This document shows positions 1 through 64,000 of a stretch of DNA of 64,000 nucleotides, piece after piece; the stretch's first letter is position 1, and the number at the start of each line of letters is the position of its first letter. The notes below the pieces were generated by a model, which was given only the letters and a program-made list of their open reading frames with translations, did no database searches and was not told where the DNA came from. Both the position numbers and the translations under genes were made by a program. Source of the DNA: a virus (Duplodnaviria > Caudoviricetes); IMG/VR virus record IMGVR_UViG_3300035501_000922; one strand, 5' to 3'.

Positions 1-2157
1 GCTGCTCATGCTGAAGGAGCTGATACTCAGGCTGTGGGAAACCAGTCTCATGCTGAGGGTAATGGATGCACTACTGGAGATCCTGAGTTAAAAAAAGGTG
101 TTGGTAATAACGCACATGCTGAAGGACTACTTACACATGCATATGGTGAAAATTCTCACACAGAAGGAAACGCAACAACAACATATGGACAAACATCTCA
201 TGCTGAGGGTTATAGTACTACAGCGTATGCTGTATATTCTCATGCTGAAGGAGAATATACTAATGCATACGGGGAATGTTCACACGTTGAAGGTGCATCA
301 GGTAGTTCATCCGGAAAATATTCTCATTCTGAGGGTTATTCCAATTCATCTAATGGCGAAGCTTCGCATGCAGAAGGTGGTTCAACTACAGCCAATGCAA
401 CTTATGCTCACAGTGAAGGTAGTAGTACAACTGCCAGTTCAACAGCATCTCATGCTGAAGGTGGTTATACAACTGCAAGTGGCATACAATCTCATGCTGA
501 GGGTGGTGGTACGACTGCGAGTGGTAATCAATCTCATGCTGAAGGTGCCGCTACTCAGGCTATAGGAAACCAGTCTCATGCTGAAGGTGCTAGTACTACA
601 GCGAATGGAGACTACTCACATGCCGAAGGTGTTAATACTAAAGCAAACGGAGCTTATTCGCACGCTGAAGGTCTTTCTACTACATCAGGTGGAAATTATT
701 CCCATACTGAAGGAACACAAACTTATACATATGGACAGGATTGTCATGCTGAAGGTTATAGTACTAAATCAGGTGTTGATGGAAATAGCAATATTCAGCA
801 TTGTCATGCTGAAGGCATCTATAGTGTCGCATCTGGATATGCTTCACATGCTGAAAATGACAGTGTATCAAGTGGACAATATGCACATTCTGAGGGAACC
901 AGTACTGCAAGTGGCGATTGGTCACATGCCGAAGGTCAGGGATCTACTGCAAGTGGTTCTATATCTCATTCTGAAGGCTGTGCAACTGTAGCAAGTGGTC
1001 AATTCTCACACGCTGAAGGAAGCAATACAAAAGCGATTAGTTATTGTTCTCATGCAGAAGGATATAATTGTGTCGCTGGATTAAAAGATGATGAAAACAA
1101 CATTGAAAAGAAGTATTGTCACGCTGAAGGCCATGAAACCACAGCAACAGGAGATTATTCACACGCCGAGGGAGAAAGTACAACAGCCAGTGGTGACCAA
1201 TCGCATGCAGAAGGTGAATCAACCACGGCTAGCGGATCTTATGCTCATGTAGAGGGCTGCGGTGCTAAAGCAACAGGCATGAATTCACATGCAGAAGGTA
1301 ATTACACAACAGCAAGTGGAGTTTACTCCCATACTGAAGGTCGAAGCACAACTGCATCAGGTTATGTTTCTCATGCTGAGGGATCCGACACAACAGCCTC
1401 GGCTTCATATTCGCATACAGAAGGAAATAGCACACGTACATATGGAGATTACTCGCACGCTGAAGGTTGTGGAACTGTAGCTGGAAATAAGGATAACAGC
1501 AGTATGGCAAACAGTTGCCATTCTGAAGGAAATGCCACTACTGCAAGTGGTAATATGTCTCATGCTGAAGGAAGTAATACAATAGCCAGTGCTGATCAAT
1601 CCCATGCTGAGGGTTTAAATACTACGTCAAGCGGCGGAGGTGCACATTCAGAAGGGCAATATACTACTGCATCGGGTCAAGCTTCGCATGCAGAAGGTAT
1701 GTATAGTACAGCAAGTAATAGTATGGCCCATGCTGAAGGTGACGGAACGACTGCTAGTGGAGTTTATTCTCATTCTGAGGGACTTAGAACCACAGCAGTC
1801 GGATCAATGTCACATGCTGAAGGTTATGAAACTACTGCAAGTGGTTCTTCTTCGCATGCTTCTGGTTCTAATACCATTGCTTCAAGTGATAACCAAACAG
1901 TAATAGGAATATATAATGAGGAAAAAGAAAATCATTTATTTATAATCGGTAATGGTTCATACGATTCTGATAACAAAGAAGAAAGGCGATCCAATGCTTT
2001 TTCTGTTGACAATACCGGTAAAATTTATATTAATAATTCTGAAACAGGAATTGATTTAAATGATGTACTCGCAAGACTTGTTAAGTTAGAAGAAATTGTT
2101 AGTACTTTAGCTTCAAATTCTGATTCCGCAAATACCCTAGATGAAGAGGAGTTTTAA
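1..2157 (+). CDS. Tail fibre/adhesin-like protein with ~14-aa (S)HAEGxxTxAxG repeats (YadA-head-like beta-roll); 5' end outside window
   Basis: The frame is open from base 1. It carries dozens of HAEG repeats, a C-terminal FIIGNG...RSNAFSVD motif typical of these phage fibres, and a short coiled coil. Confidence 0.75.
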   Translation, partial: AAHAEGADTQAVGNQSHAEGNGCTTGDPELKKGVGNNAHAEGLLTHAYGENSHTEGNATTTYGQTSHAEGYSTTAYAVYSHAEGEYTNAYGECSHVEGASGSSSGKYSHSEGYSNSSNGEASHAEGGSTTANATYAHSEGSSTTASSTASHAEGGYTTASGIQSHAEGGGTTASGNQSHAEGAATQAIGNQSHAEGASTTANGDYSHAEGVNTKANGAYSHAEGLSTTSGGNYSHTEGTQTYTYGQDCHAEGYSTKSGVDGNSNIQHCHAEGIYSVASGYASHAENDSVSSGQYAHSEGTSTASGDWSHAEGQGSTASGSISHSEGCATVASGQFSHAEGSNTKAISYCSHAEGYNCVAGLKDDENNIEKKYCHAEGHETTATGDYSHAEGESTTASGDQSHAEGESTTASGSYAHVEGCGAKATGMNSHAEGNYTTASGVYSHTEGRSTTASGYVSHAEGSDTTASASYSHTEGNSTRTYGDYSHAEGCGTVAGNKDNSSMANSCHSEGNATTASGNMSHAEGSNTIASADQSHAEGLNTTSSGGGAHSEGQYTTASGQASHAEGMYSTASNSMAHAEGDGTTASGVYSHSEGLRTTAVGSMSHAEGYETTASGSSSHASGSNTIASSDNQTVIGIYNEEKENHLFIIGNGSYDSDNKEERRSNAFSVDNTGKIYINNSETGIDLNDVLARLVKLEEIVSTLASNSDSANTLDEEEF

Positions 2158-2159
2158 AT

Positions 2160-2894
2160 ATGAGTAATACAAGTGAATATGGAATAATTTCTAAAAAAAT
2201 TCTTACTAATATTGCTGATGCTATTAGAGATAAGAGCAACAGTAGTTCTACTATGAAACCCAGTCAGATGGCTTCGAATATTAAAGATATACCATCATCC
2301 AGTTCACCTAGTTATACACAAATATCATGTATTAGAGCAACAGGTGTACAACATATCAACACAGGTTTTACACCGTCATCAACTAATCTAAAATATATAG
2401 TAACTATGGCTAACACAAGTCTAGCATCAGGCACATCACGTGGTTCATTATTCGGTGGTGTTAATGAAAGTACAAATAAACGTTCCGGAGGAATCTGGCT
2501 TCAATCAGGTTATGACATGTTTGTTACTGTTGGTAGTGACCCTAAGTTTTGGTATACTCCGGTTATAACAGAAAAGTCTACCGCAACAATTATTGTTGAT
2601 GATAGTAATGTAACATTGACAGTTACTAATGACAGTACAGATGAATCAAATACATATGGACCAACATCATATTCAGGTAGTGTTGATACCAGATGTTACA
2701 TCTTCTCAGGAACATATTCTGATTTTCACACTTGTGGTGAATTATATGCCGCAAAAATATATCAAGATGATATCTTAGTACGTGACTTTATTCCCGTATT
2801 AGATAAGTTTAATAACGTAGCTTTATACGATAAAGTATATGAAAGATTTTACTACAATGAAGCAACTGATGTTGACTTCGAATACGAGTTATAA
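2160..2894 (+). CDS. Putative tail-fibre-associated protein with C-terminal lectin/LamG-like domain
   Basis: N-terminal LTNIADAIRDK...MKPSQMASNI motif and C-terminal KIYQDDILVRDFIPVLD...LYDKV motif, both seen in gut phage fibre proteins; RBS gaggag. Confidence 0.55.
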   Translation: MSNTSEYGIISKKILTNIADAIRDKSNSSSTMKPSQMASNIKDIPSSSSPSYTQISCIRATGVQHINTGFTPSSTNLKYIVTMANTSLASGTSRGSLFGGVNESTNKRSGGIWLQSGYDMFVTVGSDPKFWYTPVITEKSTATIIVDDSNVTLTVTNDSTDESNTYGPTSYSGSVDTRCYIFSGTYSDFHTCGELYAAKIYQDDILVRDFIPVLDKFNNVALYDKVYERFYYNEATDVDFEYEL

Positions 2895-2927
2895 ATCGTA
2901 ATTTTTTATTCTTAGTACATTATTCTA

Positions 2928-3018
2928 ACCCTAATAATTGGATAAGGGCTATATGTGTATAAATAGTTCTTATTGAACTATGGATAAATACACATATAGC
3001 TACTTCCGATTTTAGGGT
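2928..3018 (+). ncRNA. Rod-like hairpin RNA in the tRNA-Ser leader
   Basis: Nested pairings accctaa/ttagggt, aattgga/tccgatt, gctatatgtgtat/atacacatatagc and atagttc/gaactat; ends 3 nt before tRNA-Ser. Confidence 0.5.
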
Positions 3019-3021
3019 ATT

Positions 3022-3112
3022 GCAGAAATACCCAAGAGGCTGAAGGGAGCGGTCTTGAAAACCGCCAGCATGAGTAATCATGGCGTGGGTTCGACTCCCA
3101 CTTTCTGCGCCA
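3022..3112 (+). tRNA. tRNA-Ser(TGA)
   Basis: Acceptor gcagaaa/tttctgc, G73, encoded CCA; anticodon arm gcggt-cttgaaa-accgc; long variable arm; ggttcga T arm. Confidence 0.95.
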
Positions 3113-3123
3113 TTTATTATTAT

Positions 3124-3158
3124 AATGATGAGTAGTATTTATGCTACTCATCATTTTT
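3124..3158 (+). terminator. Intrinsic terminator
   Basis: aatgatgagtag...ctactcatcatt stem followed by a T tract. Confidence 0.7.
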
Positions 3159-3164
3159 ACTTAA

Positions 3165-3176
3165 AACATATACATA
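3165..3176 (+). promoter_or_regulatory. Late-type promoter AACA-N6-TA
   Basis: aaca-tataca-ta upstream of the ORF at 3216. Confidence 0.7.
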
Positions 3177-3215
3177 AAAATGATATAAAATATATCAAGA
3201 AAGGTTGTGTTTTAT

Positions 3216-3446
3216 ATGGCAAATAATTACATTGGTTCCACAAAGTACGTTGACTCAGCAGACAAGCTTACATCTGATTTTGGTTTTAATGGTGATATTG
3301 CATTTGTTGTTGAAACTTCCGAAGATGATGAAAAGTCTATTACTGGTCAGTACACCAAGTATGATGGAGAGTGGATTTCTGTTTCTGGAGCATCTGCTTC
3401 ATCTAGTACAACTCCACTTGACAATGTTGATGATGAAGACGTTTAA
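3216..3446 (+). CDS. Small acidic hypothetical protein
   Basis: RBS gaaagg, ATG at 3216, preceded by the promoter motif and followed by a terminator (~3454-3490). Confidence 0.65.
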   Translation: MANNYIGSTKYVDSADKLTSDFGFNGDIAFVVETSEDDEKSITGQYTKYDGEWISVSGASASSSTTPLDNVDDEDV

Positions 3447-3529
3447 AATTAATAAAGAAGAAGAATAGATGTACTATTCTTCTTCTTTTTATATAATAAA
3501 ATATTATTATAGTAACTTTATTCTAATGA

Positions 3530-3601
3530 GCGTCACTGATGTAACGGCTAACATAGGAAACTTTTAATTTTCATATCCGAGTTCGATTCTCGGGTGACGC
3601 A
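3530..3601 (+). tRNA. tRNA-Lys(TTT), CCA not encoded
   Basis: Acceptor gcgtcac/gtgacgc; anticodon arm ggaaa-cttttaa-ttttc; T arm ccgag-ttcgatt-ctcgg. Confidence 0.85.
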
Positions 3602-3616
3602 TTCTTTTAATAATTA

Positions 3617-3706
3617 GCAGAAATACCCAAGTGGTTAAGGGAGCGGTCTACTAAACCGCCAGCATGAGTAATCATGGCGTGGGTTCGACTCCCACTTTCT
3701 GCGCCA
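3617..3706 (+). tRNA. tRNA-Ser(ACT), A34 anticodon
   Basis: Near-identical to 3022..3112, but the anticodon loop is ctactaa; encoded CCA. Confidence 0.9.
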
Positions 3707-3753
3707 TTTATTTTTAATTTAACAATAAACTTAATTATAAAAAAGATAAATAT

Positions 3754-3842
3754 GCTCCTATGGCGAAATTGGCATACGCAAAGGACTTAAAATCCTTCGA
3801 TTGAAATATATCGTACCGGTTCAAGTCCGGTTGGGAGCACCA
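3754..3842 (+). tRNA. tRNA-Leu(TAA)
   Basis: Acceptor gctccta/tgggagc; anticodon arm aagga-cttaaaa-tcctt; long variable arm; CCA. Confidence 0.95.
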
Positions 3843-3845
3843 TAA

Positions 3846-4027
3846 GCTAGATGACATAGAGTAGGATTGGATGTTCGGAAGGCGCACCAAAGATCCTTAC
3901 AAACATCTAGCAAGTCTTCCTGTTAGAGCCGATGGGCACTGACCCGAGCGTAGAGAAGCCGGTAGTTCAGTTATGTTTCATCGGCATTATGTCTCAGTGA
4001 CTGGTTCAAGTCCAGTCTGAGAAGCCA
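3846..4027 (+). ncRNA. Unclassified structured RNA: two hairpins plus a 3' tRNA minihelix ending in GCCA
   Basis: Hairpins gctagatg/catctagc (3846-3911) and gccgatg/catcggc (3928-3985), then gtctcag-tg-actgg-ttcaagt-ccagt-ctgagaa-g-cca (3991-4027). GC-rich relative to its flanks. Confidence 0.65.
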
Positions 4028-4041
4028 TTCATTTTTTAAAT

Positions 4042-4078
4042 GGGGGCTTGTTGATATATTGCATATCAACAAGCCCCC
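4042..4078 (+). terminator. Intrinsic terminator
   Basis: gggggcttgttgatat...atatcaacaagccccc stem. Confidence 0.7.
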
Positions 4079-4114
4079 AACTTATTTATTTTATTATATA
4101 CAATATGTTAATTT

Positions 4115-4190
4115 TGGGTTATAGCCAAGAGGTAAGGCAACGGACTTTGACTCCGTCATTCCGCAGGTTCGAATCCCGCTAACCCAACCA
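4115..4190 (+). tRNA. tRNA-Gln(TTG)
   Basis: Acceptor tgggtta/taaccca; anticodon arm acgga-ctttgac-tccgt; CCA; terminator directly downstream. Confidence 0.92.
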
Positions 4191-4242
4191 AAGGAAGGAT
4201 ACTTTACGGTATCCTTCCTTTTTTATTCATAGAGCATCTAAA

Positions 4243-4254
4243 AACAATTCTTTA
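4243..4254 (+). promoter_or_regulatory. Late-type promoter AACA-N6-TA
   Basis: aaca-attctt-ta upstream of the CHAP lysin. Confidence 0.7.
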
Positions 4255-4272
4255 AAGAAAGAAGGTGTTCAT

Positions 4273-4974
4273 ATGGCTACTATTACATATGATAAATTTG
4301 TAAAAAATCACTTAGGCAAAGGTGTTGATTATGACTCGGTAGCAGGTGTACAGTGTGTCGACCTAGCTAAAGCATACCTTGATGAAGTATTTGGCATTAA
4401 ACCTGGTGCATGGGGTGATGCTTATTGTTATTATGATAATTTTAATAATCATAAGGAATTAGTTGCTAACTTTACAAGAATTGCTAATACCTCATCACTT
4501 GTCCCTAAAAAAGGTGATATTTGTGTGTGGAAATCAACTCTTAGTTCTGCAGGTCATGGTCACATTGCTATTGCAACAGGTGAAGGTGATACTACATATT
4601 TTTATAGTTATGACCAAAACTGGACGGGTAAGCATGACCCATGTACCAAAATTAAGCACAATTATAATCAATTTGCAGGTGTTCTTAGACCAAAAGACCA
4701 GACTAAGATTACAGGCGTTAAAACAACTGAAACAAAATCATTAGACACTACCGGTTTTAAAAAAGGCGATAAATCAGTTGGTGTATTAGCTCTTAAAAGA
4801 TTACTTCTTATTGCTAAAGCTAAAAAACTGATTTCCGTAACAGTTGATGATACTACTTCATTTGGTAGTGGAACTGAAAAAGCAGTAAATGCTCTCCTCT
4901 CAAAATGGGGATATAAAGAAACTGGTATTGCCGGTGAGAAGTTTATTAATAAACTCTATGAAAAGATTAAATAA
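4273..4974 (+). CDS. Endolysin: CHAP domain plus C-terminal peptidoglycan-binding-like domain
   Basis: GVQCVDL (Cys), GHGHIAIA (His) and DQNW motifs; C-terminus nearly identical to that of the GH25 lysin at 28842..29774. Confidence 0.88.
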   Translation: MATITYDKFVKNHLGKGVDYDSVAGVQCVDLAKAYLDEVFGIKPGAWGDAYCYYDNFNNHKELVANFTRIANTSSLVPKKGDICVWKSTLSSAGHGHIAIATGEGDTTYFYSYDQNWTGKHDPCTKIKHNYNQFAGVLRPKDQTKITGVKTTETKSLDTTGFKKGDKSVGVLALKRLLLIAKAKKLISVTVDDTTSFGSGTEKAVNALLSKWGYKETGIAGEKFINKLYEKIK

Positions 4975-4996
4975 AATTATAATTTAATTGTATATA

Positions 4997-5008
4997 AACA
5001 AATTGATA
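4997..5008 (+). promoter_or_regulatory. Late-type promoter AACA-N6-TA
   Basis: aaca-aattga-ta upstream of tRNA-CAT. Confidence 0.6.
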
Positions 5009-5106
5009 ATGCTAAAATAATATTGACCCACCAATGTTATTGATATCTTCTCTATTGTTACTTGAGATAGTTTGAATACCCCTAAACTATCTCAAGTCTA
5101 CTTTTA

Positions 5107-5183
5107 GGGACATTAGCTCAGTTGGTTAGAGCTTCCGGCTCATAACCGGATGGCCCTGGGTTCGAGTCCCCGATGTCCCACCA
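5107..5183 (+). tRNA. tRNA-CAT (probably Ile2; elongator Met not excluded)
   Basis: Acceptor gggacat/atgtccc; anticodon arm tccgg-ctcataa-ccgga; CCA. The body resembles Bacillota Ile2, and there is no initiator C1-A72 mismatch. Confidence 0.9.
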
Positions 5184-5256
5184 TTTATTTATTTTTAAAG
5201 ATTGATATAGACAAAATTAGTCTATATCAATCAATTTATTTTTATTCGTATTGAAA

Positions 5257-5268
5257 AACATTACTATA
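5257..5268 (+). promoter_or_regulatory. Late-type promoter AACA-N6-TA
   Basis: aaca-ttacta-ta upstream of 5303. Confidence 0.7.
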
Positions 5269-5302
5269 AAATTTATATTTCTAAGAAAGGAATGATTATA
5301 AT

Positions 5303-5584
5303 ATGCTTACAGGAATTATTGATTCTATCAGAAAAGAAAGAGCAACATTCTTACATGAAGTTAATTTTATCCGTGAAATGGCAAATGAAGATGTTATCGC
5401 TAATCAAGTTGATAAAGCAGAATCTCAGTATGTAAGAGAGACCACAGATGAACTCATTGAAGCTAAAGAAATGGTTGATGAGATGCCGTCTGATACTACA
5501 CAGGATGATGCTGAAATAAATAAAATCATGGAAGCGACTGAAGATATGTCTTTCGATGAAATGATAGGTCTTATTAATGATTAA
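5303..5584 (+). CDS. Small acidic hypothetical protein
   Basis: RBS gaaagga, promoter motif, and downstream terminator (~5589-5633). Confidence 0.7.
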   Translation: MLTGIIDSIRKERATFLHEVNFIREMANEDVIANQVDKAESQYVRETTDELIEAKEMVDEMPSDTTQDDAEINKIMEATEDMSFDEMIGLIND

Positions 5585-5655
5585 ATATAATATAGATATG
5601 TGATAACTCTTTATATCACATATCTATATTTTTATTTTAAGGGGTGTGTATTAAC

Positions 5656-5865
5656 ATGACTGAAAAATTATGTATTGTAAAATCATCTGGTATATTACCA
5701 ATAAAAAGTCAAATAGCAGGTCCAATATTAATCCCTACGATATTTTCAATTGAAGATATAATAGTCCTTGTTAATTGTAAAAATGATGTTTATGAAGTTA
5801 ATCCGAACGTTTATTCACAAACCATAAAATTAACTAAAACCAATATGACACAAACTAATTTCTAA
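5656..5865 (+). CDS. Hypothetical protein
   Basis: RBS aaggggtg; ATG at 5656. Confidence 0.55.
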   Translation: MTEKLCIVKSSGILPIKSQIAGPILIPTIFSIEDIIVLVNCKNDVYEVNPNVYSQTIKLTKTNMTQTNF

Positions 5866-5913
5866 TATTCAGAAAGACACATCCTTAATCTAAAAATGAA
5901 AGGATGATTTTTA

Positions 5914-6636
5914 ATGGAAAAAACAATAAAAATCAAAGCTGACGAATCATCAAAATATTATATTTATAAAAAAGACTATGATGATTCAAAAACTTTAACA
6001 CGTGAAAATATGTTAAGAGCTACTTGTCCAACATTTGAAAAAGTCCCGTTTGAGCAATTCCTTAAAGACTGGAAGAACCTTTACGGAGATGATAAATCTG
6101 ACTTTGAAGATGTTGATGAAAACGTTGTTAAAGATATTTATGATAAAATTCAAATTCCTAAACGTAGTACAAAGGGTTCAGCAGGATATGATTTTACATT
6201 TCCAGTAGGATTTACATTACCTTGTGCACATAGTATTGTAATCCCAACTGGTATTAGATGTAGAATGCCTGTAAATTGTGTATTGCTTATTGTACCTAGA
6301 AGTGGCTTAGGTTTCAAATATAGAATATCCGTAATGAACACTGTAGGTGTAATTGATTCTGATTATTACAATGCAAAAAACTATGGTCACATCATGATTA
6401 AAATTGTTTACGACGGTGATGATTTTAATACTCTCTTGGAAACAGAATATGATCATGGACTTATGTTGAAATGTAATAATAGGGAAAAACAAACTGATAC
6501 ACAGCTTAGTTTTGAGCCTGATAAAGGTTTTGCTCAAGGTATATTTACAGAGTACATGATAACATCTAATGAGTTATTGTCTGAAGAAACATTAGATGAA
6601 AGAACTGGTGGATTTGGTTCTACTGATAATAAATAA
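5914..6636 (+). CDS. dut: Trimeric dUTPase
   Basis: Motifs SAGYD, PRSGLG, GVIDSDY, AQGIF and C-terminal RTGGFGST. Confidence 0.95.
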   Translation: MEKTIKIKADESSKYYIYKKDYDDSKTLTRENMLRATCPTFEKVPFEQFLKDWKNLYGDDKSDFEDVDENVVKDIYDKIQIPKRSTKGSAGYDFTFPVGFTLPCAHSIVIPTGIRCRMPVNCVLLIVPRSGLGFKYRISVMNTVGVIDSDYYNAKNYGHIMIKIVYDGDDFNTLLETEYDHGLMLKCNNREKQTDTQLSFEPDKGFAQGIFTEYMITSNELLSEETLDERTGGFGSTDNK

Positions 6637-6693
6637 AACTTAAATAATGGTATAGTGATTATTTTCACTATACCATTATTTATTTTAATAAAA

Positions 6694-6705
6694 AACAATT
6701 TACTA
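6694..6705 (+). promoter_or_regulatory. Late-type promoter AACA-N6-TA
   Basis: aaca-atttac-ta upstream of 6730. Confidence 0.7.
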
Positions 6706-6729
6706 ATCATTAAAAGGGGTGACTACATA

Positions 6730-7500
6730 ATGGAGAACTTATTTTATGAAGAAGCTTTTGTTTTTGAAACTTCGGAGTCTATCTACAGTAGTAGGCTGGA
6801 TAGTTATATATTAGAATATACAGAAGCTTATAATAAAAAACACTATATAACTGAAAGCGAACACAAGTCATTACTTGTTAAAATAAAAGAATTCTTTACA
6901 AATATCATTACATCATTAAAAACTTTTCATACGAGTATAATAACTAAATTACGTAGTTTTGCAAGAGAGAATACTATTGAAATAAAATTACGTAGTTTAA
7001 GAAAAGAACTTAATGAAAAGAAAGATAATGGGCAAAAATATATCAAAACAATTGATTTAGTGAAGTATGAAAAAACATATATAAAAATGGTTGATAGTTT
7101 GTGGGAATATGCACAGAAATTTGAAAAGGTTGACTATAGAACAGTAGACCAAATTGATAGAGACCTTGCTAAGTTTAATTCATTATATGAAAAATATAAT
7201 ACTGAACTTGATGAAATAGCAAAAAAAGAATATACTATGAAAATTACAGATGCAATAAACTTTGTTTCTAAAGAGATAGATGGTAGGTCTAAAGTAATTG
7301 AGACTATAAATCAATCTATTAATAAAGTTAAAGAAATGAAAACAAGTGCTGAGAACTTAGAGTTGAAAAGAAATACATTAGGAAGTGATGTCATTCCTAA
7401 ACATGTATTCTTTTTAAAAAGAATGTGTAACTCAATAACTGCATTTATCAGAAAAGCAGTTAGTAAGTTCATTACAGTAGTAGTATTTCTATTTGCATAA
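6730..7500 (+). CDS. Putative internal head/virion protein (acidic leader, ES-type sites)
   Basis: RBS aggggtg; acidic N-terminus with ITES followed by the KIKEFFTNII amphipathic helix, as in the 13.7-24.5 kb family. Confidence 0.55.
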   Translation: MENLFYEEAFVFETSESIYSSRLDSYILEYTEAYNKKHYITESEHKSLLVKIKEFFTNIITSLKTFHTSIITKLRSFARENTIEIKLRSLRKELNEKKDNGQKYIKTIDLVKYEKTYIKMVDSLWEYAQKFEKVDYRTVDQIDRDLAKFNSLYEKYNTELDEIAKKEYTMKITDAINFVSKEIDGRSKVIETINQSINKVKEMKTSAENLELKRNTLGSDVIPKHVFFLKRMCNSITAFIRKAVSKFITVVVFLFA

Positions 7501-7548
7501 AAATGATATGTGATGTATGAAAAGCATACATCACATATTTATTTATAA

Positions 7549-7560
7549 TTATATATTATT
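7549..7560 (+). promoter_or_regulatory. Early-type promoter TTATATATTATT
   Basis: One of six copies, each upstream of a non-structural gene; resembles the phiKZ early consensus TATATTAC. Confidence 0.6.
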
Positions 7561-7657
7561 TACATGAAGAAGCAAAATAATGTGAGTGTAGAAGGCGTCT
7601 CTTCTACACTCACGATGTTCATGTTTCTTCTAATTTTATTTTACGAGGTGAAAAAAC

Positions 7658-7918
7658 ATGAGATTTTGGATTGTACGTACACGAACAATCGACATGAAAG
7701 CTTTGTACTTCCCATTTATTAGCGAGAAGAAAGCTAAGAACTTTGCTAAGCGTCAAGGCACACATGCAATAGAAATGTGTACAACAGACAAAGATTGGTA
7801 TACCAATCTCGGTAAGTGGATTCTGACGCTCGATAATGTAAATGTGTTGAGCTTCCATGATACCCTTTCTGTTTATGCATTGACAAAAACAGAATATACA
7901 AACAATTTAACAGCTTAA
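7658..7918 (+). CDS. Hypothetical protein (early)
   Basis: RBS gaggtg; early motif upstream. Confidence 0.65.
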   Translation: MRFWIVRTRTIDMKALYFPFISEKKAKNFAKRQGTHAIEMCTTDKDWYTNLGKWILTLDNVNVLSFHDTLSVYALTKTEYTNNLTA

Positions 7919-7973
7919 AGCTGCATACATAGAAACCCAATATAAGGAGGATTTTATTCCTTCTTTTTTTATC

Positions 7974-9161
7974 TTATTGTACATCATTTAAAATTTCATT
8001 TAGCGGTTTGTACAAATATGATGAAATTCTTTCAGGTGGAATTTCTCTATTATATTCAATACCAATAAAGTGAGAAGTCTTATCTTCCAGACTCATATTT
8101 CTATCAAATATGAATGAATACTTATCTGTTTCTTTTTTTACTTCTTCTTTTTGTTGTCTCCTTTTGACATCAATATAACCATTCATAATTTCTACTTTAA
8201 TACAATCGTTGAACTTATACTTTTCTTTTAAATATAGTATCAGTGATTCAGGGTCATCATGAGATTCAGGAATATTAAAAATAAACCTAACGTGGTCAAA
8301 AGCCTTAGATTTAATAAGTTTATCAATAGCATTAAGTTTGTCTTCCATTTCACTCATAGAATTAAACACTTTATCTTTATATCCAAAAGATATAGTTTTA
8401 TAAATTGGTGCCATTGTATTTTCAATAAATTCATGGCTATACTTTTCTTTCTTAGTATCATACTCTAATCTATAAAATCCCTTAGGTTCTTCTTCACCAA
8501 ATTGCCATCTAGTAAAAGAACCAACATAGAATACATCATCCATATCAGTATTCACATGATAATGTCCAAAGTATGTTTCCCCCTTACAGATTCTCCTAAA
8601 TTCAGCAGTAGAAAAAACTGGCACTTTTTTACGTTTTCCAGATTTATTTTCAATCTGTGATGCAGCTTCTTTCATAGCTTCTCTGATTACACCATGACCA
8701 AATACATAATTGTATTTTTTATTAGTACTAATAAAGTCATTATAATAATCAGATTTATCATATACATGCTCTTCTGGAAGATACAAAATATTCAAATCTG
8801 GAAATAGTTCTTCTTCTGATGCATATTTAACCAATTTGATATCAATATTCTTTATTGATGATAACTTAGTTAATATATTATATTGATTACATTCATGTGA
8901 TTCAGTACCATATATTAATCTTATTTTAGTATCACTACTACAAGAATTAATTATATCTAACATCATCATATATGCATATGAACTTTCTTTATCGTTTAAA
9001 AATAATTTGTGGTCGAAATAATCGCCACAAATTATAATATAATCTATATGTTTTTCTTCTTTCAGTTTTCTTATAAATATATTTTTATATTCTTCATATA
9101 GTTTTTCTATTTCTTTTATTCCTATATGTATGTCACTTATCACATATCCTGTGTATTTCAT
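7974..9161 (-). CDS. SbcD/Mre11-like metallophosphoesterase nuclease
   Basis: SDIH, CGDYFD, GTESHE, FGHG, GHYH and YVGSF motifs. Confidence 0.88.
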   Translation of the reverse strand: MKYTGYVISDIHIGIKEIEKLYEEYKNIFIRKLKEEKHIDYIIICGDYFDHKLFLNDKESSYAYMMMLDIINSCSSDTKIRLIYGTESHECNQYNILTKLSSIKNIDIKLVKYASEEELFPDLNILYLPEEHVYDKSDYYNDFISTNKKYNYVFGHGVIREAMKEAASQIENKSGKRKKVPVFSTAEFRRICKGETYFGHYHVNTDMDDVFYVGSFTRWQFGEEEPKGFYRLEYDTKKEKYSHEFIENTMAPIYKTISFGYKDKVFNSMSEMEDKLNAIDKLIKSKAFDHVRFIFNIPESHDDPESLILYLKEKYKFNDCIKVEIMNGYIDVKRRQQKEEVKKETDKYSFIFDRNMSLEDKTSHFIGIEYNREIPPERISSYLYKPLNEILNDVQ

Positions 9162-9256
9162 GGATTGGACCTCCCTTTCCCCCGGATATTACCAAAATGT
9201 CAGTACTAAAATAAAATTCTATTTTTTTTTGTTATTAGTAAAGCTAATGATTATAT

Positions 9257-9268
9257 TTATATATTATT
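9257..9268 (+). promoter_or_regulatory. Early-type promoter TTATATATTATT
   Basis: Exact motif copy upstream of 9340. Confidence 0.6.
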
Positions 9269-9339
9269 TATATGCAAATAACTCGATTAAAAAAGAAGAA
9301 AATCGAGTACAAGTATATAATTTTGGAGGTTTAAAAAAA

Positions 9340-10227
9340 ATGAGTAAGAAAAACAGAAAGAAAATCATGAACAGAAGACTTGCTGCAATTTTGGCTTGCA
9401 CAGCCATCATAGCAACATGTAGTAGTGTCGCATCTTTAAAAGATGCTGACATGAATAACAACACCATCAACAACGATGTTGCGTATGGAGAAAACACATC
9501 ATCAGCAACAGGAGTATATGAAACTGCTGCATATACAAGTCCTGCTGTAGATACATATGTAGAAATACCAGCAGAAATACCACAGGTGTCATCATCTGAA
9601 TCCTCTGATTCAGATAGCTCAGTAGACAGTTCGTCTGCTGATACATACGGGTTACCTGAGGAAATCATTCCCGAGTCCGAATCAAATGCTACTAAAGCGG
9701 TTGATGAAGTTAATGATGATACATCCGAAGAATCTGAAGAATCCGAAGAATCCGTTTCGGTGTTGGATGGTACCGTCACGTATACACCTTCATGGTGGTC
9801 TGATACACGTATGTCCTACATGGACTATACATGTATAACCGACCAGAGCAGCGACCAGTGGAAGTTACAACATTGGTATGCTTATACTGACTTCACTACA
9901 GGTATAAGAATGGTAAATGGTCGATACTGTGTAGCAGTTGGTTCACAGTATACCACTACCAAAGGACAGTATCTTGATGTCGTTCTTGAGAACGGCACTA
10001 GGATACCATGTATTCTCGCTGACTGTAAAGCTGACCAAGACACTCTTGATGGTCTTGGAAGAATCGGAGCAGATGGGGGGATTGTGGAGTTCGTAGTAGA
10101 TACCCCATATCTTCCTTATATGGTCAGACAGATGGGCTCTAATGAATACCAGTTCGACTCGGACTGGCAGAGCCCTGTGGATTACATTGTTGTTTATGAC
10201 AACGGTGTGAATATCGGAGGAAATTAA
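9340..10227 (+). CDS. Exported/anchored protein with an acidic linker and a C-terminal 3D/double-psi-barrel-like cell-wall domain
   Basis: RBS ggagg; basic N-terminus plus hydrophobic segment; Ser/Asp/Glu linker; RYCVAVGS...ILADCKAD...IVEFVVD C-terminus. Confidence 0.55.
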   Translation: MSKKNRKKIMNRRLAAILACTAIIATCSSVASLKDADMNNNTINNDVAYGENTSSATGVYETAAYTSPAVDTYVEIPAEIPQVSSSESSDSDSSVDSSSADTYGLPEEIIPESESNATKAVDEVNDDTSEESEESEESVSVLDGTVTYTPSWWSDTRMSYMDYTCITDQSSDQWKLQHWYAYTDFTTGIRMVNGRYCVAVGSQYTTTKGQYLDVVLENGTRIPCILADCKADQDTLDGLGRIGADGGIVEFVVDTPYLPYMVRQMGSNEYQFDSDWQSPVDYIVVYDNGVNIGGN

Positions 10228-10350
10228 TTAAAATTAAAAAATACGGCGTTTCATTAGCGTCGTATTTTTTTTTATTTTTTTTAGTATATTTTTTTACTGT
10301 GGGTATAACGTTTAATTAATCTCGTAATAAATATGATTTTTGTTACGAAG

Positions 10351-10362
10351 TTATATATTATT
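10351..10362 (+). promoter_or_regulatory. Early-type promoter TTATATATTATT
   Basis: Exact motif copy upstream of 10422. Confidence 0.6.
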
Positions 10363-10421
10363 CAAACGGTAATACTTTATTGTATTATACATTTTATTAT
10401 TTTGAAAGGAGCCGGTGTCAA

Positions 10422-11126
10422 ATGGCTAATGAAATTATTACAAGGAGTGGAATTACTCCTAACGAGAATGGATTGCCTTTCACGGTGACAACCGCCGATG
10501 TCGAAAATTATCTTCAGGGAAAGATTGACGTCATCACTAACGAGATTGCACGTGCGACAGGCGAGAATTTACCTCACGTAGACATTAAGGTCTACACAAC
10601 AGAAGCGGGAAGAAACTTCCTGCCGTTTATGATTGTTCTTCCGTTATCAGTTTTGGAGGATAATCATAAAAAGAAGAAGAATAACGATGAGCTTCCGATG
10701 TTTAATCCTGAGACAGAATGCGGAGCAGCGAAACTTCAGCGTCCGTATTTCAATATGATTAAGGCTTATGGATACAGTGATGACGATATCAAAGCTTTTT
10801 CATCTGGAGATTGGAAACGTGCAAGAGGTGTAGCAAGCAGCACGATACCTATTCTTAAGAGTGTTAGCAGACCGAAGATTAATACAATTAATGGAAATCT
10901 TCAGATGGTAACTGTTATGCTTGATCCTCTGAGAGTCTTTCACGATATGCTCGTAATGCAGGGAGATAATAATCGTGATTTCCGCATTGAAATTAGCGGA
11001 TGGCAGAAGATTAGAACGGGCGAGTTCCGTTTTGACATTAAGCGTATGACTTACAGAAAGAAGAATAATAAGAAGTATCAGGAAACTTTCGTTGATGAAC
11101 TCAACAGAAAGATGAGAGGCCGCTAA
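10422..11126 (+). CDS. Hypothetical protein (early)
   Basis: RBS gaaaggag; higher GC than neighbours; terminator at ~11153-11188. Confidence 0.75.
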   Translation: MANEIITRSGITPNENGLPFTVTTADVENYLQGKIDVITNEIARATGENLPHVDIKVYTTEAGRNFLPFMIVLPLSVLEDNHKKKKNNDELPMFNPETECGAAKLQRPYFNMIKAYGYSDDDIKAFSSGDWKRARGVASSTIPILKSVSRPKINTINGNLQMVTVMLDPLRVFHDMLVMQGDNNRDFRIEISGWQKIRTGEFRFDIKRMTYRKKNNKKYQETFVDELNRKMRGR

Positions 11127-11247
11127 TTATTAACTTCTTTGCTTTATAAATTGAATGAGTTGGAGATTTTTCTCCAACTCATTTTTTTATTGTAAAATAA
11201 GTCATTTAACTTTTTATTAACAATCTTATTTTAAGGGGGTCAAGAAG

Positions 11248-12345
11248 GTGTCAGATTATAATTCCTTTGATCCTTTCTCAGTGTGCTTTAATATCTTAAA
11301 AATGAGATATAAAGACTATGATGAAAGCTTAAGCTCAAAAGAGTTTCTTGAACCATATGACAAAATTAATGTATTTATTAACTTAGAGACAGTGTTTAAG
11401 CATCTGTCAATGATACCAGATTTAGAAAAGAAATTAGTACTTCAAAGAGATTTCGATATAATACTGGTATCAAATATTTTAAACCTAGCTGCACATTATA
11501 AACGTTTTTTCATAATAAATGGGCTAGATACAAAAGTTTATTTATACCATACTGATTTTGATAGTGACAATTTTAATCAGTATAAATATAATGAGGATTA
11601 TCGCACATATTATTTAGTAAAATATAATGATAATCCTAAATTTGTTTACCTTACAGAGGCTTTAAAAGCATCTATTCTACCTGAGATTCGGACATACTGT
11701 GAGTTTATACCAAATCTATATTATATATCAGCTAAGAATATAGAAGGTTCACTAGTACCTTTAGTTATAGCAAATGAAAATAAAGTAAGAAAAAACTTAA
11801 TTATTGGTGGAGAGTATTATGATACTCAATATAGTTTTATTCCGAAATTTGTTAATCATTTTATTCATAAAGGCCCAGGATATAACTCAGTCACAAGTAG
11901 TCCAAAAGAATACCTAAAAGAAATAACCAAGAAATCTGACGATGATATTAAAGCTATGACAAATATTTATAATTCACATAGCACATACTGTTCATTAATA
12001 TCAGTACTTGGTGACAGGAGCAGGTCTATAGATGGTCTTAGTGGAATAGGACCAAAAATCTTACAAAAATATATAGAATCAGGATTACAGAGAAATGAAA
12101 TACAACTCACAACAACAAATCCTGAAATGATTGGTTCTATCTTTCATGATGAAGATATGAAAGAAGAATTTATTAATAACTACTACTGTACAAGTTTATT
12201 GGATATGTATGATGAACTAACTTCATCAGAAAAACTATCTATAACTAATCAACGACGTGATAGATATGACATGAATTCATTGATATCACTAAATAATACA
12301 AGATTTTATAATCATCCGCTGATTTTGGAATCGTTATCGCTATAA
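11248..12345 (+). CDS. FEN/5'-3' exonuclease (T4 RNase H-like) fold protein with a divergent active site
   Basis: Helix-3-turn-helix motif GDRSRSIDGLSGIGPK; N-terminal VFINLE beta strand. Confidence 0.6.
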   Translation: MSDYNSFDPFSVCFNILKMRYKDYDESLSSKEFLEPYDKINVFINLETVFKHLSMIPDLEKKLVLQRDFDIILVSNILNLAAHYKRFFIINGLDTKVYLYHTDFDSDNFNQYKYNEDYRTYYLVKYNDNPKFVYLTEALKASILPEIRTYCEFIPNLYYISAKNIEGSLVPLVIANENKVRKNLIIGGEYYDTQYSFIPKFVNHFIHKGPGYNSVTSSPKEYLKEITKKSDDDIKAMTNIYNSHSTYCSLISVLGDRSRSIDGLSGIGPKILQKYIESGLQRNEIQLTTTNPEMIGSIFHDEDMKEEFINNYYCTSLLDMYDELTSSEKLSITNQRRDRYDMNSLISLNNTRFYNHPLILESLSL

Positions 12346-12374
12346 GACATTAATATAAAAGGTTGGTGATAACA

Positions 12375-13649
12375 ATGTCTTTATATAAAAGCGGAGATAG
12401 AATACTAAAATGGAGATACTGTACTACTGATTTACAAATATTAATACCGGGAGAAGAAGCTTATCAACTTCCGAGTGAACGATTATCTTCATTAGCTATT
12501 CTTAATGATTACGAAAATAACGCATATCCAGTTTTTAGAATTGAGTTGGTTTTAGAACCATCACTATATTATAAAATATTAGACAACAAGAATGATGTTC
12601 AATTTCATCTGCGAATTCAGAAGTATTATCATCTAAATGATAGTAGTACAAGCTCTTTAAAACGAGATTGTATAAATGATACATTTAATCTTATTTTAGA
12701 TGATGAAGCTTCTGATTTATCAGATGTTACCAAACGTAAAAAATACAAATATAACTTTAAGTACGTAAGAGAAGATGATACAAATGACCTTGAAAATGCT
12801 AATAACAAACTTGAATTTTTTTTATTTAAGTCGAGCACTATTCGAGGAATGAGTAACAAAAACGTTAATGCAGTTCTTAAAGATTGCACCGTAACTGATG
12901 CAATATCATATGTTCTATCTACGGCTGATGTACGTAATGTACTAATGAGTCCACCACATAATACTACAGTATATGATAACATAGTAATTCCACCTATGAG
13001 TTGTATAAGAGCAATGAGATTTCTTGATTCATATTATGGAATCTATAGAACTGGTAGTTTAATGTTTTTTGGGTTAGACTATTCGTATATTTTACAATAT
13101 GATGGAGCATGTACTGCATACAGAACTAATGAAATACAAAATACACAGATTATTATTCCAGCATCAATAGAGGACCATACAACTGAATGCTGCACATTAT
13201 CAAAAGATGTGGATGCAACAACTAACTATATAGTTGCTGATTATCGTTCATTACAGATTATTGACGCATCTATTACGAATGATATAGTATCTGCAAATAA
13301 TGTAGAATTTATTGATGATTACAGTGGGCAAATAACAAAAAATACCAGTAGTACTGATAATGACACACCTGCTGTTAAAATACAGGAAAACACAACTGAA
13401 AATGATTGGTTGGGTCAAACTTATGTTGCCCAAGCATCAGCAATGAATACTGTAGTTAATGTATTATTAATGGATTATGATATTGATATGGTAACACCTA
13501 ATAAAAAATTTAACTTAGTATTTGAAGATACTGGATTGACCAGTAAGTACAACGGAGTATATATGCTCACATCTATAAATCATAAATTTATAAAAGATGG
13601 TAGTGATTTTTCTATTACTAGCATGATACAATTAAAGAAAACAAAATAA
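12375..13649 (+). CDS. Putative baseplate hub/tail protein
   Basis: C-terminal YNGVYMLTSINHKF matches the G-x-Y-x-[IL]-x-x-[IV]-x-H motif of gp27/VgrG-like hubs; upstream gaca-ttaata-ta promoter variant. Confidence 0.55.
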   Translation: MSLYKSGDRILKWRYCTTDLQILIPGEEAYQLPSERLSSLAILNDYENNAYPVFRIELVLEPSLYYKILDNKNDVQFHLRIQKYYHLNDSSTSSLKRDCINDTFNLILDDEASDLSDVTKRKKYKYNFKYVREDDTNDLENANNKLEFFLFKSSTIRGMSNKNVNAVLKDCTVTDAISYVLSTADVRNVLMSPPHNTTVYDNIVIPPMSCIRAMRFLDSYYGIYRTGSLMFFGLDYSYILQYDGACTAYRTNEIQNTQIIIPASIEDHTTECCTLSKDVDATTNYIVADYRSLQIIDASITNDIVSANNVEFIDDYSGQITKNTSSTDNDTPAVKIQENTTENDWLGQTYVAQASAMNTVVNVLLMDYDIDMVTPNKKFNLVFEDTGLTSKYNGVYMLTSINHKFIKDGSDFSITSMIQLKKTK

Positions 13650-13687
13650 AATATGGTGAATGGCAATATTGCCATTCACCATATTTT
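13648..13687. terminator. Perfect 40-bp palindrome; bidirectional terminator between convergent genes
   Basis: aaaatatggtgaatggcaat|attgccattcaccatatttt. Confidence 0.8.
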
Positions 13688-16420
13688 TTATTGGTTGTCA
13701 TTATTGTTATTATTTGAAGTATTAGAACTTTCAGATACTAACGACCTTAAAAGATTCATATAATCTTTCTGTCTATCAAATATTGCTGTAAGAACTGCAT
13801 TGCAATACATTGTAACATAGTTCTTTGCAGCACTGCCTTTATCAGACATATTATTTACACTAGTAGAATTATTGTTGTTATTATTCTGGTTAGTGTTATT
13901 ATTTGTATTGGTGTTGTTATTTGTGTTACCATTGTTATTGTTGTTATTATTTGTATTATTGGAAGTGTTATTATTAGCTTCTGTGAAAAGTAAACCAAAG
14001 TCTACATCACATGCACTTTCTTTAATAACACTACTAATTGAAGTATTAAGATTATCCTTAATATTCTCAATGTTCTGTCTTATTCCGGGTAAGAAGTTTG
14101 TATAGAAAACTTCACAATACGAAACTGCATTACCTATGATAGCCTTTAACATATCACCACTAACATTTGATGCTTGTGATGAAGTATTATTTCCAACCTT
14201 ATAATACTGAGTTATTGCATCTGCAGGCTTATCAGAATTCCATACATTTGCAGGAGGTGCTGACGGGAAAAGAATCTTTAAGATATCATCTTTCGTATTA
14301 GTACCATTCAGCTTCTGCATTGTTGATGTATTGATACGGTTTTTAAGTCCAACCATGTCATTTGTTATATTATTATACGGCATTAATGACTCATAATTAA
14401 GTATAGGCTGTGCGCTGGTTACTCCACCGCAATCTTTATTTAACAATTCATTTTTGAACTTATTAATATATTCTTGGTCTCGTTTTGCCTGTTGTGATTC
14501 AACAATATTGTTGAGTTTTGACATTACCTGCTCAAACCATTTATTTATCTGCTCAACTAATGTCTTACCAAAGTTATTCTTTGTATTGTTAGTATTATTC
14601 TGAGGCGTGTTGTTATTTGTGCTTGTATTGTTATTCGTTGTATTGGTATCAGCTTCAAAAATAATTCTAACACCACGGTCTCTCATTTCACGAGCCTTAT
14701 AATATTCTTTTGTCATAGACTCAAAAATAGCATTTGTAAGCTCTTCATAATCAAGAATGATTGATTCATAAATTGAGTCATTGAAGTTTGTACTTTCAGT
14801 AAGCGGTTCATGTAAAGCAATGGATGTTTCTCTCTTATCTCTCATAACATCAAGATTGAGATTGATATTCTTTAATCTTAACATGAACTTTCCAGCAGTC
14901 ATATTTGTAAGCTTAATGTACTGCTCTTCTAAATCTTTCATAAAGATTTTTAACTCATTAATAGCTTCTGCATTTGCAAATTCACCGTTGATATTATGCT
15001 CAAATCTCTCAGTAAGTGCGTTCATCTTAAGCTTGCAATCATATATATTATTTGCAAGTGTCTCCATGTTCTTAGGATAATCCTTAATTTCATGAAGCAT
15101 TTTAAAGAATACAGTATTGAAATTCTCAACAGGAATACCAGCTGCTGAAGTATACTCTGTAATATCATCAAAACCTTCTACAGTTGATTTGAATCTATCA
15201 TCTAAACGAACACTGAAACCTGCCTTTTCAATGATATTATCAAATACCAATAAGTAGTCATCACTATAGCTTGATATAATATCTAAGCCTTGCGAAATAA
15301 TGATATACATCTTGTTAGCTTCTTGATATTGCTTATTGTCATAGTCTGTGTCATCTATTGCTAAAGATACGGAACCCTCTGAATTTCCCAGTACATTTAA
15401 AGGAGCTACTGGGTTATTCATAAGTAATCCAGTATAGTAATCAAAGATATTACTTGCTATTGTACTATATGCATCAGATTGACCTGCTATTAATGCTTCA
15501 CTTAAACTGTTAGTGTCTGACGGAATTACTATATTAGCATCCATTGCACTTTCAATCATATTCGTTATGTTCTTATTCTTAGAGAGTGCATTATAAAGGT
15601 CAATACACGCATTGATATTATTTGCATATGAATTTATCTTACGAATAACCATATAAGCTAAGAATGAAGTAACATCCATTAAAGCACGGAATGTGTTATA
15701 TGTAATATAATTAAGTCTCTTAACTATATCAGAGGATAATCCCTCTCTTTGTTTAATAGTTTCAATAGTCTTAACATATGCATTTATTTCGTCATCACAT
15801 TTATTTATTGTACTAATGGTTTCCATAGCATCATGTTGTAATGATGCAGTGGCTTCATCCATAGATTTCAGAAAAGGAATAATTGTATCTTTTACGTAAC
15901 CATTATCAGCTTTTCTAAAACCAGAGTTATCAATTTTGATAAGCTGCTTAGGAGAATTCAAATAAGGAAGAGATGTCTTTACCATCTGTTTCTTTACTTT
16001 TTCAGTCATATCCAGAGATACCAACTTATCAATATCAAATTTGTTATCTTCACCTTTAATAGTACGGTCGATAATTAAACCAATATTTGTTACAAACTGT
16101 GTAAGATACTGAGGTTTAATTGTAGTAACATCCGATGTTGTAATATCTCGTACATCATCTGTAATAGAATTAATAACATCTTTACTACAAGTCGAGAAGA
16201 AACTAATCATTTCTTCTTTATGAATTTGCATACTATTAAAGTTCTGAAGAACAGAAGTAATCATTGTAGAATAATGACTAAGCTCCACATTAGTCTTAAC
16301 AAGCCCAACTTTATTTGCTACTGAGTATTTTGCATTCGAAATGAAATTTGACATATCAAATTCACGATAGAGTTGAAGGTCGTTAAGCACATAGTCGTAT
16401 TCGTTAAAAATAGAGGACAT
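13688..16420 (-). CDS. Putative internal head/virion protein with Asn-rich tracts
   Basis: 910-aa ORF with repeated IES/TES/FES/FEA/TEA sites; lies in the paralog block. Confidence 0.6.
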   Translation of the reverse strand: MSSIFNEYDYVLNDLQLYREFDMSNFISNAKYSVANKVGLVKTNVELSHYSTMITSVLQNFNSMQIHKEEMISFFSTCSKDVINSITDDVRDITTSDVTTIKPQYLTQFVTNIGLIIDRTIKGEDNKFDIDKLVSLDMTEKVKKQMVKTSLPYLNSPKQLIKIDNSGFRKADNGYVKDTIIPFLKSMDEATASLQHDAMETISTINKCDDEINAYVKTIETIKQREGLSSDIVKRLNYITYNTFRALMDVTSFLAYMVIRKINSYANNINACIDLYNALSKNKNITNMIESAMDANIVIPSDTNSLSEALIAGQSDAYSTIASNIFDYYTGLLMNNPVAPLNVLGNSEGSVSLAIDDTDYDNKQYQEANKMYIIISQGLDIISSYSDDYLLVFDNIIEKAGFSVRLDDRFKSTVEGFDDITEYTSAAGIPVENFNTVFFKMLHEIKDYPKNMETLANNIYDCKLKMNALTERFEHNINGEFANAEAINELKIFMKDLEEQYIKLTNMTAGKFMLRLKNINLNLDVMRDKRETSIALHEPLTESTNFNDSIYESIILDYEELTNAIFESMTKEYYKAREMRDRGVRIIFEADTNTTNNNTSTNNNTPQNNTNNTKNNFGKTLVEQINKWFEQVMSKLNNIVESQQAKRDQEYINKFKNELLNKDCGGVTSAQPILNYESLMPYNNITNDMVGLKNRINTSTMQKLNGTNTKDDILKILFPSAPPANVWNSDKPADAITQYYKVGNNTSSQASNVSGDMLKAIIGNAVSYCEVFYTNFLPGIRQNIENIKDNLNTSISSVIKESACDVDFGLLFTEANNNTSNNTNNNNNNNGNTNNNTNTNNNTNQNNNNNNSTSVNNMSDKGSAAKNYVTMYCNAVLTAIFDRQKDYMNLLRSLVSESSNTSNNNNNDNQ

Positions 16421-17922
16421 TATGATTTACCTCCTGACTTATTAGAATTTGATGATCCATTAACGATGGCGTCATATTCTCGTTTTATTGCTCTTAAATA
16501 ATCATTTGATTTATGATACCTTTCGGCAACTTCAGGATTTTGTTCAAGATACCCTATAAATTCCGCTCGAGCCAATTCAGTATTCCTAAATTTTTCGATT
16601 GCATCTTCTTTGTTTCTTCTTTTTTTACTCTCTCGATCTTTTATTGATGCATTGATTTTTCCTCTCTCAGAAGCTTCTGATCTGTCTTCCTCAAGTTGAT
16701 TAAGTACTTTTTGATTTTCGTAATCAGAATCAAATTCAAGATCAGCCTGACGAGCAGCTGTTTTATTTTTCTTAGTAATAGTATCAAAGTCATCCTGATG
16801 TTTCTTATCAAATTCAAGATCAGCCTGACGAGCAGCTGTTTTATTTTTCTTAGTAATAGTATCAAAGTCATCCTGATGTTTCTTATCAAATTCAAGATCA
16901 GCCTTGCGAGTTGCCTTTCTCCTACGATATTCTTCATCATGTGTTTTTTTCTTTTCCATTTTTGATGCCTGTTTCATATCATCAATATAACTTGATTTAG
17001 CGTCACCAAACACAACCTTGCCTGGCTTACTTCCGATAACTTTATCTATACCATCAGCTATACTATTTATCATTCTATCAAATATAGATTGATGTTTTTG
17101 GATAGCTTTTGAATACAGTCCATTTCTTTCTCTATTCATAGCAAGCTTCCATGCAATAACACCTTTATCCGCCATTTCAGGATTTTCTTCAGTTATGTGT
17201 TTATAAAATTTATAGTTTTCACTTTTTTGATGCATTTTTGCTTCACTTAATTTATTTTTCCATGTTGTAATTTCTGGCTTAAATTTATGAATGGCAACTC
17301 CAAGTGTTATAACCGCTGTTGCAGCTGCCGCAACTTTCTTAACGTTTGTTGCTTTATCACTGTCAGTTCCAACCCATTTCTTTTTAGCCTTTTCCCATTT
17401 ACCCTTTAGTGTATTAGGGTCAATATCTTTTTCTTTACTCATTTTAAGGATAGCTTCAAATTCCTTATCTAATTCAGATAGAGATTTCATATCTGAAAAA
17501 TCTAATCCACCCTCATCACAAAGAACTTGTATTTTTTCCTTAGCTAATTCTGGGTGTTGCTTTAAAAGTAAATCCATTTTCTTTTCATTAGACTTAAATT
17601 TAAAACCAATACTTTTTACTTTATCAATAAGTCGGTCAATCATTTCCATGAACTTCTTACTCATTTCAATGATTTTTTCACCAATTTTTTCAATAAAATT
17701 TTTATTTTCAGATTCTAAAACAAGTTGCTTGTCTTCATCAATTTCACCAATGACTGATGATTCAAAAATAATAAGATCTGTTTTTGATTTTAAATCGGCA
17801 TAAGCCTCATAAATATCATCCAATGATGTTTCGAGATATCTTTGAAATAAGCTACAAGGATCGTTAAATACTGATCCTTCACATCCATTGTTTATATAAT
17901 TAACACTAATCAATGAGGTCAA
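16420..17922 (-). CDS. Putative internal head/virion protein
   Basis: Acidic leader with FES/LES, then the FIEKIGEKII helix and AAAATAVITLGVAI segment shared with 19261..20889. Confidence 0.6.
   Translation of the reverse strand: MTSLISVNYINNGCEGSVFNDPCSLFQRYLETSLDDIYEAYADLKSKTDLIIFESSVIGEIDEDKQLVLESENKNFIEKIGEKIIEMSKKFMEMIDRLIDKVKSIGFKFKSNEKKMDLLLKQHPELAKEKIQVLCDEGGLDFSDMKSLSELDKEFEAILKMSKEKDIDPNTLKGKWEKAKKKWVGTDSDKATNVKKVAAAATAVITLGVAIHKFKPEITTWKNKLSEAKMHQKSENYKFYKHITEENPEMADKGVIAWKLAMNRERNGLYSKAIQKHQSIFDRMINSIADGIDKVIGSKPGKVVFGDAKSSYIDDMKQASKMEKKKTHDEEYRRRKATRKADLEFDKKHQDDFDTITKKNKTAARQADLEFDKKHQDDFDTITKKNKTAARQADLEFDSDYENQKVLNQLEEDRSEASERGKINASIKDRESKKRRNKEDAIEKFRNTELARAEFIGYLEQNPEVAERYHKSNDYLRAIKREYDAIVNGSSNSNKSGGKS
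16729..16904 (-). repeat. 78-bp (26-aa) tandem repeat, 2 copies plus a partial
   Basis: Unit ADLEFDKKHQDDFDTITKKNKTAARQ; unit starts at 16729, 16807 and 16885. Confidence 0.9.
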
Positions 17923-17947
17923 CCCCTTTCATATCATTAAAATATTT

Positions 17948-17959
17948 TAATAAATTGTT
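17948..17959 (-). promoter_or_regulatory. Late-type promoter AACA-N6-TA
   Basis: aaca-atttat-ta on the minus strand upstream of 17922. Confidence 0.7.
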
Positions 17960-18043
17960 TTTTGCCCAAAATAGGACATATCCTTTCGTTAAGGATATGT
18001 CCTATTATTTGAATTTATAGTGTAAATTTATTTTTTAATAATA

Positions 18044-19183
18044 TTAAAATTTACCCGCAAGAAAAGAGCCTGCAGATTTATTAACAGAATTAAAATGCTT
18101 TGATTGTCTCTCCATGGACTTAGCTTCAGATTTTTCGTATTTATTATTTTTCATTTTCCATTTTTCAACTCGTTGTTGATACTGCTCTGTCGTTTCTCCA
18201 TCATTGTGCACGGGATAGTTTTTTTGGTGCTTAACGTATTTATCGTTACGTGAAAAGATATTACGTACACCATGTTTAGCACTTCCCTTTACAGCACTAC
18301 CTACAGCATCCTTAGCAATATCTTTTGCACTATCAATTACTGTATCACGAAGTGCTTGATTATGTAATGCTTGCTTTGTAAGGCCCCTCGCATTTTTAGA
18401 AAATAATTTGCCTTTAGTGATGTCATTTATAGCATCAATTTCAGCTTTAAGACACTGTGAAAAAGAATTAAATTTTTCTTTTCTCAAGCGAATAAGCCAA
18501 CCGTAAAGTTTCGATTCACTTGAATAACGTTTAATGTCTTTTTGAAAATGTTTTGCTTGTGCTTCACCCATAGCATCTTGAAGTGCATCTAAAGCAGCAT
18601 TGTCTTTTTGAAGTTCACCATGAAGTATCTGTGCAAATTCTCTATTTGATACTGCACCTTTCAACAGTAAATCTGCTGAAACTGCTGATGCAACGCCCAT
18701 GGCTCCTTTTTTAAAAAATGATGAAATTTTATTTATTAAATCTTCGACAGGTGTATTTTCATTAGCTTTTACTTCACGAATTCTTGCTTCCGTTTCGTTA
18801 ATTAATTTATCATATTGTGCATTAATAGCTCTAAAATCCCTGATAGTAACTTTTTTATTTTTTAAAGATGGGTCTTGTTTGCAAGCAGCTTTAAATCTTT
18901 CAAAGGCTTCTCTTTCTTTTTCATCCATCCTTAACTCAGTAATAAAATTCTTGATGGTCTCAATTACATTATGGATCATTGCTTTTAATGATTTGATTAC
19001 TTTCATAAAAGCGTTGTCACCTTTTTTAACAGCCTTAGTATTATCATTTGCTTGCTGCTGAACTTTAGGATTCCCATCTTCAAATATCATTTGATACTCT
19101 GAGATGGGAACATATTGATTATATGCTTCTTCCATTTCTTTCAATCCATCTACAAATTCTCTATAAAGAATAGCATCGGTCAT
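18044..19183 (-). CDS. Putative internal head/virion protein
   Basis: RBS gaaagga; acidic leader, amphipathic helix, and CKQDPSLKNKKV motif shared with 19261..20889 (CETNPKLKSSKI). Confidence 0.6.
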   Translation of the reverse strand: MTDAILYREFVDGLKEMEEAYNQYVPISEYQMIFEDGNPKVQQQANDNTKAVKKGDNAFMKVIKSLKAMIHNVIETIKNFITELRMDEKEREAFERFKAACKQDPSLKNKKVTIRDFRAINAQYDKLINETEARIREVKANENTPVEDLINKISSFFKKGAMGVASAVSADLLLKGAVSNREFAQILHGELQKDNAALDALQDAMGEAQAKHFQKDIKRYSSESKLYGWLIRLRKEKFNSFSQCLKAEIDAINDITKGKLFSKNARGLTKQALHNQALRDTVIDSAKDIAKDAVGSAVKGSAKHGVRNIFSRNDKYVKHQKNYPVHNDGETTEQYQQRVEKWKMKNNKYEKSEAKSMERQSKHFNSVNKSAGSFLAGKF

Positions 19184-19260
19184 ATTTTTCATTCCTTTCA
19201 TAAAAAATAATAGGGGTGGGATTTTGTTTACCCCACCCCTAAGAGGAGAATCATTATGAA

Positions 19261-20889
19261 TTACTCAGAAAAAATTGATCTTTCAAGATTTTCCAAATAC
19301 TCATCAACTGACTCTGTTGTGTATGATGACGAATCTTCATCAATAATTTCATTCATTGATTCGAGCAATTCATCAATATCATCATATTCATCATATGAAT
19401 TTGAATCTGACTCGCTTAAAACTTCTGACTCAAGATCAGCAAGAATGTCGTCTACAGATTCAGTAGTCGTTTCATCAAGAGAAGCTTCCATTTTATCGAG
19501 CGTCTTGTTCATTACACTGATGGCTGTAATAGTTCTGTTGCGAATCATATTAAATGTAGATGCTGATATATTATCTTCTTTAATATCTTTAATAATACCA
19601 GTTAAAAATTCTACAATTCGTTTAATTTCAAGAGCAAAACCTGCAATACCAAATGTTGCTGCTATAGGTATAAACCAAACAATAGAATCTCGTATGCCTA
19701 AAACAATATATGCTAACACTGCAGAACCAATAGAGGGTTCAACTAAATCAATTGTGTCTGAAGCTTTATCAAGGGCTTTACGTGCGTTGTTAATCTCTTT
19801 TTTAGCTTCATTTTTTTTTCCTTCATTTTTATATACTTTAGCTTTTTTTACTGATTCTTTAAATTCTTTTCTCGCTTCTTTAAACGCTGATTTAAACTCC
19901 TTATTTGCACCTTCAGTAAGCACATCTCCTTCAATGTCAGTAAACATTGCATCAAGTAATGCATCAGATTCAATCATTACATCTGCATCATCATAGTCTT
20001 CAGTTGACTCACCGAATACTTCTGTTGATAATGCAGTGTTATACACATCACTTAAATCATCAGGAGACTCCTTAACCTCAAGATTTTCTGATACAACTTG
20101 TCCTTTAATTTTTCCAAAAAGAGTTTTTGTACCATCTACAATTGTCGCAACTTTTTCCTTTGTAAGGGTGAGTTTTGATAACTTGATTTGTTGAATGTTT
20201 CTTAAAACTTCATCATCAACATGATCAGGAATCTCAACATCTTTAGCTTCTTTTTTTGCATCACTAATTGATTTACCATTATCAAGTTCAGATACATATT
20301 TTTTAAATAAAGCAATTGCCGCTCCAACCGTAAGTGTTACCGCTGCTGTTGCAGCAATAATCTTTGTTCTTTTCTTTTGTGTTTCTTCTGTGATATTATT
20401 AATATCTTCAGAATCAGATTCTGATGTATGACCGGCTTTGATCTTAGCTTGCTTAGCATCAAGCTTATCCATACCTTCCTGTATGCATTTGCAATCTTTT
20501 TCAATATCATACATTGTAATCTTAGAACTCTTTAATTTGGGATTTGTTTCACACATTTTCTCCATCTTATCAATGGTATCTTTTGTTTTTTTACTAGCAA
20601 AAGTACTCTTAACTTTAGTTACTACATTATCGAGGAATTCCATTAAAGCATTAATAGCCTTTTGAATAGTTTTCTTAATTCTCTGAATGAGACCCTCCGT
20701 GGCAGCTTCTACTAATACATCGTAATCGGACTGAGTACCTGATTCCTTAATAACCTTAAGTTCAGCTTCTTTACAATTTATACCAAATTCTCTATAACTG
20801 GATTCGGAAAAAATGAGACACTTCTGCATTATCATATCACAGTCAATACTATCTTGTATAAGAGAATTTATTGTTTCTGTAAAAGTCAT
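19261..20889 (-). CDS. Putative internal head/virion protein
   Basis: KEAELKVIKESGT motif shared with 20921..22138; many ES/TEG sites. Confidence 0.62.
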   Translation of the reverse strand: MTFTETINSLIQDSIDCDMIMQKCLIFSESSYREFGINCKEAELKVIKESGTQSDYDVLVEAATEGLIQRIKKTIQKAINALMEFLDNVVTKVKSTFASKKTKDTIDKMEKMCETNPKLKSSKITMYDIEKDCKCIQEGMDKLDAKQAKIKAGHTSESDSEDINNITEETQKKRTKIIAATAAVTLTVGAAIALFKKYVSELDNGKSISDAKKEAKDVEIPDHVDDEVLRNIQQIKLSKLTLTKEKVATIVDGTKTLFGKIKGQVVSENLEVKESPDDLSDVYNTALSTEVFGESTEDYDDADVMIESDALLDAMFTDIEGDVLTEGANKEFKSAFKEARKEFKESVKKAKVYKNEGKKNEAKKEINNARKALDKASDTIDLVEPSIGSAVLAYIVLGIRDSIVWFIPIAATFGIAGFALEIKRIVEFLTGIIKDIKEDNISASTFNMIRNRTITAISVMNKTLDKMEASLDETTTESVDDILADLESEVLSESDSNSYDEYDDIDELLESMNEIIDEDSSSYTTESVDEYLENLERSIFSE

Positions 20890-20920
20890 AATTATTCACT
20901 CCTTTATTTTTATGTGTATA

Positions 20921-22138
20921 TTACAGACTATTAAACATGTCTGCTAATACAGATAATTCATAATCTTCATCTTTATTATTATATGACTCAATGAATGCAG
21001 ACATATCTGTACCAAATATAATATCGCTACCCATTGATTCATTAACATTAAAGGTTGTTCCATAAGTTTTTTGATATTCTTTTTGTAGACTGTCTAACTG
21101 TTTCTTCAGATTTTTTTGTTTTTTACCTGAGGATGACTTTATTCGTTGTGCAATTGCTTTCATTTGAGCTTCCATTGCAGATTTCTCATTATCAGCATTG
21201 CCGTTATTATTATTATTGGTATTATTATCAGCATTGCCGTTATTATTATTATTGGTATTATTATCAGCATTGCCGTTATTATTATTATTGGTATTATTAT
21301 CAGCATTGCCGTTATTATTATCGTCTTGCTGTTTTTTACCCTTTATTTTTAATTTTTTCTTTGCATTATCGACTTTTTCACCAAGTACAGTGCCCATATT
21401 TGATACCCATTTGTTAATGGGATTTAAAAATTTATTCTTAAAATCTGTCATAAAACCATTGGATTCACCTTCATCACTATCCTTTTTCTGGTGATTTTCA
21501 GGTTTAAGCCAATTAAGAAATTTGTCACTTATTTCCTTGAATCTAGCCTGTGCTTCGTCTCTAACTCGTTTAACATTCTCTATCATTTTATTTGCATCTA
21601 AACGCTTTATCTTTTGTGTAGCCACAACAGCAGTAGCTCCCCCCACTGCTACAAAAGTGGGCCATTTAATACCATCAAAAAGTTGCTTTATACCATTGGC
21701 AAAATTTCCACTCGCAATACTACTAATTCCGCTTTTAACATTATCCCAACCATTAACTATGGCATTATGATTTTCAACTATATTTTTATCAATTTCAATT
21801 TCATCTTCAGGGTTTCCTTGTATATTAAAAAGCTTCTTAATACCTTCTCCAATGGAATTAAAAATTCTAAGAATAACACCGATGATTTTTTGAAAAATAT
21901 TTTGTTTTTGTTCAGCAGCCTGATTTTCAGCCTCTTCACATAAATATTGTAAATCGTCGTATGTTCCAGATTCTCTGAATACCTTAAGTTCAGCATCCTT
22001 TATGTTCTGTTCGAGACGCATATTAACCATTTCAAGCATTAAGTTTAATTTGCTGAATTGATTTTCAATTTCAGCTTCCTCTATAGCTTCTGTTCGTTCG
22101 TTACCTGTTAAGTATGAATTATAAATTGTAGTAGACAC
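20921..22138 (-). CDS. Putative internal head/virion protein
   Basis: KDAELKVFRESGT motif; Asn-rich repeat. Confidence 0.62.
   Translation of the reverse strand: MSTTIYNSYLTGNERTEAIEEAEIENQFSKLNLMLEMVNMRLEQNIKDAELKVFRESGTYDDLQYLCEEAENQAAEQKQNIFQKIIGVILRIFNSIGEGIKKLFNIQGNPEDEIEIDKNIVENHNAIVNGWDNVKSGISSIASGNFANGIKQLFDGIKWPTFVAVGGATAVVATQKIKRLDANKMIENVKRVRDEAQARFKEISDKFLNWLKPENHQKKDSDEGESNGFMTDFKNKFLNPINKWVSNMGTVLGEKVDNAKKKLKIKGKKQQDDNNNGNADNNTNNNNNGNADNNTNNNNNGNADNNTNNNNNGNADNEKSAMEAQMKAIAQRIKSSSGKKQKNLKKQLDSLQKEYQKTYGTTFNVNESMGSDIIFGTDMSAFIESYNNKDEDYELSVLADMFNSL
21189..21321 (-). repeat. 36-bp (12-aa, NNNNGNADNNTN) perfect tandem repeat, ~3.7 copies
   Basis: ttatcagcattgccgttattattattattggtatta starting at 21189, 21225, 21261 and (partial) 21297. 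Confidence 0.9.
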
Positions 22139-22155
22139 TTTACAGTTCCTCCTTT

Positions 22156-22962
22156 TTACTTTTTTTGAAATTTAGACATTTTTGAAAAAAATTTAGTTCC
22201 ACTGTTTGCTGATTTTGATACCAATTTTTGCATTGTTCCAAGAATTTGAGATATCTGCCTTTCCGCATCGGCGGCTAAATTGGATAATGCAAGTTTTTTA
22301 GGACTATCCGCATATTTTTTTTCTCTTTCATGTAATTTTTTTTTATATCTTTCTTCTTTATTATCCTTAATGACTTTTTTTCTTAGCTCATTGCCAGTTG
22401 TTTCAACGATATTAAAATTATCTTCTATGCTTTTTTGTATCTCCTTACCAATAACAAGCGATGCACCTGCCTTGATTACAGCCCCACCATATTTATTTAC
22501 TATTTTAGCACACCTATCTACAAATGCAGCAATTAAGTGATCATCTATATGTGTGCCTTTGGATACTAGTTGTATCATTTTTCTTCCTTTGAGAAGTTCC
22601 TCATGTATTTCAGCATTAATTTTCCTTGTATCTTCGTCAAATCTAATAATTGCATTAGAACTTTGAAAATACTCTTCCGCTGTAATATTTTCACGAAAGC
22701 CGAAAGTATCTCTAACTGCTGTAATGAAATTTGTAACCACTCTTTTTGTGGCTTGTACAATTCTATTAATTAAATCGAGGAATTTATTTCCAGATGTTTT
22801 TTCTGCACCTTTAACTACCTCTTCGTCAGCTTCAGTAAAAATAGATAAAGATAATATTGCAGATTCATTACAAAAATCATGTACTGCTCTGTCTATATCT
22901 AAATCCGTTTCTGCATACATTATATATGCCTCTCTTTCAAATGGTGTAGCAAAACTCTGCAT
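22156..22962 (-). CDS. Putative internal head/virion protein
   Basis: Acidic leader with NES/TEA, then the KFLDLINRIV helix. Confidence 0.55.
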   Translation of the reverse strand: MQSFATPFEREAYIMYAETDLDIDRAVHDFCNESAILSLSIFTEADEEVVKGAEKTSGNKFLDLINRIVQATKRVVTNFITAVRDTFGFRENITAEEYFQSSNAIIRFDEDTRKINAEIHEELLKGRKMIQLVSKGTHIDDHLIAAFVDRCAKIVNKYGGAVIKAGASLVIGKEIQKSIEDNFNIVETTGNELRKKVIKDNKEERYKKKLHEREKKYADSPKKLALSNLAADAERQISQILGTMQKLVSKSANSGTKFFSKMSKFQKK

Positions 22963-23002
22963 AAATTCTCAGCTCCTTTCATTATAGTATAAATGATTCA
23001 TT

Positions 23003-23014
23003 TATAGTTATGTT
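23003..23014 (-). promoter_or_regulatory. Late-type promoter AACA-N6-TA
   Basis: aaca-taacta-ta upstream of 22962. Confidence 0.7.
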
Positions 23015-23068
23015 TTTCAAAAATATTGATACACACAGTAAGAAAAACTGTGTGTATCAAATTATTTT

Positions 23069-23752
23069 TCATGTTTTTTCATTTGGTATTACCTGTATGT
23101 TAGATACACAAATATATGAAATAACCATACATTTAATCATATCGTTCATCACAACTGCAGAACTATATGAAGATGTGCAGTTTTCAATTAATGAAATTAA
23201 TTTATTTAACGATAATAAAAATGTGTGATAGCATTCATCAATAATTTCTATTAATTCATCACCAGTTACTTCCATATTTGAAGCATCGTTAACTTTTGAA
23301 TAGTACTTATTTTCATATTTATCAAATATATTTTTAAAGTTAAATACACTATAACTACTATCATCTTTTTTAGCAGTATAGTTACTTTGACTTATTTTTT
23401 CATAATCCATGTTTTGATACTTATCATTAAAATAAGTGTATAAACTAACTGGTATACAATAAGTAAGACCATCGTTTTTGTGTATTTTTACTATGAGGTT
23501 ATCGTATTTCTGCACCAGTATATTCCTAATATCAAGTGCAATACGTAACATTTTATTCCTCATAATTTCATCAGATTCACAAATTAAAAATCCCATAATC
23601 TTATCATTAAAATGAAAATTTTGTTTAGGATTAGCATTATCATTGAGACTTACCAAAAGTGTATCAGTATATTTCTGAAGTTTAAATATAATATTTTTGA
23701 TACTATCAAAATAATTACCAGTTATTTCTTTAAGAAATTTATCATTACTCAT
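23069..23752 (-). CDS. Hypothetical protein
   Basis: ORF with RBS aaggtg in the late operon; terminator at ~23026-23060. Confidence 0.65.
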   Translation of the reverse strand: MSNDKFLKEITGNYFDSIKNIIFKLQKYTDTLLVSLNDNANPKQNFHFNDKIMGFLICESDEIMRNKMLRIALDIRNILVQKYDNLIVKIHKNDGLTYCIPVSLYTYFNDKYQNMDYEKISQSNYTAKKDDSSYSVFNFKNIFDKYENKYYSKVNDASNMEVTGDELIEIIDECYHTFLLSLNKLISLIENCTSSYSSAVVMNDMIKCMVISYICVSNIQVIPNEKT

Positions 23753-23763
23753 AAATATACACC

Positions 23764-24480
23764 TTACAGTAACTGGAACTTAACAGGTGCACTTGTATTA
23801 CTTTCGTTTTTAACTGCATCGTCAATCATTCCATATATATTTATAATTGTACTAATCATCTTATATGTATAGTATACAATTGACCTATAAAGTAAATGAA
23901 TACTTTGATTTATCAATTCGCTACTATTAGGATTCTCCACACCATTAACAACATCAGTTGCTCTCTTAATCGTATCATCAATACGATGAATAAAATCAAT
24001 CAATACTTCGATATTAAGGAGTGCATCTGATAGACTTTTTTCTTCAGCCTTATTATGTTCTCCACCAAAAATAGAATCAATAAACTCTTTGTCACGAGTA
24101 TTCGCTCGCTCTAAAGAATCTCTAAACTTACCATGCTTATCAATATTATCACAGTTATAATTTGCATCAGCAATAACTTCTGTAACAAAATCAACCATTC
24201 CTCTATTATATTCATTATAAATATCAGAGGCTCTGATTGTATCAATACACGTTATTGTAGCATCAGGGTTTTCATTCTTTCCTACTATCGCATATATATA
24301 CTTGATGTTATTTGCAGCACCATTATGCGAAAAGAAATCAGGAATAAACTTTTTATAATTAGTTAACTCATCAGCAAGTAAAGCTAATGTTTCTTTAGGT
24401 GTTCTATCACTGTTAACGTGATCCCCCTCATGAGATTTATAAATCTCATCTAATCTACTTGTAAATACATCAATGTTCAT
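23764..24480 (-). CDS. Hypothetical (probable virion) protein
   Basis: RBS aaggag; ATG at 24480. Confidence 0.65.
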   Translation of the reverse strand: MNIDVFTSRLDEIYKSHEGDHVNSDRTPKETLALLADELTNYKKFIPDFFSHNGAANNIKYIYAIVGKNENPDATITCIDTIRASDIYNEYNRGMVDFVTEVIADANYNCDNIDKHGKFRDSLERANTRDKEFIDSIFGGEHNKAEEKSLSDALLNIEVLIDFIHRIDDTIKRATDVVNGVENPNSSELINQSIHLLYRSIVYYTYKMISTIINIYGMIDDAVKNESNTSAPVKFQLL

Positions 24481-24493
24481 CTTTCTTCTCCTT

Positions 24494-25510
24494 TCACACC
24501 AGCTCAAAAGGAGAATTTGATACATCATCCTGAAGACTATTGATGGAAAGCAATTTATTACTTTCATTGAGTTCCTTTTTAGAACTGTGTATTGATTTAG
24601 CATTTTTAACTTTTAAAAAGTCGGCAAGTTTAAGTAACCGATTCTTAATCTTAGTTTGCTTCTCTAAAACTTTCTTCTTTTTATCGGCAGTTAACGAATC
24701 GTTTGCATTAACACAAGCTGCATTCATTTCTAGGAATCCTGCTTGCATTTCTAATGACTTAGATAAGTCTCCCCTTAAATGATAAAAACGATAAATAAGT
24801 TCTCTTGTTATAGGTACAATAGCCATAGCTGCAATCGAAATTGCTGCCACGCCAACGACCATTTCTGCACCCATAAAATTATTTCTGCCTTTACTACATA
24901 AGCTTTCAAGCATCTTTCGATAATCTATACCCATTTTATCGTTGACGTTGTTAAACTTATTCAGTTGCTCAAAGTAGAATAAATCAGCTCTCATAACTGT
25001 ATTCTTTAAAGCAATTGTAAACGTAGCTTGGTCAGGTCTCTTAATGTACTCAATATACTCATATAACAGAGTGGTGGTTGCTTCAATACATGTATAAACG
25101 TATGTATTATATTCAAGCATTACATAATCATTGCGAGCCGTAAATCCTTTGCTGTATGTAGCTGAAAGATTCTCAATATTAGAAATTGCTTTCTGTATCG
25201 TATTAACATAACCAAGAACAGTTTTATTCTTCTGGTCAGTAGCCATATTAGCCATAACGGTTAATATTTCCTGCATGTTATTATATCCTTCATATGCTTT
25301 GATATTACCTGCAGATTTAGGAATACTGCCAAAGTCGATATGTTTTTTATCTATTACAGATTGAAATAATTTTTCTTGATATTTTTTAGTTACAGGTGAA
25401 TTAGCATCTTCAAGAACTGCTTGTATTTCATTGAATTCTTGACCATAATGCATCTTATCACGGTTTTGAACTAAAATATCAACTGATTCAAAAAGCGGAT
25501 TAAAACCCAT
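24494..25510 (-). CDS. Hypothetical jumbo-phage protein (probable virion)
   Basis: 338-aa ORF, RBS aggagg, in the late operon. Confidence 0.65.
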   Translation of the reverse strand: MGFNPLFESVDILVQNRDKMHYGQEFNEIQAVLEDANSPVTKKYQEKLFQSVIDKKHIDFGSIPKSAGNIKAYEGYNNMQEILTVMANMATDQKNKTVLGYVNTIQKAISNIENLSATYSKGFTARNDYVMLEYNTYVYTCIEATTTLLYEYIEYIKRPDQATFTIALKNTVMRADLFYFEQLNKFNNVNDKMGIDYRKMLESLCSKGRNNFMGAEMVVGVAAISIAAMAIVPITRELIYRFYHLRGDLSKSLEMQAGFLEMNAACVNANDSLTADKKKKVLEKQTKIKNRLLKLADFLKVKNAKSIHSSKKELNESNKLLSINSLQDDVSNSPFELV

Positions 25511-25543
25511 TTCTTATTCCTCCTTTACAAAAAATTTTTATAT

Positions 25544-26833
25544 TTAATGACTAATCATACGACCGATTTCTCTTCCAAGCTTGTTAGATGTAAGAGAGTT
25601 CTCTCTTTCAAGCGTTTCAAGAGAATATGTCTGATAAGCACTGTCACCATCATAAAGAATACTTATTGTACCCGTTGCCTCATCAATAATAACAAATGCT
25701 ACTAAGAAAAGATTACTCATTACTCTCTTAGCAATTGATGCATCTCTCACATTGATAGCCATATTATTTTCTAAATAATCGGCTTCATATGACGAAATAG
25801 CAATTGTTGCATTCGGAATAACCGCATGAGGTGTGGTTAAATCATGAAGACCAACTTTCTTCTTTTTTAATCTTCTTAATGTTGGGAACCATCTATTTCC
25901 CTTAACGTTGGCATCGAGCTTAATTTCATCAATATTTAAAATGATATTTTTAAATAAGGAAATTTCTCCAGATGTCCATCTTAATAATTTAAAAGCAAGA
26001 CTCTTATTTTGTAAAGCTCTCTGAATATTATTAATCATATCATCAGATTTAACTGGATGCATTATTGCTTTAACACCAATAACAAAATCAATATACTGGA
26101 AGAACTCATTCTTTTCATTTTTAGCAATAAGACGTACTTGAATGCCGAATGGTGTCATATCATTTGACTTCTTAACTTCACGGTCTAAGAGCTTTGGCGA
26201 CTCTCTCTTCTGAGTTTGGTTCATCATATCTTTTCGTTTATCATTTTCAACCTGATTAATCTTGCTATCAAGAAGGGAATTTGCTAAGTCATATGCGGTT
26301 GTAGCATCTGTGTCAGCTTCTGTAAATGGACGCATATCATAATCCGACATGTATGTATTAAGGTACTCTCTGTGACTTTCAAGCATTTCTCTAGAGCCTC
26401 TGTTTGCACCACTGATAAGCATGCCATAGGTTTTATTACGATTCATATATAACAGTGATTCACCGTTATATGCTTCTTCCACGCACTTTTCAAATGTTTC
26501 TCCATCATCTTCTGAAATATTTACAGACTCCAACTTCATATTCTGATGAAGTCGCTTAAGATATGACATAGGTGTAGGGTCTAATGACATATCCATGATT
26601 GGATGCATTGAAATCCATGTTTGAGTAAAATCTGCATAAACTCTATCTAATGTACGCACGAGCGTATTAGCTAAGTCTATGGGAATTGTGTCTGATATTA
26701 AACATGGAAATTGAAATGTTGCATCATTAGCACCTTTAATAATGGATTTAGTATTCATTTTAATAGAGTTTAACTGTGAAGAAACCTGTGGTCCTTTACG
26801 CAATAAACTCGTGATATCTTCTATCCATCCCAT
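25544..26833 (-). CDS. Hypothetical jumbo-phage protein (probable virion)
   Basis: 429-aa ORF, RBS aggagg, late promoter, LES/TEA sites. Confidence 0.65.
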   Translation of the reverse strand: MGWIEDITSLLRKGPQVSSQLNSIKMNTKSIIKGANDATFQFPCLISDTIPIDLANTLVRTLDRVYADFTQTWISMHPIMDMSLDPTPMSYLKRLHQNMKLESVNISEDDGETFEKCVEEAYNGESLLYMNRNKTYGMLISGANRGSREMLESHREYLNTYMSDYDMRPFTEADTDATTAYDLANSLLDSKINQVENDKRKDMMNQTQKRESPKLLDREVKKSNDMTPFGIQVRLIAKNEKNEFFQYIDFVIGVKAIMHPVKSDDMINNIQRALQNKSLAFKLLRWTSGEISLFKNIILNIDEIKLDANVKGNRWFPTLRRLKKKKVGLHDLTTPHAVIPNATIAISSYEADYLENNMAINVRDASIAKRVMSNLFLVAFVIIDEATGTISILYDGDSAYQTYSLETLERENSLTSNKLGREIGRMISH

Positions 26834-26881
26834 GTTCTAAACCTCCTTTATAAAATAAAATATTAATTAATGTCTGTTAAT

Positions 26882-26893
26882 TAATAATATGTT
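26882..26893 (-). promoter_or_regulatory. Late-type promoter AACA-N6-TA
   Basis: aaca-tattat-ta upstream of 26833. Confidence 0.7.
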
Positions 26894-26953
26894 TTTCATA
26901 GGTTTTTATAGTGTGAAGCACATAAAAATAATAAATTTTAGGGGGTAATTAAT

Positions 26954-27331
26954 ATGCCAACAGTAATAGTTGTTTTAGTATGTATTTTAGTTTTATCTTG
27001 TATTGCTTTATTTTGGGTAGTATTTTTCCAAGGTGCTAACGAAAGAGAAATTATAAAAACTGAGAGAATAACAGACTTAGTTTATGTTGCTAATGTAAGA
27101 CGTGAAAAAATTGCAAATAGTGACAAGTATATGCATTACACCAGAGTTGAATATAAAAATGCCATGTATACACTAAAAGGTATTGTTAATTATAATATTG
27201 CGTATAGACGCCAGTTAAGGAATGTGCATGCATTAATTGATAAAACCGTGTATAGTGATGGAATTGTTGAGTATCAAGTAGTTAAATTACTTCTTATTGA
27301 AGTTACGAAATCACAGGAGGTTAAAAAATGA
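26954..27331 (+). CDS. Small membrane-anchored protein
   Basis: N-terminal hydrophobic helix; overlaps the thyA start (ATGA). Confidence 0.65.
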   Translation: MPTVIVVLVCILVLSCIALFWVVFFQGANEREIIKTERITDLVYVANVRREKIANSDKYMHYTRVEYKNAMYTLKGIVNYNIAYRRQLRNVHALIDKTVYSDGIVEYQVVKLLLIEVTKSQEVKK

Positions 27332-28185
27332 GCTATGCAGACAAATTATTTGTTAATATGTGTAATGATATATTAACAAATGGTACAACGACAGAAGGTC
27401 AAGCTATACGTCCACATTGGGAAGATGGAACACCTGCTTATACAATAAAGAAGTTTGGTGTTGTGAATCGTTATGATTTACGAAAAGAATTTCCTGCAAT
27501 TACATTAAGACGTACTGCTATTAAAAGTGCCGTTGATGAAATCCTTTGGATTTATCAGAGAAAATCTAATAACGTCCATGATTTAAGATCTCATATATGG
27601 GATGAATGGGCTGATGAAAATGGTTCAATTGGTAAAGCATATGGTTATCAAGTTGGCTTAAAAAACATATACAGAAAAATTGATAACGAATTTACATATG
27701 TTGACCAGATGGAATCTGTATTGTATGATTTACAAAATGCTCCATTTGGAAGAAGAATCATGACGAATCTTATGAATTTTAATGATTTACATGAAATGAA
27801 TCTTCAACCGTGTGCATGGTCATGTACATTCAATGTTACAAGTGAAGATGGTAACTTAGTTTTAAACATGATTCTCAATCAAAGGTCGCAAGATGTTCTT
27901 GCGGCTAACAACTGGAATGTTGTACAGTATGCAGCATTATTAATGATGGTAGCACAAGTTTCTAAGATGATTCCCGGAGAACTTGTACATGTTATTGCTG
28001 ATGCGCATATATACGACAGACATGTACCATTAATAAAAGAACTAATTGGTAGACCTCAGTATAAAGCACCAACTGTTTTAATTGATACTGGGGTACAAAA
28101 CTTTAATGACTTCACCCCGGAGTCATTTTTAGTTACTAATTATGAATATGGTGAGCAACTTGAAAATATTCCAATTGCAATTTGA
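27328..28185 (+). CDS. thyA: Thymidylate synthase
   Basis: IWDEWAD, GKAYG, RR, LQPC (catalytic Cys), QRSQD, WNVVQY (dUMP-specifying Asn) and HIYDRH. Confidence 0.96.
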   Translation: MSYADKLFVNMCNDILTNGTTTEGQAIRPHWEDGTPAYTIKKFGVVNRYDLRKEFPAITLRRTAIKSAVDEILWIYQRKSNNVHDLRSHIWDEWADENGSIGKAYGYQVGLKNIYRKIDNEFTYVDQMESVLYDLQNAPFGRRIMTNLMNFNDLHEMNLQPCAWSCTFNVTSEDGNLVLNMILNQRSQDVLAANNWNVVQYAALLMMVAQVSKMIPGELVHVIADAHIYDRHVPLIKELIGRPQYKAPTVLIDTGVQNFNDFTPESFLVTNYEYGEQLENIPIAI

Positions 28186-28200
28186 ATGGAGGAGTTTAAA

Positions 28201-28797
28201 ATGAAATTAATTGCTTGTGTAGATTTAGACTTTAATATAGGTTATCAGAATCAGTTACTGTTTCATATACCAGAAGATATGAAACGATTTCGTGATTATA
28301 CAAATGGAAATATAGTTGTTATGGGTGGTAAGACATTTGAAAGTATTGGTCATCCTTTAAAGAATAGAACCAATATAATCATTTCTCATGAACCATCCAA
28401 ATATCAATTAGATGTAATTAATGATGTAATGCCCATGACAATGGAAACTTTCATTAATGAATATTATTTTTCTCGCTCTTCATTTACAAAAGAAAAAATA
28501 TATGTAATTGGTGGTGCTGAGATTTATAATTCATTATTACCAATGTGTGATACTCTTATATTAACTAGGGTAAATACAGTTGCAGAAAACACAGATAGTT
28601 ATATTAAGAATCTGGTTTACGACTATGGTACTGATATATCTAGCTCTAATATGAAGTTAACATACCATGATTCTGATAAAACCATTGCGTATGAATTAAT
28701 AGAATCAGAACTAGGTAGATACTCTATTGATGCTAATGAATATTATGATTTTCTTACGTATAAACTAATGGATTATAACATAAAAGATGCAAATTAA
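28201..28797 (+). CDS. folA: Dihydrofolate reductase
   Basis: IGYQNQL...PEDMKRF, VVMGGKTFESI, PLKNRTNII and IGGAEIY motifs. Confidence 0.93.
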   Translation: MKLIACVDLDFNIGYQNQLLFHIPEDMKRFRDYTNGNIVVMGGKTFESIGHPLKNRTNIIISHEPSKYQLDVINDVMPMTMETFINEYYFSRSSFTKEKIYVIGGAEIYNSLLPMCDTLILTRVNTVAENTDSYIKNLVYDYGTDISSSNMKLTYHDSDKTIAYELIESELGRYSIDANEYYDFLTYKLMDYNIKDAN

Positions 28798-28801
28798 AAA
28801 A

Positions 28802-28837
28802 AAAATGAGTATATGGAAAATTCCATATACTCATTTT
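28802..28837. terminator. Bidirectional terminator
   Basis: aaaatgagtatatggaa...ttccatatactcatttt between convergent genes. Confidence 0.75.
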
Positions 28838-28841
28838 AAAT

Positions 28842-29774
28842 TTACTTAATAGCATTATAAAGTTTAGCAATAAACTTTTCACCAGCAATGCCATTTTCTT
28901 TATATCCCCATTTAGCAAGAAGAGCATTTACTGCTTTCTCTGTTGCACTACCAAATGTAGCAGTGTCATCAACAGTTACAGAAATCAGTTTCTTAGCCTT
29001 AGCTATAAGAAGTAACTTCTTAAGAGCTAATACACCATTATCTTTGCTACCTTTTTTAAATCCAGTAGTATCCAATGTTGTCTTAGCAGTCGCTGTAGTA
29101 GTTTTTGTTGTAGTGGTTGCTGTTGTGGTTTTTGTCGTTGTAGTAGTCGTAGTAGTTTTTGTATAACCATTTAATCCGGCATTCTTAATAATCGTAGGAT
29201 AATCTGTAGTTGTTTTATCAAGATCAACACTACCTGTACATCCACTAACTTTACCTGTAAATGAATACTGGTGAATACCATAATCAATGCTAGGTGTTTT
29301 AGTTGTATTAGCACACCAAACATTATATTTCTTACGAACAGTAGAAGATATCTTACTATTTAAGAATGATTCATAGCTATATAATGCAATATAGTAACCA
29401 GCAGACTCAACGGTTGACATAAATGTCGTAACAATTGAATCTATTGTGGTCTTATTGAGTGAATTCTGTGTTGAATCCTCAATATCAAATGCTAAAGGCA
29501 TATCAAACTTCTTGCCCTTGATTACACTAAGGAACGCCTGAGCTTCAAGCTTTGCTTCAGCAGAAGTCTTTGCATAACTATACCAATATGCACCAACATG
29601 CAAACCAGCAGCTACAGCATTTTTATAGTTTGTTTCAAACTTAGAATCTTTCTGGGATGTGGACTTACCATAACCAGCACGTATCATAACGAAAGATTTC
29701 TCTTTCTTAACACTGGTCATATTTACGGTACCATTATGTACTGAAACATCAATACCAAAATATGTTGTTGCCAT
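28842..29774 (-). CDS. Endolysin: GH25 muramidase, Thr-rich linker, C-terminal peptidoglycan-binding-like domain
   Basis: GIDVS, GAYWY, AFDIED, QYSFTG and VDLD GH25 motifs. Confidence 0.92.
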   Translation of the reverse strand: MATTYFGIDVSVHNGTVNMTSVKKEKSFVMIRAGYGKSTSQKDSKFETNYKNAVAAGLHVGAYWYSYAKTSAEAKLEAQAFLSVIKGKKFDMPLAFDIEDSTQNSLNKTTIDSIVTTFMSTVESAGYYIALYSYESFLNSKISSTVRKKYNVWCANTTKTPSIDYGIHQYSFTGKVSGCTGSVDLDKTTTDYPTIIKNAGLNGYTKTTTTTTTTKTTTATTTTKTTTATAKTTLDTTGFKKGSKDNGVLALKKLLLIAKAKKLISVTVDDTATFGSATEKAVNALLAKWGYKENGIAGEKFIAKLYNAIK

Positions 29775-29777
29775 AAA

Positions 29778-29957
29778 TTAACCCTCCATTTCCTTGTAAT
29801 AACTTACAACCCTCTTAATTTCATCAGCATTAGATTTCTGAATCTCAGATGCTTCCGAAACAGGAATGGTATAAACGGTACTAACTTCTTCAGAAGTTGC
29901 ACCATGAGCGAATGATTTGATGATTTCTCTCAGTGTTTCATTACCAATAGAACTCAT
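29778..29957 (-). CDS. Small protein directly upstream of the lysin
   Basis: RBS aggag; late promoter at 29983-29994. Confidence 0.65.
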   Translation of the reverse strand: MSSIGNETLREIIKSFAHGATSEEVSTVYTIPVSEASEIQKSNADEIKRVVSYYKEMEG

Positions 29958-29982
29958 TGTATACACTCCTTTCATAGTTGAT

Positions 29983-29994
29983 TATTTCTATGTT
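29983..29994 (-). promoter_or_regulatory. Late-type promoter AACA-N6-TA
   Basis: aaca-tagaaa-ta. Confidence 0.7.
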
Positions 29995-30041
29995 TTAATA
30001 TAAAAATATAGGATGTAACTTTTTAGTTACATCCTATATCG

Positions 30042-30311
30042 TCATCTGAATTTAATTCTGATGTAAATCCCTCTACATGTCTGATATGTATCAATCAATA
30101 CATCCTTAACATTGTCTGGTACATCAAGTTCATTGGCAATTATATTATTAATCTGTGATAGATTATTAGTCTTTACTAGTAGTTCACCGTTGTTTTCGCT
30201 CTGTCGAATCTCATAGCCGTTATCGGTTAATAAAGAAATTATCATATCCATGATATTATCTTTATACTTTTTACATTCAACAAGTGCTGATATTATTTTA
30301 CCGTCGCTCAT
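30042..30311 (-). CDS. Hypothetical protein (early)
   Basis: RBS gagggg; early motif variant at 30332-30343; terminator at ~30008-30038. Confidence 0.65.
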   Translation of the reverse strand: MSDGKIISALVECKKYKDNIMDMIISLLTDNGYEIRQSENNGELLVKTNNLSQINNIIANELDVPDNVKDVLIDTYQTCRGIYIRIKFR

Positions 30312-30395
30312 AATTTCCCCTCACTTTCTGTAATAATATATTTAAAATAGAGTTATAAATAATATAGAAATAAAGTCTGGTAATTATTCATAAAA

Positions 30396-30407
30396 AACAA
30401 GTTTATA
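30396..30407 (+). promoter_or_regulatory. Late-type promoter AACA-N6-TA
   Basis: aaca-agttta-ta upstream of 30429. Confidence 0.7.
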
Positions 30408-30428
30408 ATACGATAAAGAGGTGATATA

Positions 30429-31712
30429 ATGGAAGAATTAACCTTCGAACAATTTGAAATGGATTTATTTGAATCTGAATCTATATTCAATAAAAGTATA
30501 TGTGATACAGAGTTATATGCATATACTGAGTCAGTAAAAGATATTACTGCTAAAATAAAATCAGTTATTTCAAAATTTGTAAATGCATTACATGCATATA
30601 CGGAAAATGTAAAAAGAATAATTGAATTATATAAAACAAAACGAGGTGTAGAGAGAAATCTTAAGGTTATCGAACGTGCTATTAAAAAATGCCCAGAAAT
30701 TTCAAAAGAAAAAATACATTATAGAATATTTTATGGATCTAAAGATGATGTTGATTACTATTCTAAAATCACTAATAACTTAGCATATAGAATAGAGAAT
30801 CTTGACAGTGAATGGATAACAACTATAATAGATAATTACTATAAAAATATAGATTGTACTGATGAGAATCTTAAGGATATATCTATTCAAGCTGCTCTTA
30901 AAAACACAGAAGCAGTAATAGAAGGTATTGAAGAAGAAATTAATGAAACTTATAAATGTATTAGGCATGTTTCTAGTGCTATTGAAAAAAGTAAGAATCT
31001 TAATAATAAACATGCAAGTTTATTTAAGAAAGCAGTACAATCGATACAAAAAGGTATTCAAAGAAAAGTTTATATGATATTCTTGAATATAGAATATCTG
31101 TTTAGTTGTATTCATTCAAGAGTAGTAGACCTTGTTAAAAAGGATTCTAAAGAGTATGTTATTAAACGGATAAGTAGAGAAAACACTGCAATTAAACATT
31201 CTAAAAAAATAGATACCGTGGAGATTTTGGGATATAAAATAGAACTGTATGAAACTGACAGGTATATTCAGTCCGAGTTTGTAACGGGGTCTAACAATAA
31301 CCCGAAAATATATTTAGGTAAAAGATTTAAAGAGCTACCCAGACCTCATCAACTTGCAACATTGTATCATGAATTTGGTCATGTTATAAATGGACACCTC
31401 GGTGCTAATCTATATAGGAATGAGTACAAACTCAGTAAAACTATTAAACGTCGAGCACGAAAATACTTGAATGTAATGAATGCTCCAATGACTGATGAGA
31501 ATAAAAAGATATTATCAGATGATGATGTGTTAGTATACTTATTGATAGAATTAGAAGCTGATGAATTTGCATCTAAAGTTGTCGGAAAACGTGTTATGAA
31601 AAAAACACTTGAAAAGGACTATAAACAATTGGTACGAGATGCAAAACGTGTAAGTGACGAAGCAAAAGCTGGTACATTACTTGCGGGTAAAGCAAGAACG
31701 AAAATGTTATAA
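30429..31712 (+). CDS. Head-protein-family N-terminus fused to a zincin metallopeptidase
   Basis: FESES/YTES leader; LYHEFGH (HExxH) and downstream ELEADEFA third-ligand motif. Confidence 0.7.
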   Translation: MEELTFEQFEMDLFESESIFNKSICDTELYAYTESVKDITAKIKSVISKFVNALHAYTENVKRIIELYKTKRGVERNLKVIERAIKKCPEISKEKIHYRIFYGSKDDVDYYSKITNNLAYRIENLDSEWITTIIDNYYKNIDCTDENLKDISIQAALKNTEAVIEGIEEEINETYKCIRHVSSAIEKSKNLNNKHASLFKKAVQSIQKGIQRKVYMIFLNIEYLFSCIHSRVVDLVKKDSKEYVIKRISRENTAIKHSKKIDTVEILGYKIELYETDRYIQSEFVTGSNNNPKIYLGKRFKELPRPHQLATLYHEFGHVINGHLGANLYRNEYKLSKTIKRRARKYLNVMNAPMTDENKKILSDDDVLVYLLIELEADEFASKVVGKRVMKKTLEKDYKQLVRDAKRVSDEAKAGTLLAGKARTKML

Positions 31713-31770
31713 AAAAAGATGGTACAGTAATCTGTACCATCTTTTATTGTTTATCTGCGCAAATAAACAA

Positions 31771-32007
31771 TCAAAGTTTAAGCTTAGCTCTTTCCTTGTT
31801 CTTCTTTTTCTTCTTCTTGAATTTCTGCTTAGCTTTCTCTGCTTTTCGTTTTTCATTCGGTGACATTGTTTCACCACTGATTGCATCAGGTAAACTTCTT
31901 GCAGTTCCATCATTATAGGTGCCGAGTGTGAATGACTTAAATTCCTCAGAACCACATAATTTAGTAGCAACTGCAACTGCGGTCTCAATTATAACTTCCT
32001 TTGACAT
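31771..32007 (-). CDS. Small basic hypothetical protein (early)
   Basis: RBS aggagg; Lys-rich tail; early motif variant at 32030-32041. Confidence 0.6.
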   Translation of the reverse strand: MSKEVIIETAVAVATKLCGSEEFKSFTLGTYNDGTARSLPDAISGETMSPNEKRKAEKAKQKFKKKKKKNKERAKLKL

Positions 32008-32065
32008 TGCAAAGACCTCCTTCCGTATTAATAATGTATAATCATTACTAAAAAGACCATTAAAA

Positions 32066-32077
32066 AACAATTCTATA
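32066..32077 (+). promoter_or_regulatory. Late-type promoter AACA-N6-TA
   Basis: aaca-attcta-ta upstream of 32106. Confidence 0.7.
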
Positions 32078-32105
32078 ATGTATTTCCTTGGAAAGGAGGA
32101 TACTA

Positions 32106-33272
32106 ATGGCTAAAAAAGTAATGTATATTAAAAATGGGTCATCAGCATCCATGAACTCTAAAGCAACTGAAACTACATTAGACTTTGAGACAGCTTCAAC
32201 CAAAGATTATTTAAAAACGACCCAAGATATTAATAAACCTGGTCAAATATCGAATGAATCTATACTGAGAAAAGTAGATGGTTCTACGAGTTCTCAGGTA
32301 GATGAAGATACAATAAATAAACTACACAGATCATTGAGTATATATGATAGACGTGATAAAAAAGCATCATGGTTATGGAGAAGATATACTGATAAATATA
32401 ATAGATTTAAATTACCTACAGCGGATGATGCATTATCTAGGGGATTCGGACATGTTTTTTTTGTTAAACCATCATGCAATATTTTAAAAAGTGAATCGAG
32501 TCTTGTTGATGACCTCTCGGGAAATCAAAAATTTGTGTATGCATTTAAAAATTGTCCAACACTTTTAAATGAATTAAGTAATGTTTCGGGTGGGCATTCA
32601 TTTATGTTATCATTGTCTAATAAGGTAACCGGTTTTAGTTTAAACGAAGAGTATATCTCTGAAGTTACACATGGTAAAACTTACACTGGATATCAAATAG
32701 CATATGGAAAAAATAACATTGAGTCTATGACCGTAAACAACTTATCATTGGAATTTAGTGATGATAAATTTTTACATATATATCAACTCCATAAATTATG
32801 GTTAGAATATATTAGTGGTGTTTACCGAGGTACAATAAATCCGACAGACTATAATGTAATTAATAAAATTTTAGATTATGCAGGAGCTTGTTATTATATA
32901 TTAACTGCTGAAGATGGAGAAAGCATTATTTATTGGGAAAAATACTATGGATTATTCCCCACAAACATAGATACTAGCGGACTCGCATGGTCAGCAGGTC
33001 AAGCTGTTTCATTCCCTAAATTTTCAGTCACATATAGATATTCATTTAGAAGCATGTATGACCCTTATTTATTTACAGAATTTAATCATAATTCTAATGT
33101 ACAAGGCGGGTATAGTTCTTATATCCCAACATTTGATAAAACGGCTCTGCATACAGGTCAATCGTTTGTAGGTGCTCCATATATTGAACTTGACACTGGT
33201 GAATTGGGTGATATGAATAACTACACATACAAATTAAGATTTAAAGAATGCTGGGATGCATATGACCAATAA
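32106..33272 (+). CDS. Putative baseplate/tail-tube-like structural protein
   Basis: Late promoter; directly upstream of the wedge-like gene; beta-rich sequence (HVFFVKP, YYGLFPTNI, FSVTYRY). Confidence 0.5.
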   Translation: MAKKVMYIKNGSSASMNSKATETTLDFETASTKDYLKTTQDINKPGQISNESILRKVDGSTSSQVDEDTINKLHRSLSIYDRRDKKASWLWRRYTDKYNRFKLPTADDALSRGFGHVFFVKPSCNILKSESSLVDDLSGNQKFVYAFKNCPTLLNELSNVSGGHSFMLSLSNKVTGFSLNEEYISEVTHGKTYTGYQIAYGKNNIESMTVNNLSLEFSDDKFLHIYQLHKLWLEYISGVYRGTINPTDYNVINKILDYAGACYYILTAEDGESIIYWEKYYGLFPTNIDTSGLAWSAGQAVSFPKFSVTYRYSFRSMYDPYLFTEFNHNSNVQGGYSSYIPTFDKTALHTGQSFVGAPYIELDTGELGDMNNYTYKLRFKECWDAYDQ

Positions 33273-33280
33273 GAAAGGGG

Positions 33281-36200
33281 TTGACAGACTTGGCTAGTAA
33301 TGATACAACAATCGACAGAAGTTATGTTGATAACTTTTCCGTCAAAGAGTTTACAAAAGAAAACTTAATTGATAAGTATTTTCCGGATATTGATGTTTCT
33401 TTAAGAACGGTCGGAATGGTTGGTTTTACAACAGAACAAGTGTCCAATATATCAGAGGATATTTTCAATACAGCGACAGTTTTATTTAGAGAAACATTTC
33501 CTAATAGAGCACAAATACCTGAGAGTATATATTCACATGCAGCCATTTTTCAGTTATCTAACGTATTTTCTTCCGCAGCATCTTGTAAGTTCTTATTAGT
33601 GCTTGAAGAAGACGCTATAATTGAAAATATGGCTGATAGTTTTGATAAAGACACAGGAATATATACATTTTATATTGATAAAAATACAATAATAAATGTA
33701 GAAGATATGCCATATATTTTAGATTATGACATTGAACTTCGCATTGTTAGAAAGAAAAATAAAGATAACACCGATGACTATATATTCGCAGCATCATATG
33801 TTATTCCCGATAATTTTAAAAATACACTAGCTGATGATAATACTAATAGCGACCCATATATTAAGATTAAGCGTTCTGCTGATGGCTATATTGCATTAGA
33901 GATAATCTGTCATCAGTGTACACGTTCAGTTGTATATGAGGATATCATTAGCAGTGGTACAATCAATTATCCTGTTATTGATGTACCATTTGAAGGTAAC
34001 TTAGCAGGATTTGATATACGATACAAAACATCTACTGATACAGATGATGATTATAAACAATTAAAAACATTGGTAGTGTATTCTCAACCCATAGAGGAAA
34101 AATTCTGCTATTATCAAATGGCTGATGAGAATACATTAAGAATTACATTCAACACAAAGGATGAATATTTTACTCCAGATTATGGTAGTACATTAGAGAT
34201 TACTCTTTATACTACACTCGGTGAAGATGGTAACTTTGATGTATATACAGGTACTGATATTTCAGTTACATCTAGTGATGAGAACTATCAGTACAGTACA
34301 CCGTACATAACAGCAGCTAAGCCGATGACATCATCGAGTGGTGGTTCTGAGCAAATGAGCATGGATGGACTACAGTCATTAGCTGTAATGAGTTATCGTA
34401 CTGCTACAGCATTAACAACTGATGCTGACTTGTCTGAATATTTCTCAAATTACAAATACCTATATGGTAACAGTGATATCATGTTCATTAAGAAACGTAA
34501 TGATATATATGAGAGAATATATTCAGCATTCATTATAATGAAGAATGAAAATTATATATATAACACAAACACACTTAGTTTAGCATTAAACTTAAGTGAT
34601 ATGGAAAATCCTGAAACTAGCATATACATGATTCATCCCGGAACTCTTTTTACTGCTTCCAGTACAGATTATGGTTATGCTGATTTCTTCAGAGATACAG
34701 AATTAACTGCGCAAAATACATCATGGTACAATGAGTATTTAAAAGCAGTTGAAAAAGGTGAAGTACTATTTGTGGATGACAGTGTTGACCATAATGACTT
34801 ACCTGATTATCTTAAAGATAGAAGAGCATCATTTGCTGAATACAAGAAACGAAAAGGATATGATGATAAAGTATTCGTGTTTGATTACGATACACCAACT
34901 AAGGAGCGAATTCTAAGAAATTATGATGATCCACATCATGAAGCTAATAATCACTTCTTATATATTAATCCATTTTTGATAAGATTTAAAAAGAATCCAA
35001 ACTTAGTAAGTATGTACATGACATATATCAATCAAGCATCCACCTTAGATTTTTCGTATAAATATGATGATTCATATGTGCAATTCATACTGTATCAATT
35101 GAAAGTTAAGAGAGAATTCTCAAAAGAAAAGAAATACACTTTAAGTGTACAGTTAATGCCTAGTACAAGCATCAGTGAGGACTACCCTATTATTAATAGT
35201 TCAATTACTACAGTCGATGGATATGAAGAAGTTGATTATGTATTAAATGATAAATATAATACATTCAATAACGACCTTAGAGTTTTCGTTGTTATAAATG
35301 ACGGAGTTAAGGATGTTTGTTACATAGAGATGTATCCTACTGATTATGATATAGAAAATGAGAACTTTACATTTACTGCAGAATTCTTTACTGATGACCA
35401 TATCACAACAGATGGAAGACTGAGAGTATTATCTGGTACGATTTATAAACCTACGAAATATGAAAAGTGCTTATCAACATCAGTTCATGCTCTTCGTGTT
35501 GTTGATGATTCTACACCAAGTGATGAATTTGATTCAAAAACTATGATTAAAATATCGGATGTAATATCTGATATACCGGATATTAAAGTTGGTACTGAAG
35601 AAGATAAATATGAATACGCACAAATAGCACTTGCAAATGATTATTACCAAGTAAGTGATGATGATTATACTATTTATCATCATTATGATGCTAATGGTGT
35701 AATTGAAAAAGATATTAACAATGATATCGTTGAATATCCTGTTGATTACATAACTCAGGAAGTTAATGCTGGTAATTTAAGAAGATGGTGCCAAGTTGTA
35801 AATATGACAAGTAGTAGTGAAATACTCATACCTATGACAGATGTTAAGTGCTTAGTATACACAACATATCGTCGTAAATATGACCCTGATACTTTAAAAC
35901 TGGAAGTTATTGACCCTGATAATGATGCTCTCTATGACGATGAAAAAGATAGGGATGTAAGAGTTATCAATAATATATGCCCTGATAAGAGCTTGGGTGC
36001 TAATTCATATGATACGACGCTTGATAGTTATTTCATAACGAATGAGTATCAATCAGCGAGTGACCCAATAACATTTTTAAAACCATTGAATAATGTGAGG
36101 TCAAATCTCATATTTAAAGATTATACATTAACAGAAAACTATACTGATGATAATGGTAATGAAAGCTTTAGATATGTATATGATATACTTGATGCTGAGA

Positions 36201-36760
36201 TATCATCAATACCATTTATTAGATGGTCAACTGCGTTAGATGAAGATAGTTTATCATATTTCATGAATAGCTTTTTAGCACAATATAATAATTTAATAGA
36301 CATCATTAATACTAAACTGAGGAATGAAACATCCATAGATGTTAAGTTTTATAATACTTATGGACGGAGTAAAAACTTTATTATCGGTGAAGAAGATGAG
36401 AGAATGGATACAGTTAATCTTTCATTATCATTTGATGTTTGGTTTACTCCGGGAACAGACCTCATTAGTGTTGTACCTGATGTTAAAGAATATATTAAAA
36501 CTGAGATTGAGACAATTAATTCTGATGGTTTGAATAATCTGTATATTTCTAACTTAATGAGAAAAATTGAGTTACAGTTTGTTTATGTAGATCATATTCG
36601 TTTTAATTACATTAATGAATACGACCCAAAATATCAGGCTGTTAAGAATTACGTTACAGATTTATCAGAGTTAACTGTAAGTGAAAGACGAGATTATGTA
36701 CCTGAGTTTTTAGTAGTAGATACTGAAGATATTACTATTAACGAGTATTTCTCATCTTGA
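33281..36760 (+). CDS. Putative baseplate wedge protein
   Basis: 1159 aa; RAQIPESIYSHA, ITLYTTLGEDGN and SSGG...TTDADL motifs resemble T4 gp6-like wedge proteins. Confidence 0.65.
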   Translation: MTDLASNDTTIDRSYVDNFSVKEFTKENLIDKYFPDIDVSLRTVGMVGFTTEQVSNISEDIFNTATVLFRETFPNRAQIPESIYSHAAIFQLSNVFSSAASCKFLLVLEEDAIIENMADSFDKDTGIYTFYIDKNTIINVEDMPYILDYDIELRIVRKKNKDNTDDYIFAASYVIPDNFKNTLADDNTNSDPYIKIKRSADGYIALEIICHQCTRSVVYEDIISSGTINYPVIDVPFEGNLAGFDIRYKTSTDTDDDYKQLKTLVVYSQPIEEKFCYYQMADENTLRITFNTKDEYFTPDYGSTLEITLYTTLGEDGNFDVYTGTDISVTSSDENYQYSTPYITAAKPMTSSSGGSEQMSMDGLQSLAVMSYRTATALTTDADLSEYFSNYKYLYGNSDIMFIKKRNDIYERIYSAFIIMKNENYIYNTNTLSLALNLSDMENPETSIYMIHPGTLFTASSTDYGYADFFRDTELTAQNTSWYNEYLKAVEKGEVLFVDDSVDHNDLPDYLKDRRASFAEYKKRKGYDDKVFVFDYDTPTKERILRNYDDPHHEANNHFLYINPFLIRFKKNPNLVSMYMTYINQASTLDFSYKYDDSYVQFILYQLKVKREFSKEKKYTLSVQLMPSTSISEDYPIINSSITTVDGYEEVDYVLNDKYNTFNNDLRVFVVINDGVKDVCYIEMYPTDYDIENENFTFTAEFFTDDHITTDGRLRVLSGTIYKPTKYEKCLSTSVHALRVVDDSTPSDEFDSKTMIKISDVISDIPDIKVGTEEDKYEYAQIALANDYYQVSDDDYTIYHHYDANGVIEKDINNDIVEYPVDYITQEVNAGNLRRWCQVVNMTSSSEILIPMTDVKCLVYTTYRRKYDPDTLKLEVIDPDNDALYDDEKDRDVRVINNICPDKSLGANSYDTTLDSYFITNEYQSASDPITFLKPLNNVRSNLIFKDYTLTENYTDDNGNESFRYVYDILDAEISSIPFIRWSTALDEDSLSYFMNSFLAQYNNLIDIINTKLRNETSIDVKFYNTYGRSKNFIIGEEDERMDTVNLSLSFDVWFTPGTDLISVVPDVKEYIKTEIETINSDGLNNLYISNLMRKIELQFVYVDHIRFNYINEYDPKYQAVKNYVTDLSELTVSERRDYVPEFLVVDTEDITINEYFSS

Positions 36761-36761
36761 A

Positions 36762-36773
36762 AACAATAACATA
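36762..36773 (+). promoter_or_regulatory. Late-type promoter AACA-N6-TA
   Basis: aaca-ataaca-ta upstream of 36805. Confidence 0.7.
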
Positions 36774-36804
36774 AAAATGAATAATATAAAGGAGTGAATA
36801 TATA

Positions 36805-37761
36805 GTGGAAACTTTTGCTGACAGAGAAAAGAGAGTTATTAACTTCATGGATGAAGTTAAAGCCACAAAAGACCAGGAAGCTCAAGATGAGGCTTTCAAG
36901 AAAACGGATGATTATAAGCTAAAATGTTTGAATAGAAATCAAGATGACGCTAAGGGTGTTTGTCTTGATATGGTATTTTCAAAAATCTATAAAGACGCTT
37001 TACCTCTTAATAATGACTACAAAGTTGCCCATGGTGAAGACCTTGATGCTGAAATGAAGGATTTTATTCAGGATCGTTGCCCTAAAGGTATGGCATACTA
37101 TGTACGTGAGGGAATTAAGAAAGGTAGTAAGCCTGCTAAAAAGATTATGGATGAAACCAATAAGATTGTAGAGGATGATTACAATCAGAAGGCCATGAAC
37201 CTTGAAGATTATAATGCAGATGATATGGTTTTCCGTATGACTGGTGATAATCAAAAGAAGATTGATGTTATGAATAGTAATCTTAATCTTGATGGAATTT
37301 CTGATGTTATCCGTGATAATGTTAAGTCCTCAGCTATATCTGAAATTAAAAGAGCTAAAGAAGAGAAAGATAGTATCAAGCAGTTTGAATCAGAACTTGC
37401 AAATGATATGAATGTTACTGATGAATCTGCTATTGATAATGCTCTTGAACTTTACGGTTTTACAGAGAAGAGAGATTTCCAACCTACGTTATTCCAAGGA
37501 ATTATGATAGGTAAAATGAATCAACTGCAAAAGATGCAGGAATCTGGTAATCTTGAGCCTGAGTATATTTATGATACATTGGCTGAATATGGATTACCTG
37601 AGCCTACTACTGAAGGTACCCATTATGCTACTATTGGGGAGCTTGCTTTTGTAGAATCTGTTAAGGAATATACAAAGCTTAATATTCTTAAAGCTTTAAA
37701 ACTTGAAAAATTTGATATAAATAGTGTGAACGAACTGGCAAATAATTATGCGTCTAAATAA
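36805..37761 (+). CDS. Hypothetical (probable virion) protein
   Basis: RBS aggag, GTG start, late promoter, terminator at ~37765-37801. Confidence 0.65.
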   Translation: METFADREKRVINFMDEVKATKDQEAQDEAFKKTDDYKLKCLNRNQDDAKGVCLDMVFSKIYKDALPLNNDYKVAHGEDLDAEMKDFIQDRCPKGMAYYVREGIKKGSKPAKKIMDETNKIVEDDYNQKAMNLEDYNADDMVFRMTGDNQKKIDVMNSNLNLDGISDVIRDNVKSSAISEIKRAKEEKDSIKQFESELANDMNVTDESAIDNALELYGFTEKRDFQPTLFQGIMIGKMNQLQKMQESGNLEPEYIYDTLAEYGLPEPTTEGTHYATIGELAFVESVKEYTKLNILKALKLEKFDINSVNELANNYASK

Positions 37762-37826
37762 TTTAAAAGATGAGTATGTATTTTTACATACTCATCTTTT
37801 TAGGTCTACTGCAAGTCAATCAAGAG

Positions 37827-37838
37827 AACAATGTCATA
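37827..37838 (+). promoter_or_regulatory. Late-type promoter AACA-N6-TA
   Basis: aaca-atgtca-ta upstream of 37884. Confidence 0.65.
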
Positions 37839-37883
37839 AGTTTAGCAATTATTTATAAAAATATTATAGAAAGGAAGATTAAT

Positions 37884-39488
37884 ATGGAACGTCAAGTTAT
37901 ACATGACCATGTCCAGCTAAGTTCGTTACAGGGTAAACAGATTAAAAATGTTATATATCCTGAAAATACAGCGCAGGATGTTATATTAAATACAGAAAAT
38001 AATGCTAATGTTGATGCATGGGAGACCCTTCAAGATATTATTGATAATATAGGTATACTCGCATTTTATGATACAATTATTGATGACGGTAATAATGATG
38101 AAGGCACATATCAAAAATGTACTGCAACTGATGATGGGGCATTACTTGTAGTAAGTAATGATATATCAGATAGTGATTTTAATAGCAATACTCAGATTAA
38201 ATTGGAAGACATCTCTAAATATGTTGAAGATGCAAAAATAGGTGAATACTATAAAATTATCACTCTTCCTAATAATTTAACTTGGAGTTCATTAAAAATA
38301 AATAATAAAATGGTTGAGATCATGAATGAAATGAGTGAAGAACTCAAAAATAGTATTGATCAACTCAACGATAGTATTGATTCAACAAATACAAATATAA
38401 CCACAACTATTAATAATAATATGAGTGTAATTGATAATACTTTAAGTGATCTTGACACTAGGACATCAAAGATTGAAAAATATATAAAAAGAATTGTTAC
38501 TAAACTATACAGTGCAGTTCTTACAGGCGATCCGGGAAAAAGTAGAAACACAAAGGATAGATCTGTTCAGTATTTTACAATAAATGGTGTGATATCTAAT
38601 TATTTGGATTTATATTTAATAGATGATGGACGCCAGTATATTTATTGTGGGGATATAGCATCAAATGAACATTGTAATGAACATTTATTAATTACCCAAT
38701 CATATGAGAAATGTGAAAGTGGTGATGATGGTGCGATGAAAGTAATAGATTCCGACAGCGACCTACCAACCGAAGATACAATGCCATTATGGTTTGTAGA
38801 GGGTGATGTGTCAGATATTAAAGTTGGGGAGTATGTCAGAGAGATGACTGGTAGTACACCTGATAATTCACTAATTGAAACCTATCAAAAAGATACAGAA
38901 AATACTAAGGGCTCGTTACTTGTAGTTGATAACAGTGTGTCCGATGACGAATTTGATAGTGAAACACAAATTAAATTATCTGATATTACCAGTTATGTTG
39001 AAAATGCAAAAATAGGTGAATACTATCTTAAGGGTATATACAAGACAATTTCATATAAAACCGCTAGATATGATATACCATTCGGTATAATTTATACTGG
39101 AAAATATGTTTCACCATTAAATTATTCGTCTGATATATTTATCTATAAGTCTGAAATAATTAATGCCAGTAATCTTGGTGTTGTAGATATCTATACTGGA
39201 AGGAATGGCTATACATATTATATAAGCATTGCTAATGAAGCGGTAAGAGTATGTTTAGATGAAGATAATGATTATCATATAGACCTTGGTGCAAATAATG
39301 TTATAATCGACAAAAGTACAAATAATGGTGATGAATTAATTAATATTGATAGTGAGAAAACTATTATTAATAACACATTGAATATACCTACAACACTCAG
39401 GTATGGTCCATACAAAGCATCAAATAAAGAACATCAATTTGATTTTGTTTATGAAGATGATGGGACATTGTCTATTATCGGAATATAA
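37884..39488 (+). CDS. Putative tail-fibre/baseplate-associated protein with three copies of an acidic ~48-aa module
   Basis: RBS gaaagga; IYPENTAQDV N-terminal motif; coiled coil; repeated YQKC...GALLVV...KIGEYY. Confidence 0.55.
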   Translation: MERQVIHDHVQLSSLQGKQIKNVIYPENTAQDVILNTENNANVDAWETLQDIIDNIGILAFYDTIIDDGNNDEGTYQKCTATDDGALLVVSNDISDSDFNSNTQIKLEDISKYVEDAKIGEYYKIITLPNNLTWSSLKINNKMVEIMNEMSEELKNSIDQLNDSIDSTNTNITTTINNNMSVIDNTLSDLDTRTSKIEKYIKRIVTKLYSAVLTGDPGKSRNTKDRSVQYFTINGVISNYLDLYLIDDGRQYIYCGDIASNEHCNEHLLITQSYEKCESGDDGAMKVIDSDSDLPTEDTMPLWFVEGDVSDIKVGEYVREMTGSTPDNSLIETYQKDTENTKGSLLVVDNSVSDDEFDSETQIKLSDITSYVENAKIGEYYLKGIYKTISYKTARYDIPFGIIYTGKYVSPLNYSSDIFIYKSEIINASNLGVVDIYTGRNGYTYYISIANEAVRVCLDEDNDYHIDLGANNVIIDKSTNNGDELINIDSEKTIINNTLNIPTTLRYGPYKASNKEHQFDFVYEDDGTLSIIGI

Positions 39489-39508
39489 TATTAAGGAGAT
39501 GAATACAA

Positions 39509-41602
39509 ATGGCAGAAGAAAATAGTGTAGCTGTAATTACATCAGATCCAATATCTACTACTGATTCAGGTTTAAAACTTTACCTGAGAATAAGAGTACT
39601 AAGTCAGGATTTAAAAACCAACTCATCTAATGTAAGAATAGCTGTGTTAGCAACTAGAACAGATAGTAAAACAACTTCTTTAAAATCTTTTAGCCTTGAT
39701 GGGTATGTAAGTTCAAAAACGTCAACAAGTGATCTGGATGAATACGGAGCTGGCTCAGATGCTAATTTTACCACTCGTACAATTAAAAAAGGTACTAATA
39801 CAGTAATATGGAGAAATGATAGTGACAGTGGAGATAATGGTGTAAAATTTACGCACGATAAAGTCGGATCGAAGACTATAACAATGTCTCTAACTACATT
39901 TAAGGCTAATTCAACAACTATTTTAAATAAAACAAAGAGTGGTGCACCATCAATTTCATTAGTTATACCAGATTTAGGAACGGCTTCAACAATATCAAGT
40001 ATTTCTGGCAATTCAACTTTAGGTACTTCAGGAACATTATCTGTAGCCATGAATGCTAGTCAGATAGGGTTTACACATAAGCTTATGTTTAAAATAGGTA
40101 ACACAAGTTATACCCTAAATGCAGGTTCGGCTTCTAAGAGATATACAGATTTTACATACGCACATACACTACAAGAAACTCTTATGAAAGAATTTAAAAC
40201 GGAAACATCAATGACCATGACGGTTGTATTATATACATATCGAAATGGAACTTTAGTAGGGTCAAGCTATAAAAATCACACCGTCAGCATATCAAATAGT
40301 ATCGGGCCATCAATAACAGTAAATTCATCATCTGCATATGCTACAAAAAATGTCTGGAGAGTAGATGATATCAAAGGTACTATAGCGAAATACGGTGAAA
40401 GTGGTACTGTACCAGATGATGGTGAGACACTAATAATTGGTGGTAAAACCTTATTTAAATATGATATTTCAATAGGACATGCAAAAACGTATGATATGTC
40501 ACCAATAAAAACAATAACAATACGTGATTCTAAAAATGTGTACTATAGTTGTCAGTATACAATGACTGATAACAAGCTTGTTGTACAATTGGCTAGTTCA
40601 TTTACTGTTAAATCAACATATGCATCACCATTATATATATCTGTAACTAATTTTCGTGGTAAAACGATAACAAAAACACTTTTATCAGATATAAACTACG
40701 ATTATACTTCACCATCGGCTACTATCACAAAAATTGAAAAAATAAATAACTCATTAAAAATTACATTTAAGTACCATGGATGCACCTTTGGTGATAAAGA
40801 ACATGTTCATAATTTCGTAGAGTTTTATCTGTATGGTCATGATCGCACGGAAGCTAATGACAATCGATGGAAATCATATGATAACAATGTAATGAAATTA
40901 TATGAGAACGGTATGGGTACCCACTTTGGCAACGATGACAGTTTAAGCTATAGTACATCATCAAATGGAAATACATATAGTGTAACGTTAGATGCTAGTA
41001 ATTTTGACAATTCCGATCTTGATTCATATGATTTTAAAGTTTTGTATTGTGACTCATTTTCATGTGGTGAATCAAATACTTTATCTTATATAAATAAAGC
41101 AACATTTCTAAACTTCAATGCAGATAGCCAATCTATCGGTATTGGAGGAAAAGCAAGTATTGTTAATGACAATAGTGTTACAATTGCTGATGGATGGGGT
41201 TTATATTTACCAACAGGTGATTATACACCTTCAAGTTCTTCAGGTGATGCACTGTATATGAATACTACAACAGGTTTGATTTGTAAATTATCATCGGCAC
41301 TCAGATACAAAGATGATGTAAACTATGATATAGATAAAGAAAAGATACACGAAATAGTATCAAACTTTAAGCCTGTAACGTTTAAATATAAAAATAGTAA
41401 TGATGTAGAATATGGTTTAATAGCAGATGACCTTGATAAGTTAGATAATAAACTGGTTGTATATAATCAGGATGGCTCAGTTGAAAACTTCAGAGACCGT
41501 GGTATTTTAGCAATGTTAATTGTTGAAATTCAACGTCAGAATGCTATAATTGAATCATTATATAAAAAACTCGAAGATAAAGAAAATAAAGAAGACGAAT
41601 AA
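39509..41602 (+). CDS. Tail fibre/spike with DUF859-like N-terminus and C-terminal intramolecular chaperone (peptidase S74-like)
   Basis: SQDLKTNSSNV N-terminus; SSALRYKDDV...KPVTFKYK...GLIADDL plus a coiled-coil end. Confidence 0.72.
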   Translation: MAEENSVAVITSDPISTTDSGLKLYLRIRVLSQDLKTNSSNVRIAVLATRTDSKTTSLKSFSLDGYVSSKTSTSDLDEYGAGSDANFTTRTIKKGTNTVIWRNDSDSGDNGVKFTHDKVGSKTITMSLTTFKANSTTILNKTKSGAPSISLVIPDLGTASTISSISGNSTLGTSGTLSVAMNASQIGFTHKLMFKIGNTSYTLNAGSASKRYTDFTYAHTLQETLMKEFKTETSMTMTVVLYTYRNGTLVGSSYKNHTVSISNSIGPSITVNSSSAYATKNVWRVDDIKGTIAKYGESGTVPDDGETLIIGGKTLFKYDISIGHAKTYDMSPIKTITIRDSKNVYYSCQYTMTDNKLVVQLASSFTVKSTYASPLYISVTNFRGKTITKTLLSDINYDYTSPSATITKIEKINNSLKITFKYHGCTFGDKEHVHNFVEFYLYGHDRTEANDNRWKSYDNNVMKLYENGMGTHFGNDDSLSYSTSSNGNTYSVTLDASNFDNSDLDSYDFKVLYCDSFSCGESNTLSYINKATFLNFNADSQSIGIGGKASIVNDNSVTIADGWGLYLPTGDYTPSSSSGDALYMNTTTGLICKLSSALRYKDDVNYDIDKEKIHEIVSNFKPVTFKYKNSNDVEYGLIADDLDKLDNKLVVYNQDGSVENFRDRGILAMLIVEIQRQNAIIESLYKKLEDKENKEDE

Positions 41603-41606
41603 ATAA

Positions 41607-41642
41607 AATGAAGAGATACAGAAATTTCTGTATCTCTTCATT
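41607..41642. terminator. Perfect 36-bp palindrome; bidirectional terminator
   Basis: aatgaagagatacagaaa|tttctgtatctcttcatt. Confidence 0.8.
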
Positions 41643-41645
41643 ATT

Positions 41646-42686
41646 TTAATCGTTCACGATATTTGTTTTAATGACATAATCCCCAACTTCAATATCTGAT
41701 ATATCAGATATTACGTCAGATTTGTGAACCATCTTAGATGAATCAAAATCATCATCAGGATATTCGTCTTCAACTACTTTAAGTGACAAAGCATTATCTA
41801 CAGTACTTCGCTCATATACAATAGTTTTCTCGGCTTCAGTAGTACTTGATGTATTCGTATCATTAGGTGTACTTACCTCAAGTACATCATTTGAGTTGTT
41901 CTTGAGTTTAATATTTTCTGTTAATATACTATTGATAACCTCGTCATTATAAATAACAATGATTTTTGTTAAATCAAGATTAATTGATAAATTAATGATA
42001 CGAGGTTTAAAGTCATTAACAATTGGTTGAATTTCAATACCCTCAGTACGTGTTGAATATACAGGAATCTTATTTTCCAACGCAGTATTAATCGTACATG
42101 ACTTGCAATTATAAGACTTAGAATAAATTGACGGATGATTGCTAACATCCTCGTCTTTAAACTTATCTTGATAAATTGAAACATCATTAATAGAAATTGT
42201 GGTTCTCTTATTCTTTGTACACATAATACCATACGGTAAGGTATCTGTAATCATCCAGTCTAAATCAACCTGAAGATGTTTAATTCTTCTGTATACACAC
42301 TCATTCTCAGCATTTACACCAAGAGGATAAACAAAGTCTGTACTCTTGATAGGTTTGATTATAACTGAGTGTTCAATCTCTTTTTGACTTGAATCATATA
42401 CGGTGTAATCAACTGCAACCGTATAGCTATCATATACCTTATCAATTTCTGTAATACCATTATCTTTTATAAAATCAATAATCGTATCAGCATTTTCTTT
42501 ATTGGACTTAATATTGGAGAAATCGAAATCACTAAAATACAAAGAAGCTTTAGTAATCTTTTGATAAGGATCATTAGTTTGATTTACACTGTTAGGAGTA
42601 ATCGTCTTTACGTCTGTAATAGGTGCTGTAACATCCTGTAACATCTGATATATAGCACCGTCGTTTATAGTATAAATAGATTTCAT
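41646..42686 (-). CDS. Hypothetical virion-associated protein with a C-terminal ~48-aa shared module
   Basis: Ends YERSTVDNALSLKVVEDEYPDDDFDSSKMVHKSDVISDISDIEVGDYV. Confidence 0.6.
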   Translation of the reverse strand: MKSIYTINDGAIYQMLQDVTAPITDVKTITPNSVNQTNDPYQKITKASLYFSDFDFSNIKSNKENADTIIDFIKDNGITEIDKVYDSYTVAVDYTVYDSSQKEIEHSVIIKPIKSTDFVYPLGVNAENECVYRRIKHLQVDLDWMITDTLPYGIMCTKNKRTTISINDVSIYQDKFKDEDVSNHPSIYSKSYNCKSCTINTALENKIPVYSTRTEGIEIQPIVNDFKPRIINLSINLDLTKIIVIYNDEVINSILTENIKLKNNSNDVLEVSTPNDTNTSSTTEAEKTIVYERSTVDNALSLKVVEDEYPDDDFDSSKMVHKSDVISDISDIEVGDYVIKTNIVND

Positions 42687-42687
42687 A

Positions 42688-43290
42688 TTAATCACCCTTT
42701 CGTATTATTTTTCTTTTATTAAAATTAGAATCATAATCTTCCATGTATGAAATGGTTACTTCAATACGTGGTTTAACCGAATAATATTTTGATGTTGTTC
42801 CTTCTACAATTAACGAGTCATCATATATTAGAAAACCCTGACACATGTCACAATATGTTTTAGCAACATTATCCCAGTCAGGTTTTGAAGTTGGTCTAAT
42901 GAATCCTAATTCTGCACACACCTTTTCAACTGCACTCATACTACTAGGAATTGGAAAGTATGCATTGCAATAGAATTTAGTGGGTGTTGTTATTATATCT
43001 ATGTCCTGATTTGTCATGAATTTTTCAAATATTTTTTTATTATCTTTTGCCCCTTTTACATAAAATACTCCATTCTTACCACTTCTAGGTCGAGGTGTTG
43101 CTTTAGGTAAAAGATAAATAGTATATTTTATAGTTTTCCATTTTATATTCTTTATACGTGATATTTCATCATTGATCTTCTTTTGAGATTTTTTCAGATT
43201 TATTGTACGCAATAAATAATTGAGTCTCTCATCAGAGTCAGATGGAATATCACCGTATTTTTCGTTGTATTCTTTTTCAATCTTTAACAT
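42688..43290 (-). CDS. RusA-like Holliday junction resolvase
   Basis: PKATPRPR, KPDWDNVAKTYCD, DDSLIV and KYYSVKPRIEV motifs. Confidence 0.85.
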   Translation of the reverse strand: MLKIEKEYNEKYGDIPSDSDERLNYLLRTINLKKSQKKINDEISRIKNIKWKTIKYTIYLLPKATPRPRSGKNGVFYVKGAKDNKKIFEKFMTNQDIDIITTPTKFYCNAYFPIPSSMSAVEKVCAELGFIRPTSKPDWDNVAKTYCDMCQGFLIYDDSLIVEGTTSKYYSVKPRIEVTISYMEDYDSNFNKRKIIRKGD

Positions 43291-43295
43291 AATTC

Positions 43296-44798
43296 TTATC
43301 CCATTAAAGTCACAAATTTAGTAATTACACTATCCATATATTCATTAACAGCACTAGATATGTTGTTATCAATATCACTAAATGCGTTACCATACGAACT
43401 CATTATCAAATTAACTTTTGTCTTTACCGATGTTGCAAGTATTGATAAACCGCAATTTGTTGCTAGGTATTCTATTAAACTAGAATTATTAACGAATAAT
43501 GTCGGGTCGCTCGATGAGCTCATAGTTAATGCACTGTACAAATCAGCTATGCTGAGGGTTACATCAACTTCATTTGGTAAACCTTCAGCAGACCAAGAAT
43601 CAGATACTCTCTGAATTTGTATACTTTCAACTAAACCCATATTACAACTAAATACACCATCGACATATGCTTTGATTAAAAATGGTGAACTGTAGGTATT
43701 AGCTGTACCTTGTCTTGGTAAAGCTAATGCTAATAAATGCATCATTGGAACAAATATATTCATATAATATCCAAGTTTATTTCCATAAGGAGTTTTTAAA
43801 TGAACTGTCACGCTATAGCTTTTGGTATATGTGCTACTCTGATATATCTGTGGCAATATCATGTTTTCACCTTTGATAACTGAAGAACTAAGATTTAGTA
43901 TACGTGACATAAATGTTGATGTCTGTCCTACAATACCATCAGATGATGCATAACTAGAAATGAAGCTATTAATAGCATCCGCTGAACCAGATGCAAAATC
44001 AGCTATAGCATCAGCACTATCACCCAATCCACCTGAATTAGCTAAAAAAGCAATTTCTTTTAGCATACTCTGAGCGCTATCAAAAGCTGATTTGATCATT
44101 GAATCACCACTAGTATTAGACATAGTTTCATCAGCACCCGAGTCAGGATCAATATAAAACTGGACATAGTTTGATGTTGCTAATAAATTCTCCATCTCTT
44201 CAGCATCTTCATCAGTAGTACCTGTCGATGTACTTATTATAAATGCACCGCTTTGTATATTAGTTTTAATTGTTTCCCATCCTTGTTTTAGGCTGTCTAC
44301 TAAAGTTTTACCATCATTTCCTATTGATGTCAGTACTGATGAATATGTCGAGCCATCAGGCCGATAGTTCCTCCAATCATATTGTGCTAATGCTGTACCA
44401 TCTAAAGTATCAGTTATATTTAACATAACAGCACCTGCTCTACATAACGCATTAACATACTTCATATAATCAGTATAATTACGTTTAAAATCATATAAAC
44501 GTAAATCTTCATTTGTTGTACCAGTAATATAATCGGCTAACGATGAAAATCCAGAAGAACCTTCTAATATTGATGTTGTAAGAGCCTGTGTTACTGCTTC
44601 TTTTTCATCTTCATCATCGCTAGTATTAGGTAGATATTTCGGTTCTCCCGGTATAATTGTACATACGGGAGCTTCAATTAAAAAATTTCGCATATAGTTG
44701 CTACCAATACTGGTTGAGATATCTGACATCCTTGGATCAACATCATCAGTAAATTGATACGGAGCACCAAATAATCTCATTGATTTTTTAACAGCCAT
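43296..44798 (-). CDS. Putative tail/baseplate structural protein
   Basis: Late promoter; directly downstream of the giant tail protein; beta-rich C-terminus (LPNEVDVTLSIADL). Confidence 0.55.
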   Translation of the reverse strand: MAVKKSMRLFGAPYQFTDDVDPRMSDISTSIGSNYMRNFLIEAPVCTIIPGEPKYLPNTSDDEDEKEAVTQALTTSILEGSSGFSSLADYITGTTNEDLRLYDFKRNYTDYMKYVNALCRAGAVMLNITDTLDGTALAQYDWRNYRPDGSTYSSVLTSIGNDGKTLVDSLKQGWETIKTNIQSGAFIISTSTGTTDEDAEEMENLLATSNYVQFYIDPDSGADETMSNTSGDSMIKSAFDSAQSMLKEIAFLANSGGLGDSADAIADFASGSADAINSFISSYASSDGIVGQTSTFMSRILNLSSSVIKGENMILPQIYQSSTYTKSYSVTVHLKTPYGNKLGYYMNIFVPMMHLLALALPRQGTANTYSSPFLIKAYVDGVFSCNMGLVESIQIQRVSDSWSAEGLPNEVDVTLSIADLYSALTMSSSSDPTLFVNNSSLIEYLATNCGLSILATSVKTKVNLIMSSYGNAFSDIDNNISSAVNEYMDSVITKFVTLMG

Positions 44799-44861
44799 AT
44801 ATGAAATACCTTCTTTCTTTTAATAAAAAATGAATAATGAGAGTGAGAAAATCACTCTCAT

Positions 44862-44873
44862 TATTCATATGTT
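44862..44873 (-). promoter_or_regulatory. Late-type promoter AACA-N6-TA, overlapping the terminator hairpin at 44830-44868
   Basis: aaca-tatgaa-ta. Confidence 0.65.
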
Positions 44874-44889
44874 TTTAGTGTGTTTATTT

Positions 44890-47800
44890 TTAGATTCCTG
44901 CTGCTATTCTTTTAGCAAGCTTTTCATTTCGTGATTCTGTATGTTGCAGGGTATTAGAACCACTACTTGAACTTGTTGAATTTTTAGAATTGTTATTATT
45001 ATTTGATGTAACAAAAGTATTATTTGTCACACTATCACCATTGATATCAATAGACTTTAAATAATCAAGTTTATCACTTGAATCCAGTGTATTATTAGCT
45101 ATATCTTTCAATAAGCTTATAATGTTTGCAATTAAAGTACTATCTATCTGGTTTGCCGATGTAACACTGGAAGCTTTAAGAGAACTCTTATAATCCTTAA
45201 CAACATTATCCGCATTTGTAGACGATGATGTACTGTAGGTTGTTGATTGTTCATCATCACCTCTACCACCGCCGCCTTCATGAGGACCACATTGTACAGG
45301 AGCAAGAGTGCGTTGCTTAGATATCTTGGCTCCAGTACCACGCCCGCCACTTATTATCTTTCTACCGGTACCACTTCCACCGTCATCACCGTTTAATTTT
45401 TTTCTAGCGGCTATTACAGCGTCTGAAATATCCATACCTTCTGCTACATACTGGGTAACTAATTCACTCATTTTGGTAGAATCAGTACTACTATATGTAT
45501 CGTAGAATGCTTGCGCATATTTTGTACGCTTAGGCATGTTTGTATAATTCATATTAGATCTTTCATATCCTGCTTCAAATTGTTTTGCAGCAGTAACCGG
45601 GTTAGTAGCTTTCTTGAACTCATCTACAGTAGTATTTGGGGCATTCCATCTTTTCGAAGGATTTTGTTTAAACGCCCAGTTTTCTGCATCTATGGTACTA
45701 TCAAGATAGTCCATCTGCATACTAACATTATTTTTCCATCCGTCAATACCTTTTCCAAGTTTTTCTGAATACGCACCAATCTTAGTTTTCCAAGGTGTCC
45801 ACTGTATTAATCCTCCTCCTCCGTCATTAGAGTATACCGCAGGATTAAATGCAGACTCTTGCTGAATATTACCCATGATACCAGCTGTAGCTGCAGATGA
45901 ATATCCTTTTTTGATTAATGCGTTCCATACTTGTGCCTGTACATCTGTTCCGTTAGTTGTTGTACCATCGGAACTAGAGTCATCACTACTGCTATCACTA
46001 CTAGAAGTACTAGATTTTAAACTTGCGATGTAGGATTCATAATCAGTATCATAATTACCAGTAAATGCACCATTAACTAAACGGTTACCTATTTCACCCA
46101 TAAGGCTAGTAACACCTGTTAATATACCACCAGCCGTTGCTGTCCCAGTTGTAGTTTCACTGTTTCCTGTTGCTGCAGAATTAGGTGGTCTCCATATCTC
46201 TTCATAAGCATAATTTGCACCACCTACAGTATCAGTTGCAAGCAAGCCCTCATCACAACCACAGTTCCATGATTGGTGAGATGCAGCACTATCACCACTA
46301 GAATAAATTTCACCATGTGCATTGTGTTTAATTAGAATATCACCTTGGTTTAACTTATCCCAACCGGGGAAAGTCATTCTGGTAAAGCCAGCATTGGCAA
46401 GATCATCAATTAAAGTTTGGCTAGAAGAAGATCCACCAAAATTATGTGATGAGTAACCACCAGTTGGCATATCATCATCGGGAACTGCACCATAATACCA
46501 TAAACATGCCGATACGAATCCTGTACAATCTCGTCTAAACCCTCTTTTTCCTTTATCACCAAAATCAAATGTGAAATTTTCTTGTTTATACGCGTTGTCT
46601 GTTGTGTATCCAGCGGCTAACAATTGTTCTGAGAATAATTGCTTAACTTTTTGTACACATTCAATCCAACCCGCAGGACTATCAGAACCACTGGAGTCAT
46701 CAGTAGTTTTTACTGTGTCATATGTTTTAAGGACTTTACGTATTTTTGATAATATTTGTTTTTTATGCTTCATGCCACTATCAGTCGTATCATCTGCCGT
46801 TGTGGTAGCCTTGTATGTTATTGTTTGCGCTTTATATTTATCATACGGACTCTTATAGATTCCTTGGTTTTTATCATTAACCGTCGAATGATTTAAAACA
46901 TGCTTATACTCTGCATTAGTAATGTCATTTTCTACCTCGGTCTGAGTTTTTGAATTCTCCCATGAATTTTTATATTTAGTAGGCCAACCAAAGAAATCAG
47001 ATGTATATGTATAACCACCATTACTAGTTCGTTGTATGGTTCCATCAGTAGATTCACCAAATCCTCCACGAATTAATGGTTTACTTCCAAATCCGCCGCC
47101 TCGTCTGATTCTACCAAGTCCAAATCCACCATTTTGTCCTTTTGTAGCGTTGGATATAAATGATTTAGCTCTTGATAAAATTGAGGGGCGGCCTGAACCT
47201 GAGCCACCACCTGTACTTACAGTTGTACTTGCACCAATTGTTGACATTATCTTGCTCATTATTGATTTATATGTCGTATCATTATAGTGCAATCCATCTG
47301 AAGTACCCATCTCATTTTTTGTAAATCCATCTTTAATATATGAGTATACGTCTACCCAACCAACATCAGATGGAAGAGCATCTTTTAAGCTTTTATTAAA
47401 TTTCTCAATACCAGAGTTTGAACTTGTATAATTTTTATTACACGGACCTACTGATATGTAGTAAATCTTCGCTCCAAGTTTTGTCATTTCTGTTTTTACA
47501 AATTTAGCATACTTATCAGCATTATTTACATCATTTACACCATGCCACATAAGGACTACTGTGTTTGAATCAACGTATTTCTTGGCGAGGTTATATGCGG
47601 TTTCACTTAACCAATCAAATCCACTACCTTCTTTAGCAATATATGTTACATTGTCTTTTGTTCCAATATACCCTGTTTGTTGAATATATGGACCACCCAT
47701 AGCACTACACATACCAACTGTTCTGGAGTCACCAATCATGACAATCTTTTTACCGGAATTATCAGTACTACTTGTATCTGAAGTAGATGATGAACTTGAT

Positions 47801-50800
47801 GAACTTGAATTATGTAGACTTGAAATATATGATGAATAATCTGAATCATAATTGCCTGTAAAAGCACCATTGACAAAACGGTTTCCTATTTCACCCATAA
47901 GGCTACTCAAACCTGAAAGTATACTATTAGTTGATGAGCTTGATGAGGAATCGGATGAGGAATCAACTACAGTATTAGTTGATGTGTCATATGTAGAGTC
48001 ATCACTTGAAGTACTATCCCCACAGTATACATATCCGTGTATACTTCTTTTATTATTCCAATCATCAATTGATTGAACTTTAAGTTTACCATCATCTGAA
48101 TCAACGACGTTATTTGCGGGGTTGTTAGCTTCAGTATAGTATACCTTGTTGTTATCGGTATCAACATCTTCTACAAACATTACGTGTCCGTATTGTGAGC
48201 TACTACCTAAAGAAACAAGTGAATTAGCTTTTAATGATGTGCCAGTATCATAACCATCTTTTGTTGCTTTGCTATATATTTCTCCTCCATTACCTCTGGG
48301 TCGGTCTGTTATTCCTTCCCATCCACATTTTTCATACGCACGACCCTCGGCGTACCATGTACACTGTCCTTCACTTAATTGGTTAATAGGTGATTTATAT
48401 GCATCGCTATCGAAATTAGCAAGGCGTGTACCAAGTTTGCTCTCAAGTGCTGAACCAAAACCGCCACCTTGTCCAAATGACCAAGCAGCTCCAGTTTGTG
48501 ATGCAACATCATCGACATTAAATTTCTTTGAGTATGATTTACCTCTCGGGTCACTTATATCTATATTACCGTTATTATCAATACCAGTTGCAACGACATA
48601 ATGTCCAGCGGGTGTATATGGAGTATCTCCACTGCCAAATCCGCCAGTGCCAGAAGCACCAGAAAGTATCATTGGTTTTCCCTGCTCTAATTGCGATTGA
48701 ATATATTCACCTGAAGGATTAAATTGCTCAGTAGAATTAATACCGTATGCAGCGGATGCTTTATCTATGAAGTTCCAGTTAGTACCAGTACTATCTCTAT
48801 CACCAGTCATTTGAGCAAGTGACGCTGTTTCTGTAGGTGTAACATTTTGACCCGTCATCTGTGATGCAACCATTGACATTGCTGTCGGTCCACATCCAGT
48901 ATCACCCATTGTAGCACCATCATTACCATATGCACTATTCTTCCAATCGGAATCATTCTGCGAATAGTAAGAAAATCCGTTTACTGTATCAGCTCCACGA
49001 CCACCGTGAGGTGAACGTAGACGTCTGAATCCCATACCGGAACCTCCCATAATAGATGGTTCACCGTAATCGTCAGTATCGAAATCATCAACTGTATGTC
49101 CATCACCAGAACCACCAGTAATCCATTTAGTAAATTTAGTCCAACCTGCGGATACTGTTGATTTAGCTTTATCCCATGATTCTTTTACAGATTTCTTGAT
49201 TTTATCTACTGCGTTTTTAGCAGCACTGTCTTTTTGTATTTTACCCTTTGTAAGTAATCCTGTAGTTATCTTTTCTTGTACTTCATCAGCGTCAATACCT
49301 TTTTCAATAAGGTCATTATTAGCATTATAGTAATCAAACTTCTTACCATTTTTAACATAGTAGTTTCCATTTGCATCAAACCACGCTTCTTGTGAACTTG
49401 ATGATACCAATTTCTTAATTGAACCTATAATGCCATTTTCTTGTATTGACTTAAATACTGATGATACCTTAGATTTCATATTTTTATAAAGATCCTTTGC
49501 TTTAGATACACCTGTACTCCAAGCATTTGATAACTTATCTTTTATATTATTTAAACCTTCCTTAAGACTTGAGGAATTAACAACAGCCTCACCCTCAGTA
49601 AGATTACCAGAATTAATCTGTTCCGTTATTGTTTCAGAGTCCACATTTTCTTCAATTAAATCACCTGTAGCATTGTAATGATCGAATCCACTACCATTAG
49701 CAACATAGTAGCTACCATCAGTATCATACCACGCTTTTTCCTTCTTTGAAGTTAATGACTTAATTACAGAAGTTAAAGGACTAGCAACTTTACTAGCTAG
49801 TTTACCCCATTTAGTATCACTGAGTTTACTTAGTTTAGTAAATACACCACTAGCTTTTTCTTTTACAGACGAGAAGATGTTCTTTGCCTTATCTCCGATA
49901 GCACTAGCAATTGTTCCGATTTTATTCTTTACAGTTGCTGTACCTTCTTCGAGTTCTCCAGCAGTAATTCTTTCCTGAATTTCATCAGCATCAACATCTT
50001 CATCAATTTTACTACCATTAGCATTATAATGGTCAAAACTCTTTCCGTTTGCTACATAATAAGAACCATCTGTATCATACCAAGCAGTTTCTTTTTTAGT
50101 AGTTAAAAACTTAGCTGCCTTCTTAGCTACATTCTTAACCTTCTTAGTAGTATCTTTTACTTTATCTTTAGCTTTATTAAAAAGCTTTTTAGTTGAACCC
50201 AGAGGGTCTTTTATAAAATTCTTAGCTCCATTTTTAACTTTCTTAGCAGTATCTTTTACCTTATCTTTACCCTTATTGAATAGGTTTTTGGCACCTTTAC
50301 CAAGTTTCTTAAGACCATTTTTACCTTTGTTGAATAGCTTCGTAGCACCGTTCTTAAGTTTTTTACCCGCATTTTTGGCTTTATCAACACCAGCGGCTAT
50401 TAAATCTCCACCTTTATCAGCCATAGATGAAAATGTATTTTTAACATTCTTACCAAACTGCTTAGCTTTATCAACACCAGCAGCTATTAAATCTCCACCT
50501 TTATCTATAAGGTTATCATATGCATCAGCTATTTGAGCACCTACTGTTTTATTTTGGTCATCGTTCCAATCAGCAAACGAATCATATTTAACGGTATATG
50601 TACCATCGTTAACACCATCGATATAGTCAGCGAGAGATACCTCATTACCATCTATTTCACCATTTTTAACAGCGGTTTCGTATGCATCTTCAATTTCTCC
50701 TTGGCGATATTCTTCATATTCGCCTTTCCATTCAATTTGGGCATCTTGTAATTTATCTACATCTTTGTCTTTTGCAACGATGTTATATATTGCACATGCT

Positions 50801-53800
50801 ATTTGAGTGAGAAGGTCAAAGCCAAGTATGCCTACACATACAACCTCATTTACTAAATCGACGATACTACCTACTGTTGTACCTGTGAAACCACCGAGTA
50901 CCGCAGCTATAATTCTCATCTTTCCGTCAACTTTACTTTGAGGTATCTGGAATAGTCTAGCTACTCCACCATCACCTGAGCTATTGATTGCACCTAGTAA
51001 GAATCCGCCACCTTCCATAATAACGGTACCTACACCTAATGTCGCAGCTCCACCAGCTTCTTTTGCTGCAGCTTCAGTAGCACCTTTTTCAATTTTTTTA
51101 GTAGCTTCTTCACCCATGTTTTCAAGACCATCGGTAACACTCTTTTCAACTGCTTTAACGCCCGAGTCTTTACCAACTTTTTTATTAAGTTTTTTACCTA
51201 CTTTTTCAAGTAATTCATCTATCCAACTTTTAATTTTTTCAATTATTTGTTTGACTATTTTACTACCACCCTTAGAAGCACCTTCAGCTCCTTCTTTAGC
51301 GACAGTTTCTGCAGTTTCTTTAGCTGCATCTTTACCGAGGGTTGCAGCAGTGCTTTCTGCAGTGTCTTTAGCAACAGTTTCGGCCGTATCTTTAACAATG
51401 GTTGCGCCAGCGTCTTCTACCCCATTTTTAGCAACAGTTTCAGCTGTGTCCTTAGCTATAGTTGCGCCAGCGTCTTCTACCCCTTCTTTAGCGACAGTTT
51501 CAGCCGTTTCTTTGGCTGTATCTTTAACAATGGTTGCACCTGCATCCTCTACACCATCTTTAGCAACAGTTTCAGCTGTATCTTTGGCAGTATCTTTAAC
51601 AATGGTCGCACCAGCATCTTCCACTCCATCTTTAGCAACAGTTTCGGCTGTGTCCTTAGCAGTTTCTTCAGCTGTTTCTTTAGCGACATTTTCAGCCGTA
51701 TCTTTTGCAGCCTCTTCAACTCCTTCTTTTGCGGCATCTCCAGCTATGGTTGCAGCAGCATCTTCAGCCCCTTCTTCAGCAACTGTTTCAGCAGTGTTTT
51801 TACCAAATACATCAGTTATAGGTGTATTCCACCAATCTTGGGCAGCTTTTACTTGACTGCCAAACTCAGTACCGTAAAATGCATTTTTAGCATTTGTAAC
51901 TAAATTGCTATTTGCTATTGCATTTAATCCTTTACTTGCTGCATTTACTCCAGCTTCAGCTCCTGTGCCGGCAACTTTTAAAGTTGTTCCTGCTACTTTG
52001 GTTGTCATAAAAGGTAATTTTGAAAGAACCTTACCAGTAGTTTTTGCAACTTTAGGTATACCTTTTACGAGTGTTTTTGTTGTTGCTTTAACTGCGTTAG
52101 GATGAAGTAAAAAATTTACTTTAGCAGCGGTTGCATGATCGACTTCTCCATCTTCATTCGTGAGGTATGTTTCTGCAGCTTCTAACGGATGACCTGTAGC
52201 AAGATCTTCTATAGCATTAGCATCATTAGTTACCTCTGCAACAGCATTATCAAGATTTGAGCGGTTATCCTTATTCGTAGATTTATTTTCAGTAAAGCTA
52301 TTGACAACCCCTGCAATTTTATTAACGAGCGTACCCACACCCTCTGCAATACTCAGTAAAGCATTCGTTACAGACGGCCAATCAATAGTATTAAAAAGAG
52401 TGGCAGAAACTGGGGCTAAGGCAGAAGCTATTGTTGCAACATTAGATACTGTTGTCTTAATTAGCTTATACGTTTCACCAAATGTACTATTCTCTAATTT
52501 TTCATCAATGTTGCTTGCAGTCATTTTAGCCCATTCACCAAATGTACCATTTTTCAGAGCATTAAATCCCTCACCTACTGTTGTCGCAACTTTCTTAACA
52601 ATACTTATTGTATTTGAAAAATGATCAGACACAAGCCATTTCATTGCTTTGGTAACAAACGGTACTGCAGCCAAAAGACCTACAGTTATTAATCCCTTTT
52701 TGCTAAAGATTTTACTCCATATGGCATTATGGGATTTAGTCTCATCATATTGTGCTTTCGTATTGTCACGTATTTGAGTGAATAAACTTCTTTCTTTTTC
52801 TTTCTCTTTTTCACGAACCTTGTCAGCTTGCTTAACTCCCTTTTCACGAACCTTAGTTAATGCTGATTTAGCCAGATTAACAGGAGCGGTAACAACTTTA
52901 CCAACAGTGTGAACGGCTGCACCAATGGCACCAGTTATGAGACCACGACCTCCTCCACTGCCACCACGTATGTGTGTACGTCCAACACCTTCACCACCAT
53001 TTTCTTCAGTGTTGTCTTCATCTACAAGAGTTATGCTTTCACCATTTTTTTCATCTTTTTTAGTCTTTTTTGCTGCCAATTTTTCAATCTTTTTATCTTC
53101 TTTTTCTTTTAATTTATCCCGTTTTTTCTTTTTCTTTGTTAATTTTTTATTTCTCCGCCAATGACCTATATCAAAAGAAAACACATCAGATGTAAATGGA
53201 TTAAATTTTTCTGAGTTAGAAAGATAGTTATCTAATGATAGAATACCATGTTTACCATCTGTTAAATCTAACTTTTTGCCAGAAGCTGAAGAAGTAATTT
53301 GACCTTTATTTTTTACAAAGTCATCTGCAAAATCATCAAAACCGTCATAGTCATCAAGCAGTCCTTTGTCTTTTAATTCAAAGAACTTCTTTCTTGCCAT
53401 ACTACGAAGATAAATATCATATGACTCGTTATCTTTTTTCTCACTATCCTTAATCTCATTATCAAGATTAGCATACTTTTCACTTTTTTTAAAAAATTTT
53501 GCTCCAAGACTTAGAATAGCAGCATTTTTATTTTTCTCTTCAGTTTCTTTGTCTTTATAATCTTTCATGCTGTTGAAGTTCTTAGCAGTCCATTGTAAAA
53601 CATCACTGCCATTTTCTTCAACTTCTTTCATAGCGGCTTCTGTATCCCCGCCGTTATTCTCTAGGATTTTTTGGTATTCTTTAAAGGCGTTAGTTTTTTC
53701 TTCATACGAAAAATTATCGCCCTCTTTTTTAAGTTCATCTTTTGTCTTTTCATCACGGGGATCAGTATCATCTTTATCTCCTGTAAGTTGTGCATATATT

Positions 53801-56800
53801 TTACTAGCAATCCAAATGAGTTTACCCTCAGCATTTAAGGTCGAGAAATCCTTCATTTGCTTTACTTGGGCAAAAGTAGTTCCTAATGCAATGGCTCTAC
53901 CTTCAATTTTTTCTTTAGCTTTTTTTGCCATCTGGTCTTCTGTTTCGACCTTGGTATTTAATTTTTTAGCTAAACTAGGTTTTGCTCGTATTGCAGCAGC
54001 TCTTGCCTCAGCAGTATCTGATGAATACTGTCCTTTAGTTGCTTTTTCTATAATCTTGGCGTTCTTATCTCTTTCTTTTTGATCGTTATGCTCTTTACGA
54101 AGTTTATTTCTCTCGTCTGTTTCAAGCATTTTACGGTATCTCCATCTTTCTGATGGACTCATACCTTCAGTATTAACAGAGTCTAATTGGGAACCATTTA
54201 TTCTAGCAGTTAAATTATTTGCACCATCATATAATTTTGCAACACCCTTACCTGCAAGACCTGCAAGACCTTTTACGCCTTTTCCGAGTAATCTAAGAGG
54301 TGTTAAAGCAGTTTTGACAATTTTCAAAACTCCTTTTGTTATTCCTCTTATACCACGTTTTATTTGGGTTTTAAGCCAATCTTTTCCTATATCTAATGCA
54401 GCCTTTAAGTTTGAATTTTCCCATGTTTCTACTATCTTGGATTTAGCAATATCAAGAACACCCCGAACTAATCTTATAGGAGCTAATACTGCTCCTCTTA
54501 CAGCATGGAATGTTAATGCCGCTATTCCTTTTACAGTATCGGCTACAGGTTCAATAACGTTATCTCTTACGATATCAACAAGAGGATCAACAAGGTTTTC
54601 TTTAATACCAGTACCGATATCATTACATATGCCACCTATATTGTCTCTGATACTAGCGAACACACTGCCAACATGCTCAGATACACTTTCGGTAAGTGCT
54701 GTTATAGTATCTCCAAACTTGTATTCTAAGTCTAAAGATACTGTTTTAAGATAGTATGAAAGTTGAGTTTTCATAGGTCTTAATACATTAGCATTAAGCA
54801 TATTTCCGAAACGTCCAAAAAGACCGTTCTTATGCTTCTTTTTACCATCTTCTTCATAGTCTTCGCCAAATAAGAATTTCTTAAACGATTCACCATTAGC
54901 GGCTATAGAAGCACCAAGACCCATTAAACCACCAAATATAGGTCCACCAGGCATAACAGCCGAAGCCATAACACCACCAAGTATACCTATACCTGACATT
55001 CCAAGAACCTTACCATCTAGTGAAAATTCTTCGCCATTGTTACCTCTAGATGCTTTTTTACTAAATCCATTTTTAATAGCATTAACTAAACCAATTTGAC
55101 CTTTTTCTTCATCACCAAAAAGGAACGCCTTGAATTTATCAGAACGTGTAACAAGTGTAGTTGCTATGCCGAGACCAGCACCAACAATAGGACCACCAAC
55201 TAATGTGCCTAATGCACCTCCGGTTTTTCCTGCTAATGTTGACGTCAAAGCACCTACTGCTCCACCACCAATAATATTCAGTTTATTTTTCTTAATATAA
55301 TCCTGAGTACCTCTACTTAAGAATCCTCCATATCTTTCTCCAGTTTCGTCATCCTTTTTACCAAACAACCAATCCTGGAGCTTTCCACTTCTAGTAAGGA
55401 TACTTGTAGCAATACCCATGGCAGCACCACCAATAGGACCTCCAACAAGAGTACCTAAAACACTACCGCCAGCCATTACTCCAACACCAGCACCAATAGC
55501 TCCACCAACAGTGGCATCCTTGGTGTATGTACTAAATTTCTTTTGAATTTTCTCAGAAACTTCCTTAGAGCTTTGACCCTCAATGGATTCTCCTAAAAAT
55601 GCTTCTTTCCACTTATCTAATCCACCTTTAAGAGATTCAGTGAAACTATTAAAAATTCCACTGCCTTTTCTCTTACCTGTAGGATTACCATCTTCATCAA
55701 CTTCTTCAGGTCCAAATAGTTTGGTCATAATTCCAGCTTTAACAGTACTACCCATATTTTTAAGAGTAGCTAAAACTGAATCATCCTTATCTTCATATTT
55801 ATTACCCTTAGAATCAGTCCATGCTTTTCCAGTTAGATTGTGCTTAATGGAACCTAAAATATCACCCATACCATTTCTAATACCGGAAAGAAGTCCACCT
55901 TCTGAATTACCATTTGCATCTTTTGTACCAAGTAATACAATTTTTAACGGAGAAATAACTTTGTCTCGCAAAGTATCACCAATTGCAGTAGCTTGTTCTG
56001 TAAAGATTTTAGTAAATTCCGTCATGGCTTCTTGGGTATTGCCGTGCATTATTGATGTCATCATGCCATTTGTATGCTTAGCACCCGAAGAAAGCATTTT
56101 ACTGAGCAGACCACTTGATTCAAAATCTTGACTTTCCCCTGTAAATTCTTCTCTTTTTCGTCTTTTATCAATACCTTTAAACTTCTTATTATTCTCTTTA
56201 CCATAACCCATTTCTTTTGATAATTCAGCATAAATGTTTTCTATATTATCAAGACCTGAGTTTTGTAGATTATAATAACTAGCATTTTTTTCATAATCTT
56301 TCAATTTATCAGTTGCAGCTTGCTGCGTGCTTAAAATAGCAGCAGTTAAGCTGTATGCTGATGAAGGATTATTCTTTACTAATTTTTGAAGAGCATCATT
56401 AATATGGTCTGCATTTTTTCTGCTTCCCTTATTGTATGATATACTCTCTAATATTTTTTGTAATTCACCATCACTTGAAGTATCTGCAACATTAACATGC
56501 TTCTGTGATTGTGTTAACTGCATTACAAATTCTTCAATAGTGTGACGTAATGATTCTTGATTCTCCTTAGTCGATTCATTTTCAACTAATGTTTTTAATG
56601 ATTTACCGATTTCTGATGAATCAAAACTATCCATAATAGTATTACGGAAGTCATTAAGAATTCCACCACGTAAATCAGCTTGCTTTACGTACTTATTTTG
56701 ATTATAATCAAAAATATCAGCATCAGCTTTTGCTTTTTGGGTATCAATCTTATAATGGTCAGCAATTGCTTTTAAATAAGAAGTCTGCTCTCGTAACTCC

Positions 56801-57966
56801 TTAGTAATAACCTGTGTAATAGCATGTTTGGTTTCACCATCAAAAGGAATTGCACCTTTTTCAATCTTAGCAGAATGAATAGATGTTTTTCTTTCTGAAC
56901 GTAAACCAAAATTTTTACCAATAAATTTTGTAATAGTACCTGCCAGGCCAGCACTATATTTATCTCCCTCATCAGCCAACCTATTAAGCATTGTGGGAAC
57001 AAAATTAGAGAAAGTCTTTTCAACAGTATCAATTGTTGAGCCAAATACTTTGGTTACCAATCCCTTAGTTAGTTCTGCTGTAACCATACCTAGAGGATTA
57101 CTTGCTATCATGTCAAGCATACTCTCATCGAGGTCGAGCATGCCTAGGCTATCCTTTATTTGTTGATTTACATAGTTTTTATATTGAGCTAAGTTAATAC
57201 CACCGTTTTTAGTATTAAAAGTACCGGCGGCTGTAGTCCTATCAGAACCATATATATCGGTGTTATTACCGCTTTGACCCATACGGTCATAATAGGCCAT
57301 ACTTGCTTCAATGTACTTGGTCATATTATCATTTTGATATTGAACCAAAGCACTTAAATTGTTATTAATATTGGATAAGTGACCTGTTATTTCAGAGCCT
57401 AACTTCTCCATTTGATACAGACCTGCTGCACTAACAGAAATAAATGCATCCATTGATGCTTTATTTGTTTTAAGGATATTCTCAGACTGTTTCTTTATAT
57501 TGGAAGAAAGATTTAAGACAGCGTCACGAGTTCCACTGTCTACTTGAACGTTATAGTTGTTATTAGTAAGACTAACGTCTTCGTCTTCATCACCGAATGA
57601 AACATCACCCGATGAATCTGACCAGAAGTCATCATTTCCATCTCCAAAATCAAACATTCTGTCGGTATTATTAAAATTACCTTCTTTTAAATCACTTAAA
57701 GCATTTTTATATGCTTTTGCAGCGAATGCTCCGTATTTAGATTGCTTTAATGTATCAGCAACCTTACCAACTGTAGCCTTTCCACTTTTTAAAGAGGAAA
57801 GAATATTTTTAGAAGTTTTCGCAGATGTGCTTACAACTTCTGATAAATTGGGGTATATTTGTTTTAACGATTCTTGTGTTGATGCACCAATGCTCTTCAT
57901 GGCGTTGTCTATCCATTTAGATTTGGTGTTTAATGTTTTTTCAAATGTAGATTTAGAAATAGCCAT
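44890..57966 (-). CDS. Giant tape-measure-like tail protein with C39-like peptidase, CHAP, SGNH hydrolase, NlpC/P60-like amidase and phage tail lysozyme domains
   Basis: 4358 aa. Gly-rich hydrophobic segments; YYSQND...GCGPTAM...GHYVV...DP (~48475-48980); GQCTWY...GHVMFVE...EAN (~48020-48400); GDSRT...GVND...DGLH (~47240-47755); DCTGFVS...HGEIY (~46185-46680); AGIMGNIQQES...GLIQWT...YER (~45495-45940). Confidence 0.85.
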   Translation of the reverse strand: MAISKSTFEKTLNTKSKWIDNAMKSIGASTQESLKQIYPNLSEVVSTSAKTSKNILSSLKSGKATVGKVADTLKQSKYGAFAAKAYKNALSDLKEGNFNNTDRMFDFGDGNDDFWSDSSGDVSFGDEDEDVSLTNNNYNVQVDSGTRDAVLNLSSNIKKQSENILKTNKASMDAFISVSAAGLYQMEKLGSEITGHLSNINNNLSALVQYQNDNMTKYIEASMAYYDRMGQSGNNTDIYGSDRTTAAGTFNTKNGGINLAQYKNYVNQQIKDSLGMLDLDESMLDMIASNPLGMVTAELTKGLVTKVFGSTIDTVEKTFSNFVPTMLNRLADEGDKYSAGLAGTITKFIGKNFGLRSERKTSIHSAKIEKGAIPFDGETKHAITQVITKELREQTSYLKAIADHYKIDTQKAKADADIFDYNQNKYVKQADLRGGILNDFRNTIMDSFDSSEIGKSLKTLVENESTKENQESLRHTIEEFVMQLTQSQKHVNVADTSSDGELQKILESISYNKGSRKNADHINDALQKLVKNNPSSAYSLTAAILSTQQAATDKLKDYEKNASYYNLQNSGLDNIENIYAELSKEMGYGKENNKKFKGIDKRRKREEFTGESQDFESSGLLSKMLSSGAKHTNGMMTSIMHGNTQEAMTEFTKIFTEQATAIGDTLRDKVISPLKIVLLGTKDANGNSEGGLLSGIRNGMGDILGSIKHNLTGKAWTDSKGNKYEDKDDSVLATLKNMGSTVKAGIMTKLFGPEEVDEDGNPTGKRKGSGIFNSFTESLKGGLDKWKEAFLGESIEGQSSKEVSEKIQKKFSTYTKDATVGGAIGAGVGVMAGGSVLGTLVGGPIGGAAMGIATSILTRSGKLQDWLFGKKDDETGERYGGFLSRGTQDYIKKNKLNIIGGGAVGALTSTLAGKTGGALGTLVGGPIVGAGLGIATTLVTRSDKFKAFLFGDEEKGQIGLVNAIKNGFSKKASRGNNGEEFSLDGKVLGMSGIGILGGVMASAVMPGGPIFGGLMGLGASIAANGESFKKFLFGEDYEEDGKKKHKNGLFGRFGNMLNANVLRPMKTQLSYYLKTVSLDLEYKFGDTITALTESVSEHVGSVFASIRDNIGGICNDIGTGIKENLVDPLVDIVRDNVIEPVADTVKGIAALTFHAVRGAVLAPIRLVRGVLDIAKSKIVETWENSNLKAALDIGKDWLKTQIKRGIRGITKGVLKIVKTALTPLRLLGKGVKGLAGLAGKGVAKLYDGANNLTARINGSQLDSVNTEGMSPSERWRYRKMLETDERNKLRKEHNDQKERDKNAKIIEKATKGQYSSDTAEARAAAIRAKPSLAKKLNTKVETEDQMAKKAKEKIEGRAIALGTTFAQVKQMKDFSTLNAEGKLIWIASKIYAQLTGDKDDTDPRDEKTKDELKKEGDNFSYEEKTNAFKEYQKILENNGGDTEAAMKEVEENGSDVLQWTAKNFNSMKDYKDKETEEKNKNAAILSLGAKFFKKSEKYANLDNEIKDSEKKDNESYDIYLRSMARKKFFELKDKGLLDDYDGFDDFADDFVKNKGQITSSASGKKLDLTDGKHGILSLDNYLSNSEKFNPFTSDVFSFDIGHWRRNKKLTKKKKKRDKLKEKEDKKIEKLAAKKTKKDEKNGESITLVDEDNTEENGGEGVGRTHIRGGSGGGRGLITGAIGAAVHTVGKVVTAPVNLAKSALTKVREKGVKQADKVREKEKEKERSLFTQIRDNTKAQYDETKSHNAIWSKIFSKKGLITVGLLAAVPFVTKAMKWLVSDHFSNTISIVKKVATTVGEGFNALKNGTFGEWAKMTASNIDEKLENSTFGETYKLIKTTVSNVATIASALAPVSATLFNTIDWPSVTNALLSIAEGVGTLVNKIAGVVNSFTENKSTNKDNRSNLDNAVAEVTNDANAIEDLATGHPLEAAETYLTNEDGEVDHATAAKVNFLLHPNAVKATTKTLVKGIPKVAKTTGKVLSKLPFMTTKVAGTTLKVAGTGAEAGVNAASKGLNAIANSNLVTNAKNAFYGTEFGSQVKAAQDWWNTPITDVFGKNTAETVAEEGAEDAAATIAGDAAKEGVEEAAKDTAENVAKETAEETAKDTAETVAKDGVEDAGATIVKDTAKDTAETVAKDGVEDAGATIVKDTAKETAETVAKEGVEDAGATIAKDTAETVAKNGVEDAGATIVKDTAETVAKDTAESTAATLGKDAAKETAETVAKEGAEGASKGGSKIVKQIIEKIKSWIDELLEKVGKKLNKKVGKDSGVKAVEKSVTDGLENMGEEATKKIEKGATEAAAKEAGGAATLGVGTVIMEGGGFLLGAINSSGDGGVARLFQIPQSKVDGKMRIIAAVLGGFTGTTVGSIVDLVNEVVCVGILGFDLLTQIACAIYNIVAKDKDVDKLQDAQIEWKGEYEEYRQGEIEDAYETAVKNGEIDGNEVSLADYIDGVNDGTYTVKYDSFADWNDDQNKTVGAQIADAYDNLIDKGGDLIAAGVDKAKQFGKNVKNTFSSMADKGGDLIAAGVDKAKNAGKKLKNGATKLFNKGKNGLKKLGKGAKNLFNKGKDKVKDTAKKVKNGAKNFIKDPLGSTKKLFNKAKDKVKDTTKKVKNVAKKAAKFLTTKKETAWYDTDGSYYVANGKSFDHYNANGSKIDEDVDADEIQERITAGELEEGTATVKNKIGTIASAIGDKAKNIFSSVKEKASGVFTKLSKLSDTKWGKLASKVASPLTSVIKSLTSKKEKAWYDTDGSYYVANGSGFDHYNATGDLIEENVDSETITEQINSGNLTEGEAVVNSSSLKEGLNNIKDKLSNAWSTGVSKAKDLYKNMKSKVSSVFKSIQENGIIGSIKKLVSSSSQEAWFDANGNYYVKNGKKFDYYNANNDLIEKGIDADEVQEKITTGLLTKGKIQKDSAAKNAVDKIKKSVKESWDKAKSTVSAGWTKFTKWITGGSGDGHTVDDFDTDDYGEPSIMGGSGMGFRRLRSPHGGRGADTVNGFSYYSQNDSDWKNSAYGNDGATMGDTGCGPTAMSMVASQMTGQNVTPTETASLAQMTGDRDSTGTNWNFIDKASAAYGINSTEQFNPSGEYIQSQLEQGKPMILSGASGTGGFGSGDTPYTPAGHYVVATGIDNNGNIDISDPRGKSYSKKFNVDDVASQTGAAWSFGQGGGFGSALESKLGTRLANFDSDAYKSPINQLSEGQCTWYAEGRAYEKCGWEGITDRPRGNGGEIYSKATKDGYDTGTSLKANSLVSLGSSSQYGHVMFVEDVDTDNNKVYYTEANNPANNVVDSDDGKLKVQSIDDWNNKRSIHGYVYCGDSTSSDDSTYDTSTNTVVDSSSDSSSSSSTNSILSGLSSLMGEIGNRFVNGAFTGNYDSDYSSYISSLHNSSSSSSSSTSDTSSTDNSGKKIVMIGDSRTVGMCSAMGGPYIQQTGYIGTKDNVTYIAKEGSGFDWLSETAYNLAKKYVDSNTVVLMWHGVNDVNNADKYAKFVKTEMTKLGAKIYYISVGPCNKNYTSSNSGIEKFNKSLKDALPSDVGWVDVYSYIKDGFTKNEMGTSDGLHYNDTTYKSIMSKIMSTIGASTTVSTGGGSGSGRPSILSRAKSFISNATKGQNGGFGLGRIRRGGGFGSKPLIRGGFGESTDGTIQRTSNGGYTYTSDFFGWPTKYKNSWENSKTQTEVENDITNAEYKHVLNHSTVNDKNQGIYKSPYDKYKAQTITYKATTTADDTTDSGMKHKKQILSKIRKVLKTYDTVKTTDDSSGSDSPAGWIECVQKVKQLFSEQLLAAGYTTDNAYKQENFTFDFGDKGKRGFRRDCTGFVSACLWYYGAVPDDDMPTGGYSSHNFGGSSSSQTLIDDLANAGFTRMTFPGWDKLNQGDILIKHNAHGEIYSSGDSAASHQSWNCGCDEGLLATDTVGGANYAYEEIWRPPNSAATGNSETTTGTATAGGILTGVTSLMGEIGNRLVNGAFTGNYDTDYESYIASLKSSTSSSDSSSDDSSSDGTTTNGTDVQAQVWNALIKKGYSSAATAGIMGNIQQESAFNPAVYSNDGGGGLIQWTPWKTKIGAYSEKLGKGIDGWKNNVSMQMDYLDSTIDAENWAFKQNPSKRWNAPNTTVDEFKKATNPVTAAKQFEAGYERSNMNYTNMPKRTKYAQAFYDTYSSTDSTKMSELVTQYVAEGMDISDAVIAARKKLNGDDGGSGTGRKIISGGRGTGAKISKQRTLAPVQCGPHEGGGGRGDDEQSTTYSTSSSTNADNVVKDYKSSLKASSVTSANQIDSTLIANIISLLKDIANNTLDSSDKLDYLKSIDINGDSVTNNTFVTSNNNNNSKNSTSSSSGSNTLQHTESRNEKLAKRIAAGI
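51290..51800 (-). repeat. Degenerate AETVAK(D/E)GVEDAGATI(V/A)KDT repeats in the giant tail protein
   Basis: Visible in both the translation and the DNA. Confidence 0.8.
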
Positions 57967-58006
57967 TTAACTGACTCACTCCTTTCCTCATACAAGAGGT
58001 TATCGT

Positions 58007-58018
58007 TAAAAGATTGTT
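58007..58018 (-). promoter_or_regulatory. Late-type promoter AACA-N6-TA
   Basis: aaca-atcttt-ta upstream of 57966. Confidence 0.7.
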
Positions 58019-58111
58019 TTTTAAGGATATCTACATGTGAAAAAAGAAAAAAAAATAGGAGTAACGAGATTATACTCGTTACTCCTATTTAAAGGGAGAT
58101 AAGTTAGTGTA

Positions 58112-58684
58112 TCACTTTTTGTCAACTCTCTTGCGAGACTGAAGGAACGCAGGACAACCTGTCTTAACACCAAGTTCCTTATGCTTCTTCTTTGTAGTCT
58201 CAAATGTTCCAAGATAGGAACGATCCTGAGGAGAATGTGCATCTGCAACAGTAGTCTTCTCATCAATATTCTTAATATAGATTCCGCCCTTAAATTCCTT
58301 GGTAGGAATAAAGTCAAACTGATTACCAGCATTAATATATTCATACAGAGCCGATGCAAAGAATTCATAAAGACCTTCCATGTTAGGAATTACGAATTCA
58401 TCATCAAGGACTCTTACTGATTCAGACTTATCAACGCCAGCCTTTTCAATCAGTGTTTTGCACCACTGACGGAATCCCTTAGTAACCATAACATCTTCAA
58501 CAGAATCAAGTTCACCCTTCTTAACCTTAGCCATCTCTGTCTTAAAATTGACATCATTAGCCATTGCAAGCATTAATGTGTTGAAGTTCTTCTTGTTGAA
58601 ACGGTTGATAACAATCTTTCCGTTTGCGTTCTTCTTAGCACTCATAGAATCAAGTGCTTCCTGTACTGTCATAATCTTTGCCAT
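58112..58684 (-). CDS. Hypothetical protein, possibly HU/IHF-like DNA-binding
   Basis: RBS ggagg; basic C-terminal beta-arm-like segment (AHSPQD...KKKHKELGVK); terminator at ~58053-58090. Confidence 0.5.
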   Translation of the reverse strand: MAKIMTVQEALDSMSAKKNANGKIVINRFNKKNFNTLMLAMANDVNFKTEMAKVKKGELDSVEDVMVTKGFRQWCKTLIEKAGVDKSESVRVLDDEFVIPNMEGLYEFFASALYEYINAGNQFDFIPTKEFKGGIYIKNIDEKTTVADAHSPQDRSYLGTFETTKKKHKELGVKTGCPAFLQSRKRVDKK

Positions 58685-58699
58685 TTTAAATACCTCCTG

Positions 58700-58807
58700 T
58701 TATTTTGACAATTTGTTCTTCTTTTTCTGCTTCTTCCGTTCCTTAACTATTTTAAGGATATCGTCCAAACAGAAACTTTCAAGGTTTTTAATCTTAATCT
58801 TTTTCAT
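58700..58807 (-). CDS. 35-aa Lys-rich peptide (MKKIKIKNLESFCLDDILKIVKERKKQKKKNKLSK), not in the ORF track
   Basis: RBS gaaaggtgg, ATG at 58807, TAA at 58700-58702, directly before the RBS of the next gene. Confidence 0.6.
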   Translation of the reverse strand: MKKIKIKNLESFCLDDILKIVKERKKQKKKNKLSK

Positions 58808-58874
58808 AGATTAAAACCACCTTTCTTAATAAAAAGTATGACACGTTATAAAATAAAATAAATACAACATGGAT

Positions 58875-59036
58875 ATAATTGGGGAGAACGATTTCTACCG
58901 TCCTTTTGTCTGACTGAGAGAACCGCAATTCTATGTGAAAAACCGCAAAAATAGATACGCTTGTCATTACTTCCAATTTTGTTCATAACGAAACTCCAAT
59001 ATAATTTTATTGACCTGTATAGTTCTCCCCAATCAT
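58875..59036 (-). ncRNA. ~160-nt rod-shaped structured RNA (6S-like architecture)
   Basis: 15-bp closing stem atgattggggagaac/gttctccccaattat (includes a G-U pair only on the minus strand), an A-rich bubble and an irregular upper stem; early motif at 59067-59078 upstream. Confidence 0.5.
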
Positions 59037-59066
59037 TTATGCATTTAATTTTATTTTATACAATTT

Positions 59067-59078
59067 AATAATATATAA
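59067..59078 (-). promoter_or_regulatory. Early-type promoter TTATATATTATT
   Basis: Exact motif copy on the minus strand. Confidence 0.6.
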
Positions 59079-59126
59079 ATGATATTTATAACTCAATATC
59101 GTTTCTCCTTGATGTTGACATACATT

Positions 59127-59163
59127 AGAAGATGATTACGGAATAATTCCGTAATCATCTTCT
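59127..59163 (-). terminator. Terminator after the RNAP gene
   Basis: agaagatgattacggaa...ttccgtaatcatcttct. Confidence 0.7.
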
Positions 59164-59172
59164 TCTTTTTTT

Positions 59173-59388
59173 TTATTCTTTTTCGTTATATATTTCTTTT
59201 AATCTATTCTTTAATTCAATAATGCATTTATTACCTAATGCAGTAAGTAATATACTAGGAGTCATACGTTTTAAGATTGAGTTAGAAGCTATGATTGTAC
59301 TAACTTCTTCTTCAGGTCTAAAACTACTCCACGGTTCATATCCTGCAGGAATGATTTCACCAATAGTATTCTTTAAAGCGGTAAAATT
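59173..59388 (-). CDS. RNA polymerase beta-type subunit, exon 3 (not in the ORF track)
   Basis: NFTALKNTIGEII...SILKRM...E*. Completes GSKIA|NFTALK with two lysines 8 residues apart, as in E. coli beta K1065/K1073. Confidence 0.85.
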   Translation of the reverse strand, partial: NFTALKNTIGEIIPAGYEPWSSFRPEEEVSTIIASNSILKRMTPSILLTALGNKCIIELKNRLKEIYNEKE

Positions 59389-59667
59389 CTGTTTCTTACT
59401 ATATCTCTATAGTACATAGACTATATCTTCAATATATATTCTGTTACCAAATATACAATGCCTCCCATTTCCACATTATCTGTGTACTCTACTCAGTTAT
59501 TCATATAGATGTTTCTTCTATATTATCTTTTCGATAGTCGTTGAACGTTCTTCCATTAGGAAGCTTCGCTGCTGATTGTCTCTATTCATTAGATTGTTAC
59601 ACTTGGTACTAATGACTTGGCAAGAGTTTCCAGCAATTAAAGAGGTTTTAAATCACCTATTTTGTTA
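59389..59667 (-). mobile_element. Group I intron 2 (279 nt, no ORF)
   Basis: P aattgctggaa, Q aatcagcag, R gttcaacgacta, S aagatatagtc; P1 aaatcgct/ggtgattt with U-G pair; terminal G. Confidence 0.92.
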
Positions 59668-60648
59668 AGCGATTTTTGAGCCTATTTCAAGAGGTTCGGA
59701 ATGCTTGATATAAAATTCAATCATTACGCCACCTTCTTCAATTTTTTGTCCCTTAATGACACCAAACTTATTGGGCTCAATTTTCTTGGTTGTTTCATTT
59801 AACATCAATCCACATTTTACAATACTATTTGTAGACTCAGGGTCATATTTTTCTAAGAATTTTTTCTTCTTATTTATTGTATTATAATAGTTAGTAACTA
59901 TCTTTCTTAATGAAGGTGATAACTCATCTACTTCTACAGTAGAATATATTTTGATATCTTCAATTATACCTGAGTACTTAGAATGAATATCATTTCTACT
60001 TCCTTCAAGGACATTAGACTGTTCATCGGCACTCAGATTAGCAAGTAATGCATTAAGAGAACTATCTTCAAATGAAGTATCAAATTGAACTAAGCTATCT
60101 CCAACTTTGATTTCATCACCTTTTTTAACCATATATTCAACGTTAGCATTCTTACCAATAGTAACTTGTCTTACAAAGCACATCTCTGTTGCTGCTTCAT
60201 CAGATAACTTTTCTGTTATCATTGTAGCATCCTGATATGTATTATATGTAGACATAATTGCTACTTTGGTAAGTGTACCCATGTTCATACGGCAGTTATT
60301 AAACTTATCATTTGTAAAGAAATCTTTATGGTATGCAAGAACATCATCTTTCTTAAACTTATCACCAACTTTAAGTGGTGTAATAAGTTTATTACTAAGG
60401 AAGAATCCACCACCACCATTTTTAACAATAGTATTTGATAAGTTAATAGCACGACATTTACCAGAGTTATATTTTACAATCATGATTTCTGATGATTCAT
60501 CATAATCAATAACTGTTCCATTTTCATCAGCATTAACTACGAAGTCTGAAGAAAGTTCGAATCTACAAACTTCTTCAAAACCATTTGACATTAATACTGG
60601 TGATGATTTTTTAACAGGAATAACGTGCTTACTTTGCTTGATTGCATG
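59668..60648 (-). CDS. RNA polymerase beta-type subunit, exon 2
   Basis: HAIKQSKHVIPV...TYQDATMIT...LEIGSKIA, matching beta regions QRQAVP, NFED and GDK. Confidence 0.88.
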
Positions 60649-60956
60649 CATTTCCATGTTAAATATTGAGTCGTTACTTCAATATCAATACATAATGTAT
60701 TGTCACTATATCACTATAGTGGTCAGACTATATCTTCATTTTATACTCTATTACCGAATATAAAATGCCACCTGTTTCCACTCCACTTAGAGTGTACTCT
60801 ACTCACTTCTTCACTTAGATATTTCTTCTAAGCTATGTTTTCGATAGTCGTTGAACCTTACTCTTATAAATAAGAGTCTTGGCTGCTGATTGTCTTCAGT
60901 GAAGATGTTCCAGCAATTAAAGCGGTTTTTTAACGTTTAAGCCATGTATCAAGTTA
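60649..60956 (-). mobile_element. Group I intron 1 (308 nt, no ORF)
   Basis: Same P/Q/R/S core; P1 ttaggt/gcttaa with U-G pair; P10 cttgat-acatg pairs with the 3' exon catgcaatcaag; terminal G. Confidence 0.93.
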
Positions 60957-63900
60957 ACCTAAACGTGTAGGGTCATCTTTTGTAGCAGCTAGAGGAATTG
61001 ATAACTCACCCGGTGAGAATAGATTTGTATCATGTAATTCATTAAGCTTTTCATCTTTTAATTCAACATATCCTCTTAACGAAACAACTGAAGGATTCAT
61101 GGTAAGTGTTTTATTTACACCTACTGAACCATCAGGAGACGTTGACGGAGAGATAACACCTGTTGAGGTTTTATCAAATGTACGTTTTTCCATTGTATAT
61201 GATTCGTCAAGGTTTGCACCTCTGAAACCTTTACTGGAAATACCATGTGACATTTCCATTTCTAGTACAGGATTAAGTGTAGAGTAATCCTCTACAGTTT
61301 TTAAAGCGAGTATTTCTTTGATTACACAATCCTGTGGTACTGAGAATGTTTTCTTACCATTAGAATTACGATACAGAATATATTTTTTAGCTAATCTTTC
61401 ATAAAGAATAGCAGGAATAATTTCATTACTTCTTATTCTAGATAAACCCTGATTTATCTCAGGTGTAAACTGTGAATCAGATAATAACGATACTGCATAT
61501 ATGATGATTTCTACTAAGTCTGTTGGAAGATTGAGGTCTTCACATACTTCAATTGTAATAGGGTCCATCATAAATTCGTATACGTTTAAAAGAGCATTTG
61601 CAATTGTTGCTTTACCATATACTTTAATTAAGTAAGGCATATAGGGTTCTTTAGTATCCATTTCAGCTATTCTATACTCTGATGTATCAAGCATTCTATA
61701 ACCATTGAGGAGTAAATCAATACCAACATCAGCTTGGTATACCAAAAAGCAATCTGCAAATTTTAAGAAGTTTTCATTTGGTTTTAACTGAGGGAGTTTA
61801 TCCTCAAGTCTATATTTAACTTTTCCTTTTGTTAATAGTGATGATAAACCTTCCCAGAAACCAAGTAATAAACCTACTGCAACGAACTGACTCATTACTT
61901 TTGCTCTAGTATACATAAGTTTTTTAGGTGCTTTAGTTGAATTATATAACTCAAGTATATCATTATTAAGAGTCTTAAGAATAATATCTACAATAGTCAA
62001 ATCATCATCCGTTTTCTGTGTATTAGTATCAATAAATATTGGTGAACCGGACTTGTCTACACCTATAAACATATGACCTTTTGGAATGGATATATTCTTC
62101 GAAGAAGCATAATCAGTAGCTTCTTGCTGGTCAAAAAATAGAGTAGTTCTTCCATTTTTATATCTGGTAGCAATCTTAGAGATTTCATCATATTCGATAG
62201 TGGTCACATACTTGTTGTTAACCGATAAGCTGTTACCGAATGTGAAGTAAGATTCAAACTCACTAGATTTTTTAAGCACATTCTTTAATCTTTCAATTGA
62301 AGAAATGGACTTTGTACCTACTCTTTGAATAAACATCTTGTTGTAGTTTGTTGTGAGCTGAACTATGTCTGCACTTGTCTTTACAACAGGATATAAAAGA
62401 TTTTGTTTCTTAATGAGTTTTCTGTTACCACCGATATATAAGAATTTATCTTCAATAAACTTAGGCATATCAACTTTAATGGTATGACGTTTTCTGTTTG
62501 CATCTTCAAGATAAATAGTATATGTATCTTTGTAGTTCAACTCATCTGAAGTATCCTTAATCTGTATATCTCTAACATACATAGGAATTGACTTATTATT
62601 TAATGCTAAAATAGCATTAGTAATATCTTTAGGCATTAGCTTTTCATTATATGTCTTTTCAAAGTTATCGAACTTAATCTTGGTCATATTTTTATTTGAT
62701 GTTCTAACACTGTTTGAAACATCTTTTACAGGAATATTTATATGACTAGACTGAATCTTATTGATCTCTTTTATTGACATATTACCAACTTTAATATTCT
62801 CTTGTGCTTTCTTTAATTCCTTATCTCTTGCTGTTGAAGCCGACGACTGAGGAATAATTGGAGCAATAGTCTTATCATATATTTCACTAAGGAGTTCCTT
62901 GTCTGAATCTATATCATTTTCAACTTTCGTTAAAATTACATTTGATATCGTCTCATCAGGGATTTCTGATGTATTGGGAATATTAGCCTCAACCTCTCGA
63001 CGAACTATCTCAGCTTTGTTTTTGATTTTATTATAAATCTCAGGATTAGAAAATGCTGAGGATATTGCTGTAGGTTTTTCAATTGTATCATTTGTAACAA
63101 TTTCTGTAGCAGTTGATTTATTTATTGATTCATTAATCTTGCCGATAGAATCTTCTACAGCCTCATCTTTTTTTATGTTATCTTCGTCAATAACTGTATC
63201 AACGTTGGGTACATAAGAATACAGCTTTTTCATTTCAATTTTAAACTTTAAATAAGTTTTCTTTTCAGCTTGTGATGGATTGACTTTCAGGCATTTCTTA
63301 TCTGTATAAAGATAAAAATCAATATTAACGTCTTTTAACAATGGAAGAAAACGATACATTGAATAGTATATCATAAATACAGGATTATTCAGATTATCCG
63401 AAAGATTCTTTTCAAGTTTAAACTTTTCAATGTTTATTAAAATAAACTTATTCTTGTAAACTGAAAGATTACTTGAGTTAATAATTGCTTTAATATAATC
63501 CCAATAGATTTTAACTCTCTTTACAGGAGGAATTTTACTACAAAGAGAATTAAAAATTTGAATATACCTTGATAAATCATAGTACATGTTACGTGTGTCT
63601 TTTCCATCTATAGTCATCTTTAGATAAGGATGAACTTTAGTTTGAGTTTTAATTTTCTTATAAAGTTCTTTTCTTTCAGTTAATTCACGTATCCTATAAT
63701 TCTTATTATATAATCTTCCTCTATAAATAGGATTATAATAATAGTAATAATACCTATTTCCACTCATAAAATTAATCTTATTATTAATTATTTCTATGGA
63801 TTCATTTGTATTATTAGTGTATAAAAAACATAGATTTCCTTTACCAATTTTATCTCCTCTTGGTAAAGTAATACGACGTGTCATAGTTTTTAAATATGGA

Positions 63901-64000
63901 AGAGACTCAGGATATACTGCTTCAGTAACTACCGTGGTTTCTTCCTGTTCAGGTTCATCTGTTGCTTCTAATGATATAGGATTATCATTTATAACATCAT
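60957..64000 (-). CDS. Phage multisubunit RNA polymerase beta-type subunit (probably virion RNAP, phiKZ gp178-like), exon 1; 5' end outside window
   Basis: The frame is open to the window edge (no stop upstream of ATG 63884). Motifs YIGGNRK, STSPDGSVG and DDPTRLG; adjacent to the giant tail lysin gene, as in phiKZ. Confidence 0.85.

Follow-up and report, generated by a model that had tools for sequence, protein, structure and literature searches.

The fifteen AACA-N6-TA sites of the window (the whole stretch of 64,000 nt that was analysed) are probably late promoters of the Bacillus phage AR9 type, in a phage that would have thymine in its DNA and a thymine-accepting specificity subunit of the non-virion RNAP (nvRNAP). 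The nvRNAP of AR9 is the textbook example of promoter reading in the template strand with a requirement for deoxyuridine (dU), and uracil has been proposed as the way in which AR9 tells its own DNA from that of the host. The AR9 late promoter was described as AACA-(6N)-TA/G, the last base being the start site (PMC5312081), and the nvRNAP of this dU-phage needs deoxyuridine at the template positions -11 and -10 (PMC9209446). In the searchable literature, the AACA-N6-TA promoter and close orthologs of the specificity subunit gp226 are treated as features of phages with dU genomes, and a thymidylate-synthase-positive clade having this promoter was not found described there.

The window and its kinship with AR9

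The window has a G+C content of 31-39% and contains six tRNA genes, two endolysin genes, several virion structural genes and the gene for a tail protein of 4358 residues. Megablast with the window gave no close DNA match among the deposited phages, and its virion proteins share 22-27% identity with their counterparts in AR9, PBS1 and BpSp (Bacillus), LPJP1 (Listeria) and AH12 (Staphylococcus). The distant relationship to AR9/PBS1 is borne out by a beta gene of the virion RNAP that is orthologous to AR9 gp189 and split by two group I introns; AR9 gp189 is likewise intron-split and joined from six pieces. As a whole, the source phage is best, and with good probability, explained as an uncultured gut or rumen jumbo phage that is distant kin of AR9. 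The genomes of relatives were fetched from IMG/VR, among them the complete relative G001 (250 kb), about 76% identical to the window in a virion protein. Six AR9-type genomes (AR9, BpSp, LPJP1, AH12, G026 and G027) were compared, and the counts for the family of the window refer to near-complete genomes.

The left flank of the window consists of the block of NrdD, NrdG and a gene of 1020 residues, which in the relatives stands downstream of the gp226 ortholog. In the phage of the window, NrdD (the anaerobic ribonucleotide reductase) is broken into three pieces, whereas the relatives have it in one, and extra genes, one of them with HTH-like repeats, separate nrdD from the place where gp226 is expected (L016, which is the left flank, and L056, L058); this region probably harbours mobile introns or homing endonucleases. 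Between the tRNA-Leu and tRNA-Gln genes there is a G+C-rich segment of 272 nt (3843-4114, +), with no ORF and no Rfam match.

Table 1. Coordinates of the promoter-type motifs and of the genes and introns discussed in the text
Feature	Position	Strand	Context
AACA-N6-TA	3165..3176	+	40 nt before small ORF 3216-3446
AACA-N6-TA	4243..4254	+	after terminator hairpin; 19 nt before endolysin gene 4273-4974
AACA-N6-TA, promoter-like	4997..5008	+	99 nt before tRNA-Met 5107-5183; weaker, without full upstream A run
AACA-N6-TA	5257..5268	+	before gene 5303-5584; kept before G001 ortholog
AACA-N6-TA	6694..6705	+	before gene 6730-7500; kept in G001
AACA-N6-TA	17948..17959	-	before operon starting at 17922 (16420-17922); kept in G001
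AACA-N6-TA	23003..23014	-	before gene 22156-22962
AACA-N6-TA	26882..26893	-	before virion structural protein gene 25544-26833; kept in G001
AACA-N6-TA	29983..29994	-	before small gene 29778-29957 and GH25 endolysin 28842-29774
AACA-N6-TA	30396..30407	+	before gene 30429-31712
AACA-N6-TA	32066..32077	+	before virion/tail-tube-like gene 32106-33272
AACA-N6-TA	36762..36773	+	before gene 36805-37761; kept in G001
AACA-N6-TA	37827..37838	+	before gene 37884-39488; kept in G001
AACA-N6-TA	44862..44873	-	before virion structural gene 43296-44798; kept in G001
AACA-N6-TA	58007..58018	-	before 4358-aa tail protein gene 44890-57966; kept in G001
Variant GACA-N6-TAA	5876..5887	+	27 nt before dUTPase gene
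Variant GACA-N6-TAA	12346..12357	+	18 nt before gene 12375-13649
Variant CACA-N6-TAA	26919..26930	+	24 nt before 26954 / ThyA / DHFR operon
Early-type core ATATATTAT within TTATATATTATT	7551..7559	+	before gene 7658-7918
Further ATATATTAT core	9259	+	
Further ATATATTAT core	10353	+	
Further ATATATTAT core	59068-59076	-	
Further ATATATTAT core	30333-30341	-	
Trimeric dUTPase	5914..6636	+	all five motifs; N-terminal extension and one insertion
ThyA	27328..28185	+	catalytic Cys, Arg-Ser-x-Asp, dUMP-specifying Asn and Asp-x-His-x-Tyr intact
DHFR	28201..28797	+	directly downstream of ThyA
Virion RNAP beta-like gene, AR9 gp189 ortholog	59665..64000	-	two exons in span; runs off window
Group I introns in virion RNAP beta gene	~59397-59701, ~60704-61012	-	Rfam 70.9 and 88 bits

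Placement and enrichment of the AACA-N6-TA sites

The sequence-only reading had listed fifteen coordinates, and an exact AACA-N6-TA stands at each of them on the strand given there (Table 1). All the sites are located in intergenic gaps in the sense orientation, 19-64 nt before start codons and, in one case, 99 nt before tRNA-Met, often with a terminator hairpin directly on their 5' side; the genes that follow include virion structural genes, the giant tail protein gene and two endolysin units, their late class being assigned from the gene type. The first-position variants claimed for the window are likewise present, with GACA before dut and the 12375 gene and CACA or TACA before tRNAs, and further ones precede the ThyA operon (CACA) and an SbcD-like gene. 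An additional match at 59382 (-) sits on a group I intron edge and was ruled out as a promoter.

Counted across all 64,000 nt, the motif falls short of the number expected by chance (52 observed versus 87 +/- 9 in dinucleotide shuffles), a deficit due to the depletion of copies within genes (codon-shuffle null, z = -2.2 sense and -3.0 antisense), as they are also in AR9 and G001. This shortage was considered as a refutation of the promoter reading and rejected, since it comes from intragenic avoidance and the upstream class is strongly enriched. Thus, 15 sites, or 16 with the intron-edge match, fall in 4,976 strand-bases of sense-upstream intergenic sequence, as against none in 4,506 strand-bases of the other intergenic strand and 36 in 118,518 strand-bases of the genic strand (Fisher tests for the sense-upstream class, p = 9e-10 and 8e-5). 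The enrichment over background, a point on which the sequence-only reading had made its own proposal depend, is found in the upstream set, where the 15-16 observed sites compare with a Markov-1 expectation of 3.8 and with no more than 10 in any of 2000 simulations. The window, AR9 and the relatives all went through one identical pipeline with a crude ORF caller, and the density of the motif per kb in the sense-upstream, other intergenic and genic classes amounts to 3.22, 0 and 0.30 in the window, 2.31, 0.30 and 0.42 in AR9, and 2.05, 0.43 and 0.32 in G001, and the N5, N7 and scrambled-tetramer controls are flat in all three. An enrichment like that of AR9 was found in four of five further genomes of relatives, the superclade members G004 (24-fold), G011 (7-fold) and G027 (7-fold) being among the genomes enriched and the distant member G022 (2.3-fold only) the exception. 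As a separate observation, G022 (IMGVR_UViG_3300031555_003590, 292 kb; ThyX- and dUTPase-positive) has strong early-type cores, 48 of them upstream, despite its weak AACA-N6-TA, and its late promoter may have diverged.

The comparison of the window with G001 gave a footprint of the same elements: AACA and TA are kept in 8/8 orthologous upstream regions, with divergent N6 spacers and flanks (12 ortholog pairs were available, of which the eight with cleanly mapped starts were used and the other four left out). The motif behaves like the AR9 late promoter, as had been claimed, in its N6 spacing, in its upstream placement and in the enrichment that the same pipeline finds in AR9; it shares with AR9/PBS1 the AACA at -11 to -8, the N6 and the TA at -1/+1 in a core of about 10 bits before late genes (PMC5312081, PMC9209446, PMC7598289). 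The sites of the window are, accordingly, very probably real promoters of the AR9 type. A different upstream signal, for instance a promoter of the host polymerase, a leader element or a site at which RNA is processed, is very unlikely to account for them: such a signal would be compatible with a motif that is short and AT-rich, but not readily with the exact AR9 spacing (strictly N6), the strict orientation with no match in the other intergenic strand, the frequent position directly after terminator hairpins, the depletion inside genes on both strands, and the conservation of the motif across genomes with nvRNAP and gp226, including AR9, where it is the experimentally mapped late promoter.

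A second recurrent upstream element of the window is TTATATATTATT, and its core ATATATTAT is common to the AR9 early promoter consensus, AAATATATATTAT (PMC5312081). The core is strictly sense-upstream in AR9 (34 vs 0) and in the window (5 vs 0), the relatives being alike, and it precedes the gp226 ortholog in G001, as in AR9. Two genes, 9340-10227 and 10422-11126 (+), have an early-type core (9259; 10353) followed by a TACA-N6-TA variant (9308; 10388), and in this they resemble the continuously expressed class of AR9, which has both promoter types. In the scheme proposed for the AR9-type promoters, an injected virion RNAP would read the early promoters with the ATATATTAT core, and a phage-made nvRNAP with a gp226-type sigma-like subunit would read (A/n)ACA-N6-TA some 20-60 nt upstream of the late genes for virion, tail and lysis, with transcription presumably starting at the final A.

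Thymidylate genes and the base of the phage DNA

The dUTPase, ThyA and DHFR that had been read from the translations of the window are all present in it according to PHROGs, Pfam, NCBIfam and PDB alignments, with intact catalytic motifs. The ThyA is closest to that of B. subtilis (E = 2e-55) and passes the equivalog cut-off of the thymidylate synthase model TIGR03284. An assignment of the dUTPase as a dCTP deaminase was rejected, as the protein matches dut models only and has all five dUTPase motifs. The ThyA-DHFR operon is headed by a gene of 125 residues (26954-27331, +), which has no family match and overlaps the ThyA start codon.

The same genes set the window apart from the AR9-type phages. 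ThyA was found in none of the six AR9-type genomes and in 11 of the 21 genomes of the window's family, six more of which encode ThyX, non-homologous to ThyA and absent from the AR9-type genomes (0/3), which brings thymidylate synthase to 17/21; dUTPase is encoded in 18/21 and in 0/6, respectively, and DHFR, present in G001 and the window, in 0/4 of the AR9-type genomes. In reverse, a gp151-type 5'(3')-deoxyribonucleotidase beside the DNA polymerase gene occurs in five of the six AR9-type genomes, in 0/9 of the family and with no match in the window. The dCMP deaminase belongs to both groups (4/4 AR9-type genomes and G001). Two complete family members, G018 and G023, have neither thymidylate synthase nor dUTPase. 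Ugi was dropped as a marker of uracil-DNA, being detectable in AR9 and BpSp alone and undetectable even in the AR9-type LPJP1 and AH12, hence its absence from G001 is uninformative.

The swapping of ThyA for the non-homologous ThyX within one family argues for selection on dTMP synthesis itself. Judged by its gene content, the phage of the window most likely carries thymine in its DNA, and a wholesale substitution by dU appears improbable. The route to dTMP would lead from the dCMP deaminase (found in the relatives) through dUTPase, ThyA and DHFR, dUTP being destroyed on the way. The promoters might be real and of the AR9 type and the DNA nevertheless fully or largely of uracil, with ThyA, DHFR and dUTPase kept for early-phase nucleotide housekeeping or for control of the host pool. 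The dCMP deaminase, which makes dUMP and is common to the clade and the dU phages, would fit such an arrangement, but a dUTPase with all five motifs would remove the very dUTP needed for dU-DNA, the marker genes are reciprocal in 6 vs 21 genomes, the AR9-type deoxyribonucleotidase is missing from the nine family genomes searched for it, and the replacement of ThyA by ThyX points to dTMP selection; a uracil genome is therefore unlikely. Still less probable is a modified thymine or a 5-substituted uracil, made via the ThyA-like enzyme and read by the specificity subunit. The homologs of ThyA do include dUMP and dCMP hydroxymethylases, yet the enzyme of the window groups with B. subtilis ThyA, passes TIGR03284 and keeps the dUMP-specifying Asn, its adjoining DHFR is needed only in the reductive methylation cycle, and other family members use ThyX.

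The gp226-type subunit and the promoter grammar

The gp226 homolog, which the sequence-only reading had set out to be located, was found in the relatives, and no gp226 gene was found within the 64,000-nt window, the properties expected of this phage's own copy being read from relatives about 76% identical to the window in a virion protein. The relatives carry orthologs of the nvRNAP core subunits betaN, betaC, beta'N and beta'C, as well as gp226, gp227 and GroEL, in the order GroEL - gp227 - gp226 that is also the AR9 arrangement. On G001 the gp226 ortholog lies at 79.3-81.0 kb, betaN near 92.6-94.4 kb, betaC near 68.6-70.3 kb and the parts of beta' near 38-40 kb and 145-146 kb. Profile-profile alignment (hhalign) of gp226 is full-length over 454 columns with a probability of 98.3%, and a profile of 20 clade sequences has a single PDB sequence match, AR9 gp226 itself (7S01_A, E = 9e-22). 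The AF2 model of a clade ortholog (L026:1417-3156; pLDDT 75.8) gave as its only significant Foldseek matches 7S01_A (E = 5e-14), 7UM0_A and then phiKZ gp68; its N-terminal domain gives a TM of 0.70, and the low global TM of 0.38-0.47 is due to a different arrangement of the domains. By profile and modelled fold, the clade gene is a gp226 ortholog. The family comprises 355 gp226 homologs, many of them on gut and rumen contigs of 220-290 kb. One metagenomic contig (BNJU01003341.1, 266 kb) has two gp226-type genes (L135 and L140, 53% and 35% identical to that of G001), and this phage may have two specificity subunits. The clade model also contains a beta-rich insertion of about 60-80 residues (residues ~211-268) just before the pocket-forming helix, which AR9 lacks.

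From AR9-type promoters in a genome where dU substitution is unlikely it follows that the subunit reading them would accept thymine. In AR9 gp226, V206 blocks the thymine methyl at -10, and V206G admits T; Val206 was reported as absolutely conserved in dU-phages (PMC9209446). Y210 of AR9 stacks on -9G. Val was confirmed at this position in AR9, BpSp, LPJP1 and AH12. The comparison of the uracil pocket that had been suggested could be made in the relatives, and V206 is unconserved among the clade orthologs: the equivalent residue in 120 clade sequences is P (49), K (29), L (23), I (7) or T (5), complete family genomes have M, I, V, A, K, R, T or S there, and Val still occupies this position in the ThyA- and dUTPase-positive genomes G004-G007 and G010. 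The Y210 equivalent is an almost invariant Gln, hence the V206/Y210 pair of the 2.1bis helix, invariant in the dU-phage subgroup, is not what the clade has. The register at 206 rests on the gap-free anchors D204/N and D217/D and is the same in two profile methods, on which grounds the other register (V206 aligned to Ser) was rejected; a replacement of V206 by a small residue was also considered and rejected, the position being variable and mostly bulky. In betaN of the clade R363, which stacks on the -10 base, is conserved, and K375 is aligned to Ser. Since the residue at 206 is usually bulky and remains Val in some ThyA- and dUTPase-positive genomes, the steric rule of AR9 fails to explain the thymine tolerance, and the constraint on V206 is, as far as the alignments tell, relaxed in the family of the window without simple shrinkage. 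A uracil genome would be suited by a 206 equivalent that is usually beta-branched or bulky (Val in the same five genomes), by the conserved R363 and by the -10 A, which is invariant as in AR9; a modified base could be matched by the variable residue at 206, if it means a pocket of a different shape. Among the AR9-type genomes themselves, G027 (IMGVR_UViG_3300032030_000005, 306 kb) has Lys instead of Val at gp226 position 206 (L202); it lacks thymidylate synthase and dUTPase, carries the deoxyribonucleotidase and uses a strict AACA-N6-TA with 69 upstream sites.

In favour of the thymine-accepting subunit, the grammar of the promoter has shifted at the position where the AR9 enzyme has no room for a thymine methyl. 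The information content of the core is equal in AR9 and the clade (about 9.8 bits), and conserved A's at -13, -12 and +2 are specific additions of the clade, as counted by AAAACA-N6-TAA in the upstream, other intergenic and genic classes (34/0/2 in G001 and 12/0/0 in the window versus 4/1/3 in AR9). In the upstream class, the window, G001, G004 and G011 show a 2-5 fold enrichment of the first-position variants (G/C/T-ACA-N6-TA), which is seen neither in AR9 (0.4-0.7x) nor in G027, a genome lacking thymidylate synthase (0.6-1.5x), and variants at -10 and -9 are flat in every genome compared. The strict A at -11 that characterizes AR9 late promoters is not kept in the clade of the window, where NACA serves, and no genome outside the thymidylate-synthase-positive clade shows a relaxed -11 among those compared. 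The -11 uracil of AR9 lies packed on the DNA backbone, where a methyl group has no space (PMC9209446); therefore, what has been relaxed is the one requirement that thymine DNA would be unable to meet if the geometry were that of AR9. The claim that the AR9 promoter code is retained stands for the AACA-N6-TA core and its spacing, but the code is not unchanged, given the relaxed -11 and the added flanking A's. The specificity subunit would have to accept T opposite the conserved A's, and specificity would be added by the A's at -13, -12 and +2, with -11 no longer obligatory.

Set against known systems, the clade shares with AR9/PBS1 the orthologous nvRNAP core and gp226, the GroEL-gp227-gp226 synteny, the ATATATTAT early core and the intron-split virion RNAP beta gene. 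AR9, however, has dU-DNA, whereas the clade has genes for DHFR, dUTPase and either ThyA or ThyX but none for the deoxyribonucleotidase; its promoters differ by the relaxed -11 and the extra A's, and its gp226 ortholog exceeds that of AR9 by about 115 residues and has the beta-rich insertion, an unconstrained V206 position and Gln in place of Y210. The engineered AR9 V206G (PMC9209446), in which one pocket residue opens -10 to thymine, is comparable in that the clade also departs from Val. However, the mutant still needs dU at -11 (PMC9209446), which the clade has relaxed, and in nature it is mostly large residues (P, K, L, I, M, R, T) that stand in for Val, A or S doing so in some cases only and Val itself persisting in some genomes, so that the natural solution must exceed side-chain removal. 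The phage phiKZ likewise has a five-subunit nvRNAP with a gp226/gp68-type subunit on thymine DNA, but its late promoters are TATG at the start site without a -10-like AACA, and it forms a phage nucleus (PMC7618050, PMC8287921); its sequence relatedness to the clade is far lower than that of AR9.

Somewhat favoured is a history in which the AACA-N6-TA code, together with the gp226-type subunit that reads it, predates the divergence of uracil from thymine genomes. A large and widespread gut and rumen lineage would carry a natural thymine-reading form, having dropped the -11 contact and regained specificity by the flanking A-tract, and the uracil dependence would be a lineage-specific refinement rather than the foundation of this way of reading the template strand. 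The late promoters of the AR9-related group are predictable from sequence, which a 2020 review held to be generally not possible. If the reading of the window is true, recognition of the template strand would be a mode independent of uracil, the family would offer the discriminating pocket residue in dozens of natural variants, a structural constraint (no methyl space at -11) would be linked to a change of grammar (relaxed -11 with an A-tract), and these phages would provide a natural case of how a uracil-reading promoter system changed.
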